Source of the DNA: a bacterium | GTDB lineage: Bacteria > UBA8248 > JACPRG01 > G963555815 | Length of the DNA stretch: 64,000 nucleotides | Direction: 5' to 3' | Assembly: GCA_965261595.1 (NCBI GenBank) | Contig: CBDHDG010000002.1 | Location: 160,001-224,000, forward strand | Part shown: positions 1 to 64,000 of the stretch, in pieces | Position numbering within the stretch: position 1 is the first letter of the stretch | How the letters are laid out: the number at the start of each line of letters is the position of its first letter | The notes under the pieces: generated by a model | The model's database searches: none | Told to the model about the DNA's origin: nothing | Seen by the model: the letters and a program-made list of their open reading frames with translations, nothing else | Program-made: the position numbers and the translations under genes

Positions 1-156
1 GTCGGTTTTGAAGTAGAGCCGGCCGTCGGATGAGATCAGGCCGAAGAAGGTCTCTCCCCGGTAGAGTCCGAACCCGCCGAACATGGGACGGGCGTGGACA
101 TCGTTCATCCCATCCAACTGGTCCAGGACAAACCGACAGAAGTTTTCGTCCCTCAT
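1..156 (-). CDS. TfoX/Sxy N-terminal domain protein (partial, runs off window start)
   Basis: Manual translation from ATG at 156: [59 protein letters not shown] and LYFK motifs of TfoX_N. Not in ORF track. Confidence 0.8.
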
Positions 157-182
157 GGGCGGCGCTCGCTTCGCCGGAGGGA

Positions 183-614
183 TTACACCGGGTTCTTGAG
201 GCTGTCGAAGCCGCCCTGGAAAACGCCGTTGGCGACCACCCCGCAGATCTCTTCTTCGTTCTCCGGGGGGACGTCGAACTCCGCGGACCACTCGGCGAAC
301 GTGCGGCCGCCGTCCGTGACGGGCAAAAGGCGCAGCGTGGAGACGTAGTTCTTGATCGGGAAAGGAGACTCGAGAATCGAGTATGTGCAGGATCGCTCCT
401 CGTCCGAAAATGCCCGGAGCTCCTCGCGGATGACGGCGCCGTCCTCCAAGGTGAGCTTTCGTTTGCAGCCGGCCCGGTCCGCCGGCAGGTCGCCTTCGAT
501 GATGCTTTCACGGAACGCGGGGTTCCACCCGGCAAGGTCGCCGAAGTCCCGAATGGTCGCCCACACCTGATCGACCGGCCTGTCGATGACTGCGCTGACG
601 TAGACTTTTGCCAT
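183..614 (-). CDS. SRPBCC family protein (polyketide cyclase/dehydrase, MxaD-like)
   Basis: [24 protein letters not shown]...IREEL...YSILES...[13 protein letters not shown] at 614 with upstream AGAGGAG. Confidence 0.85.
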
Positions 615-905
615 TTCCGAATTCTCCTCTGAACCGAGCACTCCCCTGAGACCCTCCGCGGGCGACTGACGAAGGCGTTTTTCCGCGGTCTTCAATCCCG
701 GACGGGGGTCAACCCCGGCATTGCGGCGAATGGGCGCATCCTAGCACGGCGGGCGCGAGAAAGCGGGTCAAAGCCAAATCCGGAAAGCCGACGAAGGTTC
801 TTTGTTCTACATGGGGAACCACCCAAACCCAGAGATGTAGGCGCGGGGATGAGACGTGGGGGATTCCGTGTTGCGCCGGAAACCAACCCCACCTCCGGTC
901 TCCCG

Positions 906-1355
906 TTACAGAACCCGATCGAGCCGGACCAACGTGCCGTTCCAGCCGTCGGCGTGGGCTTGGCGCGCTTCCTCCGTGGGAAGGAGCTCGTGCGTGACCG
1001 AGATTTCGGTCTGATCGCCTTCCCCCCGAAACTCGACCGTGACCAACGTCTCGCCGATGTCCATACCGCCCTCGGCCCACGACCAGGTGAACACCAGTTT
1101 CTCTCCGGGCGCGACTTCTTTGTACACGCCCGCGGTAGTGTTGCGGTTTCCGTCCGGCGACACCATCACAATCCGGTAGGCTCCGCCGACGCGCACGTCG
1201 GCCTCGGCGGTCGGGATTGTGAAGTCGTCGCTGGGCCCGAACCATCGTTTGAGCGCTTCCGGCTCGGCCCACGCCCGGTAAACCCGGTCCCGGGAGGCCA
1301 CGTATGTCCGTTGAAAGGTCAGGGCCTGAACAGATTCTACGTTGCCTGATGCCAT
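906..1355 (-). CDS. SRPBCC/AHSA1-like domain protein
   Basis: QRTYVASRDRVYRAWAEPEALKRWFGP...DVRVGGAYRIVM...KLVFTWSW...HADGW; ATG at 1355 after AAGGAGG. Confidence 0.88.
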   Translation of the reverse strand: MASGNVESVQALTFQRTYVASRDRVYRAWAEPEALKRWFGPSDDFTIPTAEADVRVGGAYRIVMVSPDGNRNTTAGVYKEVAPGEKLVFTWSWAEGGMDIGETLVTVEFRGEGDQTEISVTHELLPTEEARQAHADGWNGTLVRLDRVL

Positions 1356-1513
1356 GGGTTCTCCTCCTTTTTGTCCGTGAGGGTTCCCGTCCCATCGAGC
1401 CATTTCCTCATCTCTTCCGGTTCCGTCCACGCCCGGAAAATCCTTTCCCTCGGGGCCGGGAACGTCCGTTGGATGGAGACCGCGGTTTCGCGGGCGGTTT
1501 GTCCTCGGGGCAT
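1337..1513 (-). pseudogene. Truncated SRPBCC/AHSA1-like gene fragment
   Basis: 58 aa containing only the N-terminal motif IQRTFPAPRERIFRAWTEPEEMRKW. Confidence 0.65.
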
Positions 1514-1881
1514 TGCGTTTCCCCCCCCCTCCCCCCCCCTCCCTCCTCCTCGTCTCGGGTGGTTTCCAGGTATTCGGCCAGGGCGTCCAGGCGCTTCTCC
1601 CAGAATCGGCTGTAACGTCGAATCCAATCGTCCGCGTCTTGCATGGGCTTCGCGTTCAACCGGCAGCGGTGAATCCGGCCGTCCCGCTCCCGCGATAGGA
1701 GGCCCGCCGTCTCCAGCACCCGTAAATGCTTCGAGATGGCGGGAAGCGATATCTTGAACGGCCGGGCCAGCGCCGTCACCGTGGACTCCCCCCGCGCGAG
1801 CCGCGTCAGGATCGCCCGCCGCGTCGGGTCGGCCAGCGCCGAAAATGTGATGTTCAGACGGTCTTGATTATATTTAACCAT
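1408..1881 (-). CDS. ArsR/SmtB family transcriptional regulator
   Basis: TFSALADPTRRAILTRL...ISLPAISKHLRVLETAGLL...RFWEKRLDAL; C-terminus uncertain because of the poly-C tracts at about 1521-1545. Confidence 0.88.
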   Translation of the reverse strand: MVKYNQDRLNITFSALADPTRRAILTRLARGESTVTALARPFKISLPAISKHLRVLETAGLLSRERDGRIHRCRLNAKPMQDADDWIRRYSRFWEKRLDALAEYLETTRDEEEGGGGRGGETQCPEDKPPAKPRSPSNGRSRPRGKGFSGRGRNRKR

Positions 1882-1889
1882 ATGGTTAA
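1874..1889. promoter_or_regulatory. Perfect palindrome TTAACCATATGGTTAA over the ArsR start codon; probable autoregulatory operator
   Basis: 16-bp perfect inverted repeat containing the ATG (1879-1881). Confidence 0.7.
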
Positions 1890-2116
1890 GTATTGGGCGT
1901 TTTGGGAGTGTCGTCAATGGGGTTTTTCTCAGGATGTGTTTCTTTTCCGGAAAACCTATGGTATGCGGTCGGAGCCGAAAGGGGACCTGAGCAGGGTCCG
2001 GGGGGGTTGGGTTCCGGCCGCCGTATGGAAGGTCGAACACGGAAATCTTGACGGGCCTTGCCCGTTGGGCGGTTTTCGCGGGGCACCTGAATCCCGCCGC
2101 GGTGGAGGCGATAGAG

Positions 2117-3181
2117 ATGAAGCAAGTCGTGCTTGGCGGGATGGCCCTTCTCTTGGCGGCCGTCCCGGCGCGGGCGGACCTGAAGGCCGGACTGGAGGCC
2201 CTCCGGCGAGGCGGCTACGAATTCGCCCTCTCGGAATTGACGCCTTTGGCCGAGTCGGGAAGCGCCGAAGCCCAATTTCACCTCGGTGAGCTGCACCGTC
2301 ATGGAGAAGGCGTGCGGAAAGACATGGCCGTGGCGGCCGGCTGGTATCGGAAAGCGGCGGAGCAGGGGCACGCCGGCGCCCAATATCGACTAGGCTACAT
2401 GCTCGCCGAGGGTTGGGGCGTGCCCCAGGATTACATAGAAGGGGCCAAGTGGTACAGATTGGCCGCGGAGCAGGGACATACCAGCGCCCATCTCCGACTT
2501 TCGAGCCTCTATCACATCGGCCTGGGCGTGCCGCAGGACTATCGGGAAGCGGCCAAGTGGGTCCGGAAAATTGCGGAGAAGGGGGTCACCGGGGCGGAGT
2601 TTCAATTGGGACACATGTATCACAGAGGCGAAGGCCTGCCGCGGGACCATGCGTTGGCGTTGCGGTGGTATCGAAAGGCGGCCCGGAAGGGGCACACCGC
2701 CGCCGAAGGACGCCTCGGCTTGATGTGCGAAAATGGATGGGCGGTGCGGCGGGACTTCACCGCGGCGGTGAAATGGTACGGCAAGGCCGCCGAGAAGGGG
2801 GAGAGCGGGGCCCAGGTGGATTTGGGCCGCATGTTCGCCCATGGCCTGGGCGTGTCGAGGGATTACACCGAGGCCGTGAAGTGGTTCCGGAAGGCGGCCG
2901 TCAATCGGCGTGACGCACGCGCCCAATATCACCTTGGCTTCATGTATGCCGCCGGTCTGGGTGTGCCGAGGGATCTGGACCAGGCCATCCATTGGTTTCA
3001 AAAGGCGGCCAGGCAGAGGTTCGCGTACGCCAACGTTTACCTTGGCCTTCTGTACGCCGCTCGCCGGGGTCTTTTCGGGCGGGCGAACCTCGATGCCCTG
3101 CGCTCCCGCGCGGGCGCCCCGGAGGTTGTGGAATATTGCGAGAGGCGTTGGTGCGCCCCAGGTCGTCGGCCGGATCGATGA
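2117..3181 (+). CDS. Secreted Sel1-repeat protein
   Basis: Signal peptide MKQVVLGGMALLLAAVPARA followed by about 8 AQxxLGxMYxxGxGVxxDxxxAxxWYRKAAEQG repeats. Confidence 0.92.
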   Translation: MKQVVLGGMALLLAAVPARADLKAGLEALRRGGYEFALSELTPLAESGSAEAQFHLGELHRHGEGVRKDMAVAAGWYRKAAEQGHAGAQYRLGYMLAEGWGVPQDYIEGAKWYRLAAEQGHTSAHLRLSSLYHIGLGVPQDYREAAKWVRKIAEKGVTGAEFQLGHMYHRGEGLPRDHALALRWYRKAARKGHTAAEGRLGLMCENGWAVRRDFTAAVKWYGKAAEKGESGAQVDLGRMFAHGLGVSRDYTEAVKWFRKAAVNRRDARAQYHLGFMYAAGLGVPRDLDQAIHWFQKAARQRFAYANVYLGLLYAARRGLFGRANLDALRSRAGAPEVVEYCERRWCAPGRRPDR

Positions 3182-3208
3182 TCGGCCTCACCCCGGGCAG
3201 TCCCGTTC

Positions 3209-4240
3209 TCAGCGAAGGCCGCCGCCGAGAACCGCTTCGAGCGCCTCCTCCACGTCGATGGCCGCCAAACATGTGTGGCCAGCCCGCTCGCCCCGGGTGC
3301 AGGCGGCGCAGCCGGCGTTGCGGCGGAGGATCACCACACGCTCGCCACGCGGTCCCCAAACCGCCGGTTGCGTCGGCCCGAACAGGGCGACGGTGTTCGC
3401 GCCGCACGCGGCGGCCAGGTGAGTGACGCCCGAGTCGCTTCCCACGTAACCCCCCGCCCTCCTGAGCACCCCGGCGAGGGCCGGCAGGGGAGGGGATTGC
3501 AGGATTTTCAAAAAGGCCCCGCGTGTCAATTGCTGCACCGCCTTTCCCGTCTCTTCTTCGGCCGGACCGAGGAGCCAGACCACCTCTCCCTCCGCCGCCA
3601 GATCCTCCGCAAGGCGGACGAAACAGGACGGAGGCCAGCGCTTCCACCCTCCGCCGCTCCCTGGGTGGAGGACGAAATACGGGTCGTCCGCCCCGATCCC
3701 CAACCGGCTCAACAAACGGCGCGCATCGCGGAGATTTTCGGCCGTCGGACGAATCTCAGGGGCTTCCGGGCCGTCCGATGGCGGGAGTGCGCCCAAGGGC
3801 TTCAGACCCGCCAGAAGGTAATCCACGGCATGGACGGGGCGGGATGAGGCGGGCGGGTGGGGGTCCGCCCGGATGACTTTCCTTGCGAGGACGCCCAGGT
3901 TTTTCTCGAACGCTTCGTCACCGGGAGTCCAGGCGACGACGAGGTCATACGGGGCGTCGCGGGAGAATGCCCGGAAGATTTCCTCCGGGTCGGCGTCTTC
4001 GCGCCTCAGGAGCGAAAGCGCGGGGCCGTCGGCGGAGCGAAGGCGGGGACCGGCGAGGCCAAGCGGCATCACGGGAAGGACGGCGGGGTTTCCCACCCAC
4101 TCAATTCGGGAGGGGGAGGGGGGGGGGAAATGTCGGGCCGCAGCGGCTGCGGCCGGGAGCGCCAACAGCGTGTCGCCCAGTCCCCCGCCCCGGAGGATCA
4201 GGATGTCCCCGGCCGGGCTTTCCATCTCTACGTCATTCAA
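3209..4240 (-). CDS. Glycosyltransferase family 9 (heptosyltransferase-like)
   Basis: GGLGDTLL, LHPGSGGGWKRWP, DSGVTHLAAA, LFGPT motifs. Confidence 0.88.
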   Translation of the reverse strand: MNDVEMESPAGDILILRGGGLGDTLLALPAAAAAARHFPPPSPSRIEWVGNPAVLPVMPLGLAGPRLRSADGPALSLLRREDADPEEIFRAFSRDAPYDLVVAWTPGDEAFEKNLGVLARKVIRADPHPPASSRPVHAVDYLLAGLKPLGALPPSDGPEAPEIRPTAENLRDARRLLSRLGIGADDPYFVLHPGSGGGWKRWPPSCFVRLAEDLAAEGEVVWLLGPAEEETGKAVQQLTRGAFLKILQSPPLPALAGVLRRAGGYVGSDSGVTHLAAACGANTVALFGPTQPAVWGPRGERVVILRRNAGCAACTRGERAGHTCLAAIDVEEALEAVLGGGLR

Positions 4241-4266
4241 GTCTCAGGCCCGTTCCGGCGGAGCGC

Positions 4267-5715
4267 TCACGCCTGGGACGCGAACCTCGGGCGCAGGAGG
4301 CACACGACGAATCCAACGGACGCGAGGACGAAGAGAGAAAACTCGATCGCCTTCTCCCGGATTTCGATGACACCCTTTTGCGTTAAATAGGCAAGCGTAT
4401 TGATCTTGCCACTGAGGTACGCGATTTCCAATCGGGTCCGCCGGTCAAACGCCTTCGGCAGCCCGGCCGCGGCCGCCGGGGTTGGGGTCCGGTACAGGGT
4501 CGCCGCGCGCTCGAAGTTCTGAAGCGCCTCTTTCAGGTTTCGCTCGCGCATCGTGCCGTTCACTTGTTTGAGGGCGGTCGCGAGATCGTAGTGCAGCCGC
4601 GCGTCGCCGGGCGTCCATCCAATGGCTTCCTTGAACGCTCCCGCCGCCTTCAGGTAGTCCGCCCTGGCCAGGTAGATGTTGCCGATTTCCCGGGCCTTCG
4701 CCCCTCGCGCCTGCCGGTAGGCAAGCCGAGTCTCGTCAAATTTGTCAAGTCCCAACTTGATGCGCCGGCGGAAGGACGCCCGCTCTTTGCCCGCAAAAGA
4801 AGCCGCGCGTTGATTGAAGAGGGCGTCGGCCCTTCGGAAGTATTTGAGGGCCTCCTTTTCACGGCCCTTCAGTTGGCTATAGGCGTCGCCGATGCGAATG
4901 TGAATCCGCGGGTTGTCCGGGGCGTAGCGCAGGGCCTTCTTGTATAGAACGACTGCCTTATCGAACCACTCGCCCTGGGCGTGGTATTCCCCGAGGGTGA
5001 AGAAATTTTGAATCAGCTTCCTGCGGGGGCGCTCGTACGCGGGCGCGACCTCGAGGGCGCGGTTCAGCAGGCGCAAGCCCCCCTTGAGATTATCGCTAAT
5101 CCTTTCCTCCCCGAGCCGCGTCTGCTCCCGGGCCAAGATCAACCGCGCTTCGGGGTCCTTGGGAATTTTCATCTTTCCGTTTTGAAGGGGCGTTCTTTCG
5201 GAGTCCGACCCCGGCGCCCCCGCGTCCGCCGCAACCAGCGGGCCGAGCAGGTTGAAAAGCGCCTCTTTGGGGTTTGAAGGGTTCAGGTTCGCGATCTTCC
5301 GGAGGATGTCGGTCGTCAGCGGGAGACGCTTCAGGGCCTTCAGATAAGTCTCGCGGGCCCGGCCCCTCATGTGAAGGCTTTGGTAATGGCGGCCGAGGAG
5401 CAAGTACGCGATGGCCTCATCGGAGCAGGCGGCGATGGCCTTGCGGATGAGGTTCTCCCGCACGCCGGCCTCGGCGGCGCCCTCCGCCGCGGTCAGGTAA
5501 ATCTCTCCCGACTTCGGGCAGATGTTCTCCTCCGAGGCCCGGGCGAGCCCTGATCCCATCCAGAGTCCCAACAGGGCCGCCGCGAGGCGATAGGACCGGC
5601 GGTTCAACAATCCGCGATTTCTTGACATCGCGTTGGGGTTGAAGCGCCGACATCGCCGCGTCACCCGGCGGGGCTTCCGGCTCATTCGGTTCTTTTGGGG
5701 CGGTGTGAATTCCAT
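4267..5715 (-). CDS. Tetratricopeptide repeat protein with C-terminal transmembrane helix
   Basis: Several TPR-like units (AVVLYKKALRYAPDN, AFKEAIGWTPGD), N-terminal hydrophobic stretch; true start may be downstream. Confidence 0.75.
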   Translation of the reverse strand: MEFTPPQKNRMSRKPRRVTRRCRRFNPNAMSRNRGLLNRRSYRLAAALLGLWMGSGLARASEENICPKSGEIYLTAAEGAAEAGVRENLIRKAIAACSDEAIAYLLLGRHYQSLHMRGRARETYLKALKRLPLTTDILRKIANLNPSNPKEALFNLLGPLVAADAGAPGSDSERTPLQNGKMKIPKDPEARLILAREQTRLGEERISDNLKGGLRLLNRALEVAPAYERPRRKLIQNFFTLGEYHAQGEWFDKAVVLYKKALRYAPDNPRIHIRIGDAYSQLKGREKEALKYFRRADALFNQRAASFAGKERASFRRRIKLGLDKFDETRLAYRQARGAKAREIGNIYLARADYLKAAGAFKEAIGWTPGDARLHYDLATALKQVNGTMRERNLKEALQNFERAATLYRTPTPAAAAGLPKAFDRRTRLEIAYLSGKINTLAYLTQKGVIEIREKAIEFSLFVLASVGFVVCLLRPRFASQA

Positions 5716-6254
5716 CCGGCTTCATTTCAAGGAAAGGTTCAACGGCCGCTTCTGGAATAAAGATTGCGGATTCCCCCCCCTTCCGCATCCGACGAGGGGG
5801 ATGAATGATTATTGTCGCGCGATTCGATAACCTCCATCTTATCGAGGATTTAACAAAATCTTACACCGCCCCGGCAGGCCCCGCAAGGCGCGGGCTTGTC
5901 TCGACGGTTCCGTTGAGAGACGGGCGTTGCGGATCCCCCGAAGTCCGTGGACGGCGCCCCCGGCCGGCCAGGGGGGGGCCGGGAAAGGGATCGGTGGGCC
6001 GTTGAGGTGTGAAAGTCGGCAAGCCGCCGCCGAAACGGTCCTGAGCGGCCCCGGGTTGTCAATCTGAGCTCTTTACCTATGGGGAGTGCGGCGTCTTGCC
6101 CGCCATCCGCGCAAGGGCCTGTTGACATCTATGGCCATGAAAAATGTGGTACAAAGAGCGGGAGTGGATGCGGGTCGGCCGGCGGGCCGCCGGGTCCGTT
6201 CGGGCATGAGCCGGAATTCATCCGGCATGGCGCATCCGGGATTGAGGTGATTTT

Positions 6255-8561
6255 ATGGAAGGACTCATCGGAAAATCGGTCCCCCGCGTGGACGGACGCG
6301 AAAAGGCCACGGGGCGGCTCGGGTTTGTGAGCGATTACCTGCCGCCCAAGGCCCTCATCGGGAAGATCTTCCGGAGTCCGATCCCCCACGGACGCATCGT
6401 GCGGCTGGACCTGGAAGACGCCCGCAAGGCGCCGGGCGTGCGCTTGGTGATGGGGTTCGAGGACGCGCCGCGGCATCGATACAACCCCATCTATAACCAG
6501 CAGAACCCCCATTCTGACGTACAGGTCAAGGACGAATTCATCCTGGACGACACCCTCCGCTACATCGGCCAGCCCGTCGCGCTGGTCGTGGCGGAAACCG
6601 AGGATCAGGCCGTGGGGGCCTTCTCGGCCATCCATCTCGAGTGCGAGCCGCTTCCGGCGGTCTTCGACCTGGAAAGCGCCCTGCAGCCGGACGCGCCCGT
6701 GGTCAGGCCGGAGGGGGAGGGAAACATCAGCTTCGGGTTGCGCGACGCCGACCGGCCCATTTACCTGGGCCGGGGCGACGTGGAAAAGGGGTTTGCCGAG
6801 GCGGACGTGGTCTTCGAGGACGAATGGTCCACCCAACGGGTGAACCAGGCGCCCCTGGAGACCCATGTGATCTGCTGCTGGCCCGAGGCGGGGGACCGGG
6901 TGGCGGTCTATTCGACGACGCAGGCCATCTTCGGGCTGCGCGCCCGGTTGTCGGAGGCCACGGGCCTTCCCCTCTCGACGTTTCGCGTCATCCGGCCCGT
7001 GCTGGGCGGCGGTTTCGGCAAGGGGCTGGACCTGGTCGTGAACGAGCCCCTTTGCGCCCTGGCCGCAATGAGGCTGAATCGTCCCGTCCGGATCACTTCC
7101 ACCCCTGAGGAAGAGTTTACGCGGACCGCGAGACACCCCTCCCGGATGTGGGTGAAGACAGGCCTCAAGAAGGACGGCGCCCTGACCGCGCGGCACATGA
7201 GGGCCTGGATGGACTGCGGCGCTTCGGCCAATCACGGGCCTTCGGTCGTCCTGGTGGGCGGCAACATCTTCGTCGGGGCCTACAAGACGCCCCATCATCT
7301 TTTCGAAGGCTTCGCCGTGTACACCAACAACTTCCCCTCGGGCGCGATGCGGGGCTACGGCGCGGTTCAGACCAACTTCGCCGTCGAGTGCCACATGAGC
7401 CGGATTGCCGACGAGATGGGCTTCGACCCGTTCGAGTTCCGGGTGAAGAACTCCTATGAAGCGGGAGACATCTCGCCGATGACCGATCTGAAAATCAACT
7501 CCTGCGGGTTGTCCGAATGCGCCGGCCGGGCCCGGACGCTCATTGGATGGGATGATCCGAAGACGCGGACGCCCCTGGGCCCGAGCGTCAAGGTGGGCGT
7601 GGGTCTGGCCTTCTGCGGGATGAAGAACTCGGGGGTGCACACCGGCAAAGACCTGGCGGAGAAGGTGATCGAGTACTGCGGGGCGATCGTGAAGGCCAAC
7701 GAGGACGGAACCGTCGGCCTCAACATCGCCTCGATCGAGCAAGGCGGGGGGCAGGCGACCGCTTTGAGCCAGATCGTGGCCGACGCCTTGGGCGTGCCCC
7801 TGGAGCACGTCACCGTGGTTCCCAACGATTCGGACTCGGCCCCCTTCGACGCGCCGACGCACGCCAGCCGCATCACGTTCGCCGCCGGCCATTCCGCCCG
7901 TCTGGCCGCTTTGGACGCGCGGGAGCAGATCCTGGAAGCCGCCGGACGGATGATGGACGTGAATCCCGGGGACCTTGAGATATCCGGGGGCGTTGTCTCC
8001 TCCCGGAATTCATCCGGGAAATCCCTCAGCGTGGGGGAAATCGTCGAGACCGCCCATTACAAGGAAATGATTTCGATCATCGGAAAGGCGACGACCCAGC
8101 CGCCGGGCAACCCGCCGGCCTTCGGCGTCCAGTGCGTCAAGGTGGCGGTGGATGAGGAGACCGGGGAGGTCGAGATTCTCGACATGTCGGACGTGCATGA
8201 CATCGGGCGGGTGGTGAACCCGCTTGGGGCGGCCGGACAGGTGGAGGGCGCCTTCGCCCAGGGGATCGGCCTCGCCGTCAGCGAGCACCTTGTCATCAAC
8301 GGGGCCTCCGGGACCGTGGAGAACGCCCAGTTCGGGGATTATAAAATACCCACGACACTGGACGTGCCGCTGAGCCGGGTCGGGTTCGCCGAGGGGGATG
8401 AATCCTTGCAGTCGGAGATGAAAGGGGTTTCGGAGACGACGATGAACTCCCCGGCCGCGGCGATCGCGAACGCGGTGTACGACGCCGTGGGCGTGCGGGT
8501 TCACGACTTGCCGATTACGCCTGAGAAGATCCTCGAAGGACTTCGGGGCCGCTCCGGCTGA
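6255..8561 (+). CDS. Xanthine dehydrogenase family molybdopterin-binding subunit
   Basis: IGKSVPRVDGREKATG, GGGFGKG, GAMRGYG, GQVEGAFAQGIG, AIANAVYDAVG, LPITPEKIL. Confidence 0.92.
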   Translation: MEGLIGKSVPRVDGREKATGRLGFVSDYLPPKALIGKIFRSPIPHGRIVRLDLEDARKAPGVRLVMGFEDAPRHRYNPIYNQQNPHSDVQVKDEFILDDTLRYIGQPVALVVAETEDQAVGAFSAIHLECEPLPAVFDLESALQPDAPVVRPEGEGNISFGLRDADRPIYLGRGDVEKGFAEADVVFEDEWSTQRVNQAPLETHVICCWPEAGDRVAVYSTTQAIFGLRARLSEATGLPLSTFRVIRPVLGGGFGKGLDLVVNEPLCALAAMRLNRPVRITSTPEEEFTRTARHPSRMWVKTGLKKDGALTARHMRAWMDCGASANHGPSVVLVGGNIFVGAYKTPHHLFEGFAVYTNNFPSGAMRGYGAVQTNFAVECHMSRIADEMGFDPFEFRVKNSYEAGDISPMTDLKINSCGLSECAGRARTLIGWDDPKTRTPLGPSVKVGVGLAFCGMKNSGVHTGKDLAEKVIEYCGAIVKANEDGTVGLNIASIEQGGGQATALSQIVADALGVPLEHVTVVPNDSDSAPFDAPTHASRITFAAGHSARLAALDAREQILEAAGRMMDVNPGDLEISGGVVSSRNSSGKSLSVGEIVETAHYKEMISIIGKATTQPPGNPPAFGVQCVKVAVDEETGEVEILDMSDVHDIGRVVNPLGAAGQVEGAFAQGIGLAVSEHLVINGASGTVENAQFGDYKIPTTLDVPLSRVGFAEGDESLQSEMKGVSETTMNSPAAAIANAVYDAVGVRVHDLPITPEKILEGLRGRSG

Positions 8562-8579
8562 GGGGCCGGAAGCCATCGC

Positions 8580-8978
8580 CTAGAGCGCGACGTAGACGTC
8601 CCCGTCCCGGATCGTCACCTCGAATGTCCGCAGCCGCACCTTCCCGTTCGTCGGGAGGGCGCCGGTTTCAAGGTCGTACTCGTATCCGTGCCACGGGCAG
8701 ACGATGTGAACCCGGTCGGCCGAATACTTGAAGCCGGCGCTGGTCCCGTCCGGGGCCAAATCCTCTTCCACCCTTTTGAAAATCCGGCCTTGGCAGACGG
8801 GACCGCCCTGGTGGGCGCAGTGGTTTTCGTAGGCGAAGAAGCGCCCCTTGATCCGAAACACGCCGATCTCCAGACCGTCGTGGTCGATGACCTTTCGGCC
8901 GCCCTCGTCGAACTCGGCCTCGTTTCCCACGTAGAGCTCGGGCACGCCGGGTTCCTCCGCTTTCGGTTTGCCGATCAA
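8580..8978 (-). CDS. Rieske [2Fe-2S] ferredoxin
   Basis: CAHQGGPV and CPWHGYEYD Rieske ligand motifs. Confidence 0.9.
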   Translation of the reverse strand: MIGKPKAEEPGVPELYVGNEAEFDEGGRKVIDHDGLEIGVFRIKGRFFAYENHCAHQGGPVCQGRIFKRVEEDLAPDGTSAGFKYSADRVHIVCPWHGYEYDLETGALPTNGKVRLRTFEVTIRDGDVYVAL

Positions 8979-8988
8979 GGCGGGTCGG

Positions 8989-10209
8989 TCACTTGCCCTT
9001 GGGGTTGTCCAGATTGAACAGCTTCAAGGCGTTCCCGCCCAGGATGTTTCGTTTCGCCCCCTCGCTCAGGAAGGGGAGGTCGTAAATCGTGCTGGGCAGA
9101 TCGAAGTCCTGGTGCGGCCAGTCCGAGGCGTAGAGGAGCTGGCTCTCGGCGTTGATCATCTTGAACGTGAATTCCAGCGCATTCAGGCTGTATTTTTCGA
9201 GCGGCTGGGCGCTGAAAAACATCTCGCGGATATATTCGCTCGGCAGCCGCTTGAGCGCCGGCGCCTCGGAGGTGCGGAGCAGATATTCGTGGTCCAGCCG
9301 CTGGATCATGAAGGGGACCCAGGCCAGTCCGCTCTCGATCCAGATGACCTTCAGGCGGGGAAACCGCTCGGGGATGCCGTGGAGCACCCAATTGACGAGG
9401 TGAACGATGTTCCACAGGACGAATCCCACCGTGTGCATCCCGACGAACCGGCTGAACTGGGTCAGGACCGGCTCCTGCCAGTAATACCCGCTGTGGAAGG
9501 CGATGGGCAGGCCCCGTTCCTGAAGGGTCGCGTACAGCTTCATGTACGGGTTGGCCTGGACCGGTTGGTTCCGGACGCTGGTGACCATGAACCCGATCAC
9601 CTCGGGCTCGCCCGCGAACTCCTCGACCATTTTGATGGACGCCTCCGGATTGCTGAAAGGAAGATAGAGCATCGACTTGAGCCGGTCGTCGGCCTTGAGG
9701 ATGTGATCGACCAGCCAGCGGTTGAACGCCCGCGAGAGCACGACCTCCATGTCGAGCTGCGGGTGCATGCCGACGTGGAGCATCGCCGTGGGAAAGACCA
9801 CCATGTAGTCGATGCCGATGCTTTCCAGGGCCCGGCGGATCAGGACCAGGTTGCGCTCGCCGTCGGATTCCTCCACCGTCTCCCGCCGGTCGGAATCGTG
9901 GGGGATGCGCCCGCCGATGTCCTGGTACCACATTCCCGGATTGGTGTTCAGGCCGTACGCTGGGGCGCCCCCCTTGTTCTTGTAAAAATCCAGGGCGTTA
10001 TCGCGGATGACCGGGTCTTCGATGTATTCGGCGACCTCATGCCAGTTCATCGTCTCGATGATGTGGGAATCCACGTCGAAGATGGGGAAATCCCGATAGC
10101 GGCGCTCCTCGGCCTGCCGTTTGGCGTGCGCGAGGATGTCCCGCGTGTCGGTGTAGACGTCGATCTGCTGGACCGGAACCTCTTTCGTGTCTCCGATTTG
10201 GTGCGCCAT
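8989..10209 (-). CDS. Amidohydrolase_2-fold protein (possible dimetal oxygenase subunit)
   Basis: DVDSH, AFHSG, IESGLAW and ASDWPH motifs; directly upstream of the Rieske ferredoxin. Confidence 0.85.
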   Translation of the reverse strand: MAHQIGDTKEVPVQQIDVYTDTRDILAHAKRQAEERRYRDFPIFDVDSHIIETMNWHEVAEYIEDPVIRDNALDFYKNKGGAPAYGLNTNPGMWYQDIGGRIPHDSDRRETVEESDGERNLVLIRRALESIGIDYMVVFPTAMLHVGMHPQLDMEVVLSRAFNRWLVDHILKADDRLKSMLYLPFSNPEASIKMVEEFAGEPEVIGFMVTSVRNQPVQANPYMKLYATLQERGLPIAFHSGYYWQEPVLTQFSRFVGMHTVGFVLWNIVHLVNWVLHGIPERFPRLKVIWIESGLAWVPFMIQRLDHEYLLRTSEAPALKRLPSEYIREMFFSAQPLEKYSLNALEFTFKMINAESQLLYASDWPHQDFDLPSTIYDLPFLSEGAKRNILGGNALKLFNLDNPKGK

Positions 10210-10378
10210 GCTTTTCGCGGCTCCATCATCGGTTGAGCGCGATCGCCGTGCTTCGGGGCGACCGAGGCAGACCCGCATTATATACCGCTTGCGGGAAGGC
10301 TTCTCCTCGGGAGGGGTTTGAGGCAGGATAGGCGCGATATTTGGACCCACCCTGAGAAGTTGGGAGAGACGCCACCAT

Positions 10379-11641
10379 TGGACTTACCCCGGTTTCGTGG
10401 AGAGTTAAGCACTTGGGTTTTCAGGGTGTGCGTTGTTGTCTCCTTTCGTAGTTAACGGGTGACAGGTTGTCGATGGAGGAGTGCCAACGATGCGGGTTGT
10501 AGAAGCCCTCGATGAACCCGAACACCTCCATGCGCGCCTCGGCCCGGGTGCGGAAACTGTGGCGAGCGAGGAGCTCGCACTCCAGCGTGGCGAAAAAGCT
10601 CTCACACAGCGCGTTGTCGTAGCAGTCCCCGACCGAACCCATGGAGGGACGCCCGCCCGCCTGCCGGCAGCGCTGCCCAAAGGCGACCGAGGTGTACTGC
10701 GTGCTGCCCTGGTCGGAGTGGTGGATGACGGCCCGGGGACGGCGCTTATACAGCGCCATGTCGAGCGCGTCGAGCACCAACTCGGCCCGCAGGTGTGTGG
10801 CCATCGACCACCCCACGATGCGCCGGCTGAACGCATCGAGCGCCACGGCCAGATACAAAAACCCCGCCCATGTCGGAACGTAGGTGATGTCGGCCACCCA
10901 CAGCCGGTCGGGGGCCTCGGCCGTGAAGTTGCGGTCCACCAGATCAGGGGCCGGCCGCGCCTCCTGCCGGCGCTGCGTCGTGCGCGCTCCCTTGCGCCGA
11001 CTGACGCCCGCAAGTCCCGCCCCACGCATCAGCCTGGCGACGCGCTTGCGGCCCACACGCACTCCCTCAGCCTCCAGCTCGGCATGGACGCGCGGCACGC
11101 CGTAAGTCCCCCGAGAACGCTCGTGGATCGCCTGAATGCGTTTGGTGAGCGCCCGATCGGTACACGAGCGGGCACACGGCGCGCGCCTGCGCCACGCGTA
11201 GTAGCCGCTGGAGGAGACGCCCAGCACCCGGCACATGGTGGCGGTCCGATACATGGCCTGGTTCGCCCTCACGAACCCGTAGATCCGGACGGGATCGAAT
11301 CGGTCTCCCGAGCAAACCAGGCCGCGGCTTTTGCTAAGATCTCCCGCTCCTGGCGGAGCTGTCGGTTCTCGCGGCGAAGTCGGCGCAACTCCTCCCGCTC
11401 ATCGCTCGTGAGCCCGTCTTTGCGACGCCCCTCGTCAACGTCGGCTTGATAGGCCCAGGTGCGGATCGTCTGCGCCGAGGGCTCGAACTCGTGCGCCAGC
11501 GCCTCGGGCGTGCGTCCCGCCCGGACCAACTCTACCATCTGGCAGCGGAACTCCATTGGATAGCGTGGGTGAGTCTGTGGCATCGTGAACACCTCCTTTA
11601 CCCCCAAATCATCAGGTGTCCACCAAACCGGGTCAACTCCA
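10379..11641 (-). mobile_element. IS3-family element type C, copy 1 (orfA 11269-11583, orfB 10421-11272)
   Basis: TG...CA ends with imperfect IRs TGGAGTTGACCCGGTTTGGTGGACA / TGGACTTACCCCGGTTTCGTGGAGA; 3-bp TSD CAT; DDE core WVADITY...HSDQG...DNALCESFF. Confidence 0.95.
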
Positions 11642-11642
11642 C

Positions 11643-12197
11643 ATGGCGCGGATCCGAGAAGCGGACCCATCGGCCGCTCCGCCGGAAATCCAAAAGATCT
11701 TCGAGGAGCAAACAGAGACTTACGGGGAGGTGTTGAACTCCTATCTGATTTCCAGCCACAGGCCCTCCATCCTCCTCGCCAACCAGGCCTTCGGGGGGGC
11801 GATCGAAGAATCGGGGCTGCTCCCGGTGGGGCTGCGGACGCTTCTGAACGTCCGGGTGGCGCAGATCAACGGATGCCCCTTCTGAGCGGACTCCAATTCA
11901 TTCCGTGGAATGAACAGCGGAGAAGACGCGGAGAAGTTTCTCTCGGTGGACCGGTGGCGCGAAAGCGGCCTCTATAGCCGCAGAGAGCGGCTCGCGCTGG
12001 AGGCGGCCGAGGGGATGACGGTCGCGGAGGTCGATGTGAGCGACGACCTCTTCGGGGAGCTGCGGGCCGAGTTCACCGACGAGGAGCTCGTCGAGCTGGC
12101 CGCCGTGATTGCCCTGGAGAACTACCGGAGCAAGTTCAATCACTTCTTCCGGGTCGAGGCCAACGGGCTCTGCAAATGGGAGCCCCCGGAAGCCTGA
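11643..12197 (+). CDS. AhpD/carboxymuconolactone decarboxylase-like probable selenoprotein (CPFU; TGA at 11883-11885)
   Basis: Track ORFs 11616-11885 and 11910-12197 share a frame and are separated only by TGA; RVAQINGCPF-TGA-AD matches the AhpD CxxC motif; hairpin downstream. Confidence 0.85.
11891..11922 (+). promoter_or_regulatory. Candidate bacterial SECIS element
   Basis: Upper stem TTCATTC/GAATGAA with loop CGTG starting 11 nt after TGA; lower stem CTCC/GGAG. Confidence 0.7.
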
Positions 12198-12225
12198 CAC
12201 CTTCGGGGAAGCCGGCCGGGGCGCG

Positions 12226-13068
12226 TCACGGCCGCTCTTTGTAGCGCCGGATGGACAGGACCTTGACATCGCCCAGGGGCTTGGCCCCCGATCCGACCTT
12301 CACATCGCCGATCCGCTCCACGACGTCCATCCCCTTGATCACCTTGCCGAATACGGTGTGCTTTCCCGTGAGCCAGGGGGTGTCCACCAGGTTGATGAAG
12401 AACTGGGACCCGTTGGTGTCGGGGCCGGAGTTGGCCATGGCGATGACCCCCTTTTTCGGGGGGTGCGACCCGCGGGTGTCGTTGTACCGGTAACCCAGGT
12501 TTTGATAAGCCTCCTTCAGGGTGAGGGTTTCGAGCCTCCCCTGTATCTCTTCGATCTTTTGCTTGATTCGTTCTTTCGACCGGATGCCCATGGACCGGAG
12601 CAAGGGAGAGAGCAGGACCCTTTGGAAGTCCCGTTGGTTGCGCACCATCAGAAATCGATGGGGTTGTCCCGGTTGACCGCTGTAGGCCTTCATGTTGTGG
12701 AGGCCGAGGGCGTCGGCGTTGATCTCGTCCGGTATCCGATACCCCGGACCCCCGGTTCCGGTCCCCTTGGGATCGCCCCCCTGGAGCATGAAGTTTTTGA
12801 TGACCCGGTGGAAAATCGTGTTGTCGTAGTAGTGCCCTTTGGCTTTGCCGCCGGTCTTCGGATCCGTGTACTCCTTCTTCCCTTCCGCCAAATCGAGGAA
12901 GTTCGCCACCGTCCCGGGCGTTTCCCGGATGAAGAGCTCCACGTAAATATCGCCGAGACTCGTCCGGATGAGCGCGACGGGATTGCGGGGATCCTCCAAC
13001 TGAAGTCCCGCGGCCGTTCCAGGCAGGGCCGAGAAGAGGAACAGGGCAATCGTCAGGATGAATTTCAT
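12226..13068 (-). CDS. Cyclophilin-type peptidyl-prolyl cis-trans isomerase, secreted, with internal insertion
   Basis: [51 protein letters not shown]. Confidence 0.92.
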   Translation of the reverse strand: [280 protein letters not shown]

Positions 13069-13628
13069 TTTTTCAGGCTCCCGGTTGAGGCCGAGTGGAG
13101 AGCGGCAAATCGGTCATTCGGCGATCGGAGGGCCGGCGGTTTTCCCGCCGGGACCCTTTCATCGGCCCGGCCATGACCGCGCCGTCTAAAATACAGGGAA
13201 CCGGATTGCGGTTCAATCAGGCGCCAGGTCAGCGTAAAGGTTCATTTTCGTCAGGGGATGGTGAAATTCCGGTGAATCATTTCGTTCAAATTTAAAATCA
13301 GATCCTCTCCTTCCACTCGGATTTCAGGAAGAATCGTAAACTTTTGTCAAGGCAGCTCCTGTTCATGGCGAAAATAAAGCAAGCCGCCGCCTCCTTTGAA
13401 TTCCTGGTTAACCGGGAGGCCTGGTTATGGTCTGTTGTTCGAAGGATTTCGAAATCCTGCTAATCTGGAAGGATAGCTTGAATAGGCTGAGAGGACTTAG
13501 AATCGGGTAATACGAGGAACGAAATCCGGCCAGCTTAGAATTCTTCAAGGAGTGAAACGTATGAGCTGACCCCGACCAACTCTTTTCGTCCTTCCGACAA
13601 TCCAGGAATATTCCCCTTAGGGAGGGGT

Positions 13629-15032
13629 TCCCCCGCTCTAGGGTTTTGTTGGACACTCGATTGATCCATGATTCATGGAGAAAGGGGTGTCGCGATGAAC
13701 GAACAAAAGCAAGAGGGGGCTTTGGCGGAGGGCGCCCGCAGGGCGAACGGAGCCAAGGCCCCAGGGCATCGCAGTGAGCGGGGTCGGTTCTCCTGCCAGC
13801 GCAAGCGGGAGGCGGTCCTGCGTCTTTTGCGGGGCGAGAGCCTGGAGACGCTCTGCCGCGAGTTGGGCACGACAGCGGCTCGGCTTTCCGCCTGGCGCGA
13901 GGCGTTCCTTCGCGGGGGCGAGGCGGCGCTCAAAGCTCGCCCGGCGGATGAGCGGGACGAGGAGAACGCCCGGCTCAAGGCCAAGGTGGGCGAACTCACG
14001 ATGGAGGGCGAGGTCCTGCGGGAGAAGATCGACCGCCTGGAGGCCGGCCGCCCTTTAGCCGGCAGGAGGTGGAGGCGATGAGTCAGGCCCGCTTCACCTC
14101 CACGGGCAGAGCCTACGGCCTGAAGCGGGTGTGCGCCCTTTGGGGCTTGGCGCGCTCCACGGTCTACGCGCAACGGCGGCGAGAGGCGGTCCCCGTTCAT
14201 GAACGCCCCACGCCCAATAAGCGCGGCCCTGTGGGCCCGTGCACCGATGCGGAACTCCTCGGTCACATCCGGCAGGTCCTGGAGGACTCTCCCTTCCATG
14301 GCGAGGGCTACCGCAAGGTGTGGGCGAGGCTGCGCTTCGCGGGCATCCGCACCAGCAAGGAGCGGGTGCGTCGCCTGATGCGGGAGGCGGGGCTTCAGGC
14401 CCCCCACCGGGTGGGCAAACCCCGAGGTCCCAAGGCCCACAACGGGACCATCCGCACCGAGCGGCCCGACCGAATGTGGGGCACGGACATGACGACGACG
14501 GTGACCACCGAGGAGGGGATGGCCTCGGTGTTCGCGGCGGTGGATCACTGCTCGGTGGACTGCGTGGGGATCCATGCGGCCAAGAGCGGCAACCGCTTCG
14601 AGGCCCTGGAGCCGATCCGGCAGGGGGTCGCCGAGCGCTTCGCCGGCTTGGAGGCGGACGTCGCCGAGGGGCTTAAAGTTCGTCACGACCACGGCCCCGC
14701 CTATCTGTCCGATGACTTTCAGCGGGAGATCGCCTACCTGGGCATGACCAGTTCGCCCAGCTTCGTGCGGGCGCCCGAGGGAAATGGCTACTGTGAGTGG
14801 TTTATCCGCATCTTGAAGGAGAATCTCCTGTGGGTGCGCTCTTTCGCCACCGTAGAGGAACTGCGGTGGGCGCTGCTTGAGTTCAAGAACCTGTACAACC
14901 ATCATTGGATTCTCGAGGGCTACGGCTACCGAACGCCGGCCCAGGCAAGGCAGGAAAAACTCGCTCAAGTTGCGGAGGCCGCATGAGGTCGAATACCCTC
15001 ACCCGAGTGTCCAATAACCCAGGGGCGGTCCA
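13629..15032 (+). mobile_element. IS3-family element type A, copy 1 (1404 bp; orfA 13668-14081, orfB 14069-14986)
   Basis: IRs TCCCCCGCTCTAGGGTTTTGTTGGACACTCG / CGAGTGTCCAATAACCCAGGGGCGGTCCA; TSD GGGT; integrase core WGTD...HDHG...GNGYCE. Confidence 0.95.
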
Positions 15033-15075
15033 GGGTCTTTGTAAACCGGTTCAACGAATTGAAGATTTCCGAACT

Positions 15076-15482
15076 ATGTCTTCTTTTACCTACTTGCTAG
15101 CAAGCCTTGCATTTGTGACCCTTTTCGGGATCCTCTTTCTGTGCCGGCCCGACGGACGGCGGGCCATGTGGTCCACCGGCCTAACCATGGCCCCAATGGG
15201 ACCCCTTAGCCAGTATTGGCATATATAAGGATTACTGGGAGCCCATTCACGTTCTTCGTTGGATTGTGGGCGCCTGGCGCTTTGGCATTGAAGACCTTCT
15301 TTTCGCGTTTGCCTTTTCGGGAACCTCGGCCGGGCTATTTATGTGGTTGGTGGAAGGTCGCTCAAAGCGCCCATCCATCCTTCCCACCGGACGCATCAGT
15401 CCCGCACGGATGGCCATGCAGAACAATTGTCTGAAAAATCTGCACCGCTCACCTTCCGGGTTTCAAGGCATCCGTTTGGGCG
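15076..15482 (+). pseudogene. Membrane protein remnant (lycopene-cyclase-domain-like), frameshifted and IS-truncated
   Basis: MSSFTYLLASLAFVTLFGILF...YWHI, frameshift at ATATATAA (about 15221-15228), then DYWEP...GIEDLLFAF. Confidence 0.5.
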
Positions 15483-16753
15483 TGACCTGCCCCCCTGAAA
15501 CCGGTCCGGTTTGAGAGTTAGGATTTTCGCACGGCTTTCGGGACTGGATTGGCCTAGAAAGGGGGCAATGATGAGTCGGAAGCGATTCACCGCGGAGCAG
15601 ATCATCCACAAGCTTCGTCAGGCCGAGGTGGAGTTGGCCAATGGGCAGAGGATGGCTCAGGTCTGCAAGACGCTGGGGATCTCCGAGCAGACCTATTACC
15701 GGTGGCGGCGGGAGTACGGAGGCCTGCGCCTGGACCAGGCGAAACGACTGAAGACACTGGAGCAGGAAAACGCCCGGCTAAAGAAGCTGGTGGCCGAGCA
15801 GGCCCTGGATAACGCCATCTTGAAGGAGGCCTCCCAGGGAAACTTCTGAGCCCGCCTGCGCGGCGGCGGGCGATGGAGCATGTGCGGGAGAAGCTGAGCG
15901 TGTCCGAACGTCGCGCCTGCCGGGTGCTGGGTCAGGCCCGCTCGACTCAGCGGCGCTCTGCCCAGGTCCCTGACGATGAGGCCCGTTTGGTGGCGCGGGT
16001 GACAGAGCTGGCGAGCGAGTACGGACGGTACGGCTACCGGAGGATAACGGCTCTGTTGGAAAGAGAAGGCTGGCGAGTGAATCACAAGGGGGTGGAGCGG
16101 ATCTGGCGCCAGGAAGGCCTGAAGGCGCCGAAGAGACAGCCCAAGCGAGGGCGTTTATGGCTGAACGACGGCTCTTGTGTTCGCAAGCGTCCGTCTTATC
16201 GGAATCATGTGTGGTCCTACGACTTCCTGGCCGCGAGGACGCACGATGGGCGGCCTTTACGGATGCTGGCTGTGATGGATGAGTTGACCCGGGAGCGCTT
16301 GGCCCTTGATGTAGAGAGAAGACTCAACTCCGAGGACGTCCTGGACCGCCTCACCGAGTTGTTCGTCCGGCGTGGCCTGCCGGCTTATATCCGCTCGGAC
16401 AACGGGGCGGAGTTCACGGCGAATGCGGTGAGAGGGTGGCTCACCCGTCTTGGGGTGAGAACGCTTTACATCGAGCGGGGCAGTCCCTGGGAGAACGGCT
16501 ATGTGGAGTCCTTCATCGGCAAGCTGCGCGATGAGCTGCTCAACGGGGAGATCTTCTACACCCTGACAGAGGCCAAGGTGTTGGTGGAGAGATGGCGACA
16601 ACTCTACAACCGGGTAAGGCCCCATAGTGCCTTGGGCTACCGGCCCCCGGCGCCGGAGGCCATCGAACCAATGCCTCCGGGCATCCCTACACTTTCGGAT
16701 ATCGGGGAGAAGAGACTAACTCAAAAAGTGGTACAACTTTAGGGGGCGGGTCA
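15483..16753 (+). mobile_element. IS3-family element type B (IS407-group-like), copy 1 (orfA about 15568-15849, orfB 15873-16742)
   Basis: Ends TGACCTGCCCC / GGGGCGGGTCA; GGGAAAC slippery site before the orfA stop; WSYDF...RSDNGAEF...SPWENGYVESF; no TSD. Confidence 0.95.
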
Positions 16754-16818
16754 CCTCACGCATACTCCTCAACGCAATGATCACTTGGGCGGGAGAATGG
16801 ACCCGCAGCTCAGACGCT

Positions 16819-16843
16819 GGATTCCCGCCTGCGCGGGAATGAC
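16819..16843. repeat. REP-like palindrome GGATTCCCGCCTGCGCGGGAATGAC
   Basis: ATTCCCGC-CTGC-GCGGGAAT hairpin of the ATTCCC-N8-GGGAAT type. Confidence 0.6.
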
Positions 16844-17028
16844 GGCTCGGGGTGGACGTTCCCCTGTTCTCACGATTCCCGGGGCCGCACGGCCGATGAA
16901 AACTGGGGATCACTGGGCAGATCCGATCTGCACACCCTACATTCCCCTGTGTACCACTTCGGCTTGTCCGCCGGTTTGGGGAATGACCGTTTTGGAGACC
17001 CGACCCTCCCCCTCCCCCCCCTCCGGCT

Positions 17029-17862
17029 TCATTTTCCCTGAAACCTCGGCGGCCGCTTCTCGGCGAAGGCGCGCAGAGCCTCGTTCCGGTCCTCGGTGGC
17101 CAGCGTGACGTTGTACGCCGCCTCCTCGATCTCCCAGCCCCGGGACGGCGGTTTCCCCAGGCCGCCGTCGATGGCCGCCTTGGCCTGTTGGAGCGAGATG
17201 GGCGCGTTCGCCGTGATCGACCGGGCGAGCGCCCGAGCGGCCTTTCCCGCCTCGCCGGGGGGGACGACCCGGTCCGTGACGCCCAGGCGATCGGCCTCGC
17301 GCGCGTCGATCCTTCGGGCCGTGAAGATGAGCTCCTTCGCCCGCCCGACGCCGATCCGCCGGGGGAGCGCCTGCGTCCCGCCGGCCCCCGGGATGATTCC
17401 CAGGCTTGTCTCCGTCAGACCGAAGACGGCCGTCTCGTCCGCGATGATGATGTCGCACGCCAGCGCCAGCTCGAACCCGCCTCCCAGGGCGTAGCCGTGG
17501 ACGGCCGCGATGAGCGGCTTCGGAAACTCGGTGATCTTCCGAACCATGGCGATCATCTCCTTTCGGAGCTTCGCCACGTCCGGCATGGCCAGGGCCTTCC
17601 GCTCCTTCAGGTCCGCCCCGGCGCAGAAGGCCCGGTCCCCCGCTCCTTCGAGACATGCCGCCCAGACGCCGTCGTCCCGGGACAACGCCTCCATCGCGGC
17701 ATCCATCCGCCGGATGAGGTCCCAGTTGATGGTGTTCAGGGCCTCGGGCCGGTTCAGGAGAACGCGGGCGATGCGGTCCTCGACGGCGACCTCGATGATG
17801 GACCCCTCACTGATGGGACCATCTCTGATGGGAGCGTCCGGCATGGCGGGGAGGTCCTCCAT
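17029..17862 (-). CDS. Enoyl-CoA hydratase/isomerase
   Basis: AFCAGADLKE, GYALGGGFELALACD, FGLTETSLGIIPGAGGTQ, AFAEKRPP. Confidence 0.93.
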   Translation of the reverse strand: MEDLPAMPDAPIRDGPISEGSIIEVAVEDRIARVLLNRPEALNTINWDLIRRMDAAMEALSRDDGVWAACLEGAGDRAFCAGADLKERKALAMPDVAKLRKEMIAMVRKITEFPKPLIAAVHGYALGGGFELALACDIIIADETAVFGLTETSLGIIPGAGGTQALPRRIGVGRAKELIFTARRIDAREADRLGVTDRVVPPGEAGKAARALARSITANAPISLQQAKAAIDGGLGKPPSRGWEIEEAAYNVTLATEDRNEALRAFAEKRPPRFQGK

Positions 17863-17982
17863 GGAATGGCGCGTCCCGCGGAGACACAGGGTTCGCCGCG
17901 GTTATGGCCCGAATCCCGGCCCGTGGATTATATATAGGCCAGGAGAATTTCCCCCGACCCATCAAATCGCGAGAGGTCCGAG

Positions 17983-18348
17983 ATGAGCATCGACCGATAC
18001 GTCTATCACGAAGAGGATGCGCCCACGTACACGCCCGCCGGCCACGATGGGACCGTCAACCGGCGGCTGATCGGAGAGGCGGAAAACTTCCACCTGGTTC
18101 TCGGGACGCTGGAGAAGGGGGCGGTGGCCCACCGTCATTCCCATTCCGACCTGGAGCAGGGGATGTATGTCTTGGAGGGCCGGGCGCGGATCGAGATCGA
18201 CGGGGAGGCGAAGGAAGTCGGGGAAGGGGGCGTGATCTTCTTCCCGGTGGGTGTGCCGCACAGGATCGAGGCCCTGGGCGATCCCGTCACGCGGTTCCTG
18301 ATCGTCTATTCCCCGCCCCTCAAAGCGCATCCGGACCCGACGCCCTAG
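17983..18348 (+). CDS. Cupin domain protein
   Basis: HSHSDLEQGMYVLEG and FFPVGVPHRI cupin motifs. Confidence 0.88.
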   Translation: MSIDRYVYHEEDAPTYTPAGHDGTVNRRLIGEAENFHLVLGTLEKGAVAHRHSHSDLEQGMYVLEGRARIEIDGEAKEVGEGGVIFFPVGVPHRIEALGDPVTRFLIVYSPPLKAHPDPTP

Positions 18349-18399
18349 CCTCGTGTCTCCAAAATAGAAGGACACTTCACAAATTGCAGAGAAGGCGGG

Positions 18400-18498
18400 C
18401 AAGGGGTCAACCGACCCAAATGCCCGCCCTACCTGTTTTGAAAACACCGCCTTTCCACCGTTCCGGAAGGCCGGGCATTTGGGTCGGTTGACCCCTTG
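18400..18498. repeat. Perfect 27-bp inverted repeat with 45-bp spacer between convergent genes
   Basis: CAAGGGGTCAACCGACCCAAATGCCCG (18400-18426) and its exact reverse complement (18472-18498). Confidence 0.9.
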
Positions 18499-18571
18499 GC
18501 CGGCCGGAAAGGGACAATTCGGGTCTCGATATGTAAAACCATTTACGAGACAATAGCCTCGCGGGCGCCCT

Positions 18572-19522
18572 TCATCCCCCGGCGCTTCCGTCCGCCGTGA
18601 AGAGCTTCCGAATGAACGCGTCCAGCCGCTGGAAATACGCTTCCCCTCCGACGGCGTAGGTGTCGTTGTGTCCCGCCCCTTGGATGACGTAAAACGCCTT
18701 CGGGTCGTTGGCGGCTTCGAACAGGGCCTTCCCCATGGAGAACGGCACAATGTCGTCGCGATCTCCGTGGAGGACCAATAGCGGCAAGCGGATCTTTTTG
18801 ATCTTCGACAGGTTGTCGTATTTCGTTTTCATGTATCTTCCGATCGGAACGACGTAGAGCTTTTTCGCCATCGCCCCGACGGAGGTGAAAGGGGACTCCA
18901 GGATCAGGCCCGCCGCCAGCCGGCGCAGGGTCTCCTCCAGGGCGACCGAGGCCCCGAGGGACCTGCCGAAGTGAACCAGCCGATCCCTGTCCACGTCCTT
19001 GCGGGACAGCAGATACCGGACCGCCCCCTCGGCGTCGCGGTAGGTCCCTTCCTCCGAAGGCGTTCCTTCGCTCCGGCCGTATCCCCGATAGTCGAAGATG
19101 AAGATGTTCGCCGCGACTTTCTGATGAAGAAGGGCGATGTTCTCCACCCTATGGCTGAGGTTTCCGCCGTTTCCGGGGAACCAGGTGAGGGTGGGCGTCC
19201 TGCCCGTCGCCGTCCCGCCCGCGCGGGCGGGGACGAACCAGCCGTGCAGCTTGACGCCGTCCGGGGCCTTGAAGCGAACGTCCTCGAACGCCACCCCCCG
19301 GTCGCCGGGCGTCAGAAAAATCTCGCGCGCGGGGTGGTAGATGAAGAACCGTTCGATCCGCTCGCGACAACTTCCCAGAATCAAAAGGAGAACAACCGCG
19401 TACAACGAGAGGCGGACGGCTGGTTTGCGCCATGAGAAGCGCTTCGCCCCTTTGGGGCGTTCGCCGACGTTCCGCGCGGGGGGGGAAGTGCGGTCCATGG
19501 GTTTTCGGGAAGGGTTTTCCAT
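18572..19522 (-). CDS. Alpha/beta hydrolase
   Basis: FDYRGYGRSEG, GRSLG nucleophile elbow, HGDRDDIVP, GAGHND. Confidence 0.9.
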   Translation of the reverse strand: MENPSRKPMDRTSPPARNVGERPKGAKRFSWRKPAVRLSLYAVVLLLILGSCRERIERFFIYHPAREIFLTPGDRGVAFEDVRFKAPDGVKLHGWFVPARAGGTATGRTPTLTWFPGNGGNLSHRVENIALLHQKVAANIFIFDYRGYGRSEGTPSEEGTYRDAEGAVRYLLSRKDVDRDRLVHFGRSLGASVALEETLRRLAAGLILESPFTSVGAMAKKLYVVPIGRYMKTKYDNLSKIKKIRLPLLVLHGDRDDIVPFSMGKALFEAANDPKAFYVIQGAGHNDTYAVGGEAYFQRLDAFIRKLFTADGSAGG

Positions 19523-19554
19523 TCGCTTGATCCGCGTCTTCGCAAGGCCATCGA

Positions 19555-20889
19555 CTACAAAAACTCCTCCAGCTTTACATCGTCCAGGAACGGATATTCC
19601 AGGAGCTCGTATTCCGAGCGATCGACGCCCTCCGGAATCGTGGCGTCAATGCCCATCTTGGACGTGATGGGGAGCGCGCCCCTGGGAAGATGGGAGGCCA
19701 TGACGCTCGGATCCAGGTGCTTTCCCCGCGCGCCGGAGACGAAGATCACGTCTTGATCCGGTTGTACGCGGAAGGCCAGGGCCCGCTCGACGGCCTGGGG
19801 ATCGGTGATGTCCACGTCATCGTCCGTCACGATGGCCAGCTTGACGATGCCCAGGGACATCAAGGCCAGGACGGCGTTTTTCCCCTCTCCGGGACGCTTG
19901 CGGATCGACGCGTACAGGTGCCAGCAGCAAGAGCCCGCCGGCGTCGCGTAGACCGCCGTGGTCTGGACGCTGGCCTCCCGAAGCGCCCGCCAGCCGACCG
20001 CCTCGATATAAGGCGCCGCCAGCCAGTAGGTCTCGGCCGGCATGAAGACGGTCTGGAAGATGGGCCGCTTGCGGTGGGTGATCGCCTTGACCTTGAACAC
20101 CGGATTCCAGCGAATGGAGCCCTGGAACCTGGTGAAGTCGCCGTAAGGGCCCTCGTCCTCCTGCCAGCCGACAGGCGTGATCTCCCCTTCCAGGACGATC
20201 TCGGCCGAGGCCGGGACCTCCAGGTCCACGGTGCGGCAGCGCACGAGCCGGACCGGCTCCCCGGACAGGGCGCCCGCCACGGCGAACTCGCCCATCCCGG
20301 CGGGCGCCTTGTACGCGGCGGCCAGGAATTCGGGCGTTGTCATCCCCAGAGCGACGGCGATGGGAAGGGCCTCGCCACGCCCCTGGAACCGCTCGTAGGT
20401 CGTCCGCATGTCCGTGGGGGAAACCAGGTCGATTCCGGTCTCGTTGCGGCTCCGGTACATGAGCCGGTAACAGCCGACGTTTCGCCGTCCCTCCTCGTCT
20501 TTCGACACCACGACTCCGGCGGAGATGTAGGGGCCGCCGTCTTTGCGGTGCTGGAAGGGGAGAGGGAGCTCCGTCAGGTCCACTTCATCCCCGACCTTAA
20601 CGACCTCTTGGACGCAGCCGTCGGGGACGATCTCCGGCGGTATCGGCCGCGCCAATGCCTCCAGGAAGGTCTTCCCCAGCTCCTTTTCATCCGTCGCCAG
20701 CCCCAGGGCCAGGCGGTTGCGCGAGCCGACCAATCCCCCCGCGACGGCAACGTCGTAACCCTCGACGTCTTCGAACAGGACGGCTTTGTCGGACTGGGCG
20801 AGAAGGGTGTTCAAATACCGGGGCGGAACGGGTTTCCGGATCCGCACCAACTCTCCGTTGCTTTCCAGGTGGTCCAGGAGCCCCCGCAT
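19555..20889 (-). CDS. UbiD family (de)carboxylase
   Basis: DGGPYISAG, NVGCYR, VPASAEIVLEG, EGPYGDF, VTDDDVDI, KMGIDAT. Confidence 0.92.
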   Translation of the reverse strand: MRGLLDHLESNGELVRIRKPVPPRYLNTLLAQSDKAVLFEDVEGYDVAVAGGLVGSRNRLALGLATDEKELGKTFLEALARPIPPEIVPDGCVQEVVKVGDEVDLTELPLPFQHRKDGGPYISAGVVVSKDEEGRRNVGCYRLMYRSRNETGIDLVSPTDMRTTYERFQGRGEALPIAVALGMTTPEFLAAAYKAPAGMGEFAVAGALSGEPVRLVRCRTVDLEVPASAEIVLEGEITPVGWQEDEGPYGDFTRFQGSIRWNPVFKVKAITHRKRPIFQTVFMPAETYWLAAPYIEAVGWRALREASVQTTAVYATPAGSCCWHLYASIRKRPGEGKNAVLALMSLGIVKLAIVTDDDVDITDPQAVERALAFRVQPDQDVIFVSGARGKHLDPSVMASHLPRGALPITSKMGIDATIPEGVDRSEYELLEYPFLDDVKLEEFL

Positions 20890-21063
20890 GTCCCGGTAAG
20901 GAAGCCTCGGGCGCGGATCGGACCCGATCTCCCGCTCGACCCCGAGTTTTTCCCTGCCGGTCTCCTTTGCGCGCTCCGCGGGCGCCCCGCCTCCGCCCCC
21001 TTTACGCGAGGGAGGATCGGCCCCGCCCGAGTTACCCTCGCCGGCCGCTTACTTCTTCCAGGA

Positions 21064-22707
21064 TCAGTCGTCGATGGCCAGGATTTTTAGAAACCCCGTC
21101 GGGCGATCGGGCAAGACCAGGTTCCTGCTCACGCCCCAAAGCTCGTCCGTGTGGAGGAGCCAGAGCCGGACCGCGTCCTTCGCCAGGATTTCCTGAAGCT
21201 CGTCGTAGATCCGCTTTCGCTTCTTGCGGTCGAATGTCCGCGCCCCTTGCTTGATCAGGGCGTTCACCTTGGGGTTTCGATACCCGGTCTTGGACCGCCG
21301 GGGGTCATACCCCTCCAAGGCCACGTCAGGCGAGATCATGAGGCTGTTCGGGTGAAGGTGGGAGAAGGCGTCGTATTTCCTCCTGAGATAAAACTTGAAG
21401 TATGCGGTGACGAACGTCAGGCGCTTGAGTTTCACGTCCATCCCCACCGCTTTGAGCATCGGGATGGCGGCCTGGGCGATGATGGCCGACGCCCGGCTGG
21501 ATGCCACTATCCAGGTGAAGCCGAGTCTTTTTCCGTCCTTGACGCGGATGCCGTCCGGGCCCGCTTTCCAGCCGGCCTCCTCCAGGAGCGCCTTGGCCTT
21601 CCCTGGGTTCCCGTCGAAGATGGACACGTTCTTATTGTAGGCCCAAGAGAGGGGGTGGAAGGGGCTGTTGGCGATGGTCCCCCAGCCTTTGAATATATGC
21701 TTCAGGATGGCCTTTCGGTCGATGGCGTAGCTGATGGCCCGCCGCACCCTCACGTCCTGGAAGATGGGGTTTTTCAGGTTCAGGTCCATGTACCAGTTGG
21801 ATTGGCCGGACATGCGGACGCCCCGGCAGCATGCGTCCCGGCTCACGTTTTTGAATTCATCCACGGGCACCGCGGCATAGAGTCCGTTGACGTTCAACGC
21901 CCCCGTCCGCAAGGCGGCCAACCGGCTGAACGAATCGGGTGTGGTCCGCCAGATGACGGTCTCGATCTTGGGCTTCTTTCCGAAGTAGTCCGGATTCCGC
22001 CGAAGGACCGTCCGGTCGCGGGACTTCCAGGATACGAAAGCGTACGGACCGGTCCCGATGGGCTTGTGCGTGAAGGCGTGCTTTCTCATGGCCTTCACGG
22101 GAACGTTGCCGAGAATGTGTTTGGGGACAATGGGATGGATCGTCGAGATCATGAGGAAGGGCGAATAAGGCTCTTTGAGCCGGATCCTGATCCGGTGCGG
22201 TCCCAGGACCTCGATCCCCTTTATCGAATCGGCTTTCCCCGCCCGATATTCGGCGGCGCCCAGAATGCTTTCGTAGTAGCGGGAATGGCCGAAGCCCGCG
22301 GGGTTGTCCTTCTGCATCAGAACTTCGAAGGTGAATTTGACGTCCTCGGCCGTGAAGGGTTTCCCGTCGTGCCATTTCACCCCCTTGTGGAGGTTGAACG
22401 TGTAGGTGAGCCGGTCCTTGCCGACCGTCCAGGATTCGGCCAGGTCCCCCTCCGGCGCCATCATTCCGGCGGGCTTGGTCAGGCCGTTGAAGACCATGTT
22501 CTGCCAGTACGTCACGCTGGAGAGGCGGAAGATGGCCGGGTTGGCGATCCGGAACAGGTCGCTCGCCGAGGCGATAACGACCGTCCCCTTGGTCTGGGCG
22601 GCGGAGACGCCAACGCCGGAGACGCCAACGCCGTAGACGCTCAGGATGGACAAAAGGATCAAACCGAATCGAATGAAGGGCCAAAGACCCCGGTAACCAC
22701 GCTTCAT
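21064..22707 (-). CDS. ABC transporter substrate-binding protein (family 5, peptide/nickel-like)
   Basis: LAESW, YTFNLHKGVKWHDGKPFTAEDVKFTF, PIGTGPY, VRRAISYAIDR. Confidence 0.92.
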   Translation of the reverse strand: MKRGYRGLWPFIRFGLILLSILSVYGVGVSGVGVSAAQTKGTVVIASASDLFRIANPAIFRLSSVTYWQNMVFNGLTKPAGMMAPEGDLAESWTVGKDRLTYTFNLHKGVKWHDGKPFTAEDVKFTFEVLMQKDNPAGFGHSRYYESILGAAEYRAGKADSIKGIEVLGPHRIRIRLKEPYSPFLMISTIHPIVPKHILGNVPVKAMRKHAFTHKPIGTGPYAFVSWKSRDRTVLRRNPDYFGKKPKIETVIWRTTPDSFSRLAALRTGALNVNGLYAAVPVDEFKNVSRDACCRGVRMSGQSNWYMDLNLKNPIFQDVRVRRAISYAIDRKAILKHIFKGWGTIANSPFHPLSWAYNKNVSIFDGNPGKAKALLEEAGWKAGPDGIRVKDGKRLGFTWIVASSRASAIIAQAAIPMLKAVGMDVKLKRLTFVTAYFKFYLRRKYDAFSHLHPNSLMISPDVALEGYDPRRSKTGYRNPKVNALIKQGARTFDRKKRKRIYDELQEILAKDAVRLWLLHTDELWGVSRNLVLPDRPTGFLKILAIDD

Positions 22708-22761
22708 TTCTCTTTTCCTCCCCTCTGATGAGCTCATTCATCCTTGCCACTACATACCAGT

Positions 22762-25552
22762 CTAAACGAAATTCTCCAGGAATACCTCTCCCTCGCCCAC
22801 CGGCCGTACCCTCTCGAAAAGCGCCCGGTCGGCGGGTCTTTTCAGGGACGGCTTGGTGGCGTCGATTCCCATGACCCCGGGGCTGTAAGCGTCGGTCACG
22901 CCCGCGCGGTCTTCGCGGCCCGCCTCGGGGGTTGAAGGGTCGAGCTTGTACCCCCGAGTTCCTTCCACGGTGATGATATCCCTGGCCGGATTGACCCGGA
23001 AGCTCATGGCCCATAACACGTCCTTGGGGTCATGGATGTCCACATCGTCGTCCACCACCATGACGACCTTGATTTGGCGATGCAAACCCATGGCCGCCAG
23101 CAGCACGGCCCTGGAATGCCCTTCGAACTCCGGGACCATCTGAACAATGGCCGTCAGCCCCGCCCAGTCCGGGATGTGTACATCGAGGATGCGGGTCCCG
23201 CCGTGAACCTCCTGAAGGTTCCGGTAGGTCCGGACCTCATTGAGGAAGGTGGAAAGGACCTGAAGGTCCGTGAAACGCGATGCGTTGAGGTGGCGGTAAA
23301 TGGCGTCCTTCCGCATCGTGATGGTCTTGACCTCGAAGACCGGGGATTGCCCGATCGGTCCCATGTACCCGGTGTATTCGCCGAAGGGCCCCTCCGTTTC
23401 CCGGACCTTCGGGGGGACGATCCCCTCGATGACGATCTCGGCCCCCGCGGGCACCCGCAGATCGACGGTCTCGCACCGGACGAAATCCACAGTCTCCTCC
23501 AGCAGGGAAGAGGCCAGCTCAAACTCCTCGAATCCGGGGTGCGCGGCGGTGAACGTGCTTGCGATCTCGTAAGCGGGATGGTGGCCGATGACCACGGCCA
23601 TCGGCATGGGCTCGCCCGCCTTCTCGTATTGGGTGTAGTGCGCCCATCCCGTCCGCCTGCCGACGGCGAATCGGGCCCGGTTTCTGCCGGTGACCTGGAT
23701 GCGGTAGAAGGCCTGGTTCTGAATTCCGGTGGAGGGGTCCTTGGTCACGCACATGCCGGCGCCGATGTATCGGCCGCCGTCGCCCTGGCTGTGAATGCCC
23801 ACCTCCCCCGCTCTAGGGTTTTGTTGGACACTCGATTGATCCATGATTCATGGAGAAAGGGGTGTCGCGATGAACGAACAAAAGCAAGAGGGGGCTTTGG
23901 CGGAGGGCGCCCGCAGGGCGAACGGAGCCAAGGCCCCAGGGCATCGCAGTGAGCGGGGTCGGTTCTCCTGCCAGCGCAAGCGGGAGGCGGTCCTGCGTCT
24001 TTTGCGGGGCGAGAGCCTGGAGACGCTCTGCCGCGAGTTGGGCACGACAGCGGCTCGGCTTTCCGCCTGGTGCGAGGCGTTCCTTCGCGGGGGCGAGGCG
24101 GCGCTCAAAGCCCGCCCGGCGGATGAGCGGGACGAGGAGAACGCCCGGCTCAAGGCCAAGGTGGGCGAACTCACGATGGAGGGCGAGGTCCTGCGGGAGA
24201 AGATCGACCGCCTGGAGGCCGGCCGCCCTTTAGCCGGCAGGAGGTGGAGGCGATGAGTCAGGCCCGCTTCACCTCCACGGGCAGAGCCTACGGCCTGAAG
24301 CGGGTGTGCGCCCTTTGGGGCTTGGCGCGCTCCACGGTCTACGCGCAACGGCGGCGAGAGGCGGTCCCCGTTCATGAACGCCCCACGCCCAATAAGCGCG
24401 GCCCTGTGGGCCCGTGCACCGATGCGGAACTCCTCGGCCACATCCGGCAGGTCCTGGAGGACTCTCCCTTCCATGGCGAGGGCTACCGCAATGTGTGGGC
24501 GAGGCTGCGCTTCGCGGGCATCCGCACCAGCAAGGAGCGGGTGCGTCGCCTGATGCGGGAGGCGGGGCTTCAGGCCCCCCACCGGGTGGGCAAACCCCGA
24601 GGTCCCAAGGCCCACAACGGGACCATCCGCACCGAGCGGCCCGACCGAATGTGGGGCACGCACATGACGACGACGGTGACCACCGAGGAGGGGGTGGCCT
24701 CGGTGTTCGTGGCGGTGGATCACTGCTCGGTGGACTGCGTGGGGATCCATGCGGCCAAGAGCGGCAACCGCTTCGAGGCCCTGGAGCCGATCCGGCAGGG
24801 GGTCGCCGAGCGCTTCGCCGGCTTGGAGGCGGACGTCGCCGAGGGGCTTAAAGTTCGTCACGACCACGGCCCCGCCTATCTGTCCGATGACTTTCAGCGG
24901 GAGATCGCCTACCTGGGCATGACCAGTTCGCCCAGCTTCGTGCGGGCGCCCGAGGGAAATGGCTACTGTGAGTGGTTTATCCGCATCTTGAAGGAGAATC
25001 TCCTGTGGGTGCGCTCTTTCGCCACCGTAGAGGAACTGCGGTGGGCGCTGCTTGAGTTCAAGAACCTGTACAACCATCATTGGATTCTCGAGGGCTACGG
25101 CTACCGAACGCCGGCCCAGGCAAGGCAGGAAAAACTCGCTCAAGTTGCGGAGGCCGCATGAGGTCGAATACCCTCACCCGAGTGTCCAATAACCCAGGGG
25201 CGGTCCACACCGGCAGAGCCTGGAGATCGATGTCTTCGCCCCGTATGCGGACCTCCTTCACCGGCCCGTCTTCGACGATGCGGCTTTCCCCGCGCCCCCG
25301 GGCGATCCGGGTCCCCGCGTCTTGGAGCAGCCTGTCGGACGTCGTGCGCAAGGCGGCGGCCTGGAGCTTCCGCGCGCCGAGGAGACGGTCGCAGACCCGC
25401 CAATCGGGATGGCCCTTGATATTCTCGAAGAGGATGGGTCCCCCGCTCTGGGAGCAGAGGGCGCCGAGCTCAGTCAGGGGATCGACCTCCTTATGGATCC
25501 GCAACACCTCGATGTCGATCTCATCGAGAAACGTCCTCAAATCGCTGCCCAT
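22762..25552 (-). pseudogene. UbiD family (de)carboxylase interrupted by IS type A
   Basis: Removing the IS and one CACC restores ...DLQALPVGIHSQGDGGRYIGAG...EGPFGEY...GIDAT in frame. Confidence 0.92.
23804..25207 (+). mobile_element. IS3-family element type A, copy 2
   Basis: 1404 bp, TSD CACC; orfA 23843-24256, orfB 24244-25161 with WGTD changed to WGTH. Confidence 0.95.
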
Positions 25553-25614
25553 CTTGCGCCCTCCCTCTGTCCGGGGGTCGAACGAATCGCGTCGCGCCTC
25601 GATTTGCTTTTTTC

Positions 25615-25641
25615 ATCTGTGAAATCTGTGAAATCTGTGGA
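25615..25641. repeat. 9-bp tandem repeat (ATCTGTGAA)x2 + ATCTGTGGA
   Basis: Directly visible in intergenic DNA. Confidence 0.8.
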
Positions 25642-25804
25642 TCAATGGTATTGCATTTCGTGGGTCCTTGAAATCCGGCTCTGTACAATTTGTGGATCAA
25701 TGACAGGATTAGAGGGGTCACCGGGTCCAAATTGCATTCCGATACCGCTCGTCTTATCCTGCTACAGGTTGGATTGTGAATCCATCGATAGGAGGAACGA
25801 AAAG

Positions 25805-26371
25805 GTGTCGCGACTGACCGTCCGAAGGGTCATCTCGACGGACCCCGAGACGCTCTGGAAGCGGGTGGAGGGCGGCTCGTTCGCCGGCCGTTGGATTGCG
25901 CCGGGGGGGGGGGAGGAGGAGGCCGGAGAGGGCGCGGGTTCGAGCCCGGGGGCGGAAGAGGCCGCATGGCGCGAATCGTTGCGCGTCGGCCCGTTTTCCT
26001 TCAAGGTCGCGGCGACCTGGGCCGAGCGGGTTCCTTGGGAACGGAGCTTCTGCCTCCTCGATGGGCCTTTGGGCATCCGGATTGCGGAGGAAATGAGGCT
26101 GGAGCGGCTCGCGGCCGGGACGGCGCTCTCCCTGACGGTGGATTTCGCTCTGGGGAGCGGAGGGATCGGGGAGTGGCTGGACCGCGTCTGGTTGTCGGGT
26201 TGGATTTCAAGACGCCTGGAACGCGGGATCGCGAAGCTCGAAGGGGAGTACAAACGACCCGGGGACGAGAAAGACCCGGACGTGGGCGTTCATCTGGAGC
26301 GCCCCGAGGACCGGCCCTGGGGACTGGACCAAGCGGGTCCGGCGCGGCCGAGGCCGCCCCGGCCCGAATGA
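25805..26371 (+). CDS. SRPBCC-like protein
   Basis: GTG start after AGGAGG; MSRLTVRRVISTDPETLW...GTALSLTVDFALG-GGIGEWLD. Confidence 0.6.
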   Translation: MSRLTVRRVISTDPETLWKRVEGGSFAGRWIAPGGGEEEAGEGAGSSPGAEEAAWRESLRVGPFSFKVAATWAERVPWERSFCLLDGPLGIRIAEEMRLERLAAGTALSLTVDFALGSGGIGEWLDRVWLSGWISRRLERGIAKLEGEYKRPGDEKDPDVGVHLERPEDRPWGLDQAGPARPRPPRPE

Positions 26372-26404
26372 TTCAACGATGAGATGGCGCAAGGGGTTGA
26401 ATGA

Positions 26405-27130
26405 GTGGAAGGCGGCATCGAGCACGATCGCATCCTCGTGATTGCGGCCCATCCGGACGACATCGACTTCACCGTCGCCGGGTCGGTCGCCTTGTGTGCG
26501 AGGGCCGGAAAAACCGTCGGTTATTGCGTCGCGACAAGCGGGGACAAGGGTTTTGACGAAGACCTTCCGGTGGAAGAGCGGATGAGGATCCGGGAGGAGG
26601 AGCAGCGGGCCGCGGCCGCGGTGGTCGGCGTCGAGGAAGTGCGCTTTCTCCGCGAGCCCGACGGCGAGTTGCGGAACACGCCCGGGCTGCGGCGGGCGAT
26701 CGTGGCCGTCATCCGGAAATTTAAACCCGACGCGGTGGTTGTCACCGGAGACCCCGGCTCGACGGAATTCGAAAGCTTCTACGGGTCCCATCCCGATCAT
26801 CGGGCCCTCTCCGAGGCGGCATACGATTCGGTCTATCCGGCGGTCGGGAACCGATTCTACTTCCCCGACTTGTTGGAGTTGGGCCTTGATCCACACAAAA
26901 TCAAAGAAGTCCTTTTCTCCGGCTCTTCCAAGCCCGATTATTTTGTGGACATCGGCGAAACCTTCGACCTCAAAATAAAGGCGCTTCGCTGCCACAAGAG
27001 CCAGGTTTCGGGGATGGACGACCTGGAAGATCGGATGCGGGATTGGGGCCGCAGGAGAGGGGAGCCCGAGGGCATGGCCATCGCCGAGTCCTTCCGGCGG
27101 ATGGAACATCCCGACGGCGGCGGGAAGTGA
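26405..27130 (+). CDS. PIG-L family deacetylase (MshB/BshB-like)
   Basis: AAHPDD, TSGDKG, IREEEQ, HPDH, CHKSQ, AESF. Confidence 0.9.
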   Translation: MEGGIEHDRILVIAAHPDDIDFTVAGSVALCARAGKTVGYCVATSGDKGFDEDLPVEERMRIREEEQRAAAAVVGVEEVRFLREPDGELRNTPGLRRAIVAVIRKFKPDAVVVTGDPGSTEFESFYGSHPDHRALSEAAYDSVYPAVGNRFYFPDLLELGLDPHKIKEVLFSGSSKPDYFVDIGETFDLKIKALRCHKSQVSGMDDLEDRMRDWGRRRGEPEGMAIAESFRRMEHPDGGGK

Positions 27131-27173
27131 TCGCGCTCCCCCCCTCCCCCTTGACCGTTCGGAGAAAGGCCCG

Positions 27174-27860
27174 ATGACCGAGGACGCCCTGGGCGCGACG
27201 CTCTTTCCGGACTATCCGAAGATTCCCGGCTGGTACGCCCGGGAGGTCGAAGGCCTCACCGACGCCCAACTCGATTTCACCGATGAACGGGTGGAGTGGA
27301 TGAAGTGGGGCGTTCGCCGGCAGTTGAGCCACGCGGCGTTCGTCCATTTCCACTGGCTGGTCAACCAGTGGGCCTCGCGGGTGTTCGGCCCGGACGATGA
27401 GATGCCGGACTTCGACGCCGAGGCCTGCGCGCGGCGGGACCGCCGGTTCGACGAAGAAACCCACCGGACCCCGGACCGCCTTCTGTTTCGGATGGAACAG
27501 GGGGTGAACCTGGTGAAGCTCATCCTGGGCCGGGAAACCATCCGGGAGATGCGTGGCAAGGAATTGGACCGGGTGGCGCCGCCGGGGGCGCGCTATCCCT
27601 CTGGCGATTCGGTCCTTGATTTCTGGCGGGTCGCCGAGCGGATCAACCCCGATATCCGGGTGGACCCGAAAAACGAGAACCGATACCTGATCAATCTTGT
27701 CGGAATGATGAGGCAGATGTATTTCGAGTGCCTGATTCACCTCTACACCATTCAGCGGTTGAAACGGGCGCAGGGACTGGAAGCCGTGGCCGAGATCCCG
27801 AGGGAGGGGTACATGCCTCTTTCGGCCTTTACCGGGGCGGCGGAAGACGCGGCGGGGTGA
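27174..27860 (+). CDS. DinB-like family protein
   Basis: VEGLTDAQLDF...W.VRRQLSH...H..TIQRLKRAQGL. Confidence 0.6.
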   Translation: MTEDALGATLFPDYPKIPGWYAREVEGLTDAQLDFTDERVEWMKWGVRRQLSHAAFVHFHWLVNQWASRVFGPDDEMPDFDAEACARRDRRFDEETHRTPDRLLFRMEQGVNLVKLILGRETIREMRGKELDRVAPPGARYPSGDSVLDFWRVAERINPDIRVDPKNENRYLINLVGMMRQMYFECLIHLYTIQRLKRAQGLEAVAEIPREGYMPLSAFTGAAEDAAG

Positions 27861-27882
27861 ATCAGCGGCGGGAGGTTGAGCG

Positions 27883-28435
27883 ATGAAAGTGAGACGACAT
27901 ATCGGGCGCTGGGCCGGCGTGCTGGGAATCCTTGCGGGGGTCTGGTCCTGCGCGCCTCCGCCTCCTCCTCCTCCTCCTCCTCCTCATTCGAAGCCGCCCT
28001 CCGAGATTGCCAATCTGCTCTCGCGCCTGCCGGACGCCCGGTATCGCGCCTCGTTGGTTTACGCGCGCGCGCGGCGCGTCGCATCCCCTGGCCGTCGTCC
28101 TCGATCCCCGGGGCGGAGAGAAGCTGTCCGTCCTTGAGTTGTCGGCGATGGAGTTCTTCACCGAAGACCTGGGCGAGCTCGGCCGGAAGGACCTGATCGC
28201 CCGGCTCGATGGAATCGAGGGCCGGCGGTTCGGAGGCCGGACGCTTCGATACCTGGAGCGTTTTTCCAAGTGGCGGCTGAGGACCCTCATGCGGTTCGGG
28301 GCGCCCATCGGATACCTCATCACCGTGGACCCCCGCCTGCGGTTCGAGCTCCGCGGCGGGACCTCGGGACGGGTCTTCTCGGTGTTTCTGCTTCCCGCCT
28401 CGAACTTCGTGGACAAGATCAGGGGGGAGGAGTAG
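27883..28435 (+). pseudogene. Proline-rich lipoprotein with a frameshift in a (CG)n tract
   Basis: Lipobox VWSC followed by poly-Pro ((CCT)n); reading continues in frame 27932-28435 after ACGCGCGCGCGCGG at about 28061-28074. Confidence 0.55.
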
Positions 28436-28505
28436 CCCCCAATCCGGATTTCCGGCGGGGGGCTCGGGCCGTGGGCGACCCTGATTGCGGCGGCGGGAGG
28501 TGACA

Positions 28506-29507
28506 ATGGAAATCGGCATCGGCGGGTTTCCCCAGGAGGCGTTCAGCTCGACGGGGGCGCTGCTCGAAGTTTGCGAGAGAGTCGAGGGTTACGGTTTCGA
28601 CCGGCTTTGGATGGCCGATTCCCAGGGGATCTGGCCCGACCCTTACACCCTGTTGGGCCGGCTCGCCGGAACGACCTCCGGCATTGGACTGGGCGTCGGC
28701 GTCAGCAACCCGAGGACGCGCCACCCGGCGGTTCTCGCGCGCTCGGCCGTGACGGTCGCCGACCTGGCCGGGGAGCGGTTTGTCCTCGGGATTGGCGCGG
28801 GGAACACCGCCTTGCTCCACCTGGGCCTTCCGCCGGGGGGCGTCGAGCTTTGCGGAGAAGTCGTCCGGTGCGCGCGCGCCTTGATTCGGGGCGAAGCCGG
28901 GACGTTCCACGGCGCGGCGGTCCCGGCGTTCAACGATTACCAGCCCCGCGACATCCCGGTCTGGATGGCGGGAAACGGCCCGAAGATGCTCGCCCTGGCC
29001 GGAGAGATCGCCGACGGGGCCATCGTCAGCTCGGGGATCTCGCCGGGGATCTTCGCCTGGGTCCGTGCTCAAATCGAGGTGGGCCTGAAGCGGAGCGGGC
29101 GAAGCTGGAGCGCCTTCACGCTCCTGGCCTTCGTCGGATGCGCGGTCTCGGACGACCGCCCCGGGACCCGGCGCGACATCCGGTCTTGGGTCGCCCGCCG
29201 CCTGTCCATGCCGCTGCCCGATGAGGTCTTCGGCATCCCCAAGGCCGACCGGCTGCGCGCGCTCGATAGCTACCAGTACACGGAGCATTACCGGGTGGGC
29301 GCCTCGCATGAAGGGGTGGTGGATTCCATCCCCGACGAGTGGATCGACCGGTTCGGCATCGCCGGAACGCCGGAAGAATGCGCCGAGCGGCTCTCTTCCC
29401 TCGCGGCCCTCGGCGCGGACGCCGTCTTTATCCTGCCCATCACGGGCGATTCGCACGCGTATCTGAAAACCTTCGCCGAGAAGATCCTGCCCAATGTGAA
29501 GCGGTGA
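28506..29507 (+). CDS. LLM-class flavin/F420-dependent oxidoreductase
   Basis: GFDRLWMADS, GVGVSNPRTRHP, RFVLGIGAG, GPKMLALAGEIADG, AGTPEEC. Confidence 0.9.
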   Translation: MEIGIGGFPQEAFSSTGALLEVCERVEGYGFDRLWMADSQGIWPDPYTLLGRLAGTTSGIGLGVGVSNPRTRHPAVLARSAVTVADLAGERFVLGIGAGNTALLHLGLPPGGVELCGEVVRCARALIRGEAGTFHGAAVPAFNDYQPRDIPVWMAGNGPKMLALAGEIADGAIVSSGISPGIFAWVRAQIEVGLKRSGRSWSAFTLLAFVGCAVSDDRPGTRRDIRSWVARRLSMPLPDEVFGIPKADRLRALDSYQYTEHYRVGASHEGVVDSIPDEWIDRFGIAGTPEECAERLSSLAALGADAVFILPITGDSHAYLKTFAEKILPNVKR

Positions 29508-29591
29508 GCCGAGATGAGGAGGGGGGGGCCGTCAGCCGATTCGCGGGTTTTTGAGGGGCCCATCCCGCCGGGAGAAAAAGGGGGAAAGCCG

Positions 29592-30200
29592 ATGTTCGAT
29601 GTGCTGAAGGGAATCCTGGTGCGGTACCGGGAAGCCAAGCGGGTGCACGCGGAGAAGGTCGCGCAGCTCATCGCGGAGCATTCCCGTGAAATCTTCTCCG
29701 ATCCGGACTCCCCCATTGCGGGCAACCCGGAAGGGGACGTTACGATCACCCATTTCCTGGATTATCGCTGACCCCACTGCAAGACCCTCGGTCCGAGGAT
29801 CGCGGAATTCGTGAAGGAGGATACGGGCGTTCGGTTCGTCTTGAAGGAGCTGCCCCTGCTGGGCGATTGGTCCCTGCTCGCCTGCCGGGCGGCGCTGGCC
29901 GCAAAGGCCCAGGGCGCGTATGACCGGATCAACCTGGAGCTCTTCCGCGTCAAGGGCGGGAACCGGGAGCGGAAAGTCATGGACCTGGCGGCGGGGCTCG
30001 GCCTGGATATGGAGCGTTTTCAAGCAGACCTGGAGAGCGCGGCGTCCGACGCCGTCATCGAGCGCAACAAGGTCCTCGCGAAGACCCTCGGGGCCTGGAA
30101 AACCCCTTCCATGGTGGTCGGCGATCGAATCAGGATCGGCGGCGCGAAAGTGAAACACCTCCGGGAAATCGTCGCGGGCTTGCGGGCCGGGCCGGTATGA
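29592..30200 (+). CDS. DsbA/thioredoxin-fold probable selenoprotein (UPHC; TGA at 29769-29771)
   Basis: GNPEGDVTITHFLDYR-TGA-PHCK...KELPLL...TPS; track ORFs 29514-29771 and 29811-30200 share a frame; TGA sits at the first Cys of the DYxCPxC motif. Confidence 0.88.
29777..29805 (+). promoter_or_regulatory. Candidate bacterial SECIS element
   Basis: CTGC-aa-GA-c-CCTCG-[GTC]-CGAGG-a-TC-GCGG hairpin; upper stem begins 14 nt after TGA, loop begins with G. Confidence 0.7.
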
Positions 30201-30296
30201 CCCTCCCGTTTTGTCGGTGATATCCTTCCGCGCGGTTTTGGGGGTTCATCGGATTCGGCGGCGGATTATTTCGGGGAGAGGGGGGGGGAAGGTCGG

Positions 30297-31184
30297 ATGA
30301 CGGAAAACGGCGGTGAAGGGGAGATGGGGCGCATTGGTGTGATCGGCGGGAGCGGGCTTTACGAGATGCCCGACCTGACCGACGTCGAAGAGGTCGCGCT
30401 GGAGACCCCCTTCGGGGCTCCCTCGGATTCGTTCATTCTGGGCCGCCTCGGCGGCCGTCCGATGGCGTTCCTGTCCCGCCACGGCCGGGGCCACGTTTTC
30501 TCTCCCACCGAAGTCAATTATCGCGCGAACATCTTCGCAATGAAGCTGCTGGGGGTCGGGCGCATCCTCTCCATCAGCGCCGTGGGAAGCCTGAAGGACG
30601 AAATTCACCCCACTGAGATGGTCTTTCCGGACCAGTTCATCGACCGGACCTCCAAGCGGGAATCGACCTTCTTCGGCGGCGGCGTCGTGGGACACGTCGG
30701 GATGGCCCACCCCGTCTGCGGGGAGATTCACCGGACCTACGTTCAGGCCGCCGAAAAGCGGGGCGTCCGCCATCACGCCGGCGGCACGTACGTCTGTATG
30801 GAGGGTCCGCAGTTCTCGACGCGGGGCGAATCCTTCCTCTACCGTTCTTGGGGGGCGAGCGTCATCGGCATGACCAACGCGACGGAGGCGAAGCTCGCCC
30901 GGGAGGCCGAGATCTGCTACGGGACGATCGCGATGGTGACGGACTACGATTGCTGGCGCGAAGACGAGGAGCAACACGTCTCGACCGATGCCGTCATCGC
31001 CGTTCTGAAGCAGAACGTCGAGGAGGGCCGGGGGATCATCCGGGAGGCCGCGGCGACCCTCCCCGAGGAAAGGCAATGTGACTGCCCCAACGCCTTGGCG
31101 GGAGGGATTCTCACCGCCCCCGGCCGCATTCCGCCCGAGGCCCTGGAGCGCCTGAGGCCCATCATCGGGAAGTACGTCCGGTGA
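30297..31184 (+). CDS. mtnP: S-methyl-5'-thioadenosine phosphorylase
   Basis: IGVIGGSGLY, RHGRGH, NYRANI, EGPQFSTRGES, IGMT..TEAKLAREAEICY, TDYDCW. Confidence 0.92.
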   Translation: MTENGGEGEMGRIGVIGGSGLYEMPDLTDVEEVALETPFGAPSDSFILGRLGGRPMAFLSRHGRGHVFSPTEVNYRANIFAMKLLGVGRILSISAVGSLKDEIHPTEMVFPDQFIDRTSKRESTFFGGGVVGHVGMAHPVCGEIHRTYVQAAEKRGVRHHAGGTYVCMEGPQFSTRGESFLYRSWGASVIGMTNATEAKLAREAEICYGTIAMVTDYDCWREDEEQHVSTDAVIAVLKQNVEEGRGIIREAAATLPEERQCDCPNALAGGILTAPGRIPPEALERLRPIIGKYVR

Positions 31185-31622
31185 AAAGGTTGATGACGAC
31201 ACGTTCACCGGTTCTTGAAATTGAAGGTGTACGTGCTTCGGTGTCGAGGTGAAAGCCGGAACCGCCCGCTTGTTCACACGGCCTGGAAACGCCCCGTGGG
31301 CTCACTGAAAAGGTCGTACGGGAATCGGGGAGCGGGGAGGAGGGGGCTTCGCCGGTTCATCTTTCGGAAAATCATTTGCCGACATTCCAATAAGAGGTAT
31401 TTGCAGTAAAATACTTTACGGTTTTCCGACTTGGGTCTGTTTCCGATGAGGACCGTGCATCGACAGGGTGACGGTTCGCAGACAGAGGCCGCGCCTTGCA
31501 CGCCTCGGCCGAGTGGCGCCCTTTCCGGCGGCGCCTGAATCCAAAGAGCAACGGGTTGTTCAGGAATTCGGGGTGGGTGACCGGATGTCCTGCTTTTCCA
31601 TAAGGATTTTCTGAGTTCAATC

Positions 31623-32321
31623 ATGGAGTTTTTGTGGGAAGGTCTTTGGGTCGCCGGCCGGCTCCTCCTTCGGGCGGACCCCGAGGTGGTGTCGGCGGCG
31701 GCAACCTCGTTCTACGTCGCGGCCTGGAGTACGCTTGGGGCCGCGTTGTTCGGCCTGCCGGTGGGGTATTTGCTGGCCGTCCGGGAGTTCCGGGGAAAAG
31801 AGACGGCGGTCACGGTGGTCAACGCCCTGTTGGGGCTTCCCACGGTCGTTGTGGGACTGGTGGCCTACGCCTTCCTTTCCCGGCAGGGACTGCTGGGCGG
31901 GCTCGGCCTGCTGTTCACCCCCGCGGGGGTCATCCTGGGCCTGATCGTTTTGGCGACGCCCATCGTGGCCGCTTTCGTCCTGGCCGCGTTGAAGGCGATG
32001 GATCCCCGCGCGCGGCTGACGGCCTTCACGTTGGGCGCGGGGCCGATCCGGACGGCCTGGACCCTGCTGGAGGAGGCCCGGTATGGAGTGATCGCGGCCA
32101 TCGTGGCGGCGTTCGGGCGGGTGGTGGCGGAGGTGGGGATCGCCATGATGCTGGGAGGAAACATCCGGGGTTACACCCGAACCCTCAGCACGGCCATCGC
32201 CCTCGAGACAGCCAAGGGGGAGTTCGGTTTCGGGATCGCCCTGGGGATAATCCTGATGGCCCTGGTGACCGGGTTGAACGCGCTGCTGCGCCTGCTCCAG
32301 ACGAAGGGGGCCAAAGGATGA
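31623..32321 (+). CDS. tupB: Tungstate ABC transporter permease (TupB-like)
   Basis: LGLPTVVVGL, FGRVVAEVGIAMMLGGNIRGYTRTLSTAIALET. Confidence 0.8.
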   Translation: MEFLWEGLWVAGRLLLRADPEVVSAAATSFYVAAWSTLGAALFGLPVGYLLAVREFRGKETAVTVVNALLGLPTVVVGLVAYAFLSRQGLLGGLGLLFTPAGVILGLIVLATPIVAAFVLAALKAMDPRARLTAFTLGAGPIRTAWTLLEEARYGVIAAIVAAFGRVVAEVGIAMMLGGNIRGYTRTLSTAIALETAKGEFGFGIALGIILMALVTGLNALLRLLQTKGAKG

Positions 32322-33037
32322 GCCCGTTGTTCGAGCTGCGCGACGTTCGGATGGTCTATGGCGAGCGGCCCAAAGACCGGCGGACGGTCCTCGATGTCCC
32401 CCAACTGGCTTTTGAGCCGAACAGGCCTTACGCGATCGTGGGACCGAACGGGGCGGGCAAGACGACCCTTCTGTACATCCTGGGCGCTTTGATTCGGCCC
32501 ACCGGGGGGGAGGTCCGCTTCCAGGGACGGCCCGTGACCTACAACGGCCGGGTCCTGGAGATCCGGCGAAGGATGACGCTGGTGATGCAATCCCCCTGGC
32601 TTTTCAGAGGGACGGTCCTGTTCAACGTGGCGTACGGCCTTCGCGCGCGGGGCGGCGTCGGCCGACAGGAATGCCGCCGGCGGGCCCGGGCGGCGCTCGG
32701 GGAGGTCGGGCTTTCGGGATTCGAGGAGAGGCGGGTCCATGGCCTCTCGGGGGGGGAGGTCCAACGGGTGTCGCTGGCCCGGGCGCTGGCGCTGGCGCCC
32801 GAGGTCCTGCTGCTGGACGAGCCGACCTCCAACCTGGACCAGGAAAGCTACGCCTGCGTCGAGCGGGTGCTCCAGCGGCTCTCCTCGGAGGTTCGATCGG
32901 TGATCTTCACCACCCACCGTCACGAGTTGGCGGGGTCTTGCGGGGCGGAGCTCTTGATGATGGAGGAGGGACGCATACAGCCCGGCCGGCCCGAACGGTT
33001 GGATCGGGAGGGAGAGGGGAGGGGGAGGGGAACATGA
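32318..33037 (+). CDS. Tungstate ABC transporter ATP-binding subunit (TupC-like)
   Basis: GPNGAGKT, LSGGE, LLLDEPT; ATGA overlap with the permease. Confidence 0.85.
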   Translation: MSPLFELRDVRMVYGERPKDRRTVLDVPQLAFEPNRPYAIVGPNGAGKTTLLYILGALIRPTGGEVRFQGRPVTYNGRVLEIRRRMTLVMQSPWLFRGTVLFNVAYGLRARGGVGRQECRRRARAALGEVGLSGFEERRVHGLSGGEVQRVSLARALALAPEVLLLDEPTSNLDQESYACVERVLQRLSSEVRSVIFTTHRHELAGSCGAELLMMEEGRIQPGRPERLDREGEGRGRGT

Positions 33038-33213
33038 GACGCCCCGTGAAACCGGCGCTGCCGATTTTGGTGGAAAATCCGGTGAGGTTTCCCCTATATT
33101 GGCGGAGTGAGACGGGAAGGGCGCGGTCAGGCGTATTGATTGAAATGGAAGTGTTTATTATTCGGGTCTTCGCTCCACAGGGATGAACCGAGATCAATCC
33201 AAACATCGAAAAA

Positions 33214-34494
33214 ATGTCCAGCCGGTCGCGTGACCTGTTCGAGGAGTCGCGGGGCTGGTTTCCCGGGGGCGTGAACAGCCCGGTTCGGGCCTTCTGCGCG
33301 GTCGGGGGGACCCCCCGGTTCGTCAACCGGGGAAAGGGGTCCCGGATTTGGGATGAGGACGGCCGGGAGTACGTCGATTACCTGGCCTCCTGGGGGCCGT
33401 TGATCCTCGGGCACGCCCATCCCGATGTGGTGAAGGCCGTGTGTGACGCCGCCGCCGACGGGACCAGCTTCGGCGCGCCGACGGAAAGAGAATCCCGGCT
33501 GGCCCGGCTGGTCGTGGAGGCGTTTCCCTCTATCGAGCTTCTGCGGATGGTGAGCTCGGGAACCGAGGCCGGCATGAGTGTCTTGCGCGCCGCCCGGGGG
33601 TTCACCGGCAGAGACGTGATCGTCAAGTTCGAGGGGTGTTACCACGGCCACTCGGACGGTTTGTTGGTGAAGGCGGGTTCCGGCGCCCTCACGTTGGGCG
33701 TTCCGGACAGCGCCGGCGTTCCGGCGGCCTACGCGGGCCTGACCCTCACGCTCCCGTTCAACGACGTCCCGGCGGTCGAGGCGGTGTTCGCCGATCGGGG
33801 AGGGGAGATCGCCGCCGTCATCGTGGAGCCGATTGCGGCCAACTGCGGCGTGATCCCGCCCGCGCCCGGATTCCTCGAGTGTCTGCGCGGGGAGACGGAA
33901 GCGGCGGGCGCTTTGCTGATATTCGATGAGGTCATCACCGGCTTCCGCGTCGCCTGGGGCGGCGCGCAGGCCTTGTACGGGATCCGGCCGGACCTGACGT
34001 GCCTGGGGAAGATCCTGGGCGGGGGCCTCCCCGTGGGGGCGTACGGCGGAAGGCGGGACGTCATGGAACGCGTCGCCCCCCTCGGGCCTGTCTACCAGGC
34101 CGGGACGCTGGCCGGGAACCCCATTGCCATGGCCGCCGGCGTCGCGACCCTCGAGACCCTGCGATCCCCCGGGACCTATGAGGCCTTGGAGGAGATGTCC
34201 GCCCGGCTGGAGGGGGAGCTTCGGGCGGCGGCCGCGGAGGCGGGGGTTCCCGTGACGATGAATCGGGTCGGGTCGTTGTTCTGTCTGTTTTTTGCGGAAG
34301 GTCCCGTGGAGGATTTCGCCTCCGCCCGGGCGGCGGACGCCGGGTGCTTTACGCGGTACTTTCACGCCATGTTGGATGAGGGGATCAACCTCGCGCCGTC
34401 TCCGTTCGAGGCGGGGTTTGTCTCCCTGGCCCACACGGGCGAAGACGTGGCCGTCACGGGCGCCGCCGCGCGGCGCGCCTGTCGGGCCGTCTGA
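33214..34494 (+). CDS. hemL: Glutamate-1-semialdehyde 2,1-aminomutase
   Basis: PGGVNSPVRAF, SWGPLILGH, SSGTEA, FEGCYHGH, FDEVITGFR, GKILGGGLPVGAYGG, YQAGTL. Confidence 0.96.
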   Translation: MSSRSRDLFEESRGWFPGGVNSPVRAFCAVGGTPRFVNRGKGSRIWDEDGREYVDYLASWGPLILGHAHPDVVKAVCDAAADGTSFGAPTERESRLARLVVEAFPSIELLRMVSSGTEAGMSVLRAARGFTGRDVIVKFEGCYHGHSDGLLVKAGSGALTLGVPDSAGVPAAYAGLTLTLPFNDVPAVEAVFADRGGEIAAVIVEPIAANCGVIPPAPGFLECLRGETEAAGALLIFDEVITGFRVAWGGAQALYGIRPDLTCLGKILGGGLPVGAYGGRRDVMERVAPLGPVYQAGTLAGNPIAMAAGVATLETLRSPGTYEALEEMSARLEGELRAAAAEAGVPVTMNRVGSLFCLFFAEGPVEDFASARAADAGCFTRYFHAMLDEGINLAPSPFEAGFVSLAHTGEDVAVTGAAARRACRAV

Positions 34495-34509
34495 CGGAGA
34501 AAATCGAGC

Positions 34510-34959
34510 GTGTCGCGACGAACCGGACAGCGGGTGATGCGAAAGCGGGCGAAGTCTTCGAGGCGGAAGGGGGACCAGAGGATTTTCGCGGGATTCCGGT
34601 CCGTGTTCGGGCGCGAGGAAGGCAAGAAAGCCCGCCGGTTCTTCCGGTGGAAGGACTGGCTCCCTTTCGGTGGCCTGAGCCCGGCGCGGGCGGGATTCGC
34701 CGTTGCGATGGCCGTGTCGTTGCTCCTGTTCGGCGCGGCCCTGTTCAGGCCCGGCGGCATCTTTGATGTCCTTCATCTGACCGAGCGGGTTGATGGGATG
34801 CGCGCGGAGTTGGAGGTGTTGGCGAAGGAGAACGTCAGGCTTCGTGAAGAGAATCGGCTCCTGCGTGATGACCCGGAGGAAATCGAGCGGGTCGCCCGGG
34901 ATATGCTCGGTCTCGTTCGTCCGGGTGAGCGGGTTTACGAGTTCATCGGACGCGATTGA
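34510..34959 (+). CDS. Septum formation initiator (FtsB/DivIC family)
   Basis: TM helix, coiled coil, IERVARDMLGLVRPGE. Confidence 0.82.
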   Translation: MSRRTGQRVMRKRAKSSRRKGDQRIFAGFRSVFGREEGKKARRFFRWKDWLPFGGLSPARAGFAVAMAVSLLLFGAALFRPGGIFDVLHLTERVDGMRAELEVLAKENVRLREENRLLRDDPEEIERVARDMLGLVRPGERVYEFIGRD

Positions 34960-35017
34960 GGTTTCGCTGTTCTTGACAAATCCTCTCCAATGGCTTATCC
35001 ATAACGCACAGACTTGG

Positions 35018-35094
<77 letters not shown>

Positions 35095-35100
35095 TATAAA

Positions 35101-35695
35101 TCAAGGGGTTGCGGCGATTGCCGTGACCCTTTCTTTTTGCTTGGTGTCCATATAGGTGTCCAGTCGATTGATTGCGGCCTCCTTATGGTCGAGGGCAAGG
35201 TGGGCGTAGCGGAGGGTCATTTCAAGCCTTTTGTGGCCCAGGAATTCCTTCACCGTCATAAGGTCCACCCCCGACATAACCAGGTGGGAAGCGAATGTGT
35301 GGCGGAGGTCATGAAACACAAAGCCCTCGATTTTCGCCTCCCGCAAGGTCCGAATGAATCGCTTCTTGATGTCCACCAAGCCGTTGCCGGTTTTCCCCGG
35401 AAAGACATATGGGGAATCCAGGCGGCGGGGGATGCCCCGAAGGGTCTGCCGCAAAGTGTCGCTCATGGGGATTTCCCGCCTTTCCCCGTTCTTTGTGTCT
35501 ACCACCCGAATGACCCCATTCTGAAAGTCCAGGTCCTCCCATTGGAGCGAGAAAAGCTCTCCCCGCCTAAGTCCAGTATAGATGGCCGTTATCAGGATGG
35601 GCTTTAACACGCCGTCGGCAACCGATAGCAGTCTTTCAATTTCCTCGTATTCCAGGTAGCGGAGCCTCCGGTTGTTCACCCTTAAAGGCCGGATG
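35101..35695 (-). pseudogene. Tyrosine recombinase/integrase, N-terminus removed at IS
   Basis: TGLRRGEL, TKNG, FHDLRHTFAS, LGHK..MTLRYAHL catalytic motifs; fused to the IS end. Confidence 0.92.
35106..35138 (+). terminator. Rho-independent terminator after the tRNA
   Basis: GGGTTGCGGC-GATT-GCCGTGACCC followed by TTTCTTTTT. Confidence 0.75.
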
Positions 35696-37099
35696 TCCCC
35701 CGCTCTAGGGTTTTGTTGGACACTCGATTGATCCATGATTCATGGAGAAAGGGGTGTCGCGATGAACGAACAAAAGCAAGAGGGGGCTTTGGCGGAGGGC
35801 GCCCGTAGGGCGAACGGAGCCAAGGCCCCAGGGCATCGCAGTGAGCGGGGTCGGTTCTCCTGCCAGCGCAAGCGGGAGGCGGTCCTGCGTCTTTTGCGGG
35901 GCGAGAGCCTGGAGACGCTCTGCCGCGAGTTGGGCACGACAGCGGCTCGGCTTTCCGCCTGGCGCGAGGCGTTCCTTCGCGGGGGCGAGGCGGCGCTCAA
36001 AGCCCGCCCGGCGGATGAGCGGGACGAGGAGAACGCCCGGCTCAAGGCCAAGGTGGGCGAACTCACGATGGAGGGCGAGGTCCTGCGGGAGAAGATCGAC
36101 CGCCTGGAGGCCGGCCGCCCTTTAGCCGGCAGGAGGTGGAGGCGATGAGTCAGGCCCGCTTCACCTCCACGGGCAGAGCCTACGGCCTGAAGCGGGTGTG
36201 CGCCCTTTGGGGCTTGGCGCGCTCCACGGTCTACGCGCAACGGCGGCGAGAGGCGGTCCCCGTTCATGAACGCCCCACGCCCAATAAGCGCGGCCCTGTG
36301 GGCCCGTGCACCGATGCGGAACTCCTCGGTCACATCCGGCAGGTCCTGGAGGACTCTCCCTTCCATGGCGAGGGCTACCGCAAGGTGTGGGCGAGGCTGC
36401 GCTTCGCGGGCATCCGCACCAGCAAGGAGCGGGTGCGTCGCCTGATGCGGGAGGCGGGGCTTCAGGCCCCCCACCGGGTGGGCAAACCCCGAGGTCCCAA
36501 GGCCCACAACGGGACCATCCGCACCGAGCGGCCCGACCGAATGTGGGGCACGGACATGACGACGACGGTGACCACCGAGGAGGGGATGGCCTCGGTGTTC
36601 GTGGCGGTGGATCACTGCTCGGTGGACTGCGTGGGGATCCATGCGGCCAAGAGCGGCAACCGCTTCGAGGCCCTGGAGCCGATCCGGCAGGGGGTCGCCG
36701 AGCGCTTCGCCGGCTTGGAGGCGGACGTCGCCGAGGGGCTTAAAGTTCGTCACGACCACGGCCCCGCCTATCTGTCCGATGACTTTCAGCGGGAGATCGC
36801 CTACCTGGGCATGACCAGTTCGCCCAGCTTCGTGCGGGCGCCCGAGGGAAATGGCTACTGTGAGTGGTTCATCCGCATCTTGAAGGAGAATCTCCTGTGG
36901 GTGCGCTCTTTCGCCACCGTAGAGGAACTGCGGTGGGCGCTGCTTGAGTTCAAGAACCTGTATAACCATCATTGGATTCTCGAGGGCTACGGCTACCGAA
37001 CGCCGGCCCAGGCAAGGCAGGAAAAACTCGCTCAAGTTGCGGAGGCCGCATGAGGTCGAATACCCTCACCCGAGTGTCCAATAACCCAGGGGCGGTCCA
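35696..37099 (+). mobile_element. IS3-family element type A, copy 3
   Basis: 1404 bp; flanks GATG/GGCT do not match (no TSD); orfA 35735-36148, orfB 36136-37053. Confidence 0.95.
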
Positions 37100-37510
37100 G
37101 GCTCTCTCTACGCGAAAGATTCAGCCGGAAAGACGCGGGTTAGGCTCGGTGGGTCAGATGGCAGTGTCAGAGGATACAACAAAGCCGGAATAGCGCGGCT
37201 TGTACTCTATGGGTCCAAGGGCCGTGTCGTTGTGAACGACTCAGCCGGAAAGGCGCGGGTTAAGCTCGTTGGGTGGGATGGCAGTGTCAGAGCATACGAC
37301 TCAGCCGGAAAGGGGCGGATCTGGCTCGTTGGGCAGAATGGCAATGTCAGAGTATACGACAAAGCCGGAAAGAAGCGACTTAGTCTCCATGGTAACAGTG
37401 GCTCTCTCTACGCGAAAGATTCAGCCGGAAAGACGCGGGTTTCGCTCGATGGGACAACCGGAAAGGTCTTTTTCACTGCTCCAAACGGCAAAACGATTTC
37501 TCATCCCTAA
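37100..37510 (+). pseudogene. 3' remnant of a 20-aa (60-bp) tandem-repeat protein
   Basis: About six units GxvxayDsAGKxRvxLxGxd; first and sixth units identical over 42 nt. Confidence 0.75.
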
Positions 37511-37759
37511 TTGTTAGGAGACCACTTCCATGCCCGCTGGGCGGGAGGGATCCCGCTCAGCGGTTCATGCATGGGTGCAGTTGTAGGGGGCAGGTTGCTC
37601 TTTTGTCCTCCGGTTCATAGGCCGCGTAATTCAGAGGCTCAAGAAACTGGGGATCATTGAGGCAGTCCGCGCTTTGACAAACATTGCAAGAACTGTTACG
37701 TTTTCCTGAATCAAACATGATTTCCCCCGCAGTGGCGAGTTCCTTGGAGGAAAGAGCCA

Positions 37760-38740
37760 ATGAAAAAGTCGATAGGGATAACTCTGGCATTCATGTTTTT
37801 ATCCATGAATTCTCCGGTCCAGTCGCAAGAGAAAGTCCGCTTTGTTCTGGACTGGGTCATCGCGGGACGCCACACTGCCTACTACGTCGCCATTGATAAA
37901 GGGTACTGGAAGAAGGCGGGGCTGGACGTGACGATGAGCCGCGGTTTCGGCGGCGCAAGCACCGTCAAGTCCGTGACGGCCGGCAGAGCCCATGTGGGCA
38001 AAGCAAGTGCGGGTCCCGCGCTGGTGGCCCGGGCCAAGGGGGCTCCCATCAAGATTGTCAGCATCATCTACGGCAAGGCACCATTTATGATGGTCTCGAA
38101 AGCAAAGACGGGTGTCAAGGTGCCCAAGGATCTCGAGGGCAAGACCATCGGTGCACCCGCCGGGGATGCCAACCGCTTCGTCTTTCCCGCATTGGCCGGC
38201 ATCGCCGGGATCGACGAGAAGAAGGTGAAATGGGTGACCATGAGTCCTTCGGCTAAGACGCCCTCTCTCCTTGCGGACAAGGTGAACGTGATCGTTCACT
38301 TTGCGTTCGAGAAGGTCAAATTCGAGCGGTTGCAAGCGAAGCACGGGGCTTTCAACATCATGATGTACGCGGACCACGGCCTCGACATGTACAGCATCGG
38401 CCTCCAGGCGTTGGATTCCTATATCCGGACGAAGCCGAAAGTCCTTCGGGCGTTCGTCCACGGAGCGATGAAGGGTTATGCATGGACCCTCAAGCATCCG
38501 AAAGAGGCCAATCGGATCTTCAGCAAACACCAGCCGACATTGAACCAAGAAATCGCCCTGGGCGAGTTGGACGTCGTGCGGGAACTCGTCATGACCGAGG
38601 AAGCCAAGCGACACTGCATCGGCTGGATCAGCGAGAAAAAGCTGGCTCAGACGCGGGACATCATCTTCAAGGCTCTCCGCGTGAAGGAGACCTTGGACAT
38701 TAAAGAGGCCTACACGACGAAATTTCTACCCTGCGGCTGA
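37760..38740 (+). CDS. ABC transporter substrate-binding protein (NMT1/THI5-like)
   Basis: Signal peptide; LDW..GRH..YYVAIDKGYW...GLDV, PKDLEGKTIG. Confidence 0.88.
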   Translation: MKKSIGITLAFMFLSMNSPVQSQEKVRFVLDWVIAGRHTAYYVAIDKGYWKKAGLDVTMSRGFGGASTVKSVTAGRAHVGKASAGPALVARAKGAPIKIVSIIYGKAPFMMVSKAKTGVKVPKDLEGKTIGAPAGDANRFVFPALAGIAGIDEKKVKWVTMSPSAKTPSLLADKVNVIVHFAFEKVKFERLQAKHGAFNIMMYADHGLDMYSIGLQALDSYIRTKPKVLRAFVHGAMKGYAWTLKHPKEANRIFSKHQPTLNQEIALGELDVVRELVMTEEAKRHCIGWISEKKLAQTRDIIFKALRVKETLDIKEAYTTKFLPCG

Positions 38741-39224
38741 GAGGCGAGAGGAGTCCAGGGGCAAGCCCCCTGGCGGGTTTAGCGATTAGCCCTTTTGTTC
38801 TCCGGTTCATCGCCTCAAACCCATAATGATCCGGCTCGCGACACCAGGGGGACCCGCCCACTCGCCCTCGAGGAAAAGGGGACCCGCAAATTGTCCGTGT
38901 TTTGTCCGTGAAAAGGTTGCCGCCGTGTCCACTCAGTGCCAAAAGGGGAGGGCGGAAACCGCGTATTTTCTGGACTGGTTAGCACCGAGTGGCACACATT
39001 TCCGGGTTCCGTTACCCTCATACTCCAAAGGTCCCAGGTTCGAATCCTGGACCAGATACCAATTAACTCAATGGGTTACGGCGATCGCCGCAACCCGTTT
39101 TTTTTGAGGTTGTCTGTCCGGATGTTGGGGTGTTTCAAGACTGGACCGCTGACCCGGTTTAGGGGCGCCCTGGCCCGATCGATGACGGCCCGGGTTTCCT
39201 CGCCGCGGGCGGCGGAAACGCGGC

Positions 39225-40151
39225 TTACCCCCAGTGCACTTGCCGAAGGGCGGCGAAGAGCGCCACGGTGGTTTCTATCGGATAGGAGAGCAGCGTGTCA
39301 TCGTCGGTCGTGAGGAAGACGGGCCGGGGCGCCGCCTCCAGCGCCGAAATGAATTCGGCTGACCCTTCGGGGGTCTCGAAGGAGGTCGGGGGCGCAAAAA
39401 CCCCCGCTCGTATATCCGGCGGAAGGCGATCCGGCCCGATCGGGGGATGAAGCAGCAGGGCGTCGGCCGCGTTCCGCGCGGGATTTCGGGAGGCGCATAA
39501 TACCGAATAAGCGTTGTAATACCGCACCGTGTTGCAAATGGACTCCGTCGCGGCCGTGATTTCCCCGGTCTGGATTTTTTCTCCCTCCTCCCCCCCCGCC
39601 TTCTCCAGGACCACCACCTCGGCCCCGGCCCGGCACGCCTCTTCGGCCAGGCCGCGCACCAGGCCAATCGTCTTCTCCGCCTTCTCCGGCGAGTCGGCGC
39701 GCGCCAGGCGGCACAGCGAAACGGGTTCGGGGAGAACGGCCAGGATCGGCGCTTCCTTTCGCAGTTGAATTCGCAATCTGCGGATGACTTCCAGCAGGTT
39801 GGAGACGGGAGGGCGCAGCCACGGGTCCGGCGGCGGCCATTCGCATTCCCCCGCCGCTTCCCACTTTGCGGCGGGCCCGGCCGGGGACCAGTGGACCGGA
39901 ATCCCGGCCGGCTCCGCCAGGAGGGCGGCGTCCAAACGCAGGGTGACGCAATCGGCGCCCAGCAGGCGTTGCTGGTCCGCCAACGCACGGGTCAAGCGGG
40001 TCGGGTCTTGGAGCAGGAGGTTGGGAGGAGACCCGTCCAGCCGGGCGGCGTGATAAAAGGCCAGGGGGAGGAGGGGCGGGCGCGGGGACGGGGCGTCGCG
40101 AAAGAAGGCCCTCACCAACCGGCGGGAAGTCATCGCGCCATCTGGATTCAT
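39225..40151 (-). CDS. Uroporphyrinogen decarboxylase/MtaA-CmuA-like TIM-barrel protein (divergent)
   Basis: YHAARL...LLQDPTRL..AL...QRLLGAD, LLEVIRRL; similarity judged by eye only. Confidence 0.5.
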   Translation of the reverse strand: MNPDGAMTSRRLVRAFFRDAPSPRPPLLPLAFYHAARLDGSPPNLLLQDPTRLTRALADQQRLLGADCVTLRLDAALLAEPAGIPVHWSPAGPAAKWEAAGECEWPPPDPWLRPPVSNLLEVIRRLRIQLRKEAPILAVLPEPVSLCRLARADSPEKAEKTIGLVRGLAEEACRAGAEVVVLEKAGGEEGEKIQTGEITAATESICNTVRYYNAYSVLCASRNPARNAADALLLHPPIGPDRLPPDIRAGVFAPPTSFETPEGSAEFISALEAAPRPVFLTTDDDTLLSYPIETTVALFAALRQVHWG

Positions 40152-40441
40152 GCCGGCAGGACTCCCGTTTTTCGAAGGCTTGTCCGCGAACGGATACGGC
40201 CCGATCCGGCGGTGGGACCTTGGTTGCTCAGGGCGGGGTTCGGTCGAAGATGACGCCCGGCCTCAAGTCTCCGGCGGAGGAACGGCGACCGGGTGAGGTC
40301 CGCTTGCGTTCCGCCCGGCCGGGTTCCTGTTCCGCTTCAACGCATCATGGCCGGGTCTTGTTTTGAGCGACTCGGAGGGGGAGGGGGGAAGGAGGGGTTG
40401 TCGGTCGCGTGACGCGCCCGGCGTCCCGGCCCGCACCGTCC

Positions 40442-42499
40442 CTAAATCCGGATCACTTCCCGGTTCTTTTCCGCGTTCGGCCAGGCGCCATAGAACTTCA
40501 GGGCCTGCGGGTGCGGCCGCTTCTTCGACCACTCCTCGACGAACTCATGATAGGGTTTTCCGCGGGCGAGACGGTTTTCCCGTTCCGCTTTTCGCAGGCG
40601 CTCGGTCTCCTCGACGTCCACCTTGAGGGTCTCCCGGTTGTAGGCGACTTTGTACACGTTCTCGGCCGTCCAGTGGGTGAGGGCCTTGGCGCGCAGGTCC
40701 CTCATGACCTTCTCGGCCGGCCGCTCCAGGACGTCCCCGTATCCGCTGGCGCCCTGGGTGCTCGAGGTGATGACCTCCCCCCGTTTGACAATGCGGGCGG
40801 GGCGGGTCTGGTGCTCGCGGATAATCTTGCCGCCGAACGGGTTTCGCTCCAGGATGTCGTGGTCGTTATCGGGCAGAGGCATCTTGCCGTCCTTGAGCAG
40901 GGCGAGTACGTCGGTGTCCACCACCCGGATGGCCGGGACCACGGTTTGGGAGTAGCCGCCGAATAGGCCGCACGTTGTGGGGAACTTGGACTCTTTGGCC
41001 GTTGCGGTGAACACGGCGTAGGGCGCTTGGTGGACCGTGTAGGCCACCGTCAAGCCGATCCCCCCCCGGAACTTGCCGTACCCCCCGCTGTCCGGCATGG
41101 ACTTCTGATACAGGTGAAGCACCGGGAAGGCCCGCTCGACGTCCTCCACGTCCGGGCCCTTGCCCCAGGGCGCATGGGGAAACCCGAAGACGTCCACGCC
41201 GTCCTCGCCGTACCTCGCGGCCAACCCCCAGGCGTTGAGGGGGAAAGCCATGAAGTCGACGATTTTGGCGCCGTGCTGGTTGACGCAGGTGATCATGGGC
41301 GCGGCCGAGTTGGACGAGGCGAAACCACACACCAGGTCGCGCTGCGGGCTTTCGAACATCATCTTGGAGAAGACGACCGCCAACAGCGGAAACACCGCGG
41401 AGGCGGTGATGGGCGAGCAGGAGATGGCGGCCTCCGGGTCCGGGTCCATGATCGTGCCGAACGGGATGATGTAATCGATGGGATCCATCGAACCGGCGGA
41501 GATGGGGAAATCGTGAAAGGGAAATTCATAGAGGTAGTGGGCGCAATGGGCCCGAACGCACGGGGCCAGGGACTGGAAGCTGCCTTCATGCTCCGGAGAG
41601 GTCCCGGTGAGATCGATCGTGATCCGGTCCCCCTTTTTGTGAAGGGCGATGGGCACGCGAAGCAGCGAGGTCTCTGATCCCGTGGTGTCGATGAAGACCA
41701 CGTGGCGGTAAGTCCCGTCGTTCCACTCCTGAATTCGTTTGCGGGCACCGTCCGCGGACTCCTTGATTTGTCTGAGGAACAGGGTCGCCAAAAACCGGTT
41801 GCCCTTCTTCTTGGCCAGGTTCTGCATCCGAATCCGAATCCGGTCGCAGGCCGCCACGCGGGCCTTGACGTCCGTCACCTGCATGCGTGGCGCCCGCGAC
41901 ATGAAGTTCTCCATCATTTTCAACAGGTCGGCCTTGAGCTGGTACCCTTCGCCGATCTTGATGGGGGTGAGCTTCATGCCCTCGTCATGCCGGGTGATGG
42001 CCGTGGTGATCTCGCCGCCGGGCTCCTTTCCGCCGGTCTCCGATTAGTGGGCGCCGACGACCGTCCACGCGACGAGCTCGCCTTCGCTGAAGATGGGCAT
42101 GATCGCGAACTGGTCGGGGTTGTGGATGCCGCCGTAGATGGCTTCGTTGCAGTAGTAGACATCCCCCTCATTGACCTGGACCGTCGGATCATCTTTGAAG
42201 TACTTAATGATGAACTTGACCGGAATCTGCCCGGTGACGGTGTGCAGGTACGTGCCGCAGACCGAAGTGACCAGATCGCCGTCGGCCGTATAAATCCCCG
42301 CCATCGAATCGCCCGAATGGAGCATGCTGGAAATGCCCATTTTGGTCATCACGGCCTTGCCCTCTTCAACGATCAGGACAAGGTTCTCCGCGTAAATCTC
42401 GTAATCGCCCGGCGCCATGGCCTCGATGGACTTCATCGCCTCCCGGGTGGCGTGTGAAGGCTTCAGGCCCTGCTCAATCAGATCAATATCGAAAGACAT
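40442..42499 (-). pseudogene. Hydantoinase B/oxoprolinase family (acetophenone carboxylase ApcD-like) with an in-frame TAA
   Basis: ORFs 42044-42499 and 40442-41977 share a frame: ...HNPDQ...VGAH-TAA-SETGGKEPGG...; GYGKFRGG motif. Confidence 0.85.
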
Positions 42500-42521
42500 C
42501 TCCCTGCCTCCCCGACGGCGC

Positions 42522-44651
42522 TCAGGCCATCTTCAGCAGACCATTGCGAAATTCATCCACGGCGAATCGCCAGCCGGGCTCCACGACAATGGTGGTGTCC
42601 TCGGCCTCTACGATCTCGGGCCCCTCGAAGCTGTGGCCGACCTGGAGCCGCTGACGCGCATAGACCGGCGTGTCCCGCCAGCCGATGTCGGGCCAGAAGG
42701 CCGGGCGGGTTCCCGACTGGGCGGTCGACGCGTCGGATCCATGCGGCTCGAACCTGCGGACTTCGGGCTTGCTCCCCGGGATCGTGGCGCGGAGGACGAA
42801 GTTCTCGATCTCCACGCCCGCCTCCGGCGTCAGGCCCATCGAGCTGTATGCCTCGCTGTATTCCTTTTCGAAGGCGGCGTAGATCGCCCGGATGTCGTCC
42901 GGGCTTTGAACTTTTATCACCGGAGAGATTGCGCGCTTGACGTTGAGCTGGCCGCCGAACTTCATGTCCAGCTCCAGCATCCACTGGATATCCCGGAGAT
43001 CGAGCCCTTCCCCCCGGAAGTCCTTCCGGGCGCGCTCCATCAGGCCGTCCACCACCGCGTTGAAGGTGTCATAGTCCTCGAACAGGGTGCCCTTGAAGTC
43101 CATGAGGTGAAGGTCCAGGGACTTTTCGTAGAGATGGATCATGTCCATCGTGGCGGAGTCGTAGGCGCAGAACGTGGAGGCGAACGGGAAGACGACAATG
43201 GTCTCCAACTGGGCGAATGAGGCGAACCCGGTGGCGTGGACGGGACCGGCGCCGCCCACCGCGAACAAGATGAACTCGCGCGGGTCGAACCCCTTCAACA
43301 CGGTCTCTTTGTAAATCTCCCCCCCCATGCCAGCGTCCACCACCCGCTTGGCCAGCAAGGCCGCCTCTTCCACGCTGACGCCGAGGGGGGCGGCCATATC
43401 CTCCTGAATCGCCTTCACGGCCAAATCCTTGTTCAGCTTCAGCCGCCCGCCGTGGAAGGTGTCCGGGTTGATGTACCCCAACACAACATCGGCGTCGGTC
43501 ACGGTGGGTTGGGCGCCGCCCTGATTGTAACAGGCGGGTCCCGGGTGGGCGCCGGCGCTCTCCGGGCCGACCTCCACCTGATTTCCCAGGATCGGATTGA
43601 CCCGGATGATGGAGCCCCCGCCCGCGCCGATGGACCGGACGTCCAGCATCGTAGCGTCCACGACCCATCGGTCGATGATGGGCTGGAACTGGTAAAACCG
43701 GGTGCTGCCTTCGGCGACCATGCCGATGTCGAAGCTGGTCCCGCCCATGTCGGCGCTGATCACGTTCTTGTAGCCGTAATAGGGCGCAAGGTGGAAACTT
43801 CCCATGACGCCGGCCACAGGGCCGCCGTTGTAGGTGTTGACGGCGGAGGTCTTGAAGACGGACGCCATTCCCCCCGTGTTGTGGATCATCATCAACGGCC
43901 GCTGGTAGCGGCGGTCGCGCAGCTCTTCGGTGATCCCGATCAACTCCGCGTACATGGACTGGTGGAGGTAAGCGCTGAGGATGGTCATCATCGTCCGGGG
44001 GTACTCGTAGATGCGCGGGGCGATCTCGGTGGACAGGAACACGGGCATGTTGCCCAGGTAGGCGTCGTTGTATTCCGCACGGATCAATTCCGCGATGCGT
44101 TCCTCGTGCACGGGGTTGGCGAAGGACCACAGCAGGGAGACCACAAACGCCCGGGCCCCCTTGTCCACCAGGCCGCCCAGTTGTTCCAGAAATTTATCTT
44201 CGTCCAGCGGATAGATGACATCTCCGTTGGAGTCGATGCGCTCCTTGGCCCCCACCACCATGGATTTGTCGATGAGCGGCTCGGGCCGCCGGATCCGGGC
44301 GATGTTTCGGGCGAATTTGAACGGAATTCCATCCGCCCACTGGCTGCAGCGGCCGATGAAAATCGTGTCTTCGAACCCGTGGGTCGTGATGAGCGCCAGC
44401 TTGGGTCCGACGCGCTCGATCAATTTGTTCATGGCCAGAGTGGTGGAGTAACGGATGATCTCCGTTTCCTCCAGCAGATCCTCCACCTCGAGGTCGAGGC
44501 GATCGGCGCCCTCCTCGATGGCCTGCATCAGGCACACGGACAGATCATAGGCGGTGGTTCTGGTCTTGCACCACACCTGCTCCCCGTTTCGGGTGATGAA
44601 GCAGTCCGTGAACGTCCCCCCAATATCGATATCGATGGAGGTTTCAGCCAT
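42522..44651 (-). CDS. Hydantoinase A/oxoprolinase family (ApcC-like)
   Basis: DIDIGGTFTD, DMGGTSFDIG, SIGAGGGSI, GPESAGAHPGPACY, PTVTDAD, GGAGPVH. Confidence 0.9.
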   Translation of the reverse strand: MAETSIDIDIGGTFTDCFITRNGEQVWCKTRTTAYDLSVCLMQAIEEGADRLDLEVEDLLEETEIIRYSTTLAMNKLIERVGPKLALITTHGFEDTIFIGRCSQWADGIPFKFARNIARIRRPEPLIDKSMVVGAKERIDSNGDVIYPLDEDKFLEQLGGLVDKGARAFVVSLLWSFANPVHEERIAELIRAEYNDAYLGNMPVFLSTEIAPRIYEYPRTMMTILSAYLHQSMYAELIGITEELRDRRYQRPLMMIHNTGGMASVFKTSAVNTYNGGPVAGVMGSFHLAPYYGYKNVISADMGGTSFDIGMVAEGSTRFYQFQPIIDRWVVDATMLDVRSIGAGGGSIIRVNPILGNQVEVGPESAGAHPGPACYNQGGAQPTVTDADVVLGYINPDTFHGGRLKLNKDLAVKAIQEDMAAPLGVSVEEAALLAKRVVDAGMGGEIYKETVLKGFDPREFILFAVGGAGPVHATGFASFAQLETIVVFPFASTFCAYDSATMDMIHLYEKSLDLHLMDFKGTLFEDYDTFNAVVDGLMERARKDFRGEGLDLRDIQWMLELDMKFGGQLNVKRAISPVIKVQSPDDIRAIYAAFEKEYSEAYSSMGLTPEAGVEIENFVLRATIPGSKPEVRRFEPHGSDASTAQSGTRPAFWPDIGWRDTPVYARQRLQVGHSFEGPEIVEAEDTTIVVEPGWRFAVDEFRNGLLKMA

Positions 44652-45009
44652 CTTGTGTTTCCCCCAACGGTTGGACCCCGTATTTGGCTTTCAGCGCGTC
44701 CATGTCCAGTTCAACATCGAAGGTGATGGGATGGCCCGGCGGAAGATATTCGACCTCGATCATCGTGGCGCAGCCCGGGCAATAAAACTCGACCACCCGG
44801 CACCATTCAGGGTCGGGGGCGAATCCATACTCGCCCTCGACCACGGGGCGGTGAATTTCCCGCGGGTCGCGGTCCGCAAGCAGGCACCCCTCCTTGTAAT
44901 TTCCGCGGGCGGGGCCGAGATCCCATCCGCAAACCCTGCAATGCCAAGCCTCCCGCTCCAGGTCGATCTCCAGGTATTCTGTAATCTGAGGCCGGGTGAC
45001 CATGATCAC
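44644..45009 (-). CDS. Acetone carboxylase gamma-subunit-like protein (ApcB-like)
   Basis: ITEYL...CRVC...NYKEGCL...EFYCPGC...EYLPPGHP. Confidence 0.85.
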   Translation of the reverse strand: MIMVTRPQITEYLEIDLEREAWHCRVCGWDLGPARGNYKEGCLLADRDPREIHRPVVEGEYGFAPDPEWCRVVEFYCPGCATMIEVEYLPPGHPITFDVELDMDALKAKYGVQPLGETQDG

Positions 45010-46999
45010 ACCTCCATGACGCCGTTTCCGGCGGAGTCAATTCGAAACGGGGTCTGATCGGGTACGAGCACGGAGGTGAACGCTCCCTCGATGATGGCGG
45101 GTCCTCGCACCTCGGACCCGAGGGGCAGCCGGTCGAGCCGGTAGACCGCCGCGTCCGCCTCCCCGGAGGTTAGCCGGATTCGACGCCTTCCGAGTTGGGC
45201 TTCAGCCGCGTCGGCGGCTCTATCCCCGGCCGCTTTCAAGTCCGGGTGGGGCACGGGGCATGTCGCCGTCAGCCGGACAATCAGGTATTGGCCGCCAGGC
45301 GGGAGATTGCTCAGAAAGCGATCCAACTCACCGGGCGGCCGGCCGTTGGTGAGAGCGCCCCTCGCGCTTCCCACTTCTTCCGTTCCTGCCAGACAAAGGA
45401 TCTCGATCGCGCAGCTCATGTCCTCCGCGGCAAACCCCTCGCCGCGCATGTCGCGGAGGGCGCGCGCGCAATTCCTCCGTGATTTGCCCCAACGCTTCGG
45501 GGGTGACGGGGACATCGGTCAGCGGCCGGATTTCCTCGTACCGGTGGGTCACATCCAGCGTGCTGGCGCCGAAGGCGGAGAAGACGGCGGCGACGGCGGG
45601 GACATAGACCTCGCCCAGGTTCAATTGCTTCGCCAGGCCGTGCGCCAGCATGCCCGCGCCTCCGCCGAACGCATACAGCGTGGCCCCATCCAATGAAACG
45701 CCGGAGGGTATCGGCACGCGCTCACCAATGTGCCGGGCCAGGGTCGTTTCGATGGCTTCCTTTGCCTTCAGCGCGGCGTCGGCCGGATCGATGCCCGACG
45801 GTCCCGCGATTCGTTCTTGCAGCGCTTCGCGCGCCCGTTCCGGGTCCAGGCGCTTCCGTCCGCCCAGGTATTGGTCGGGCGCCAGGTAACCGAGGGTGAG
45901 CCAGACATCGGTGGGGGTGACTTCGGCGCCTCCCAGCCCGAAGGAAGCGGGACCGGGCACGGCGCCCTGGCTGTCGGGTCCGACGGTCAGCCCGCCGTTT
46001 TCGTCGCACCGGATGATCGACCCCCCTCCGACGCCGAATGAGATGATGTTGGGAGTGCGCTGGGCGACCTGAACGCCGTTGATGGGCAGGTAATCGGCGG
46101 TGACCGGGTTTCCCTTGGCGATCAGAGACACATCGGAGGTGGTGCCCCCCACGTCGATGCTGAGCGCCCGGTCATGGCCCACCGCTTGGGCCATGACTTG
46201 GGCTCCGCGGACTCCGGCCGCGGGGCCGGACTGGTAGGTGTGAATGGCCCGGGTCTTGGCGACCCGGGTGACGCCGTAGTCCGCGGTGACGATCAAAAGC
46301 GGATAGCGGTAACCGGCCTTTTTGACTTGGTCCTCGGCCTTGTAGAGGGAGTTGACCAGGGATCGGTGGAAATAGGCGTTCACCACGGCCGTGTTGGTTC
46401 GCAGCTCGTCGTTTGGAACCCGGGAGACCTGATGGGAAACCAGCAGGGGCACCGCCCCGAGGTAGTGGCGCGGATAGGCCGCGTCGATCGTCCGTCTGAC
46501 ACCCATCTCGTTGGCCGGATTACAGGTGAGCGTTCCGCAGGCTGATGACGACCATGCGGGCCCCGTTCTCCAGCAGGCGCCGCACCCCGGCGTCGACTTC
46601 TTCCGCGTCCGGCGGGCGCACCGCTTCGCCCCGGTCATCGACTTCTTCGGAGACCCCGACCACCATTTGCGAAGAGACAAAGGCGGTGATCGGGTTTTCC
46701 GCTTCGGCGGCGTAGAGGTCCTTTTCAGCCCCCTTCGTGACAATGACGCCCAGCTTGGGGCCGGTGCGCTGGACGGCCGTATTCGTGGCAATCGTGGAGG
46801 AGAAGCGGATCACGCGGGTTTGCTCGAGCAAATCCGGCGTTTCCATTTCGAGCCGGCGGGCGCCCTCTTCGATGCAGGAGAAAAAGCAGACCGTCAGGTC
46901 GTGGGGAGTTGTTTCGACCTTGACGCTGGTGGCGCGTCCGTCACCGAAGATGTACCCGTCCGTAAAGGTGCCCCCCGTATCGATGTCGATGGTGTACAA
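45006..46999 (-). pseudogene. Hydantoinase A family (ApcA-like) with two frameshifts
   Basis: DIDTGGTFTD N-terminus; extra T at about 46522 (NAHL/NPANE); slip in a (GC)n tract at about 45460-45469 (ELRAR/ALRDMRGEG). Confidence 0.85.
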
Positions 47000-47333
47000 A
47001 GGCTTTGCACCCTCCCGTTCAACGGCTTGCGGGCTGCGGGCCCTCAGAGCCGCAGGCTCTCAGAGCCGTGGACTCCCGGCGCACTCCATCGCGGCGCCGC
47101 AGCTTCCCTCGACGACGTAGAATTCCGCCGAACTTGCCAATTGTAGAAAGAAGGGGATTCTAACACGAAATTTTAACAATGCTTCAATCTGATTTTCGAT
47201 TGCGAAATGCTGTGCTTCTCTTTCATTGCCAAGACTCATCGTTTCTTTGAATCAGGGAAGGCTCCCCGGCAGGCTGTTGCATCGCTCTTTTTGTAACGGA
47301 CTCTCTCCCCCCTCTCCCCCCCCCAACACCCGG

Positions 47334-48020
47334 CTAGTCGGCCCAGCCCGGCTCATAGCGCTCTCCCTTCACAACGCGTTGGACGAAGATCCCGGGGGTG
47401 ACAACGGCTTCCGGCGCCAGGCCGCCCACCTCCACGATCTCCTCGACCTCCGCAATCGTGATCTTCGCCGCGGCCGCCATGACCGGGTTGAAGTTCCGGG
47501 CGGCCATCCGGTAGACGAGGTTGCCCATCCGGTCCGCCCGGAAAGCCTCGAGCAGGGCATAGTCGGCCCGAAGGGGGGATTCCAGGAGGTATTCCCGGCC
47601 GTCAAGGACCCGGACCTCCTTACCCTCCGCCACGGGCGTCCCGACGCCGGTCGGCGTATAAAATCCCCCCAAGCCCGCCGCGGCCGCCCGCATGCGCTCG
47701 ACCAACGTTCCCTGAGGGACCAGCTCGAGCGCTGTCTCTCCCGCCTTTAGACGCGCCTCAAAGGCATCGCTTGCCCCGGGAACCGGAAAGCTGGCGTAGA
47801 GTTTTTTGATCTGGTTGTTACGATAAAGCTTGGAAATCCCGCGCTCTCCCGAGCCCGCCGAGTTGGAAATCACAACCAGGTCTTTCGCGCCCCGCTCAGA
47901 CAGGGCGCGTATCAAGTTTTCCGGAACGCCCGCGTCGCCGAACCCACCGACCATGATGACCGAGCCATCTTGGATGTCGGCCACGGCCGCGGCGGAATCG
48001 GGGCGGACCTTATCGATCAT
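47334..48020 (-). CDS. 3-oxoacid CoA-transferase subunit A
   Basis: GGFG..GVPENLI, VPQGTLVERMRA..AGLGGFYTPTGVGT, GNLVYR..ARNFNP, TPGIFV. Confidence 0.9.
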   Translation of the reverse strand: MIDKVRPDSAAAVADIQDGSVIMVGGFGDAGVPENLIRALSERGAKDLVVISNSAGSGERGISKLYRNNQIKKLYASFPVPGASDAFEARLKAGETALELVPQGTLVERMRAAAAGLGGFYTPTGVGTPVAEGKEVRVLDGREYLLESPLRADYALLEAFRADRMGNLVYRMAARNFNPVMAAAAKITIAEVEEIVEVGGLAPEAVVTPGIFVQRVVKGERYEPGWAD

Positions 48021-48196
48021 TCGAGTTATCCATTGAATCGAAAAGCGGCAATCTCAATACCCGCTTGGGGTGTCATGAAGCCCAGGGGTCCATCCCCCCC
48101 CTTTTTTACAGATTCATTCGTCCTCCGTAAAGGACGATGTGTGTTCATGGGGAGAGGGTGAGACCCGCGCCGTTCTTCGCCGCGCCACCCCGATCC

Positions 48197-49816
48197 TCAG
48201 TAAAGCCCCAGGGCGCGAAGGGTGCGGGGGCCGGCGACGCCGTCGGGCGTGAGATTGCGGCGCTTCTGAAATTCCTTCACCGCCAGCGTGACCTTGGGCG
48301 AGAACCGCCCGTTGGCCGGCCCGGCGTACAGTTTCCGGGTCCGCAGGGCCTCCTGGAGCCGCTCGACTTCGAGACCCCGGTCGCCCTCTTTCAGGAAGGT
48401 CTTGCCCCGTTTGCCCCTCTTCGAGTAGTAGAGCCGTTGTTTGCTGGATTTCAGATACATGGAGCGCGCCGCCGGGCTGGCCGCGGCCCGGTCCATCTGA
48501 GAGGACTCCATTCGCATGGCTTCGAGCTTCTTGGACAGGACGAGGTTGTTCAGCGTTTTGTTTTTCGCGGCGAGCTCGTTGGCCAGGGCGGCGATGCCGC
48601 GTTTGGCCTCCACCCTTCGGCCCTTCTCGTACATCCGGATCGCCTTGGAGTAACGCTGGTCGGTCTCGGTGAGGATGGCCTCGGCCATGACCTTCTTGTT
48701 GCGGGATGCCAGGACGACCTGTGTGTCCGGAGAAACCCGCACTTTGAGGGCCGTGGCGTGGCTTCCGGGCCGGTTGTCGAGGGTGTCCACGTAGTGAAGC
48801 TCCAGACGGCCCAGGTCCAGCCCGCCATCGCGGGCGGCGTTGACTTCGAGGCGGAGGACAACGGACCTTTTCTCGCCGGAGTAGAAGTTCCCCATCGGGA
48901 TGGTCGTGCTTCCGCCTTTACGGGTGTGCGCGTAGCCGAAGACGGTGACCTTCTCCACGGCCGGGCTGGCGGTGAAGACGAGCCGGGCGTCCTTGGCGAC
49001 GGTGGCGTACAGCGTGGACAGCTCCCGTCGGAAGATGCGGCTCATCCGGGCGGGATTTTCGATGTAGTAGTAATTGCCCGCGCCGTTCTCGGCGATGGTC
49101 TGCATCAGGTCCTCGTCGTAATTCAGCCCGAGGCCCGCGGTCGAGATGCTGACGCCCTTGCGCAGCGCCTCGCGAACGAGCTGCCGGATGGCGGCCGGCC
49201 GAGTGACGCCCCGGTTGGCGAGGCCGTCGGACATCAGAAGGACCCGGTTGACGCCTTCGCGGTCCAGGTGTTTAAGCGTTTCCTCGACGCCCTTCATCAT
49301 CCCCCCGGCGAGGTCGGTCGAGCCCCGGGGGCTGAGGCTGTCGATGAGGCGTTTGATCATCTCCGGCGCCTCGACCGGCGTGGAGGGCCAAAGGACGGTG
49401 ATCCGGTCGTCGTACTCGATCACGGCCAGGCGGTCCTTGGGACTCAGCAGGTCGACCACGACCTTGGCCGCTTTGCGGGCGTAGGTGATCTTGCCGCGCT
49501 GGGACATCGAGCCGGAGCGGTCGATGACGAGCGCCAGGTTCATCCGCGGACGCTCTTTGCCCGGCTCGGGTTTCCGCTCGGGGACGTCGAACTCAATCAG
49601 GACGTACACCAGGCGTTTTTTCCCCGGCAGGATCACCTTGCGGTCGAGCTCGACTTTTGGGGTGACCGGGGCGGATAGCGCGGAACCGGCTGCCAGGGTG
49701 GCAGGACCGGCCTCTAGGGTAGCGGGACCGGCCGACAGGGTGATCAGGGTCAGGCACAGACCGAGAACAAGCAGCCATCGGACGGCGCCCCTTCCGCTTT
49801 TCAACCGGGATCTCAT
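48197..49816 (-). CDS. Secreted VWA-domain protein with C-terminal peptidoglycan-binding domain
   Basis: MIDAS DRSGSM, LMSDGLANRG; C-terminal LKEGDRGLEVERLQEAL...AVKEFQ...LTPDGVAGPRT. Confidence 0.88.
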   Translation of the reverse strand: MRSRLKSGRGAVRWLLVLGLCLTLITLSAGPATLEAGPATLAAGSALSAPVTPKVELDRKVILPGKKRLVYVLIEFDVPERKPEPGKERPRMNLALVIDRSGSMSQRGKITYARKAAKVVVDLLSPKDRLAVIEYDDRITVLWPSTPVEAPEMIKRLIDSLSPRGSTDLAGGMMKGVEETLKHLDREGVNRVLLMSDGLANRGVTRPAAIRQLVREALRKGVSISTAGLGLNYDEDLMQTIAENGAGNYYYIENPARMSRIFRRELSTLYATVAKDARLVFTASPAVEKVTVFGYAHTRKGGSTTIPMGNFYSGEKRSVVLRLEVNAARDGGLDLGRLELHYVDTLDNRPGSHATALKVRVSPDTQVVLASRNKKVMAEAILTETDQRYSKAIRMYEKGRRVEAKRGIAALANELAAKNKTLNNLVLSKKLEAMRMESSQMDRAAASPAARSMYLKSSKQRLYYSKRGKRGKTFLKEGDRGLEVERLQEALRTRKLYAGPANGRFSPKVTLAVKEFQKRRNLTPDGVAGPRTLRALGLY

Positions 49817-50144
49817 CTCCACTTCCTCCTCACTGAAATTCGGCCGTTGATTCGAATCGGTCGTATGGCGTTGATTCACCCAGCCCGCAACCACCGGACG
49901 CCTCGAAATCATCGAATCCTGAAGGGCGTCTAGGACCGCCCCATCCCCGCCGGATGCGGCGATGGGGCGGTCCTCATCCAATATGACAATCCATCCGGCC
50001 AATTGGTTCTCGCGTGGGGGGAGGGGGGGGGGAGGGGAGGGGGGCCTATTCTCCTGCCGCGCGGTCCTGGTTCGCTGGAAATCTTTAAAATGTTAGAATG
50101 TAATCTCTGACCTCAATTCCATGCTTCATTTGAGGAGTTACTGA

Positions 50145-51470
50145 ATGGCTGAGCGGATTCGGAAAACGGTTGCGCCCAAGGATTTGGCGACCCCCCTGAT
50201 GAAGTATTCGCCCGGGATCAAGGTCGGGCCATGGGTCTTCGTGGCCGGAAAAACGGCGGGGAACTTTTCGGAAGAGGGTTTGGCCCCGGAAGCGCGGCCC
50301 GGCTTGCGGAACCCCGACCTTCAACCGAATCCCCTCCGCCTCCAGGCCCTTTCTATCCTGCCGAACCTGAAAAAAGTCCTGGACGCCAGCGGGTCGTCGA
50401 TGGACCTCACGGTCCGGATGGACGATTTCATTGTGAGCGATGGCGCGGCCCAAGATGGAATCGGGTCAGCCACGGAATACCTGCGCGCCCGGGACGAGCT
50501 CATGCCGGAATCCTCCGGCGCTCCCGCTTCGACGACGGTTGGTTGCAGCAGTCTTTTGTGCAAGCCGACGGTTCTTGAAGTGGATTGCATCGGGATCACG
50601 AAAAGTTCCGGTTGGAAGAAGGAAGTGATCCGGTCCCCGGGCGTCCCGGTCCCGCCGTTCAGGCGGAGCGACGCCATCCGGACGGGGCCTTACGTCTTCT
50701 GCTCGGGCGCCCTCGCGACCGATTGGATTCACGGCGTAGCGCCCTCGGCCCGGACGAACGGCGAGTTCCGGCTCGGAAACGACATCGAGAAGCAAACCCG
50801 CTTCATCCTGGAGCAATTGGAAAAAGTCCTGGAGGAGGCCGGGTCATCCCTGGACCTCGCCGTCAAGGCCCAGGTCCACCTCACCGCTGAAGGCATGAGG
50901 CAAATCAGCAAGTTCGATGAGGTCTGGAAGGAGGTTTTCCCCAAAAACCCGCCCGCCCGCTGTCTCACGCCCGCGGCGTGGCTCGTGGCCAAGGGCTGCA
51001 TGGTCGAGATCAACCTCGTTGCCGTTACGAAGGACGGCGGGATCAAGCCTCAGGTGATCAGGGCGAAGGGGGTTCCCAAATGGCCGCTGCATGAGCCCCA
51101 CGCGGTGAAGGCGGGGAACCTGCTCTTTCTTTCCACGGGAATCGCCGCCGACAACAAGGGAGATTACCCCCGGGAATGCCGGATCAATCCCCACTACCCC
51201 TGGTACGAGAAGGGGATCCGAAAGCAGATGGAGTTTATCCTCGGCAACGCCGAGAAAATCGTGAAAGCGGCCGGCGGCTCGGGGTATGAGAACATCATCC
51301 GCCGCCAGGCGTTCCATTCCGACTTCGACGAATTCATCCTGTGCTTCGAGACTTGGCGGACCCCGTTTCCGCACGACCCGCCGGTGAGCACCACCATCGA
51401 GGATTCGACCGTTCCCCTGCCCGTGCCGGGGGCGACGCTCGTTCTGGACCTCTGGGCCTATATTCCGTGA
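50145..51470 (+). CDS. RidA/YjgF family protein with three tandem domains
   Basis: Three repeats of (GI/AI/AV)xxG(P/N)xxFx(A/S)...Q...IL..L..vLe.aGsS...P(A/V)(S/R)...E/D. Confidence 0.8.
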   Translation: MAERIRKTVAPKDLATPLMKYSPGIKVGPWVFVAGKTAGNFSEEGLAPEARPGLRNPDLQPNPLRLQALSILPNLKKVLDASGSSMDLTVRMDDFIVSDGAAQDGIGSATEYLRARDELMPESSGAPASTTVGCSSLLCKPTVLEVDCIGITKSSGWKKEVIRSPGVPVPPFRRSDAIRTGPYVFCSGALATDWIHGVAPSARTNGEFRLGNDIEKQTRFILEQLEKVLEEAGSSLDLAVKAQVHLTAEGMRQISKFDEVWKEVFPKNPPARCLTPAAWLVAKGCMVEINLVAVTKDGGIKPQVIRAKGVPKWPLHEPHAVKAGNLLFLSTGIAADNKGDYPRECRINPHYPWYEKGIRKQMEFILGNAEKIVKAAGGSGYENIIRRQAFHSDFDEFILCFETWRTPFPHDPPVSTTIEDSTVPLPVPGATLVLDLWAYIP

Positions 51471-51498
51471 CGCCCGGCGGCCATAGCGAGAAATCCCG

Positions 51499-52158
51499 GT
51501 GACTTCGCATGACACAGACCCCGTACTCAAGGAGTACGGCAAGCTTGCGCCTCACTACGACCGGCGCTGGTCGTTTTACATCGAGGCGACTCTGCGCGAG
51601 ACGCTGAGCCGGCTCGAGCTCCAGCCCGGGGAGAGTCTGGTCGACGTTGGGTGCGGAACCGGGGCGCTACTCGAAGCGCTCTTGGCCACTGGGCGGGAAG
51701 GGCAGCTATCGGGAGTTGACCCATCGCCCGAAATGCTCGAAGTGGCGCGCGGGAGGCTCGGCGAAGCGGTTCTTCTGAAGCAGAGCCACGTGGAGAGCCT
51801 GCCCTTTCCCGACGAGGCGTTCGATGTCGTGGTTTCCACGAACGCCTTTCACTACTTTCGCGACCCGCCGGCCGCGCTCGAAGAGATGGCGCGCGTACTG
51901 CGACCCCACGGACGGATCGTGATCACGGACTGGTGTGATGACTATGTCGGATGCCGGCTCTGCGACCTCTTCCTCCGCGTCTTCAACAGGTCCCACGCCC
52001 GGAGCTATGGGCAGAAGCGGTTCCGTCATCTCGTCCAGCAGGCCGGATTCACCCTGATCGCGATCGATCGCTACAAGATCAACTGGCTCTGGGGCCTGAT
52101 GACAGCGGTGGGCCGGAAGCGCGCCGTCCAACAAGGCGATGAAGCTGACCGGCTATAG
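51499..52158 (+). CDS. Class I SAM-dependent methyltransferase
   Basis: VDVGCGTG, GVDPSPEML, LPFPDEAFDVV, RVLRPHG. Confidence 0.9.
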   Translation: MTSHDTDPVLKEYGKLAPHYDRRWSFYIEATLRETLSRLELQPGESLVDVGCGTGALLEALLATGREGQLSGVDPSPEMLEVARGRLGEAVLLKQSHVESLPFPDEAFDVVVSTNAFHYFRDPPAALEEMARVLRPHGRIVITDWCDDYVGCRLCDLFLRVFNRSHARSYGQKRFRHLVQQAGFTLIAIDRYKINWLWGLMTAVGRKRAVQQGDEADRL

Positions 52159-52197
52159 CGTAGCGTCGGCCATCTGTGGCAGCCTTCCGGCGGCGGG

Positions 52198-53808
52198 CGG
52201 CGGCTTGGGGTATTATGAACATCATCCGCCGTCAGGCGTTCCATTCCGACTTCGACGAATTCATCCTGTGCTTCGAGACTTGGCGGACTAAGTTTCCCCA
52301 CGACCCGCCGGTGAGCACCACTGGACCGCCCCTGGGTTATTGGACACTCGGGTGAGGGTATTCGACCTCATGCGGCCTCCGCAACTTGAGCGAGTTTTTC
52401 CTGCCTTGCCTGGGCCGGCGTTCGGTAGCCGTAGCCCTCGAGAATCCAATGATGGTTGTACAGGTTCTTGAACTCAAGCAGCGCCCACCGCAGTTCCTCT
52501 ACGGTGGCGAAAGAGCGCACCCACAGGAGATTCTCCTTCAAGATGCGGATGAACCACTCACAGTAGCCATTTCCCTCGGGCGCCCGCACGAAGCTGGGCG
52601 AACTGGTCATGCCCAGGTAGGCGATCTCCCGCTGAAAGTCATCGGACAGATAGGCGGGGCCGTGGTCGTGACGAACTTTAAGCCCCTCGGCGACATCCGC
52701 CTCCAAGCCGGCGAAGCGCTCGGCGACCCCCTGCCGGATCGGCTCCAGGGCCTCGAAGCGGTTGCCGCTCTTGGCCGCATGGATCCCCACGCAGTCCACC
52801 GAGCAGTGATCCACCGCCACGAACACCGAGGCCACCCCCTCCTCGGTGGTCACCGTCGTCGTCATGTCCGTGCCCCACATTCGGTCGGGCCGCTCGGTGC
52901 GGATGGTCCCGTTGTGGGCCTTGGGACCTCGGGGTTTGCCCACCCGGTGGGGGGCCTGAAGCCCCGCCTCCCGCATCAGGCGACGCACCCGCTCCTTGCT
53001 GGTGCGGATGCCCGCGAAGCGCAGCCTCGCCCACACCTTGCGGTAGCCCTCGCCATGGAAGGGAGAGTCCTCCAGGACCTGCCGGATGTGGCCGAGGAGT
53101 TCCGCATCGGTGCACGGGCCCACAGGGCCGCGCTTATTGGGCGTGGGGCGTTCATGAACGGGGACCGCCTCTCGCCGCCGTTGCGCGTAGACCGTGGAGC
53201 GCGCCAAGCCCCAAAGGGCGCACACCCGCTTCAGGCCGTAGGCTCTGCCCGTGGAGGTGAAGCGGGCCTGACTCATCGCCTCCACCTCCTGCCGGCTAAA
53301 GGGCGGCCGGCCTCCAGGCGGTCGATCTTCTCCCGCAGGACCTCGCCCTCCATCGTGAGTTCGCCCACCTTGGCCTTGAGCCGGGCGTTCTCCTCGTCCC
53401 GCTCATCCGCCGGGCGGGCTTTGAGCGCCGCCTCGCCCCCGCGAAGGAACGCCTCGCGCCAGGCGGAAAGCCGAGCCGCTGTCGTGCCCAACTCGCGGCA
53501 GAGCGTCTCCAGGCTCTCGCCCCGCAAAAGACGCAGGACCGCCTCCCGCTTGCGCTGGCAGGAGAACCGACCCCGCTCACTGCGATGCCCTGGGGCCTTG
53601 GCTCCGTTCGCCCTGCGGGCGCCCTCCGCCAAAGCCCCCTCTTGCTTTTGTTCGTTCATCGCGACACCCCTTTCTCCATGAATCATGGATCAATCGAGTG
53701 TCCAACAAAACCCTAGAGCGGGGGACCACCATCGAGGATTCGACCGTTCCCCTGCCCGTGCCGGGGGCGACGCTCGTTCTGGACCTCTGGGCCTATCTAC
53801 CGTGACGC
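52198..53808 (+). repeat. Diverged duplicate (about 200 bp) of the RidA gene 3' end, split by IS type A copy 4
   Basis: 52198-52321 plus 53730-53808 align with 51272-51473 with few substitutions. Confidence 0.9.
52322..53725 (-). mobile_element. IS3-family element type A, copy 4 (reverse orientation)
   Basis: 1404 bp, TSD CCAC; orfA 53273-53686, orfB 52368-53285. Confidence 0.95.
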
Positions 53809-53867
53809 TAGGCCGAAAATCTTTGCGCAAGACTTGACCTCACGATCTTTCCCGCAAGCCAAAAGTT

Positions 53868-54041
53868 AAGAATTAAGTATGGTGTCCCCAGAATCCCCCC
53901 CGGTCGACCCGCGTGTTGCTCATTCGGAAAAGGTGACATTGGAAGAGGCCCCACCCTAATGAGGAAGCGGCATCCGGAGAATTAACCTTGACTGATACAG
54001 ATCCCATGTCCGTAATCGGGGGGAATTAAGTATGGTGTCCC
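53868..54041 (+). repeat. Two copies of the RAYT-associated motif GAATTAAGTATGGTGTCCC
   Basis: At 53870-53888 and 54023-54041; the same motif flanks the RAYT remnant at 62332-62722. Confidence 0.8.
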
Positions 54042-54062
54042 TGAATCCCTGCCAGGACGAAA

Positions 54063-54254
54063 GGCTTGATGATGGGCTTCAAGCTGCTCGATATGGCGCA
54101 GCAGAGATGGCGGCGAATCAACGCACTCAAACTCCTGCCCCTCGTCCGGGCGGGAGTGAAGTTCGTCGACGAGGTTCAGGCGGAGCGCATCAATCAAGAA
54201 GAGCGGAAAGACGCCGCCTGATCATGCGCCCATCCACAATATTTGACAATATCA
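54063..54254 (+). pseudogene. IS256-family transposase 3' remnant with terminal repeat
   Basis: Manual translation GLMMGFKLLDMAQQRWRRINALKLLPLVRAGVKFVDE...AA*; followed by CCACAATATTTGACAATATC. Confidence 0.65.
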
Positions 54255-54284
54255 CAATTCATCTTTGGAGAAGCGCCTGCAACC

Positions 54285-55554
54285 TGGACTTACCCCGGTT
54301 TCATGGAGAGTTAAGCACTTGGGTTTTCAGGGTGTGCGTTGTTGTCTCCTTTCGTAGTTAACGGGTGACAGGTTGTCGATGGAGGAGTGCCGACGATGCG
54401 GGTTGTAGAAGCCCTCGATGAACCCGAACACCTCCATGCGCGCCTCGGCCCGGGTGCGGAAACTGTGGCGAGCGAGGAGCTCGCACTCCAGCGTGGCGAA
54501 AAAGCTCTCACACAGCGCGTTGTCGTAGCAGTCCCCGACCGAACCCATGGAGGGACGCACGCCCGCCTGCCGGCAGCGCTGCCCAAAGGCGACCGAGGTG
54601 TACTGCGTGCTGCCCTGGTCGGAGTGGTGGATGACGGCCCGGGGACGGCGCTTATACAGCGCCATGTCGAGCGCGTCGAGCACCAACTCGGCCCGCAGGT
54701 GTGTGGCCATCGACCACCCCACGATGCGCCGGCTGAACGCATCGAGCGCCACGGCCAGATACAAAAACCCCGCCCATGTCGGAACGTAGGTGATGTCGGC
54801 CACCCACAGCCGGTCGGGGGCCTCGGCCGTGAAGTTGCGGTCCACCAGATCAGGGGCCGGCCGCGCCTCCTGCCGGCGCTGCGTCGTGCGCGCTCCCTTG
54901 CGCCGACTGACGCCCGCAAGTCCCGCCCCACGCATCAGCCTGGCGACGCGCTTGCGGCCCACACGCACTCCCTCAGCCTCCAACTCGGCATGGACGCGCG
55001 GCACGCCGTAAGTCCCCCGAGAACGCTCGTGGATCGCCTGAATGCGTTTGGTGAGCGCCCGATCGGCACACGAGCGGGCACACGGAATAAATCGCGCGCC
55101 TGCGCCACGCGTAGTAGCCGCTGGAGGAGACGCCCAGCACCCGGCACATGGTGGCGGTCCGATACATGGCCTGGTTCGCCCTCACGAACCCGTAGATCCG
55201 GACGGGATCGAATCGGTATCCCGAGCAAACCAGGCCGCGGCTTTTGCTAAGATCTCCCGCTCCTGGCGGAGCTGTCGGTTCTCGCGGCGAAGTCGGCGCA
55301 ACTCCTCCCGCTCATCGCTCGTGAGCCCGTCTTTGCGACGCCCCTCGTCAACGTCGGCTTGATGGGCCCAGGTGCGGATCGTCTGCGCCGAGGACTCGAA
55401 CTCGTGCGCCAGCGCCTCGGGCGTGCGTCCCGCCCGGACCAACTCTACCATCTGGCAGCGGAACTCCATTGGATAGCGTGGGTGAGTCTGTGGCATCGTG
55501 AACACCTCCTTTACCCCCAAATCATCAGGTGTCCACCAAACCGGGTCAACTCCA
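54285..55554 (-). mobile_element. IS3-family element type C, copy 2 (orfB frameshifted)
   Basis: Near-identical to 10379-11641 plus a 7-bp insertion AATAAAT at 55086-55092; no TSD. Confidence 0.93.
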
Positions 55555-55752
55555 CTCATCGTCAATTAAGATATCGTTGTTAAGGCTACCAACGATTTGT
55601 CCAGTTTTAGTATCGACCAAGCGCAGATGTGTTACTAGCGAGTTCTTCAGTTTCGCAATAGACCCTGTTACAAGGAGTTGAGCCCCATAGAGTTTTCCGA
55701 TCTCGATAGATTTAGTTGGATCAATCACATCACGCAGGTTCATCCGTTGCTC

Positions 55753-57019
55753 TCCCCCGCTCTAGGGTTTTGTTGGACACTCGATTGATCCATGATTCAT
55801 GGAGAAAGGGGTGTCGCGATGAACGAACAAAAGCAAGAGGGGGCTTTGGCGGAGGGCGCCCGCAGGGCGAACGGAGCCAAGGCCCCAGGGCATCGCAGTG
55901 AGCGGGGTCGGTTCTCCTGCCAGCGCAAGCGGGAGGCGGTCCTGCGTCTTTTGCGGGGCGAGAGCCTGGAGACGCTCTGCCGCGAGTTGGGCACGACAGC
56001 GGCTCGGCTTTCCGCCTGGCGCGAGGCGTTCCTTCGCGGGGGCGAGGCGGCGCTCAAAGCCCGCCCGGCGGATGAGCGGGACGAGGAGAACGCCCGGCTC
56101 AAGGCCAAGGTGGGCGAACTCACGATGGAGGGCGAGGTCCTGCGGGAGAAGATCGACCGCCTGGAGGCCGGCCGCCCTTTAGCCGGCAGGAGGTGGAGGC
56201 GATGAGTCAGGCCCGCTTCACCTCCACGGGCAGAGCCTACGGCCTGAAGCGGGTGTGCGCCCTTTGGGGCTTGGCGCGCTCCACGGTCTACGCGCAACGG
56301 CGGCGAGAGGCGGTCCCCGTTCATGAACGCCCCACGCCCAATAAGCGCGGCCCTGTGGGCCCGTGCACCGATGCGGAACTCCTCGGCCACATCCGGCAGG
56401 TCCTGGAGGACTCTCCCTTCCATGGCGAGGGCTACCGCAAGGTGTGGGCGAGGCTGCGCTTCGCGGGCATCCGCACCAGCAAGGAGCGGGTGCGTCGCCT
56501 GATGCGGGAGGCGGGGCTTCAGGCCCCCCACCGGGTGGGCAAACCCCGAGGTCCCAAGGCCCACAACGGGACCATCCGCACCGAGCGGCCCGACCGAATG
56601 TGGGGCACGGACATGACGACGACGGTGACCACCGAGGAGGGGATGGCCTCGGTGTTCGTGGCGGTGGATCACTGCTCGGTGGACTGCGTGGGGATCCATG
56701 CGGCCAAGAGCGGCAACCGCTTCGAGGCCCTGGAGCCGATCCGGCAGGGGGTCGCCGAGCGCTTCGCCGGCTTGGAGGCGGATGTCGCCGAGGGGCTTAA
56801 AGTTCGTCACGACCACGGCCCCGCCTATCTGTCCGATGACTTTCAGCGGGAGATCGCCTACCTGGGCATGACCAGTTCGCCCAGCTTCGTGCGGGCGCCC
56901 GAGGGAAATGGCTACTGTGAGTGGTTTATCCGCATCTTGAAGGAGAATCTCCTGTGGGTGCGCTCTTTCGCCACCGTAGAGGAACTGCGGTGGGCGCTGC
57001 TTGAGTTCAAGAACCTGTA
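55753..57019 (+). mobile_element. IS3-family element type A, copy 5 (3'-truncated by copy 6)
   Basis: Left IR present; orfB ends KNLY at the copy 6 junction. Confidence 0.93.
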
Positions 57020-58423
57020 TCCCCCGCTCTAGGGTTTTGTTGGACACTCGATTGATCCATGATTCATGGAGAAAGGGGTGTCGCGATGAACGAACAAAAG
57101 CAAGAGGGGGCTTTGGCGGAGGGCGCCCGTAGGGCGAACGGAGCCAAGGCCCCAGGGCATCGCAGTGAGCGGGGTCGGTTCTCCTGCCAGCGCAAGCGGG
57201 AGGCGGTCCTGCGTCTTTTGCGGGGCGAGAGCCTGGAGACGCTCTGCCGCGAGTTGGGCACGACAGCGGCTCGGCTTTCCGCCTGGCGCGAGGCGTTCCT
57301 TCGCGGGGGCGAGGCGGCGCTCAAAGCCCGCCCGGCGGATGAGCGGGACGAGGAGAACGCCCGGCTCAAGGCCAAGGTGGGCGAACTCACGATGGAGGGC
57401 GAGGTCCTGCGGGAGAAGATCGACCGCCTGGAGGCCGGCCGCCCTTTAGCCGGCAGGAGGTGGAGGCGATGAGTCAGGCCCGCTTCACCTCCACGGGCAG
57501 AGCCTACGGCCTGAAGCGGGTGTGCGCCCTTTGGGGCTTGGCGCGCTCCACGGTCTACGCGCAACGGCGGCGAGAGGCGGTCCCCGTTCATGAACGCCCC
57601 ACGCCCAATAAGCGCGGCCCTGTGGGCCCGTGCACCGATGCGGAACTCCTCGGTCACATCCGGCAGGTCCTGGAGGACTCTCCCTTCCATGGCGAGGGCT
57701 ACCGCAAGGTGTGGGCGAGGCTGCGCTTCGCGGGCATCCGCACCAGCAAGGAGCGGGTGCGTCGCCTGATGCGGGAGGCGGGGCTTCAGGCCCCCCACCG
57801 GGTGGGCAAACCCCGAGGTCCCAAGGCCCACAACGGGACCATCCGCACCGAGCGGCCCGACCGAATGTGGGGCACGGACATGACGACGACGGTGACCACC
57901 GAGGAGGGGATGGCCTCGGTGTTCGTGGCGGTGGATCACTGTTCGGTGGACTGCGTGGGGATCCATGCGGCCAAGAGCGGCAACCGCTTCGAGGCCCTGG
58001 AGCCGATCCGGCAGGGGGTCGCCGAGCGCTTCGCCGGCTTGGAGGCGGACGTCGCCGAGGGGCTTAAAGTTCGTCACGACCACGGCCCCGCCTATCTGTC
58101 CGATGACTTTCAGCGGGAGATCGCCTACCTGGGCATGACCAGTTCGCCCAGCTTCGTGCGGGCGCCCGAGGGAAATGGCTACTGTGAGTGGTTCATCCGC
58201 ATCTTGAAGGAGAATCTCCTGTGGGTGCGCTCTTTCGCCACCGTAGAGGAACTGCGGTGGGCGCTGCTTGAGTTCAAGAACCTGTACAACCATCATTGGA
58301 TTCTCGAGGGCTACGGCTACCGAACGCCGGCCCAGGCAAGGCAGGAAAAACTCGCTCAAGTTGCGGAGGCCGCATGAGGTCGAATACCCTCACCCGAGTG
58401 TCCAATAACCCAGGGGCGGTCCA
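57020..58423 (+). mobile_element. IS3-family element type A, copy 6
   Basis: 1404 bp; a GCTC duplication flanks the copy 5+6 tandem; orfA 57059-57472, orfB 57460-58377. Confidence 0.95.
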
Positions 58424-58645
58424 GCTCAGCCAAAAATTTTTCTTCTTTCAGCAGCCGCCATCACCCTAATGGTCTTTTCTTTAGATAGCGCGTCGATGAG
58501 AATCTCAGAGATGTACCGAGTGAAATTAGTTTCTCTCTGATCAATATTCTGTATAGAGAGAACTAGGACCCGTTTCCCAGTCAGCAACCCTTTCATCGCC
58601 TGTACAAAGCGTGGTCCTAGGTCCCGGATGGAAATTGGGTGGATG

Positions 58646-59915
58646 TGACCTGCCCCCTGAAACCGGTCCGGTTTGAGAGTTAGGATTTTCGCACGGCTTT
58701 CGGGACTGGATTGGCCTAGAAAGGGGGCAGTGATGAGTCGGAAGCGATTCACCGCGGAGCAGATCATCCACAAGCTTCGTCAGGCCGAGGTGGAGTTGGC
58801 CAATGGGCAGAGGATGGCTCAGGTCTGCAAGACGCTGGGGATCTCCGAGCAGACCTATTACCGGTGGCGGCGGGAGTACGGAGGCCTGCGCCTGGACCAG
58901 GCGAAACGACTGAAGACACTGGAGCAGGAAAACGCCCGGCTAAAGAAGCTGGTGGCCGAGCAGGCCCTGGATAACGCCATCTTGAAGGAGGCCTCCCAGG
59001 GAAACTTCTGAGCCCGCCTGCGCGGCGGCGGGCGATGGAGCATGTGCGGGAGAAGCTGAGCGTGTCCGAACGTCGCGCCTGCCGGGTGCTGGGTCAGGCC
59101 CGCTCGACTCAGCGGCGCTCTGCCCAGGTCCCTGACGATGAGGCCCGTTTGGTGGCGCGGGTGACAGAGCTGGCGAGCGAGTACGGACGGTACGGCTACC
59201 GGAGGATAACGGCTCTGTTGGAAAGAGAAGGCTGGCGAGTGAATCACAAGGGGGTGGAGCGGATCTGGCGCCAGGAAGGCCTGAAGGCGCCGAAGAGACA
59301 GCCCAAGCGAGGGCGTTTATGGCTGAACGACGGCTCTTGTGTTCGCAAGCGTCCGTCTTATCGGAATCATGTGTGGTCCTACGACTTCCTGGCCGCGAGG
59401 ACGCACGATGGGCGGCCTTTACGGATGCTGGCTGTGATGGATGAGTTGACCCGGGAGTGCTTGGCCCTTGATGTAGAGAGAAGACTCAACTCCGAGGACG
59501 TCCTGGACCGCCTCACCGAGTTGTTCGTCCGGCGTGGCCTGCCGGCTTATATCCGCTCGGACAACGGGGCGGAGTTCACGGCGAATGCGGTGAGAGGGTG
59601 GCTCACCCGTCTTGGGGTGAGAACGCTTTACATCGAGCGGGGCAGTCCCTGGGAGAACGGCTATGTGGAGTCCTTCATCGGCAAGCTGCGCGATGAGCTG
59701 CTCAACGGGGAGATCTTCTACACCCTGACAGAGGCCAAGGTGTTGGTGGAGAGATGGCGACAACTCTACAACTGGGTAAGGCCCCATAGTGCCTTGGGCT
59801 ACCGGCCCCCGGCGCCGGAGGCCATCGAACCAATGCCTCCGGGCATCCCTACACTTTCGGACATCGGGGAGCAGAGACTAACTCAAAAAGTGGTGCAACT
59901 TTAGGGGGCGGGTCA
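58646..59915 (+). mobile_element. IS3-family element type B, copy 2
   Basis: 1270 bp, TSD GATG; orfA ends 59011, orfB 59035-59904. Confidence 0.95.
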
Positions 59916-60160
59916 GATGCGCATAGAAGGTCGCTTCTCGCTTAAAGACACCATGTCCAAGGGGAGAAGGACAGGATTGGAGACGGTCTGCGCACTTGAT
60001 CTTAGGATCCAGACACTCACGAGGCTCTCCGTCTTTGGGTCGACTTTCGGTAGGATAATCCTATACCAACCCGTCTTCTCTTTGAACGCCAGGAAGCGAG
60101 CTCTTTTTTTCAATACTGTCCTTAAGCCGGAATTTAGATTGGGGTTTGTAAAGGCAGGTG

Positions 60161-61564
60161 TCCCCCGCTCTAGGGTTTTGTTGGACACTCGATTGATCCA
60201 TGATTCATGGAGAAAGGGGTGTCGCGATGAACGAACAAAAGCAAGAGGGGGCTTTGGCGGAGGGCGCCCGCAGGGCGAACGGAGCCAAGGCCCCAGGGCA
60301 TCGCAGTGAGCGGGGTCGGTTCTCCTGCCAGCGCAAGCGGGAGGCGGTCCTGCGTCTTTTGCGGGGCGAGAGCCTGGAGACGCTCTGCCGCGAGTTGGGC
60401 ACGACAGCGGCTCGGCTTTCCGCCTGGCGCGAGGCGTTCCTTCGCGGGGGCGAGGCGGCGCTCAAAGCCCGCCCGGCGGATGAGCGGGCCGAGGAGAACG
60501 CCCGGCTCAAGGCCAAGGTGGGCGAACTCACGATGGAGGGCGAGGTCCTGCGGGAGAAGATCGACCGCCTGGAGGCCGGCCGCCCTTTAGCCGGCAGGAG
60601 GTGGAGGCGATGAGTCAGGCCCGCTTCACCTCCACGGGCAGAGCCTACGGCCTGAAGCGGGTGTGCGCCCTTTGGGGCTTGGCGCGCTCCACGGTCTACG
60701 CGCAACGGCGGCGAGAGGCGGTCCCCGTTCATGAACGCCCCACGCCCAATAAGCGCGGCCCTGTGGGCCCGTGCACCGATGCGGAACTCCTCGGCCACAT
60801 CCGGCAGGTCCTGGAGGACTCTCCCTTCCATGGCGAGGGCTACCGCAAGGTGTGGGCGAGGCTGCGCTTCGCGGGCATCCGCACCAGCAAGGAGCGGGTG
60901 CGTCGCCTGATGCGGGAGGCGGGGCTTCAGGCCCCCCACCGGGTGGGCAAACCCCGAGGTCCCAAGGCCCACAACGGGACCATCCGCACCGAGCGGCCCG
61001 ACCGAATGTGGGGCACGGACATGACGACGACGGTGACCACCGAGGAGGGGATGGCCTCGGTGTTCGTGGCGGTGGATCACTGCTCGGTGGACTGCGTGGG
61101 GATCCATGCGGCCAAGAGCGGCAACCGCTTCGAGGCCCTGGAGCCGATCCGGCAGGGGGTCGCCGAGCGCTTCGCCGGCTTGGAGGCGGATGTCGCCGAG
61201 GGGCTTAAAGTTCGTCACGACCACGGCCCCGCCTATCTGTCCGATGACTTTCAGCGGGAGATCGCCTACCTGGGCATGACCAGTTCGCCCAGCTTCGTGC
61301 GGGCGCCCGAGGGAAATGGCTACTGTGAGTGGTTCATCCGCATCTTGAAGGAGAATCTCCTGTGGGTGCGCTCTTTCGCCACCGTAGAGGAACTGCGGTG
61401 GGCGCTGCTTGAGTTCAAGAACCTGTACAACCATCATTGGATTCTCGAGGGCTACGGCTACCGAACGCCGGCCCAGGCAAGGCAGGAAAAACTCGCTCAA
61501 GTTGCGGAGGCCGCATGAGGTCGAATACCCTCACCCGAGTGTCCAATAACCCAGGGGCGGTCCA
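60161..61564 (+). mobile_element. IS3-family element type A, copy 7
   Basis: 1404 bp, TSD GTG; orfA 60200-60613, orfB 60601-61518. Confidence 0.95.
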
Positions 61565-62343
61565 GTGTGTTTGTTCTGACGAAGATCCGCTCGGGGACTG
61601 TTTGGCAATCATAAACTGCAACCAGCTTATTCTCCGTCCAAGTTGAGGTGCCCCGGGTCACAGTTTTTTTGCTCGTGTCAACGAGATATATCCCATCTTC
61701 CTGAAGGTATTTCTCGATGCGGCCCGGCACCGCTGGTCGGCTTTCCCCTAATTCGTAACCCGATTCCAATTTCGCCTTACGATTTACTATCACTAAGGTC
61801 TGAAAACCTGACTTGGCAGGAAAAAACAGCAAGACCTGGGCAAAGGTAACCATAGAATTCTGGAACCTCACATCGCTAACGATCCGCACGTTGCTCTTTT
61901 TGAACTGATGGCGAAGAGAGTCTTGGATGGAATTAGACAACAGGAGTCCTCCCTTCACTCTCATAGTACTTTTTACAGAGACTCCAGATTTTCTTTCTGC
62001 AATGCTCTTGATCAGCTTTATGAGGAGACCGAGTTGGGTTTCTCGAATGATCTCGGCAGACGGAGCATAAGCAAACGACCTAGCGAACTTGCAGGGGAAG
62101 TCACTTGCGGCAAGCGCGGGAGATGCCAAAACAGAGGCAGTCGAAGAGAACGTTACGGTCAATGCAACCCAGAGCCAGCGGCACATCGTTTTCGCCTTCT
62201 TTTGTGGCCTGTAGCGAAAAGCGGAAATTTCCCATTTCACCTCTTGATGGAGGCATGGTCTGCTCGCATAGCCGTGTGAAGCGATTTCAACTCATTTCAT
62301 CTGCGCTGTCAACAATTGGGCGGGAATCGGGGGGACACCATAC

Positions 62344-62669
62344 TTATTTCTGCTTATCCCCCCTTTTTCGCCCTGGCTTCTGCCGTTGCAGGATACGACC
62401 CAATGCCTCTTCAAGGTTTCCGACAAAACCGTCATTTCCCAAGGGTCTGCCTGTCCTCAAGCCTTCCTCGGATTGCGGAACCAGAATCAGATGCACGTGG
62501 TTAGGCATCAGGCAGTAGGCCCAGGCCTGCACTCTCCAGCGGGGCGCCACGCAGACATTAGGCGGATGGAGTCCTCATAATCCTCTTCACAGAAAAAGGT
62601 CTCCTGCCCGCGATTGCCCCGCTGAGTGACGGGTAAGCCTGGCGCCACAACCCGTGCGATTCTTGGCAT
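62344..62669 (-). pseudogene. REP-associated tyrosine (HUH/Y1) transposase remnant
   Basis: MPRIARVVAPGLP-VTQRGN...AYCLMPNHVHLI...RTGRPLG; frameshift and large internal deletion; flanked by a 15-bp IR (62332-62346, 62708-62722). Confidence 0.8.
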
Positions 62670-62901
62670 GTGGCGACACGATGGCGGCGCAAGCGAAAGT
62701 CAAGAATTAAGTATGGTGTCCCTGGAATCCTGTTTACACACCAGCGCGGCATGGTTTTCCCATGGCGGACTCCGGTGAAATCGGGGTTTCAGGAGCCCGA
62801 AATGGAGTTGACGGGTCCGGTAGAGAGGGGTCTAATCGGGCTAAACAGCAACGAGGGGTAGGCACGGGTCTGTCCGGATTTGAAATGGGAAGTTCCTGTA
62901 T

Positions 62902-64000
62902 ATGGGAAATCCAAGAGTCAAGGGGGTTAACGTGGGTAAGAGGGTTCTTCCCAGAGATGCAGCTTCCATAGAGGCCCTTCAAGACCCCGAAATTGAGGGA
63001 TACTTTCGGGAATCCCACCGCTTCAGCACTCCCGCTCCGTACAAGCTGATGCTTCTGGCCCAGGCCCCGAGCACGCTCAAGGCTTGGGCCCGGTTCTGGT
63101 GGGCGGTCTTTCGGAGAAACCCGATGGAGCATACCTTCATGGAGCTCCTCCGGGTTCATATTGCGCGTAATATCTTTTGCGAGTTCTGAGCAGACCAGCG
63201 GTCTGCCTTGGCAAGGCAGAGCGGCCTTACTGAGGAAAAGCTTGAAGGCCTATGCGATCTCGATGGCGGGGATTTTTCCGAGAGAGAGCGTGCGGGCCTT
63301 CAATTTGTTCAGGAGTTCACTGTAGACTTCGACGGAGCAAGGCCATTTTTAGAGGCGCTCGCGCCCTACTTCACGCGTGCAGAGATTGCCGAAATCACCA
63401 TATTTGCGGCCTGGCAGGCGAACGGCCTACGAACCATCCATTCTTGGGACGCGCATGAATTCCTGAATTCGCCGGATGTCCCTCTCCCTTACGCGGACGG
63501 GCCTTCACTATTCGTCCGCGACGACAACTCGATGGCTGGCAGCGTGGCGGCCGAACATCTCCAAAACGATCTACCCAGTTTCCCACCGTTCGACCGCGAA
63601 CCCCTTCCTGATGCGGAATCCATCTGGAACGCGTGGGAAAAACTTGGAACCCCCCCGAGGGCCTGGCTGGAATTTCTCTCCGCTTCGCCCCGCGCCCTCT
63701 GGGGTTGGGCGGAGTTCCACCAGTTGACCTATGAGGAGGGGGTGCTCCGCCGTTCGTTCAAAGCAAAGGTCTTGGCGAGGCTCGCCGACCTTGTCGATGT
63801 TCCATCCTGGCTGCAGGTTGAGCGCAACGCTCAAGCCCCTGAGGTTGACGATCGGTTGCATATTGCCCTTCGGTATGCGGAAGACCTCTTTGATGATTAT
63901 TTGGGTGTTGGGGACGAGGATTACCGAACGCTTCACAAGCATTTCAGAGAGGCCGAGGTGATGGAGCTTGGCAATTTCATTGGAATGCAGATTGGGAGTC
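62902..64000 (+). CDS. Two-domain AhpD/CMD-like probable selenoprotein (CEFU; TGA at 63187-63189), partial at window end
   Basis: ELLRVHIARNIFCEF-TGA-ADQRS...FSERERAGL...FTRAEIAEI; frame stays open for 270 codons after the TGA. Confidence 0.82.
63195..63224 (+). promoter_or_regulatory. Candidate bacterial SECIS element
   Basis: TCTGCCTT-[GGC]-AAGGCAGA 8-bp stem starting 12 nt after TGA; loop begins with G. Confidence 0.72.

Follow-up and report, generated by a model that had tools for sequence, protein, structure and literature searches.

AhpD-like and CMD domain-containing selenoproteins, in which selenocysteine (Sec) occupies the second position of a CxxU motif, were originally identified in the Sargasso Sea metagenome (PMC1088965). 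Both are included in the selenoprotein table of PMC13188914, where the AhpD-like protein model is TIGR01926, and the same table includes the DsbA-like selenoprotein form 1, defined by a UxxC motif and PF01323. For bacterial SECIS elements the same source (PMC13188914, Fig. 2 legend) gives the bSECISearch consensus: an apical loop of 3-9 nt, a stem of 4-16 bp, a G among the first two loop positions, a spacing of 16-37 nt and a minimum free energy (MFE) of at most −7.5 kcal/mol.

We analysed a stretch of 64,000 nucleotides (the window) from an uncultured bacterium. According to the original prediction, three of its genes contain exactly one in-frame TGA each (11883, 29769 and 63187), every one of them replacing a Cys codon of a CxxC redox motif. 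Positions and frames were borne out, and each TGA indeed coincides with a redox Cys position (motifs GCPF-U, U-PHC and CEF-U) spanned by domain matches. The three genes, referred to as genes 1 to 3, belong to protein families already known to use selenium.

Results

Genes 1 and 3 encode AhpD/CMD-like candidate selenoproteins

Gene 1 (11643..12197, plus strand) comprises 184 codons and has the active site GCPF-U. Its predicted Sec codon, TGA 11883..11885, is codon 81 counted from ATG 11643 and forms the second position of the CxxC-type motif; the gene is terminated by a further TGA (12195-12197). The read-through product matched the Pfam CMD family in a single stretch across the TGA (42.6 bits, cut-off 23, 5.9e-11), and the flanks on both sides of the TGA had their best coding score in this frame. 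With 28.5 bits gene 1 passed TIGR00778 (AhpD core, cut-off 27.8), while it failed TIGR01926 (peroxidase-related enzyme) with 43.6 bits against a cut-off of 81.8. Residues 1-178 aligned with positions 1-178 of the 179 positions of NF053654, 'GroundWater_YciW, YciW-related (seleno)protein' (E 2.4e-44). Since the score of 151.2 bits is under half of the equivalog cut-off of 310, gene 1 is placed outside NF053654, in a sister subfamily.

All 12 fetched orthologue loci of gene 1 (44-95% identity) have TGA in the same column, the best 33 matches contain one TGA each, and TGA-bearing matches were found in most of the relatives searched. Of 18 loci compared, 13 distant homologues have Cys (TGC or TGT) at the aligned position, 4 loci have Sec and one is unaligned; the set is biased because the Cys homologues were retrieved partly by a Cys-demanding pattern. 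The CxxU of gene 1 also aligns with the CxxC of the solved structures 2gmy and 7xw1. We looked for conserved neighbours of the gene 1 orthologues and found none, so that there is no operon-based hint at a partner. A partial match to gene 1 with 76% identity is present in a MAG labelled Methylomirabilota.

Directly upstream of gene 1 lies an IS3-family element with rve, HTH_21 and HTH_Tnp_1 domains (10400..11642, minus strand). One of its ends is located 0-1 nt 5′ of the gene 1 ATG, as copies of the element terminate at 11641 or 11642, and its left end is at 10400 or earlier. A gene 1 orthologue from the same genus is preceded by a Shine-Dalgarno-like GGGAGAG that is missing in this genome. Judging from this comparison, the native upstream region of gene 1, including its ribosome-binding region, is displaced by the end of the IS element.

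Gene 3 (62902..64000, plus strand, active site CEF-U) was predicted at the right TGA site and in the right frame, but it extends beyond the window. It has 376 codons from ATG 62902, and its terminating TGA lies 30 nt outside the window (window-equivalent 64030-64032). The predicted Sec codon, TGA 63187..63189, is codon 96 from this ATG or codon 86 from GTG 62932, which is preceded by AAGGGGG and appears to be the likelier start. In a protein scan the read-through product matched Pfam CMD with 25.6 bits (cut-off 23, 1.2e-5) over a stretch that spans the TGA; in the genome scan the score was 22.1 and thus under the cut-off of 23, which makes the CMD assignment marginal. NF053654 scored 55.6 bits, under its cut-off of 310, and TIGR01926 did not match gene 3. 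All 14 fetched loci of the family have TGA in the same column, each of the best 38 matches has one TGA, and the codon aligns with the second Cys of the CxxC in the solved structures 2ijc and 2o4d. Gene 3 failed the codon-usage filter applied to TGA flanks; its sequence is nonetheless conserved across the TGA. Among the 60 relatives searched, gene 3 has a single full-length orthologue.

As in the AhpD-like/CMD selenoproteins from the Sargasso Sea, the products of genes 1 and 3 have the CMD/AhpD fold, the predicted Sec is at the second CxxC position and a putative SECIS lies within the coding sequence just downstream. Unlike selenoproteins covered by the specific curated models, both genes stay below TIGR01926 and NF053654, and gene 3 possesses an additional, Cys-less C-terminal half that, by eye, resembles a degenerate second CMD-like domain.

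Gene 2 encodes a DsbA-like candidate selenoprotein

Gene 2 (29592..30200, plus strand) has 202 codons, the active site U-PHC and a terminating TGA at 30198-30200. Here the predicted Sec codon (TGA 29769..29771, codon 60 counted from ATG 29592) forms the first position of the CxxC-type motif. The read-through product matched Pfam Thioredoxin_4 (63.2 bits, 4.3e-17) and DSBA (57.1 bits, cut-off 25.6, 2.7e-15), each in a single stretch across the TGA, and the flanks on both sides again had their best coding score in frame. In E. coli DsbA the active-site tetrad is C-P-H-C, to which U-P-H-C is the counterpart in gene 2. With PF01323 above its cut-off and a UxxC motif, gene 2 corresponds to DsbA-like selenoprotein form 1 and shares with it the DSBA/Thioredoxin_4 fold and Sec at the first motif position. 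The relation to the selenolipoprotein model NF041057 (Rcas_1661 thioredoxin-like (seleno)lipoprotein) is weak, at 42.3 bits with a cut-off of 190, and inspection of the N-terminus by eye revealed no obvious signal peptide or lipobox.

The three close orthologues of gene 2 all have TGA in this column, as do all of another 15 DsbA-like loci that contain a TGA, and all 11 more distant DsbA homologues from a sister family have Cys. The alignments of the read-through products thus bear out the expected Cys/TGA pairing, with Cys in these 11 homologues, in the 13 gene 1 loci and in the CxxC structures. Contigs of three runs from three studies cover the gene 2 TGA, and no differing letter is listed. 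One RNA run had zero depth across 29564-29951, a region that includes this TGA.

SECIS-like hairpins follow each in-frame TGA

The original prediction places a hairpin with a G-containing loop 11-14 nt after each TGA, and this is what we find: the hairpins begin after 11 nt in gene 1, 11-14 nt in gene 2 and 13 nt in gene 3, and the loops are CGUG, GUC and GGC, respectively. The predicted SECIS 1 (11891..11922, plus strand) has a core stem of 11897-11903 paired with 11908-11914, the loop at 11904-11907 and a short outer helix, with a UGA-loop spacing of 18 nt and −9.1 kcal/mol. In the predicted SECIS 2 (29777..29805, plus strand) positions 29786-29790 pair with 29794-29798 around the loop at 29791-29793; the spacing is 19 nt, and the extended stem (29783-29801) reaches −10.1 kcal/mol. 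The predicted SECIS 3 (63203..63219, plus strand) consists of a 7-bp stem with the loop at 63210-63212, a spacing of 20 nt and −8.0 kcal/mol (−15.5 for 63199-63224). When the criteria of the bacterial SECIS model were applied by hand to each hairpin, all three agreed with it, with loops of 3-4 nt, stems of 5-8 bp, a G at the first or second loop position, spacings of 18-20 nt and MFE values of −8.0 to −10.1 kcal/mol. In contrast to this consensus, each protein family here has a fixed loop of its own (CGUG; GUC or GGN; GGC).

Covariation further supports the hairpins of genes 1 and 3. In the SECIS 1 alignment 98.1% of cells are paired, with 3 compensatory pairs, and in the SECIS 3 alignment 99.0%, with 4 compensatory pairs; in both cases the covariation score was reached in 0 of 500 shuffles, and slid-control windows were only 31-69% paired. 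Several of these compensatory changes, as read from the alignments, fall on synonymous third positions. For SECIS 2 the alignment holds only 3 sequences and has 1 compensatory pair, and 172 of 500 shuffles reach its score, so that its covariation is not significant; the same hairpin type also occurs in a fourth sequence (L086). The covariation sets consist of sequences related by descent, and the tested structures were derived from the same sequences. Because the hairpins overlap conserved coding sequence, some of their conservation reflects the protein. Folding of the single sequences was unremarkable (z-scores −1.03, +0.86 and −1.52 for genes 1, 2 and 3). In gene 3 an overlapping hairpin (63190-63206) competes with SECIS 3 (−11.1 versus −9.5) and is chosen by the MFE fold; this competitor was not seen in the other 13 downstream sequences inspected.

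The genome holds a set of sel genes and further candidates

The original prediction called for selA, selB, selC and selD, and all four were found in the genome. SelA scored 469 bits; SelB was recognised only by its wing-3 domain, found in an open frame of 657 aa adjoining selA; selD (330 bits) is of the Sec type and itself carries a TGA; and tRNA-Sec (selC) was found by ARAGORN and Rfam, the latter with 72.1 bits at a cut-off of 47. The assembly is MAG-like, and its contamination is estimated at 5.57%. One IS family with 187 near-identical copies is spread over all 7 contigs, and this shared family ties the contig of the window to the contigs bearing the sel genes. TGA is the main stop codon and ends 3181 of 5025 model ORFs (63%), TAG and TAA together ending 1844.

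Genome-wide, in-frame stops with coding-like flanks comprised 1104 TGA, 477 TAG and 439 TAA. This is no overall excess of TGA (1104 versus 916 for TAG plus TAA, with a stop usage of 3181 versus 1844). Same-frame neighbouring genes dominate this set, and therefore only motif-restricted counts are informative. A CxxU motif was found at 25 TGA versus 2 TAG and 3 TAA, and UxxC at 40 TGA versus 7 TAG and 5 TAA; these TGA counts are above chance. A genome scan for motif plus hairpin that omitted the coding filter was too noisy.

In total we count a minimum of 28-29 candidate selenoprotein genes in the genome, of which 10 are of the CMD type (CxxU), in line with the predicted selenoprotein-rich organism. 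Thiol oxidoreductases dominate here as they do in large published selenoproteomes, whose record counts are higher. When 19 CxxU/UxxC candidates were compared with Pfam, 6 had a domain that extends across the TGA or borders on it. In 8 a domain was found that does not span the TGA. Seven of these (M24 peptidase, ProB/NadD, DUF2232/L9, Prim-Pol, DUF5615, ferredoxin, Rieske) were rejected, as were the 5 candidates that have no Pfam family. The eighth, a GRDB-like case in which the domain stops 4 residues short of U, was retained as a weak candidate only. In the genome scan none of 13 Molybdopterin matches and none of 5 Thioredoxin (PF00085) matches contained a TGA, and the Rdx family had no match.

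Discussion

The conserved TGA, the Sec/Cys pairing, the geometry and covariation of the SECIS-like hairpins and the set of selA, selB, selC and selD make it very probable that the three TGAs are selenocysteine codons with a SECIS inside the coding sequence, decoded by SelB, as originally proposed. Each mRNA would fold into a small hairpin 18-20 nt 3′ of the UGA with a G first or second in the apical loop, and SelB with Sec-tRNA(Sec) would bind this hairpin, delivering Sec to the ribosome instead of allowing termination. The products would be thiol/selenol oxidoreductases with an AhpD/CMD fold and a C-x-x-U centre (genes 1 and 3) or a DsbA fold and a U-P-H-C centre (gene 2), in which Sec stands in for a Cys of the redox-active pair of Cys-type relatives. 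Insertion of selenium and expression of the genes in this strain are inferred, as are the redox substrates; for gene 1 in particular, the native upstream region has been lost to the IS element.

Decay does occur in the window, and one might ask whether the TGAs are true stops and the genes truncated or split pseudogenes. Many IS copies are present, one of them displacing the region upstream of gene 1, and a Hydantoinase_B gene carries a nonsense TAA at 42044. This TAA was put forward as an internal control together with a TGA at 21064, and only half of this control holds: at 42044 there is a premature stop, at a Gln position, whereas the TGA is the ordinary stop codon of a 557-aa minus-strand solute-binding gene. 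The true nonsense codon is private to this genome, with CAG in the orthologues, while every fetched orthologue of genes 1 to 3, even at only about 25-45% identity, keeps the TGA in the same catalytic column, with protein conserved on both sides, and the hairpins of genes 1 and 3 covary. Decaying pseudogenes are therefore highly improbable. Sequencing or assembly errors that turned TGC or TGT into TGA are less probable still, since independent genomes share the TGA and contigs from three studies agree at 29769-29771. The same very low probability applies to a genetic code that assigns an amino acid to every TGA (code 4 or 25): TGA ends most model ORFs and terminates all three genes, and homologues have Cys, neither Trp nor Gly, at the aligned position. 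We saw nothing in favour of either of these two readings.

The identity of the inserted residue cannot be told from sequence alone, and some bacteria naturally recode Sec to Cys by means of a tRNA-Sec-like tRNA(Cys). The SelB/SECIS route could decode UGA as Cys in place of Sec, but both genes for making Sec-tRNA(Sec), selA and the Sec-type selD, are present and intact and the tRNA has the score of a canonical tRNA-Sec, so we see very little chance of this. Selenocysteine remains the preferred reading for all three codons. A wider scenario is conceivable though rather doubtful: the lineage and a whole class of its relatives may have expanded Sec-containing AhpD/CMD proteins far beyond the curated models, with gene 3 as an undescribed two-part CMD subfamily (an N-terminal CxxU domain and the Cys-less C-terminal half) and a co-evolving SECIS type of its own in each subfamily.

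Knowledge of Sec decoding and of the families that use Sec is left unchanged by these results. For annotation they matter directly, as reading these TGAs as stops would cut short no fewer than three redox enzymes of the window and probably about 30 genome-wide. The three genes are well-supported additions to known selenoprotein families, AhpD/CMD-like (genes 1 and 3, with covarying SECIS) and DsbA-like (gene 2), and they document a selenoprotein-rich uncultured bacterium.

Three Thiol-Oxidoreductase Genes with an In-Frame TGA, Probably Read as Selenocysteine

The original prediction of three genes with an in-frame TGA was confirmed at every position. Gene 1 (AhpD/CMD-like, 11643–12197, plus strand; 184 codons) starts with the ATG at 11643 and terminates at a TGA of its own (12195–12197); its internal TGA (11883–11885) directly follows G-C-P-F. 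Gene 2 (DsbA-like, 29592–30200, plus strand; 202 codons) starts with the ATG at 29592, which is preceded by GGGGGAAAG, and ends with the TGA at 30198–30200; its internal TGA (29769–29771) stands directly before P-H-C. Gene 3 (CMD-like, plus strand) comprises 376 codons counted from the ATG at 62902 and extends past the window to a TGA stop 30 nt outside it, with the internal TGA (63187–63189) directly after C-E-F. For this gene, the in-frame GTG at 62932, with AAGGGGG upstream, is a more likely start than the ATG. Pfam matches of the read-through products are single stretches spanning the TGA in all three cases: CMD for gene 1 (E 5.9e-11; 42.6 bits, cut-off 23), Thioredoxin_4 (E 4.3e-17; 63.2 bits, cut-off 23.2) and DSBA (E 2.7e-15; 57.1 bits, cut-off 25.6) for gene 2, and CMD for gene 3 (E 1.2e-5; 25.6 bits, cut-off 23).

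The TGA Codons Are Conserved and Pair with Cysteine

We searched 60 related genomes and the genome itself for homologues. Each of the top 33 matches to gene 1, and each of the top 38 to gene 3, contained a single in-frame TGA. The TGA of gene 2 was present in its three closest matches, from the genome itself, the same genus (90% identity) and the same family (53%), one of which also carries a second TGA, while the sister family of DsbA homologues (about 40% identity) has none. When fetched loci were aligned, the TGA fell into one common column for gene 1 (12/12, 44–95% identity), gene 2 (3/3) and the gene 3 family (14/14), and further TGA-bearing DsbA-like loci from relatives had it in the column of gene 2 (15/15).

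The pairing of this codon with Cys was found as well. All 11 sister-family DsbA homologues have Cys in the TGA column of gene 2 (C-G-F/Y/H-C). Among 18 loci from named public genomes, the column of gene 1 held TGA in 4 and TGC or TGT in 13, a Cys count biased upward since one search pattern required Cys at that place; one locus was unaligned there. The CxxU motifs of genes 1 and 3, with U for the residue at the TGA, align to CxxC of the CMD/AhpD-fold structures 2gmy, 7xw1, 2ijc and 2o4d. In AhpD of M. tuberculosis the second Cys of the motif is the nucleophile, and we take selenocysteine (Sec) to replace this second Cys in the AhpD motif and the first, exposed Cys in the DsbA motif. Contigs from three runs of three studies, one of which may be the source sample, cover 29769–29771 with no other letter listed; one RNA run had zero cover over these positions.

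Hairpins Downstream of the TGA Fit the Bacterial SECIS Model

The bacterial SECIS model, as given in PMC13188914, has an apical loop of 3–9 nt with G in position 1 or 2, an upper stem of 4–16 bp, a UGA-to-loop distance of 16–37 nt and an MFE of at most −7.5 kcal/mol, and the hairpins of all three genes lie within these limits. The gene 1 hairpin has a 7-bp stem plus a short outer helix, the loop CGUG, a distance of 18 nt and an MFE of −9.1 kcal/mol. For gene 2 the core stem is 5 bp long (8 bp if one mismatch is allowed), the loop is GUC, the distance 19 nt and the MFE −10.1 kcal/mol in the extended form, and for gene 3 a 7-bp stem carries the loop GGC at 20 nt (−8.0 kcal/mol).

In the orthologue alignments, 98.1% of the cells were paired for gene 1 and 99.0% for gene 3, with three and four pairs, respectively, changed on both sides. 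The covariation score was reached by 0/500 shuffles in both cases, and slid controls were 38–69% and 31–66% paired; these sequences are related to one another and also served to derive the structures. The three sequences available for gene 2 gave one compensated pair, and 172/500 shuffles reached the score. Its hairpin type also occurs in a fourth sequence, and 14 other DsbA-like loci have family-typical hairpins at the same distance. Read against the frame, several compensations match an amino-acid-changing substitution with a silent one at a third codon position on the opposite side (in gene 1, F/S TTC/TCC opposite Gly GGA/GGG), a pattern that protein constraint by itself would hardly produce. 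Single-sequence folding z-scores were ordinary for the three genes (−1.03, +0.86 and −1.52). A rival hairpin (63190–63206) directly 3′ of the gene 3 UGA overlaps the SECIS in its 5′ arm. In this genome it is the slightly more stable of the two (−11.1 versus −9.5 kcal/mol); it was not seen in the other 13 downstream sequences inspected.

The Genome Encodes the Sec Machinery

All four sel genes are present. On C6, one of the seven contigs (C1–C7), selA (190546–191652, 469 bits) is followed just downstream by a 657-aa frame with the SelB wing-3 domain, selAB together spanning 190546–193683. SelD (330 bits) has its own in-frame TGA, in A-G-G-U-G-S-K, and tRNA-Sec(UCA) was found by ARAGORN and by Rfam RF01852 (72.1 bits, cut-off 47). 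One IS family is present in 187 copies (at least 1 kb, at least 98.9% identity; about 4% of the genome) on all seven contigs, and this ties the contig of the window, C2, to those with the sel genes. TGA is still the commonest stop codon (3181 of 5025 model ORFs), and all three genes terminate at it. The conserved TGA column, the Cys counterparts, the SECIS fit and the sel machinery support the reading of the three internal TGAs as Sec.

Two further stops had been put forward as an internal control, and one of them is a real nonsense codon. The in-frame TAA at 42046–42044 (minus strand) interrupts a Hydantoinase_B/oxoprolinase gene (40442–42499), whose single Pfam stretch (residues 32–589) spans it. 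In orthologues at 95% and 89% identity the gene is intact, with CAG (Gln) at this position. The TAA is a private nonsense change, in contrast to the conserved TGAs, and the gene is probably either a pseudogene of recent origin or a strain variant. The supposed premature TGA at 21064–21066 (minus strand) serves as the regular stop codon of a gene for a 557-aa SBP_bac_5 solute-binding protein.

Insertion Sequences in the Window

An IS3-family element (10400–11642, minus strand) ends 0–1 nt before the ATG of gene 1, and its end replaces the upstream region of the same-genus orthologue, including a Shine-Dalgarno-like GGGAGAG that is missing here. With this arrangement gene 1 may be poorly expressed in this strain, its coding sequence being intact. 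Seven copies of the 187-copy element, an IS3-type element with a pair of ORFs (137 and 305 aa), lie in the window (13629–15033, 23804–25207, 35696–37105, 52317–53725 on the minus strand, 55753–57019, 57020–58424 and 60152–61574); two more IS3-type families are likewise multi-copy. A tRNA-Met gene (35018–35094, plus strand) is directly followed by a phage-integrase-family gene (35104–35736, minus strand) and then an IS copy, an arrangement suggestive of an integration hotspot. A short minus-strand ORF interrupted by TGAs (62344–62703), immediately upstream of gene 3, resembles an IS200-type transposase fragment, to judge by eye.

Selenoprotein Candidates in the Whole Genome

A single TGA was found in 10/15 CMD, 9/18 AhpC-TSA-type, 2/8 Thioredoxin_4 and 1/4 Glutaredoxin matches, the glutaredoxin candidate lying at C6:972382–972558. 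Read-through Pfam analysis of extra candidates identified GrdA (C4:334054), GrdB (C5:933587), a third DsbA-like protein, DUF3179 (C4:549320) and an HMA domain carrying G-M-H-U-G-G-C within a P-type ATPase frame (C7:776453), as well as a weak GrdB-like match. A deiodinase-like thioredoxin-fold gene with T-U-P-P-F (C6:195632–195823, minus strand) lies about 2 kb from selAB, and a second copy is at C6:489819–490226. DUF3179, cation-transporting ATPase, deiodinase-like, Grx, GrdA and GrdB selenoproteins are known families according to the table in PMC13188914. At all 22 sites with inspected context, U occupies the expected catalytic place (CxxU, UxxC, TxxU or deiodinase-like T-U-P-P).

Two candidates precede the window on C2: an AhpD-like gene with C-P-Y-U (154827–154994, minus strand; candidate position 154883) 5.1 kb before its start, and a thioredoxin-fold gene with U-I-N-C (159223–159591, plus strand; candidate position 159334) 0.7 kb before it. 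Counting genes 1–3, about 69 kb hold five selenoprotein genes. Two AhpC-TSA-type Sec genes (thioredoxin fold), C1:25467–25838 and C7:368–667, are identical over the 25 residues around U; the latter lies at the contig start, and the pair may have arisen by recent duplication or from overlap in the assembly. Including SelD, the count comes to 29 candidates, or 28 if this pair is one locus.

The three window genes are related to curated selenoprotein families without being members, since they score below the cut-offs. Gene 1 aligns end to end with the NCBIfam 'YciW-related (seleno)protein' model, yet scores 151 bits (cut-off 310); with the same model gene 3 scores 55.6 bits, and with the (seleno)lipoprotein model gene 2 scores 42.3 bits (cut-off 190). 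AhpD-like (CxxU), CMD domain-containing (CxxU) and DsbA-like (UxxC) selenoproteins were described on the basis of Sargasso Sea data (PMC1088965), and are tabulated in PMC13188914. Genes 1–3 add to these selenoprotein families already known. These candidate genes, at least 28–29 in number, bear out the view of a selenoprotein-rich organism. Selenoproteomes of 57 and a predicted 63 genes, the latter in a Methylomirabilota MAG, are reported in PMC13188914, and measured against these the selenoprotein richness of the organism is high, yet not unprecedented.
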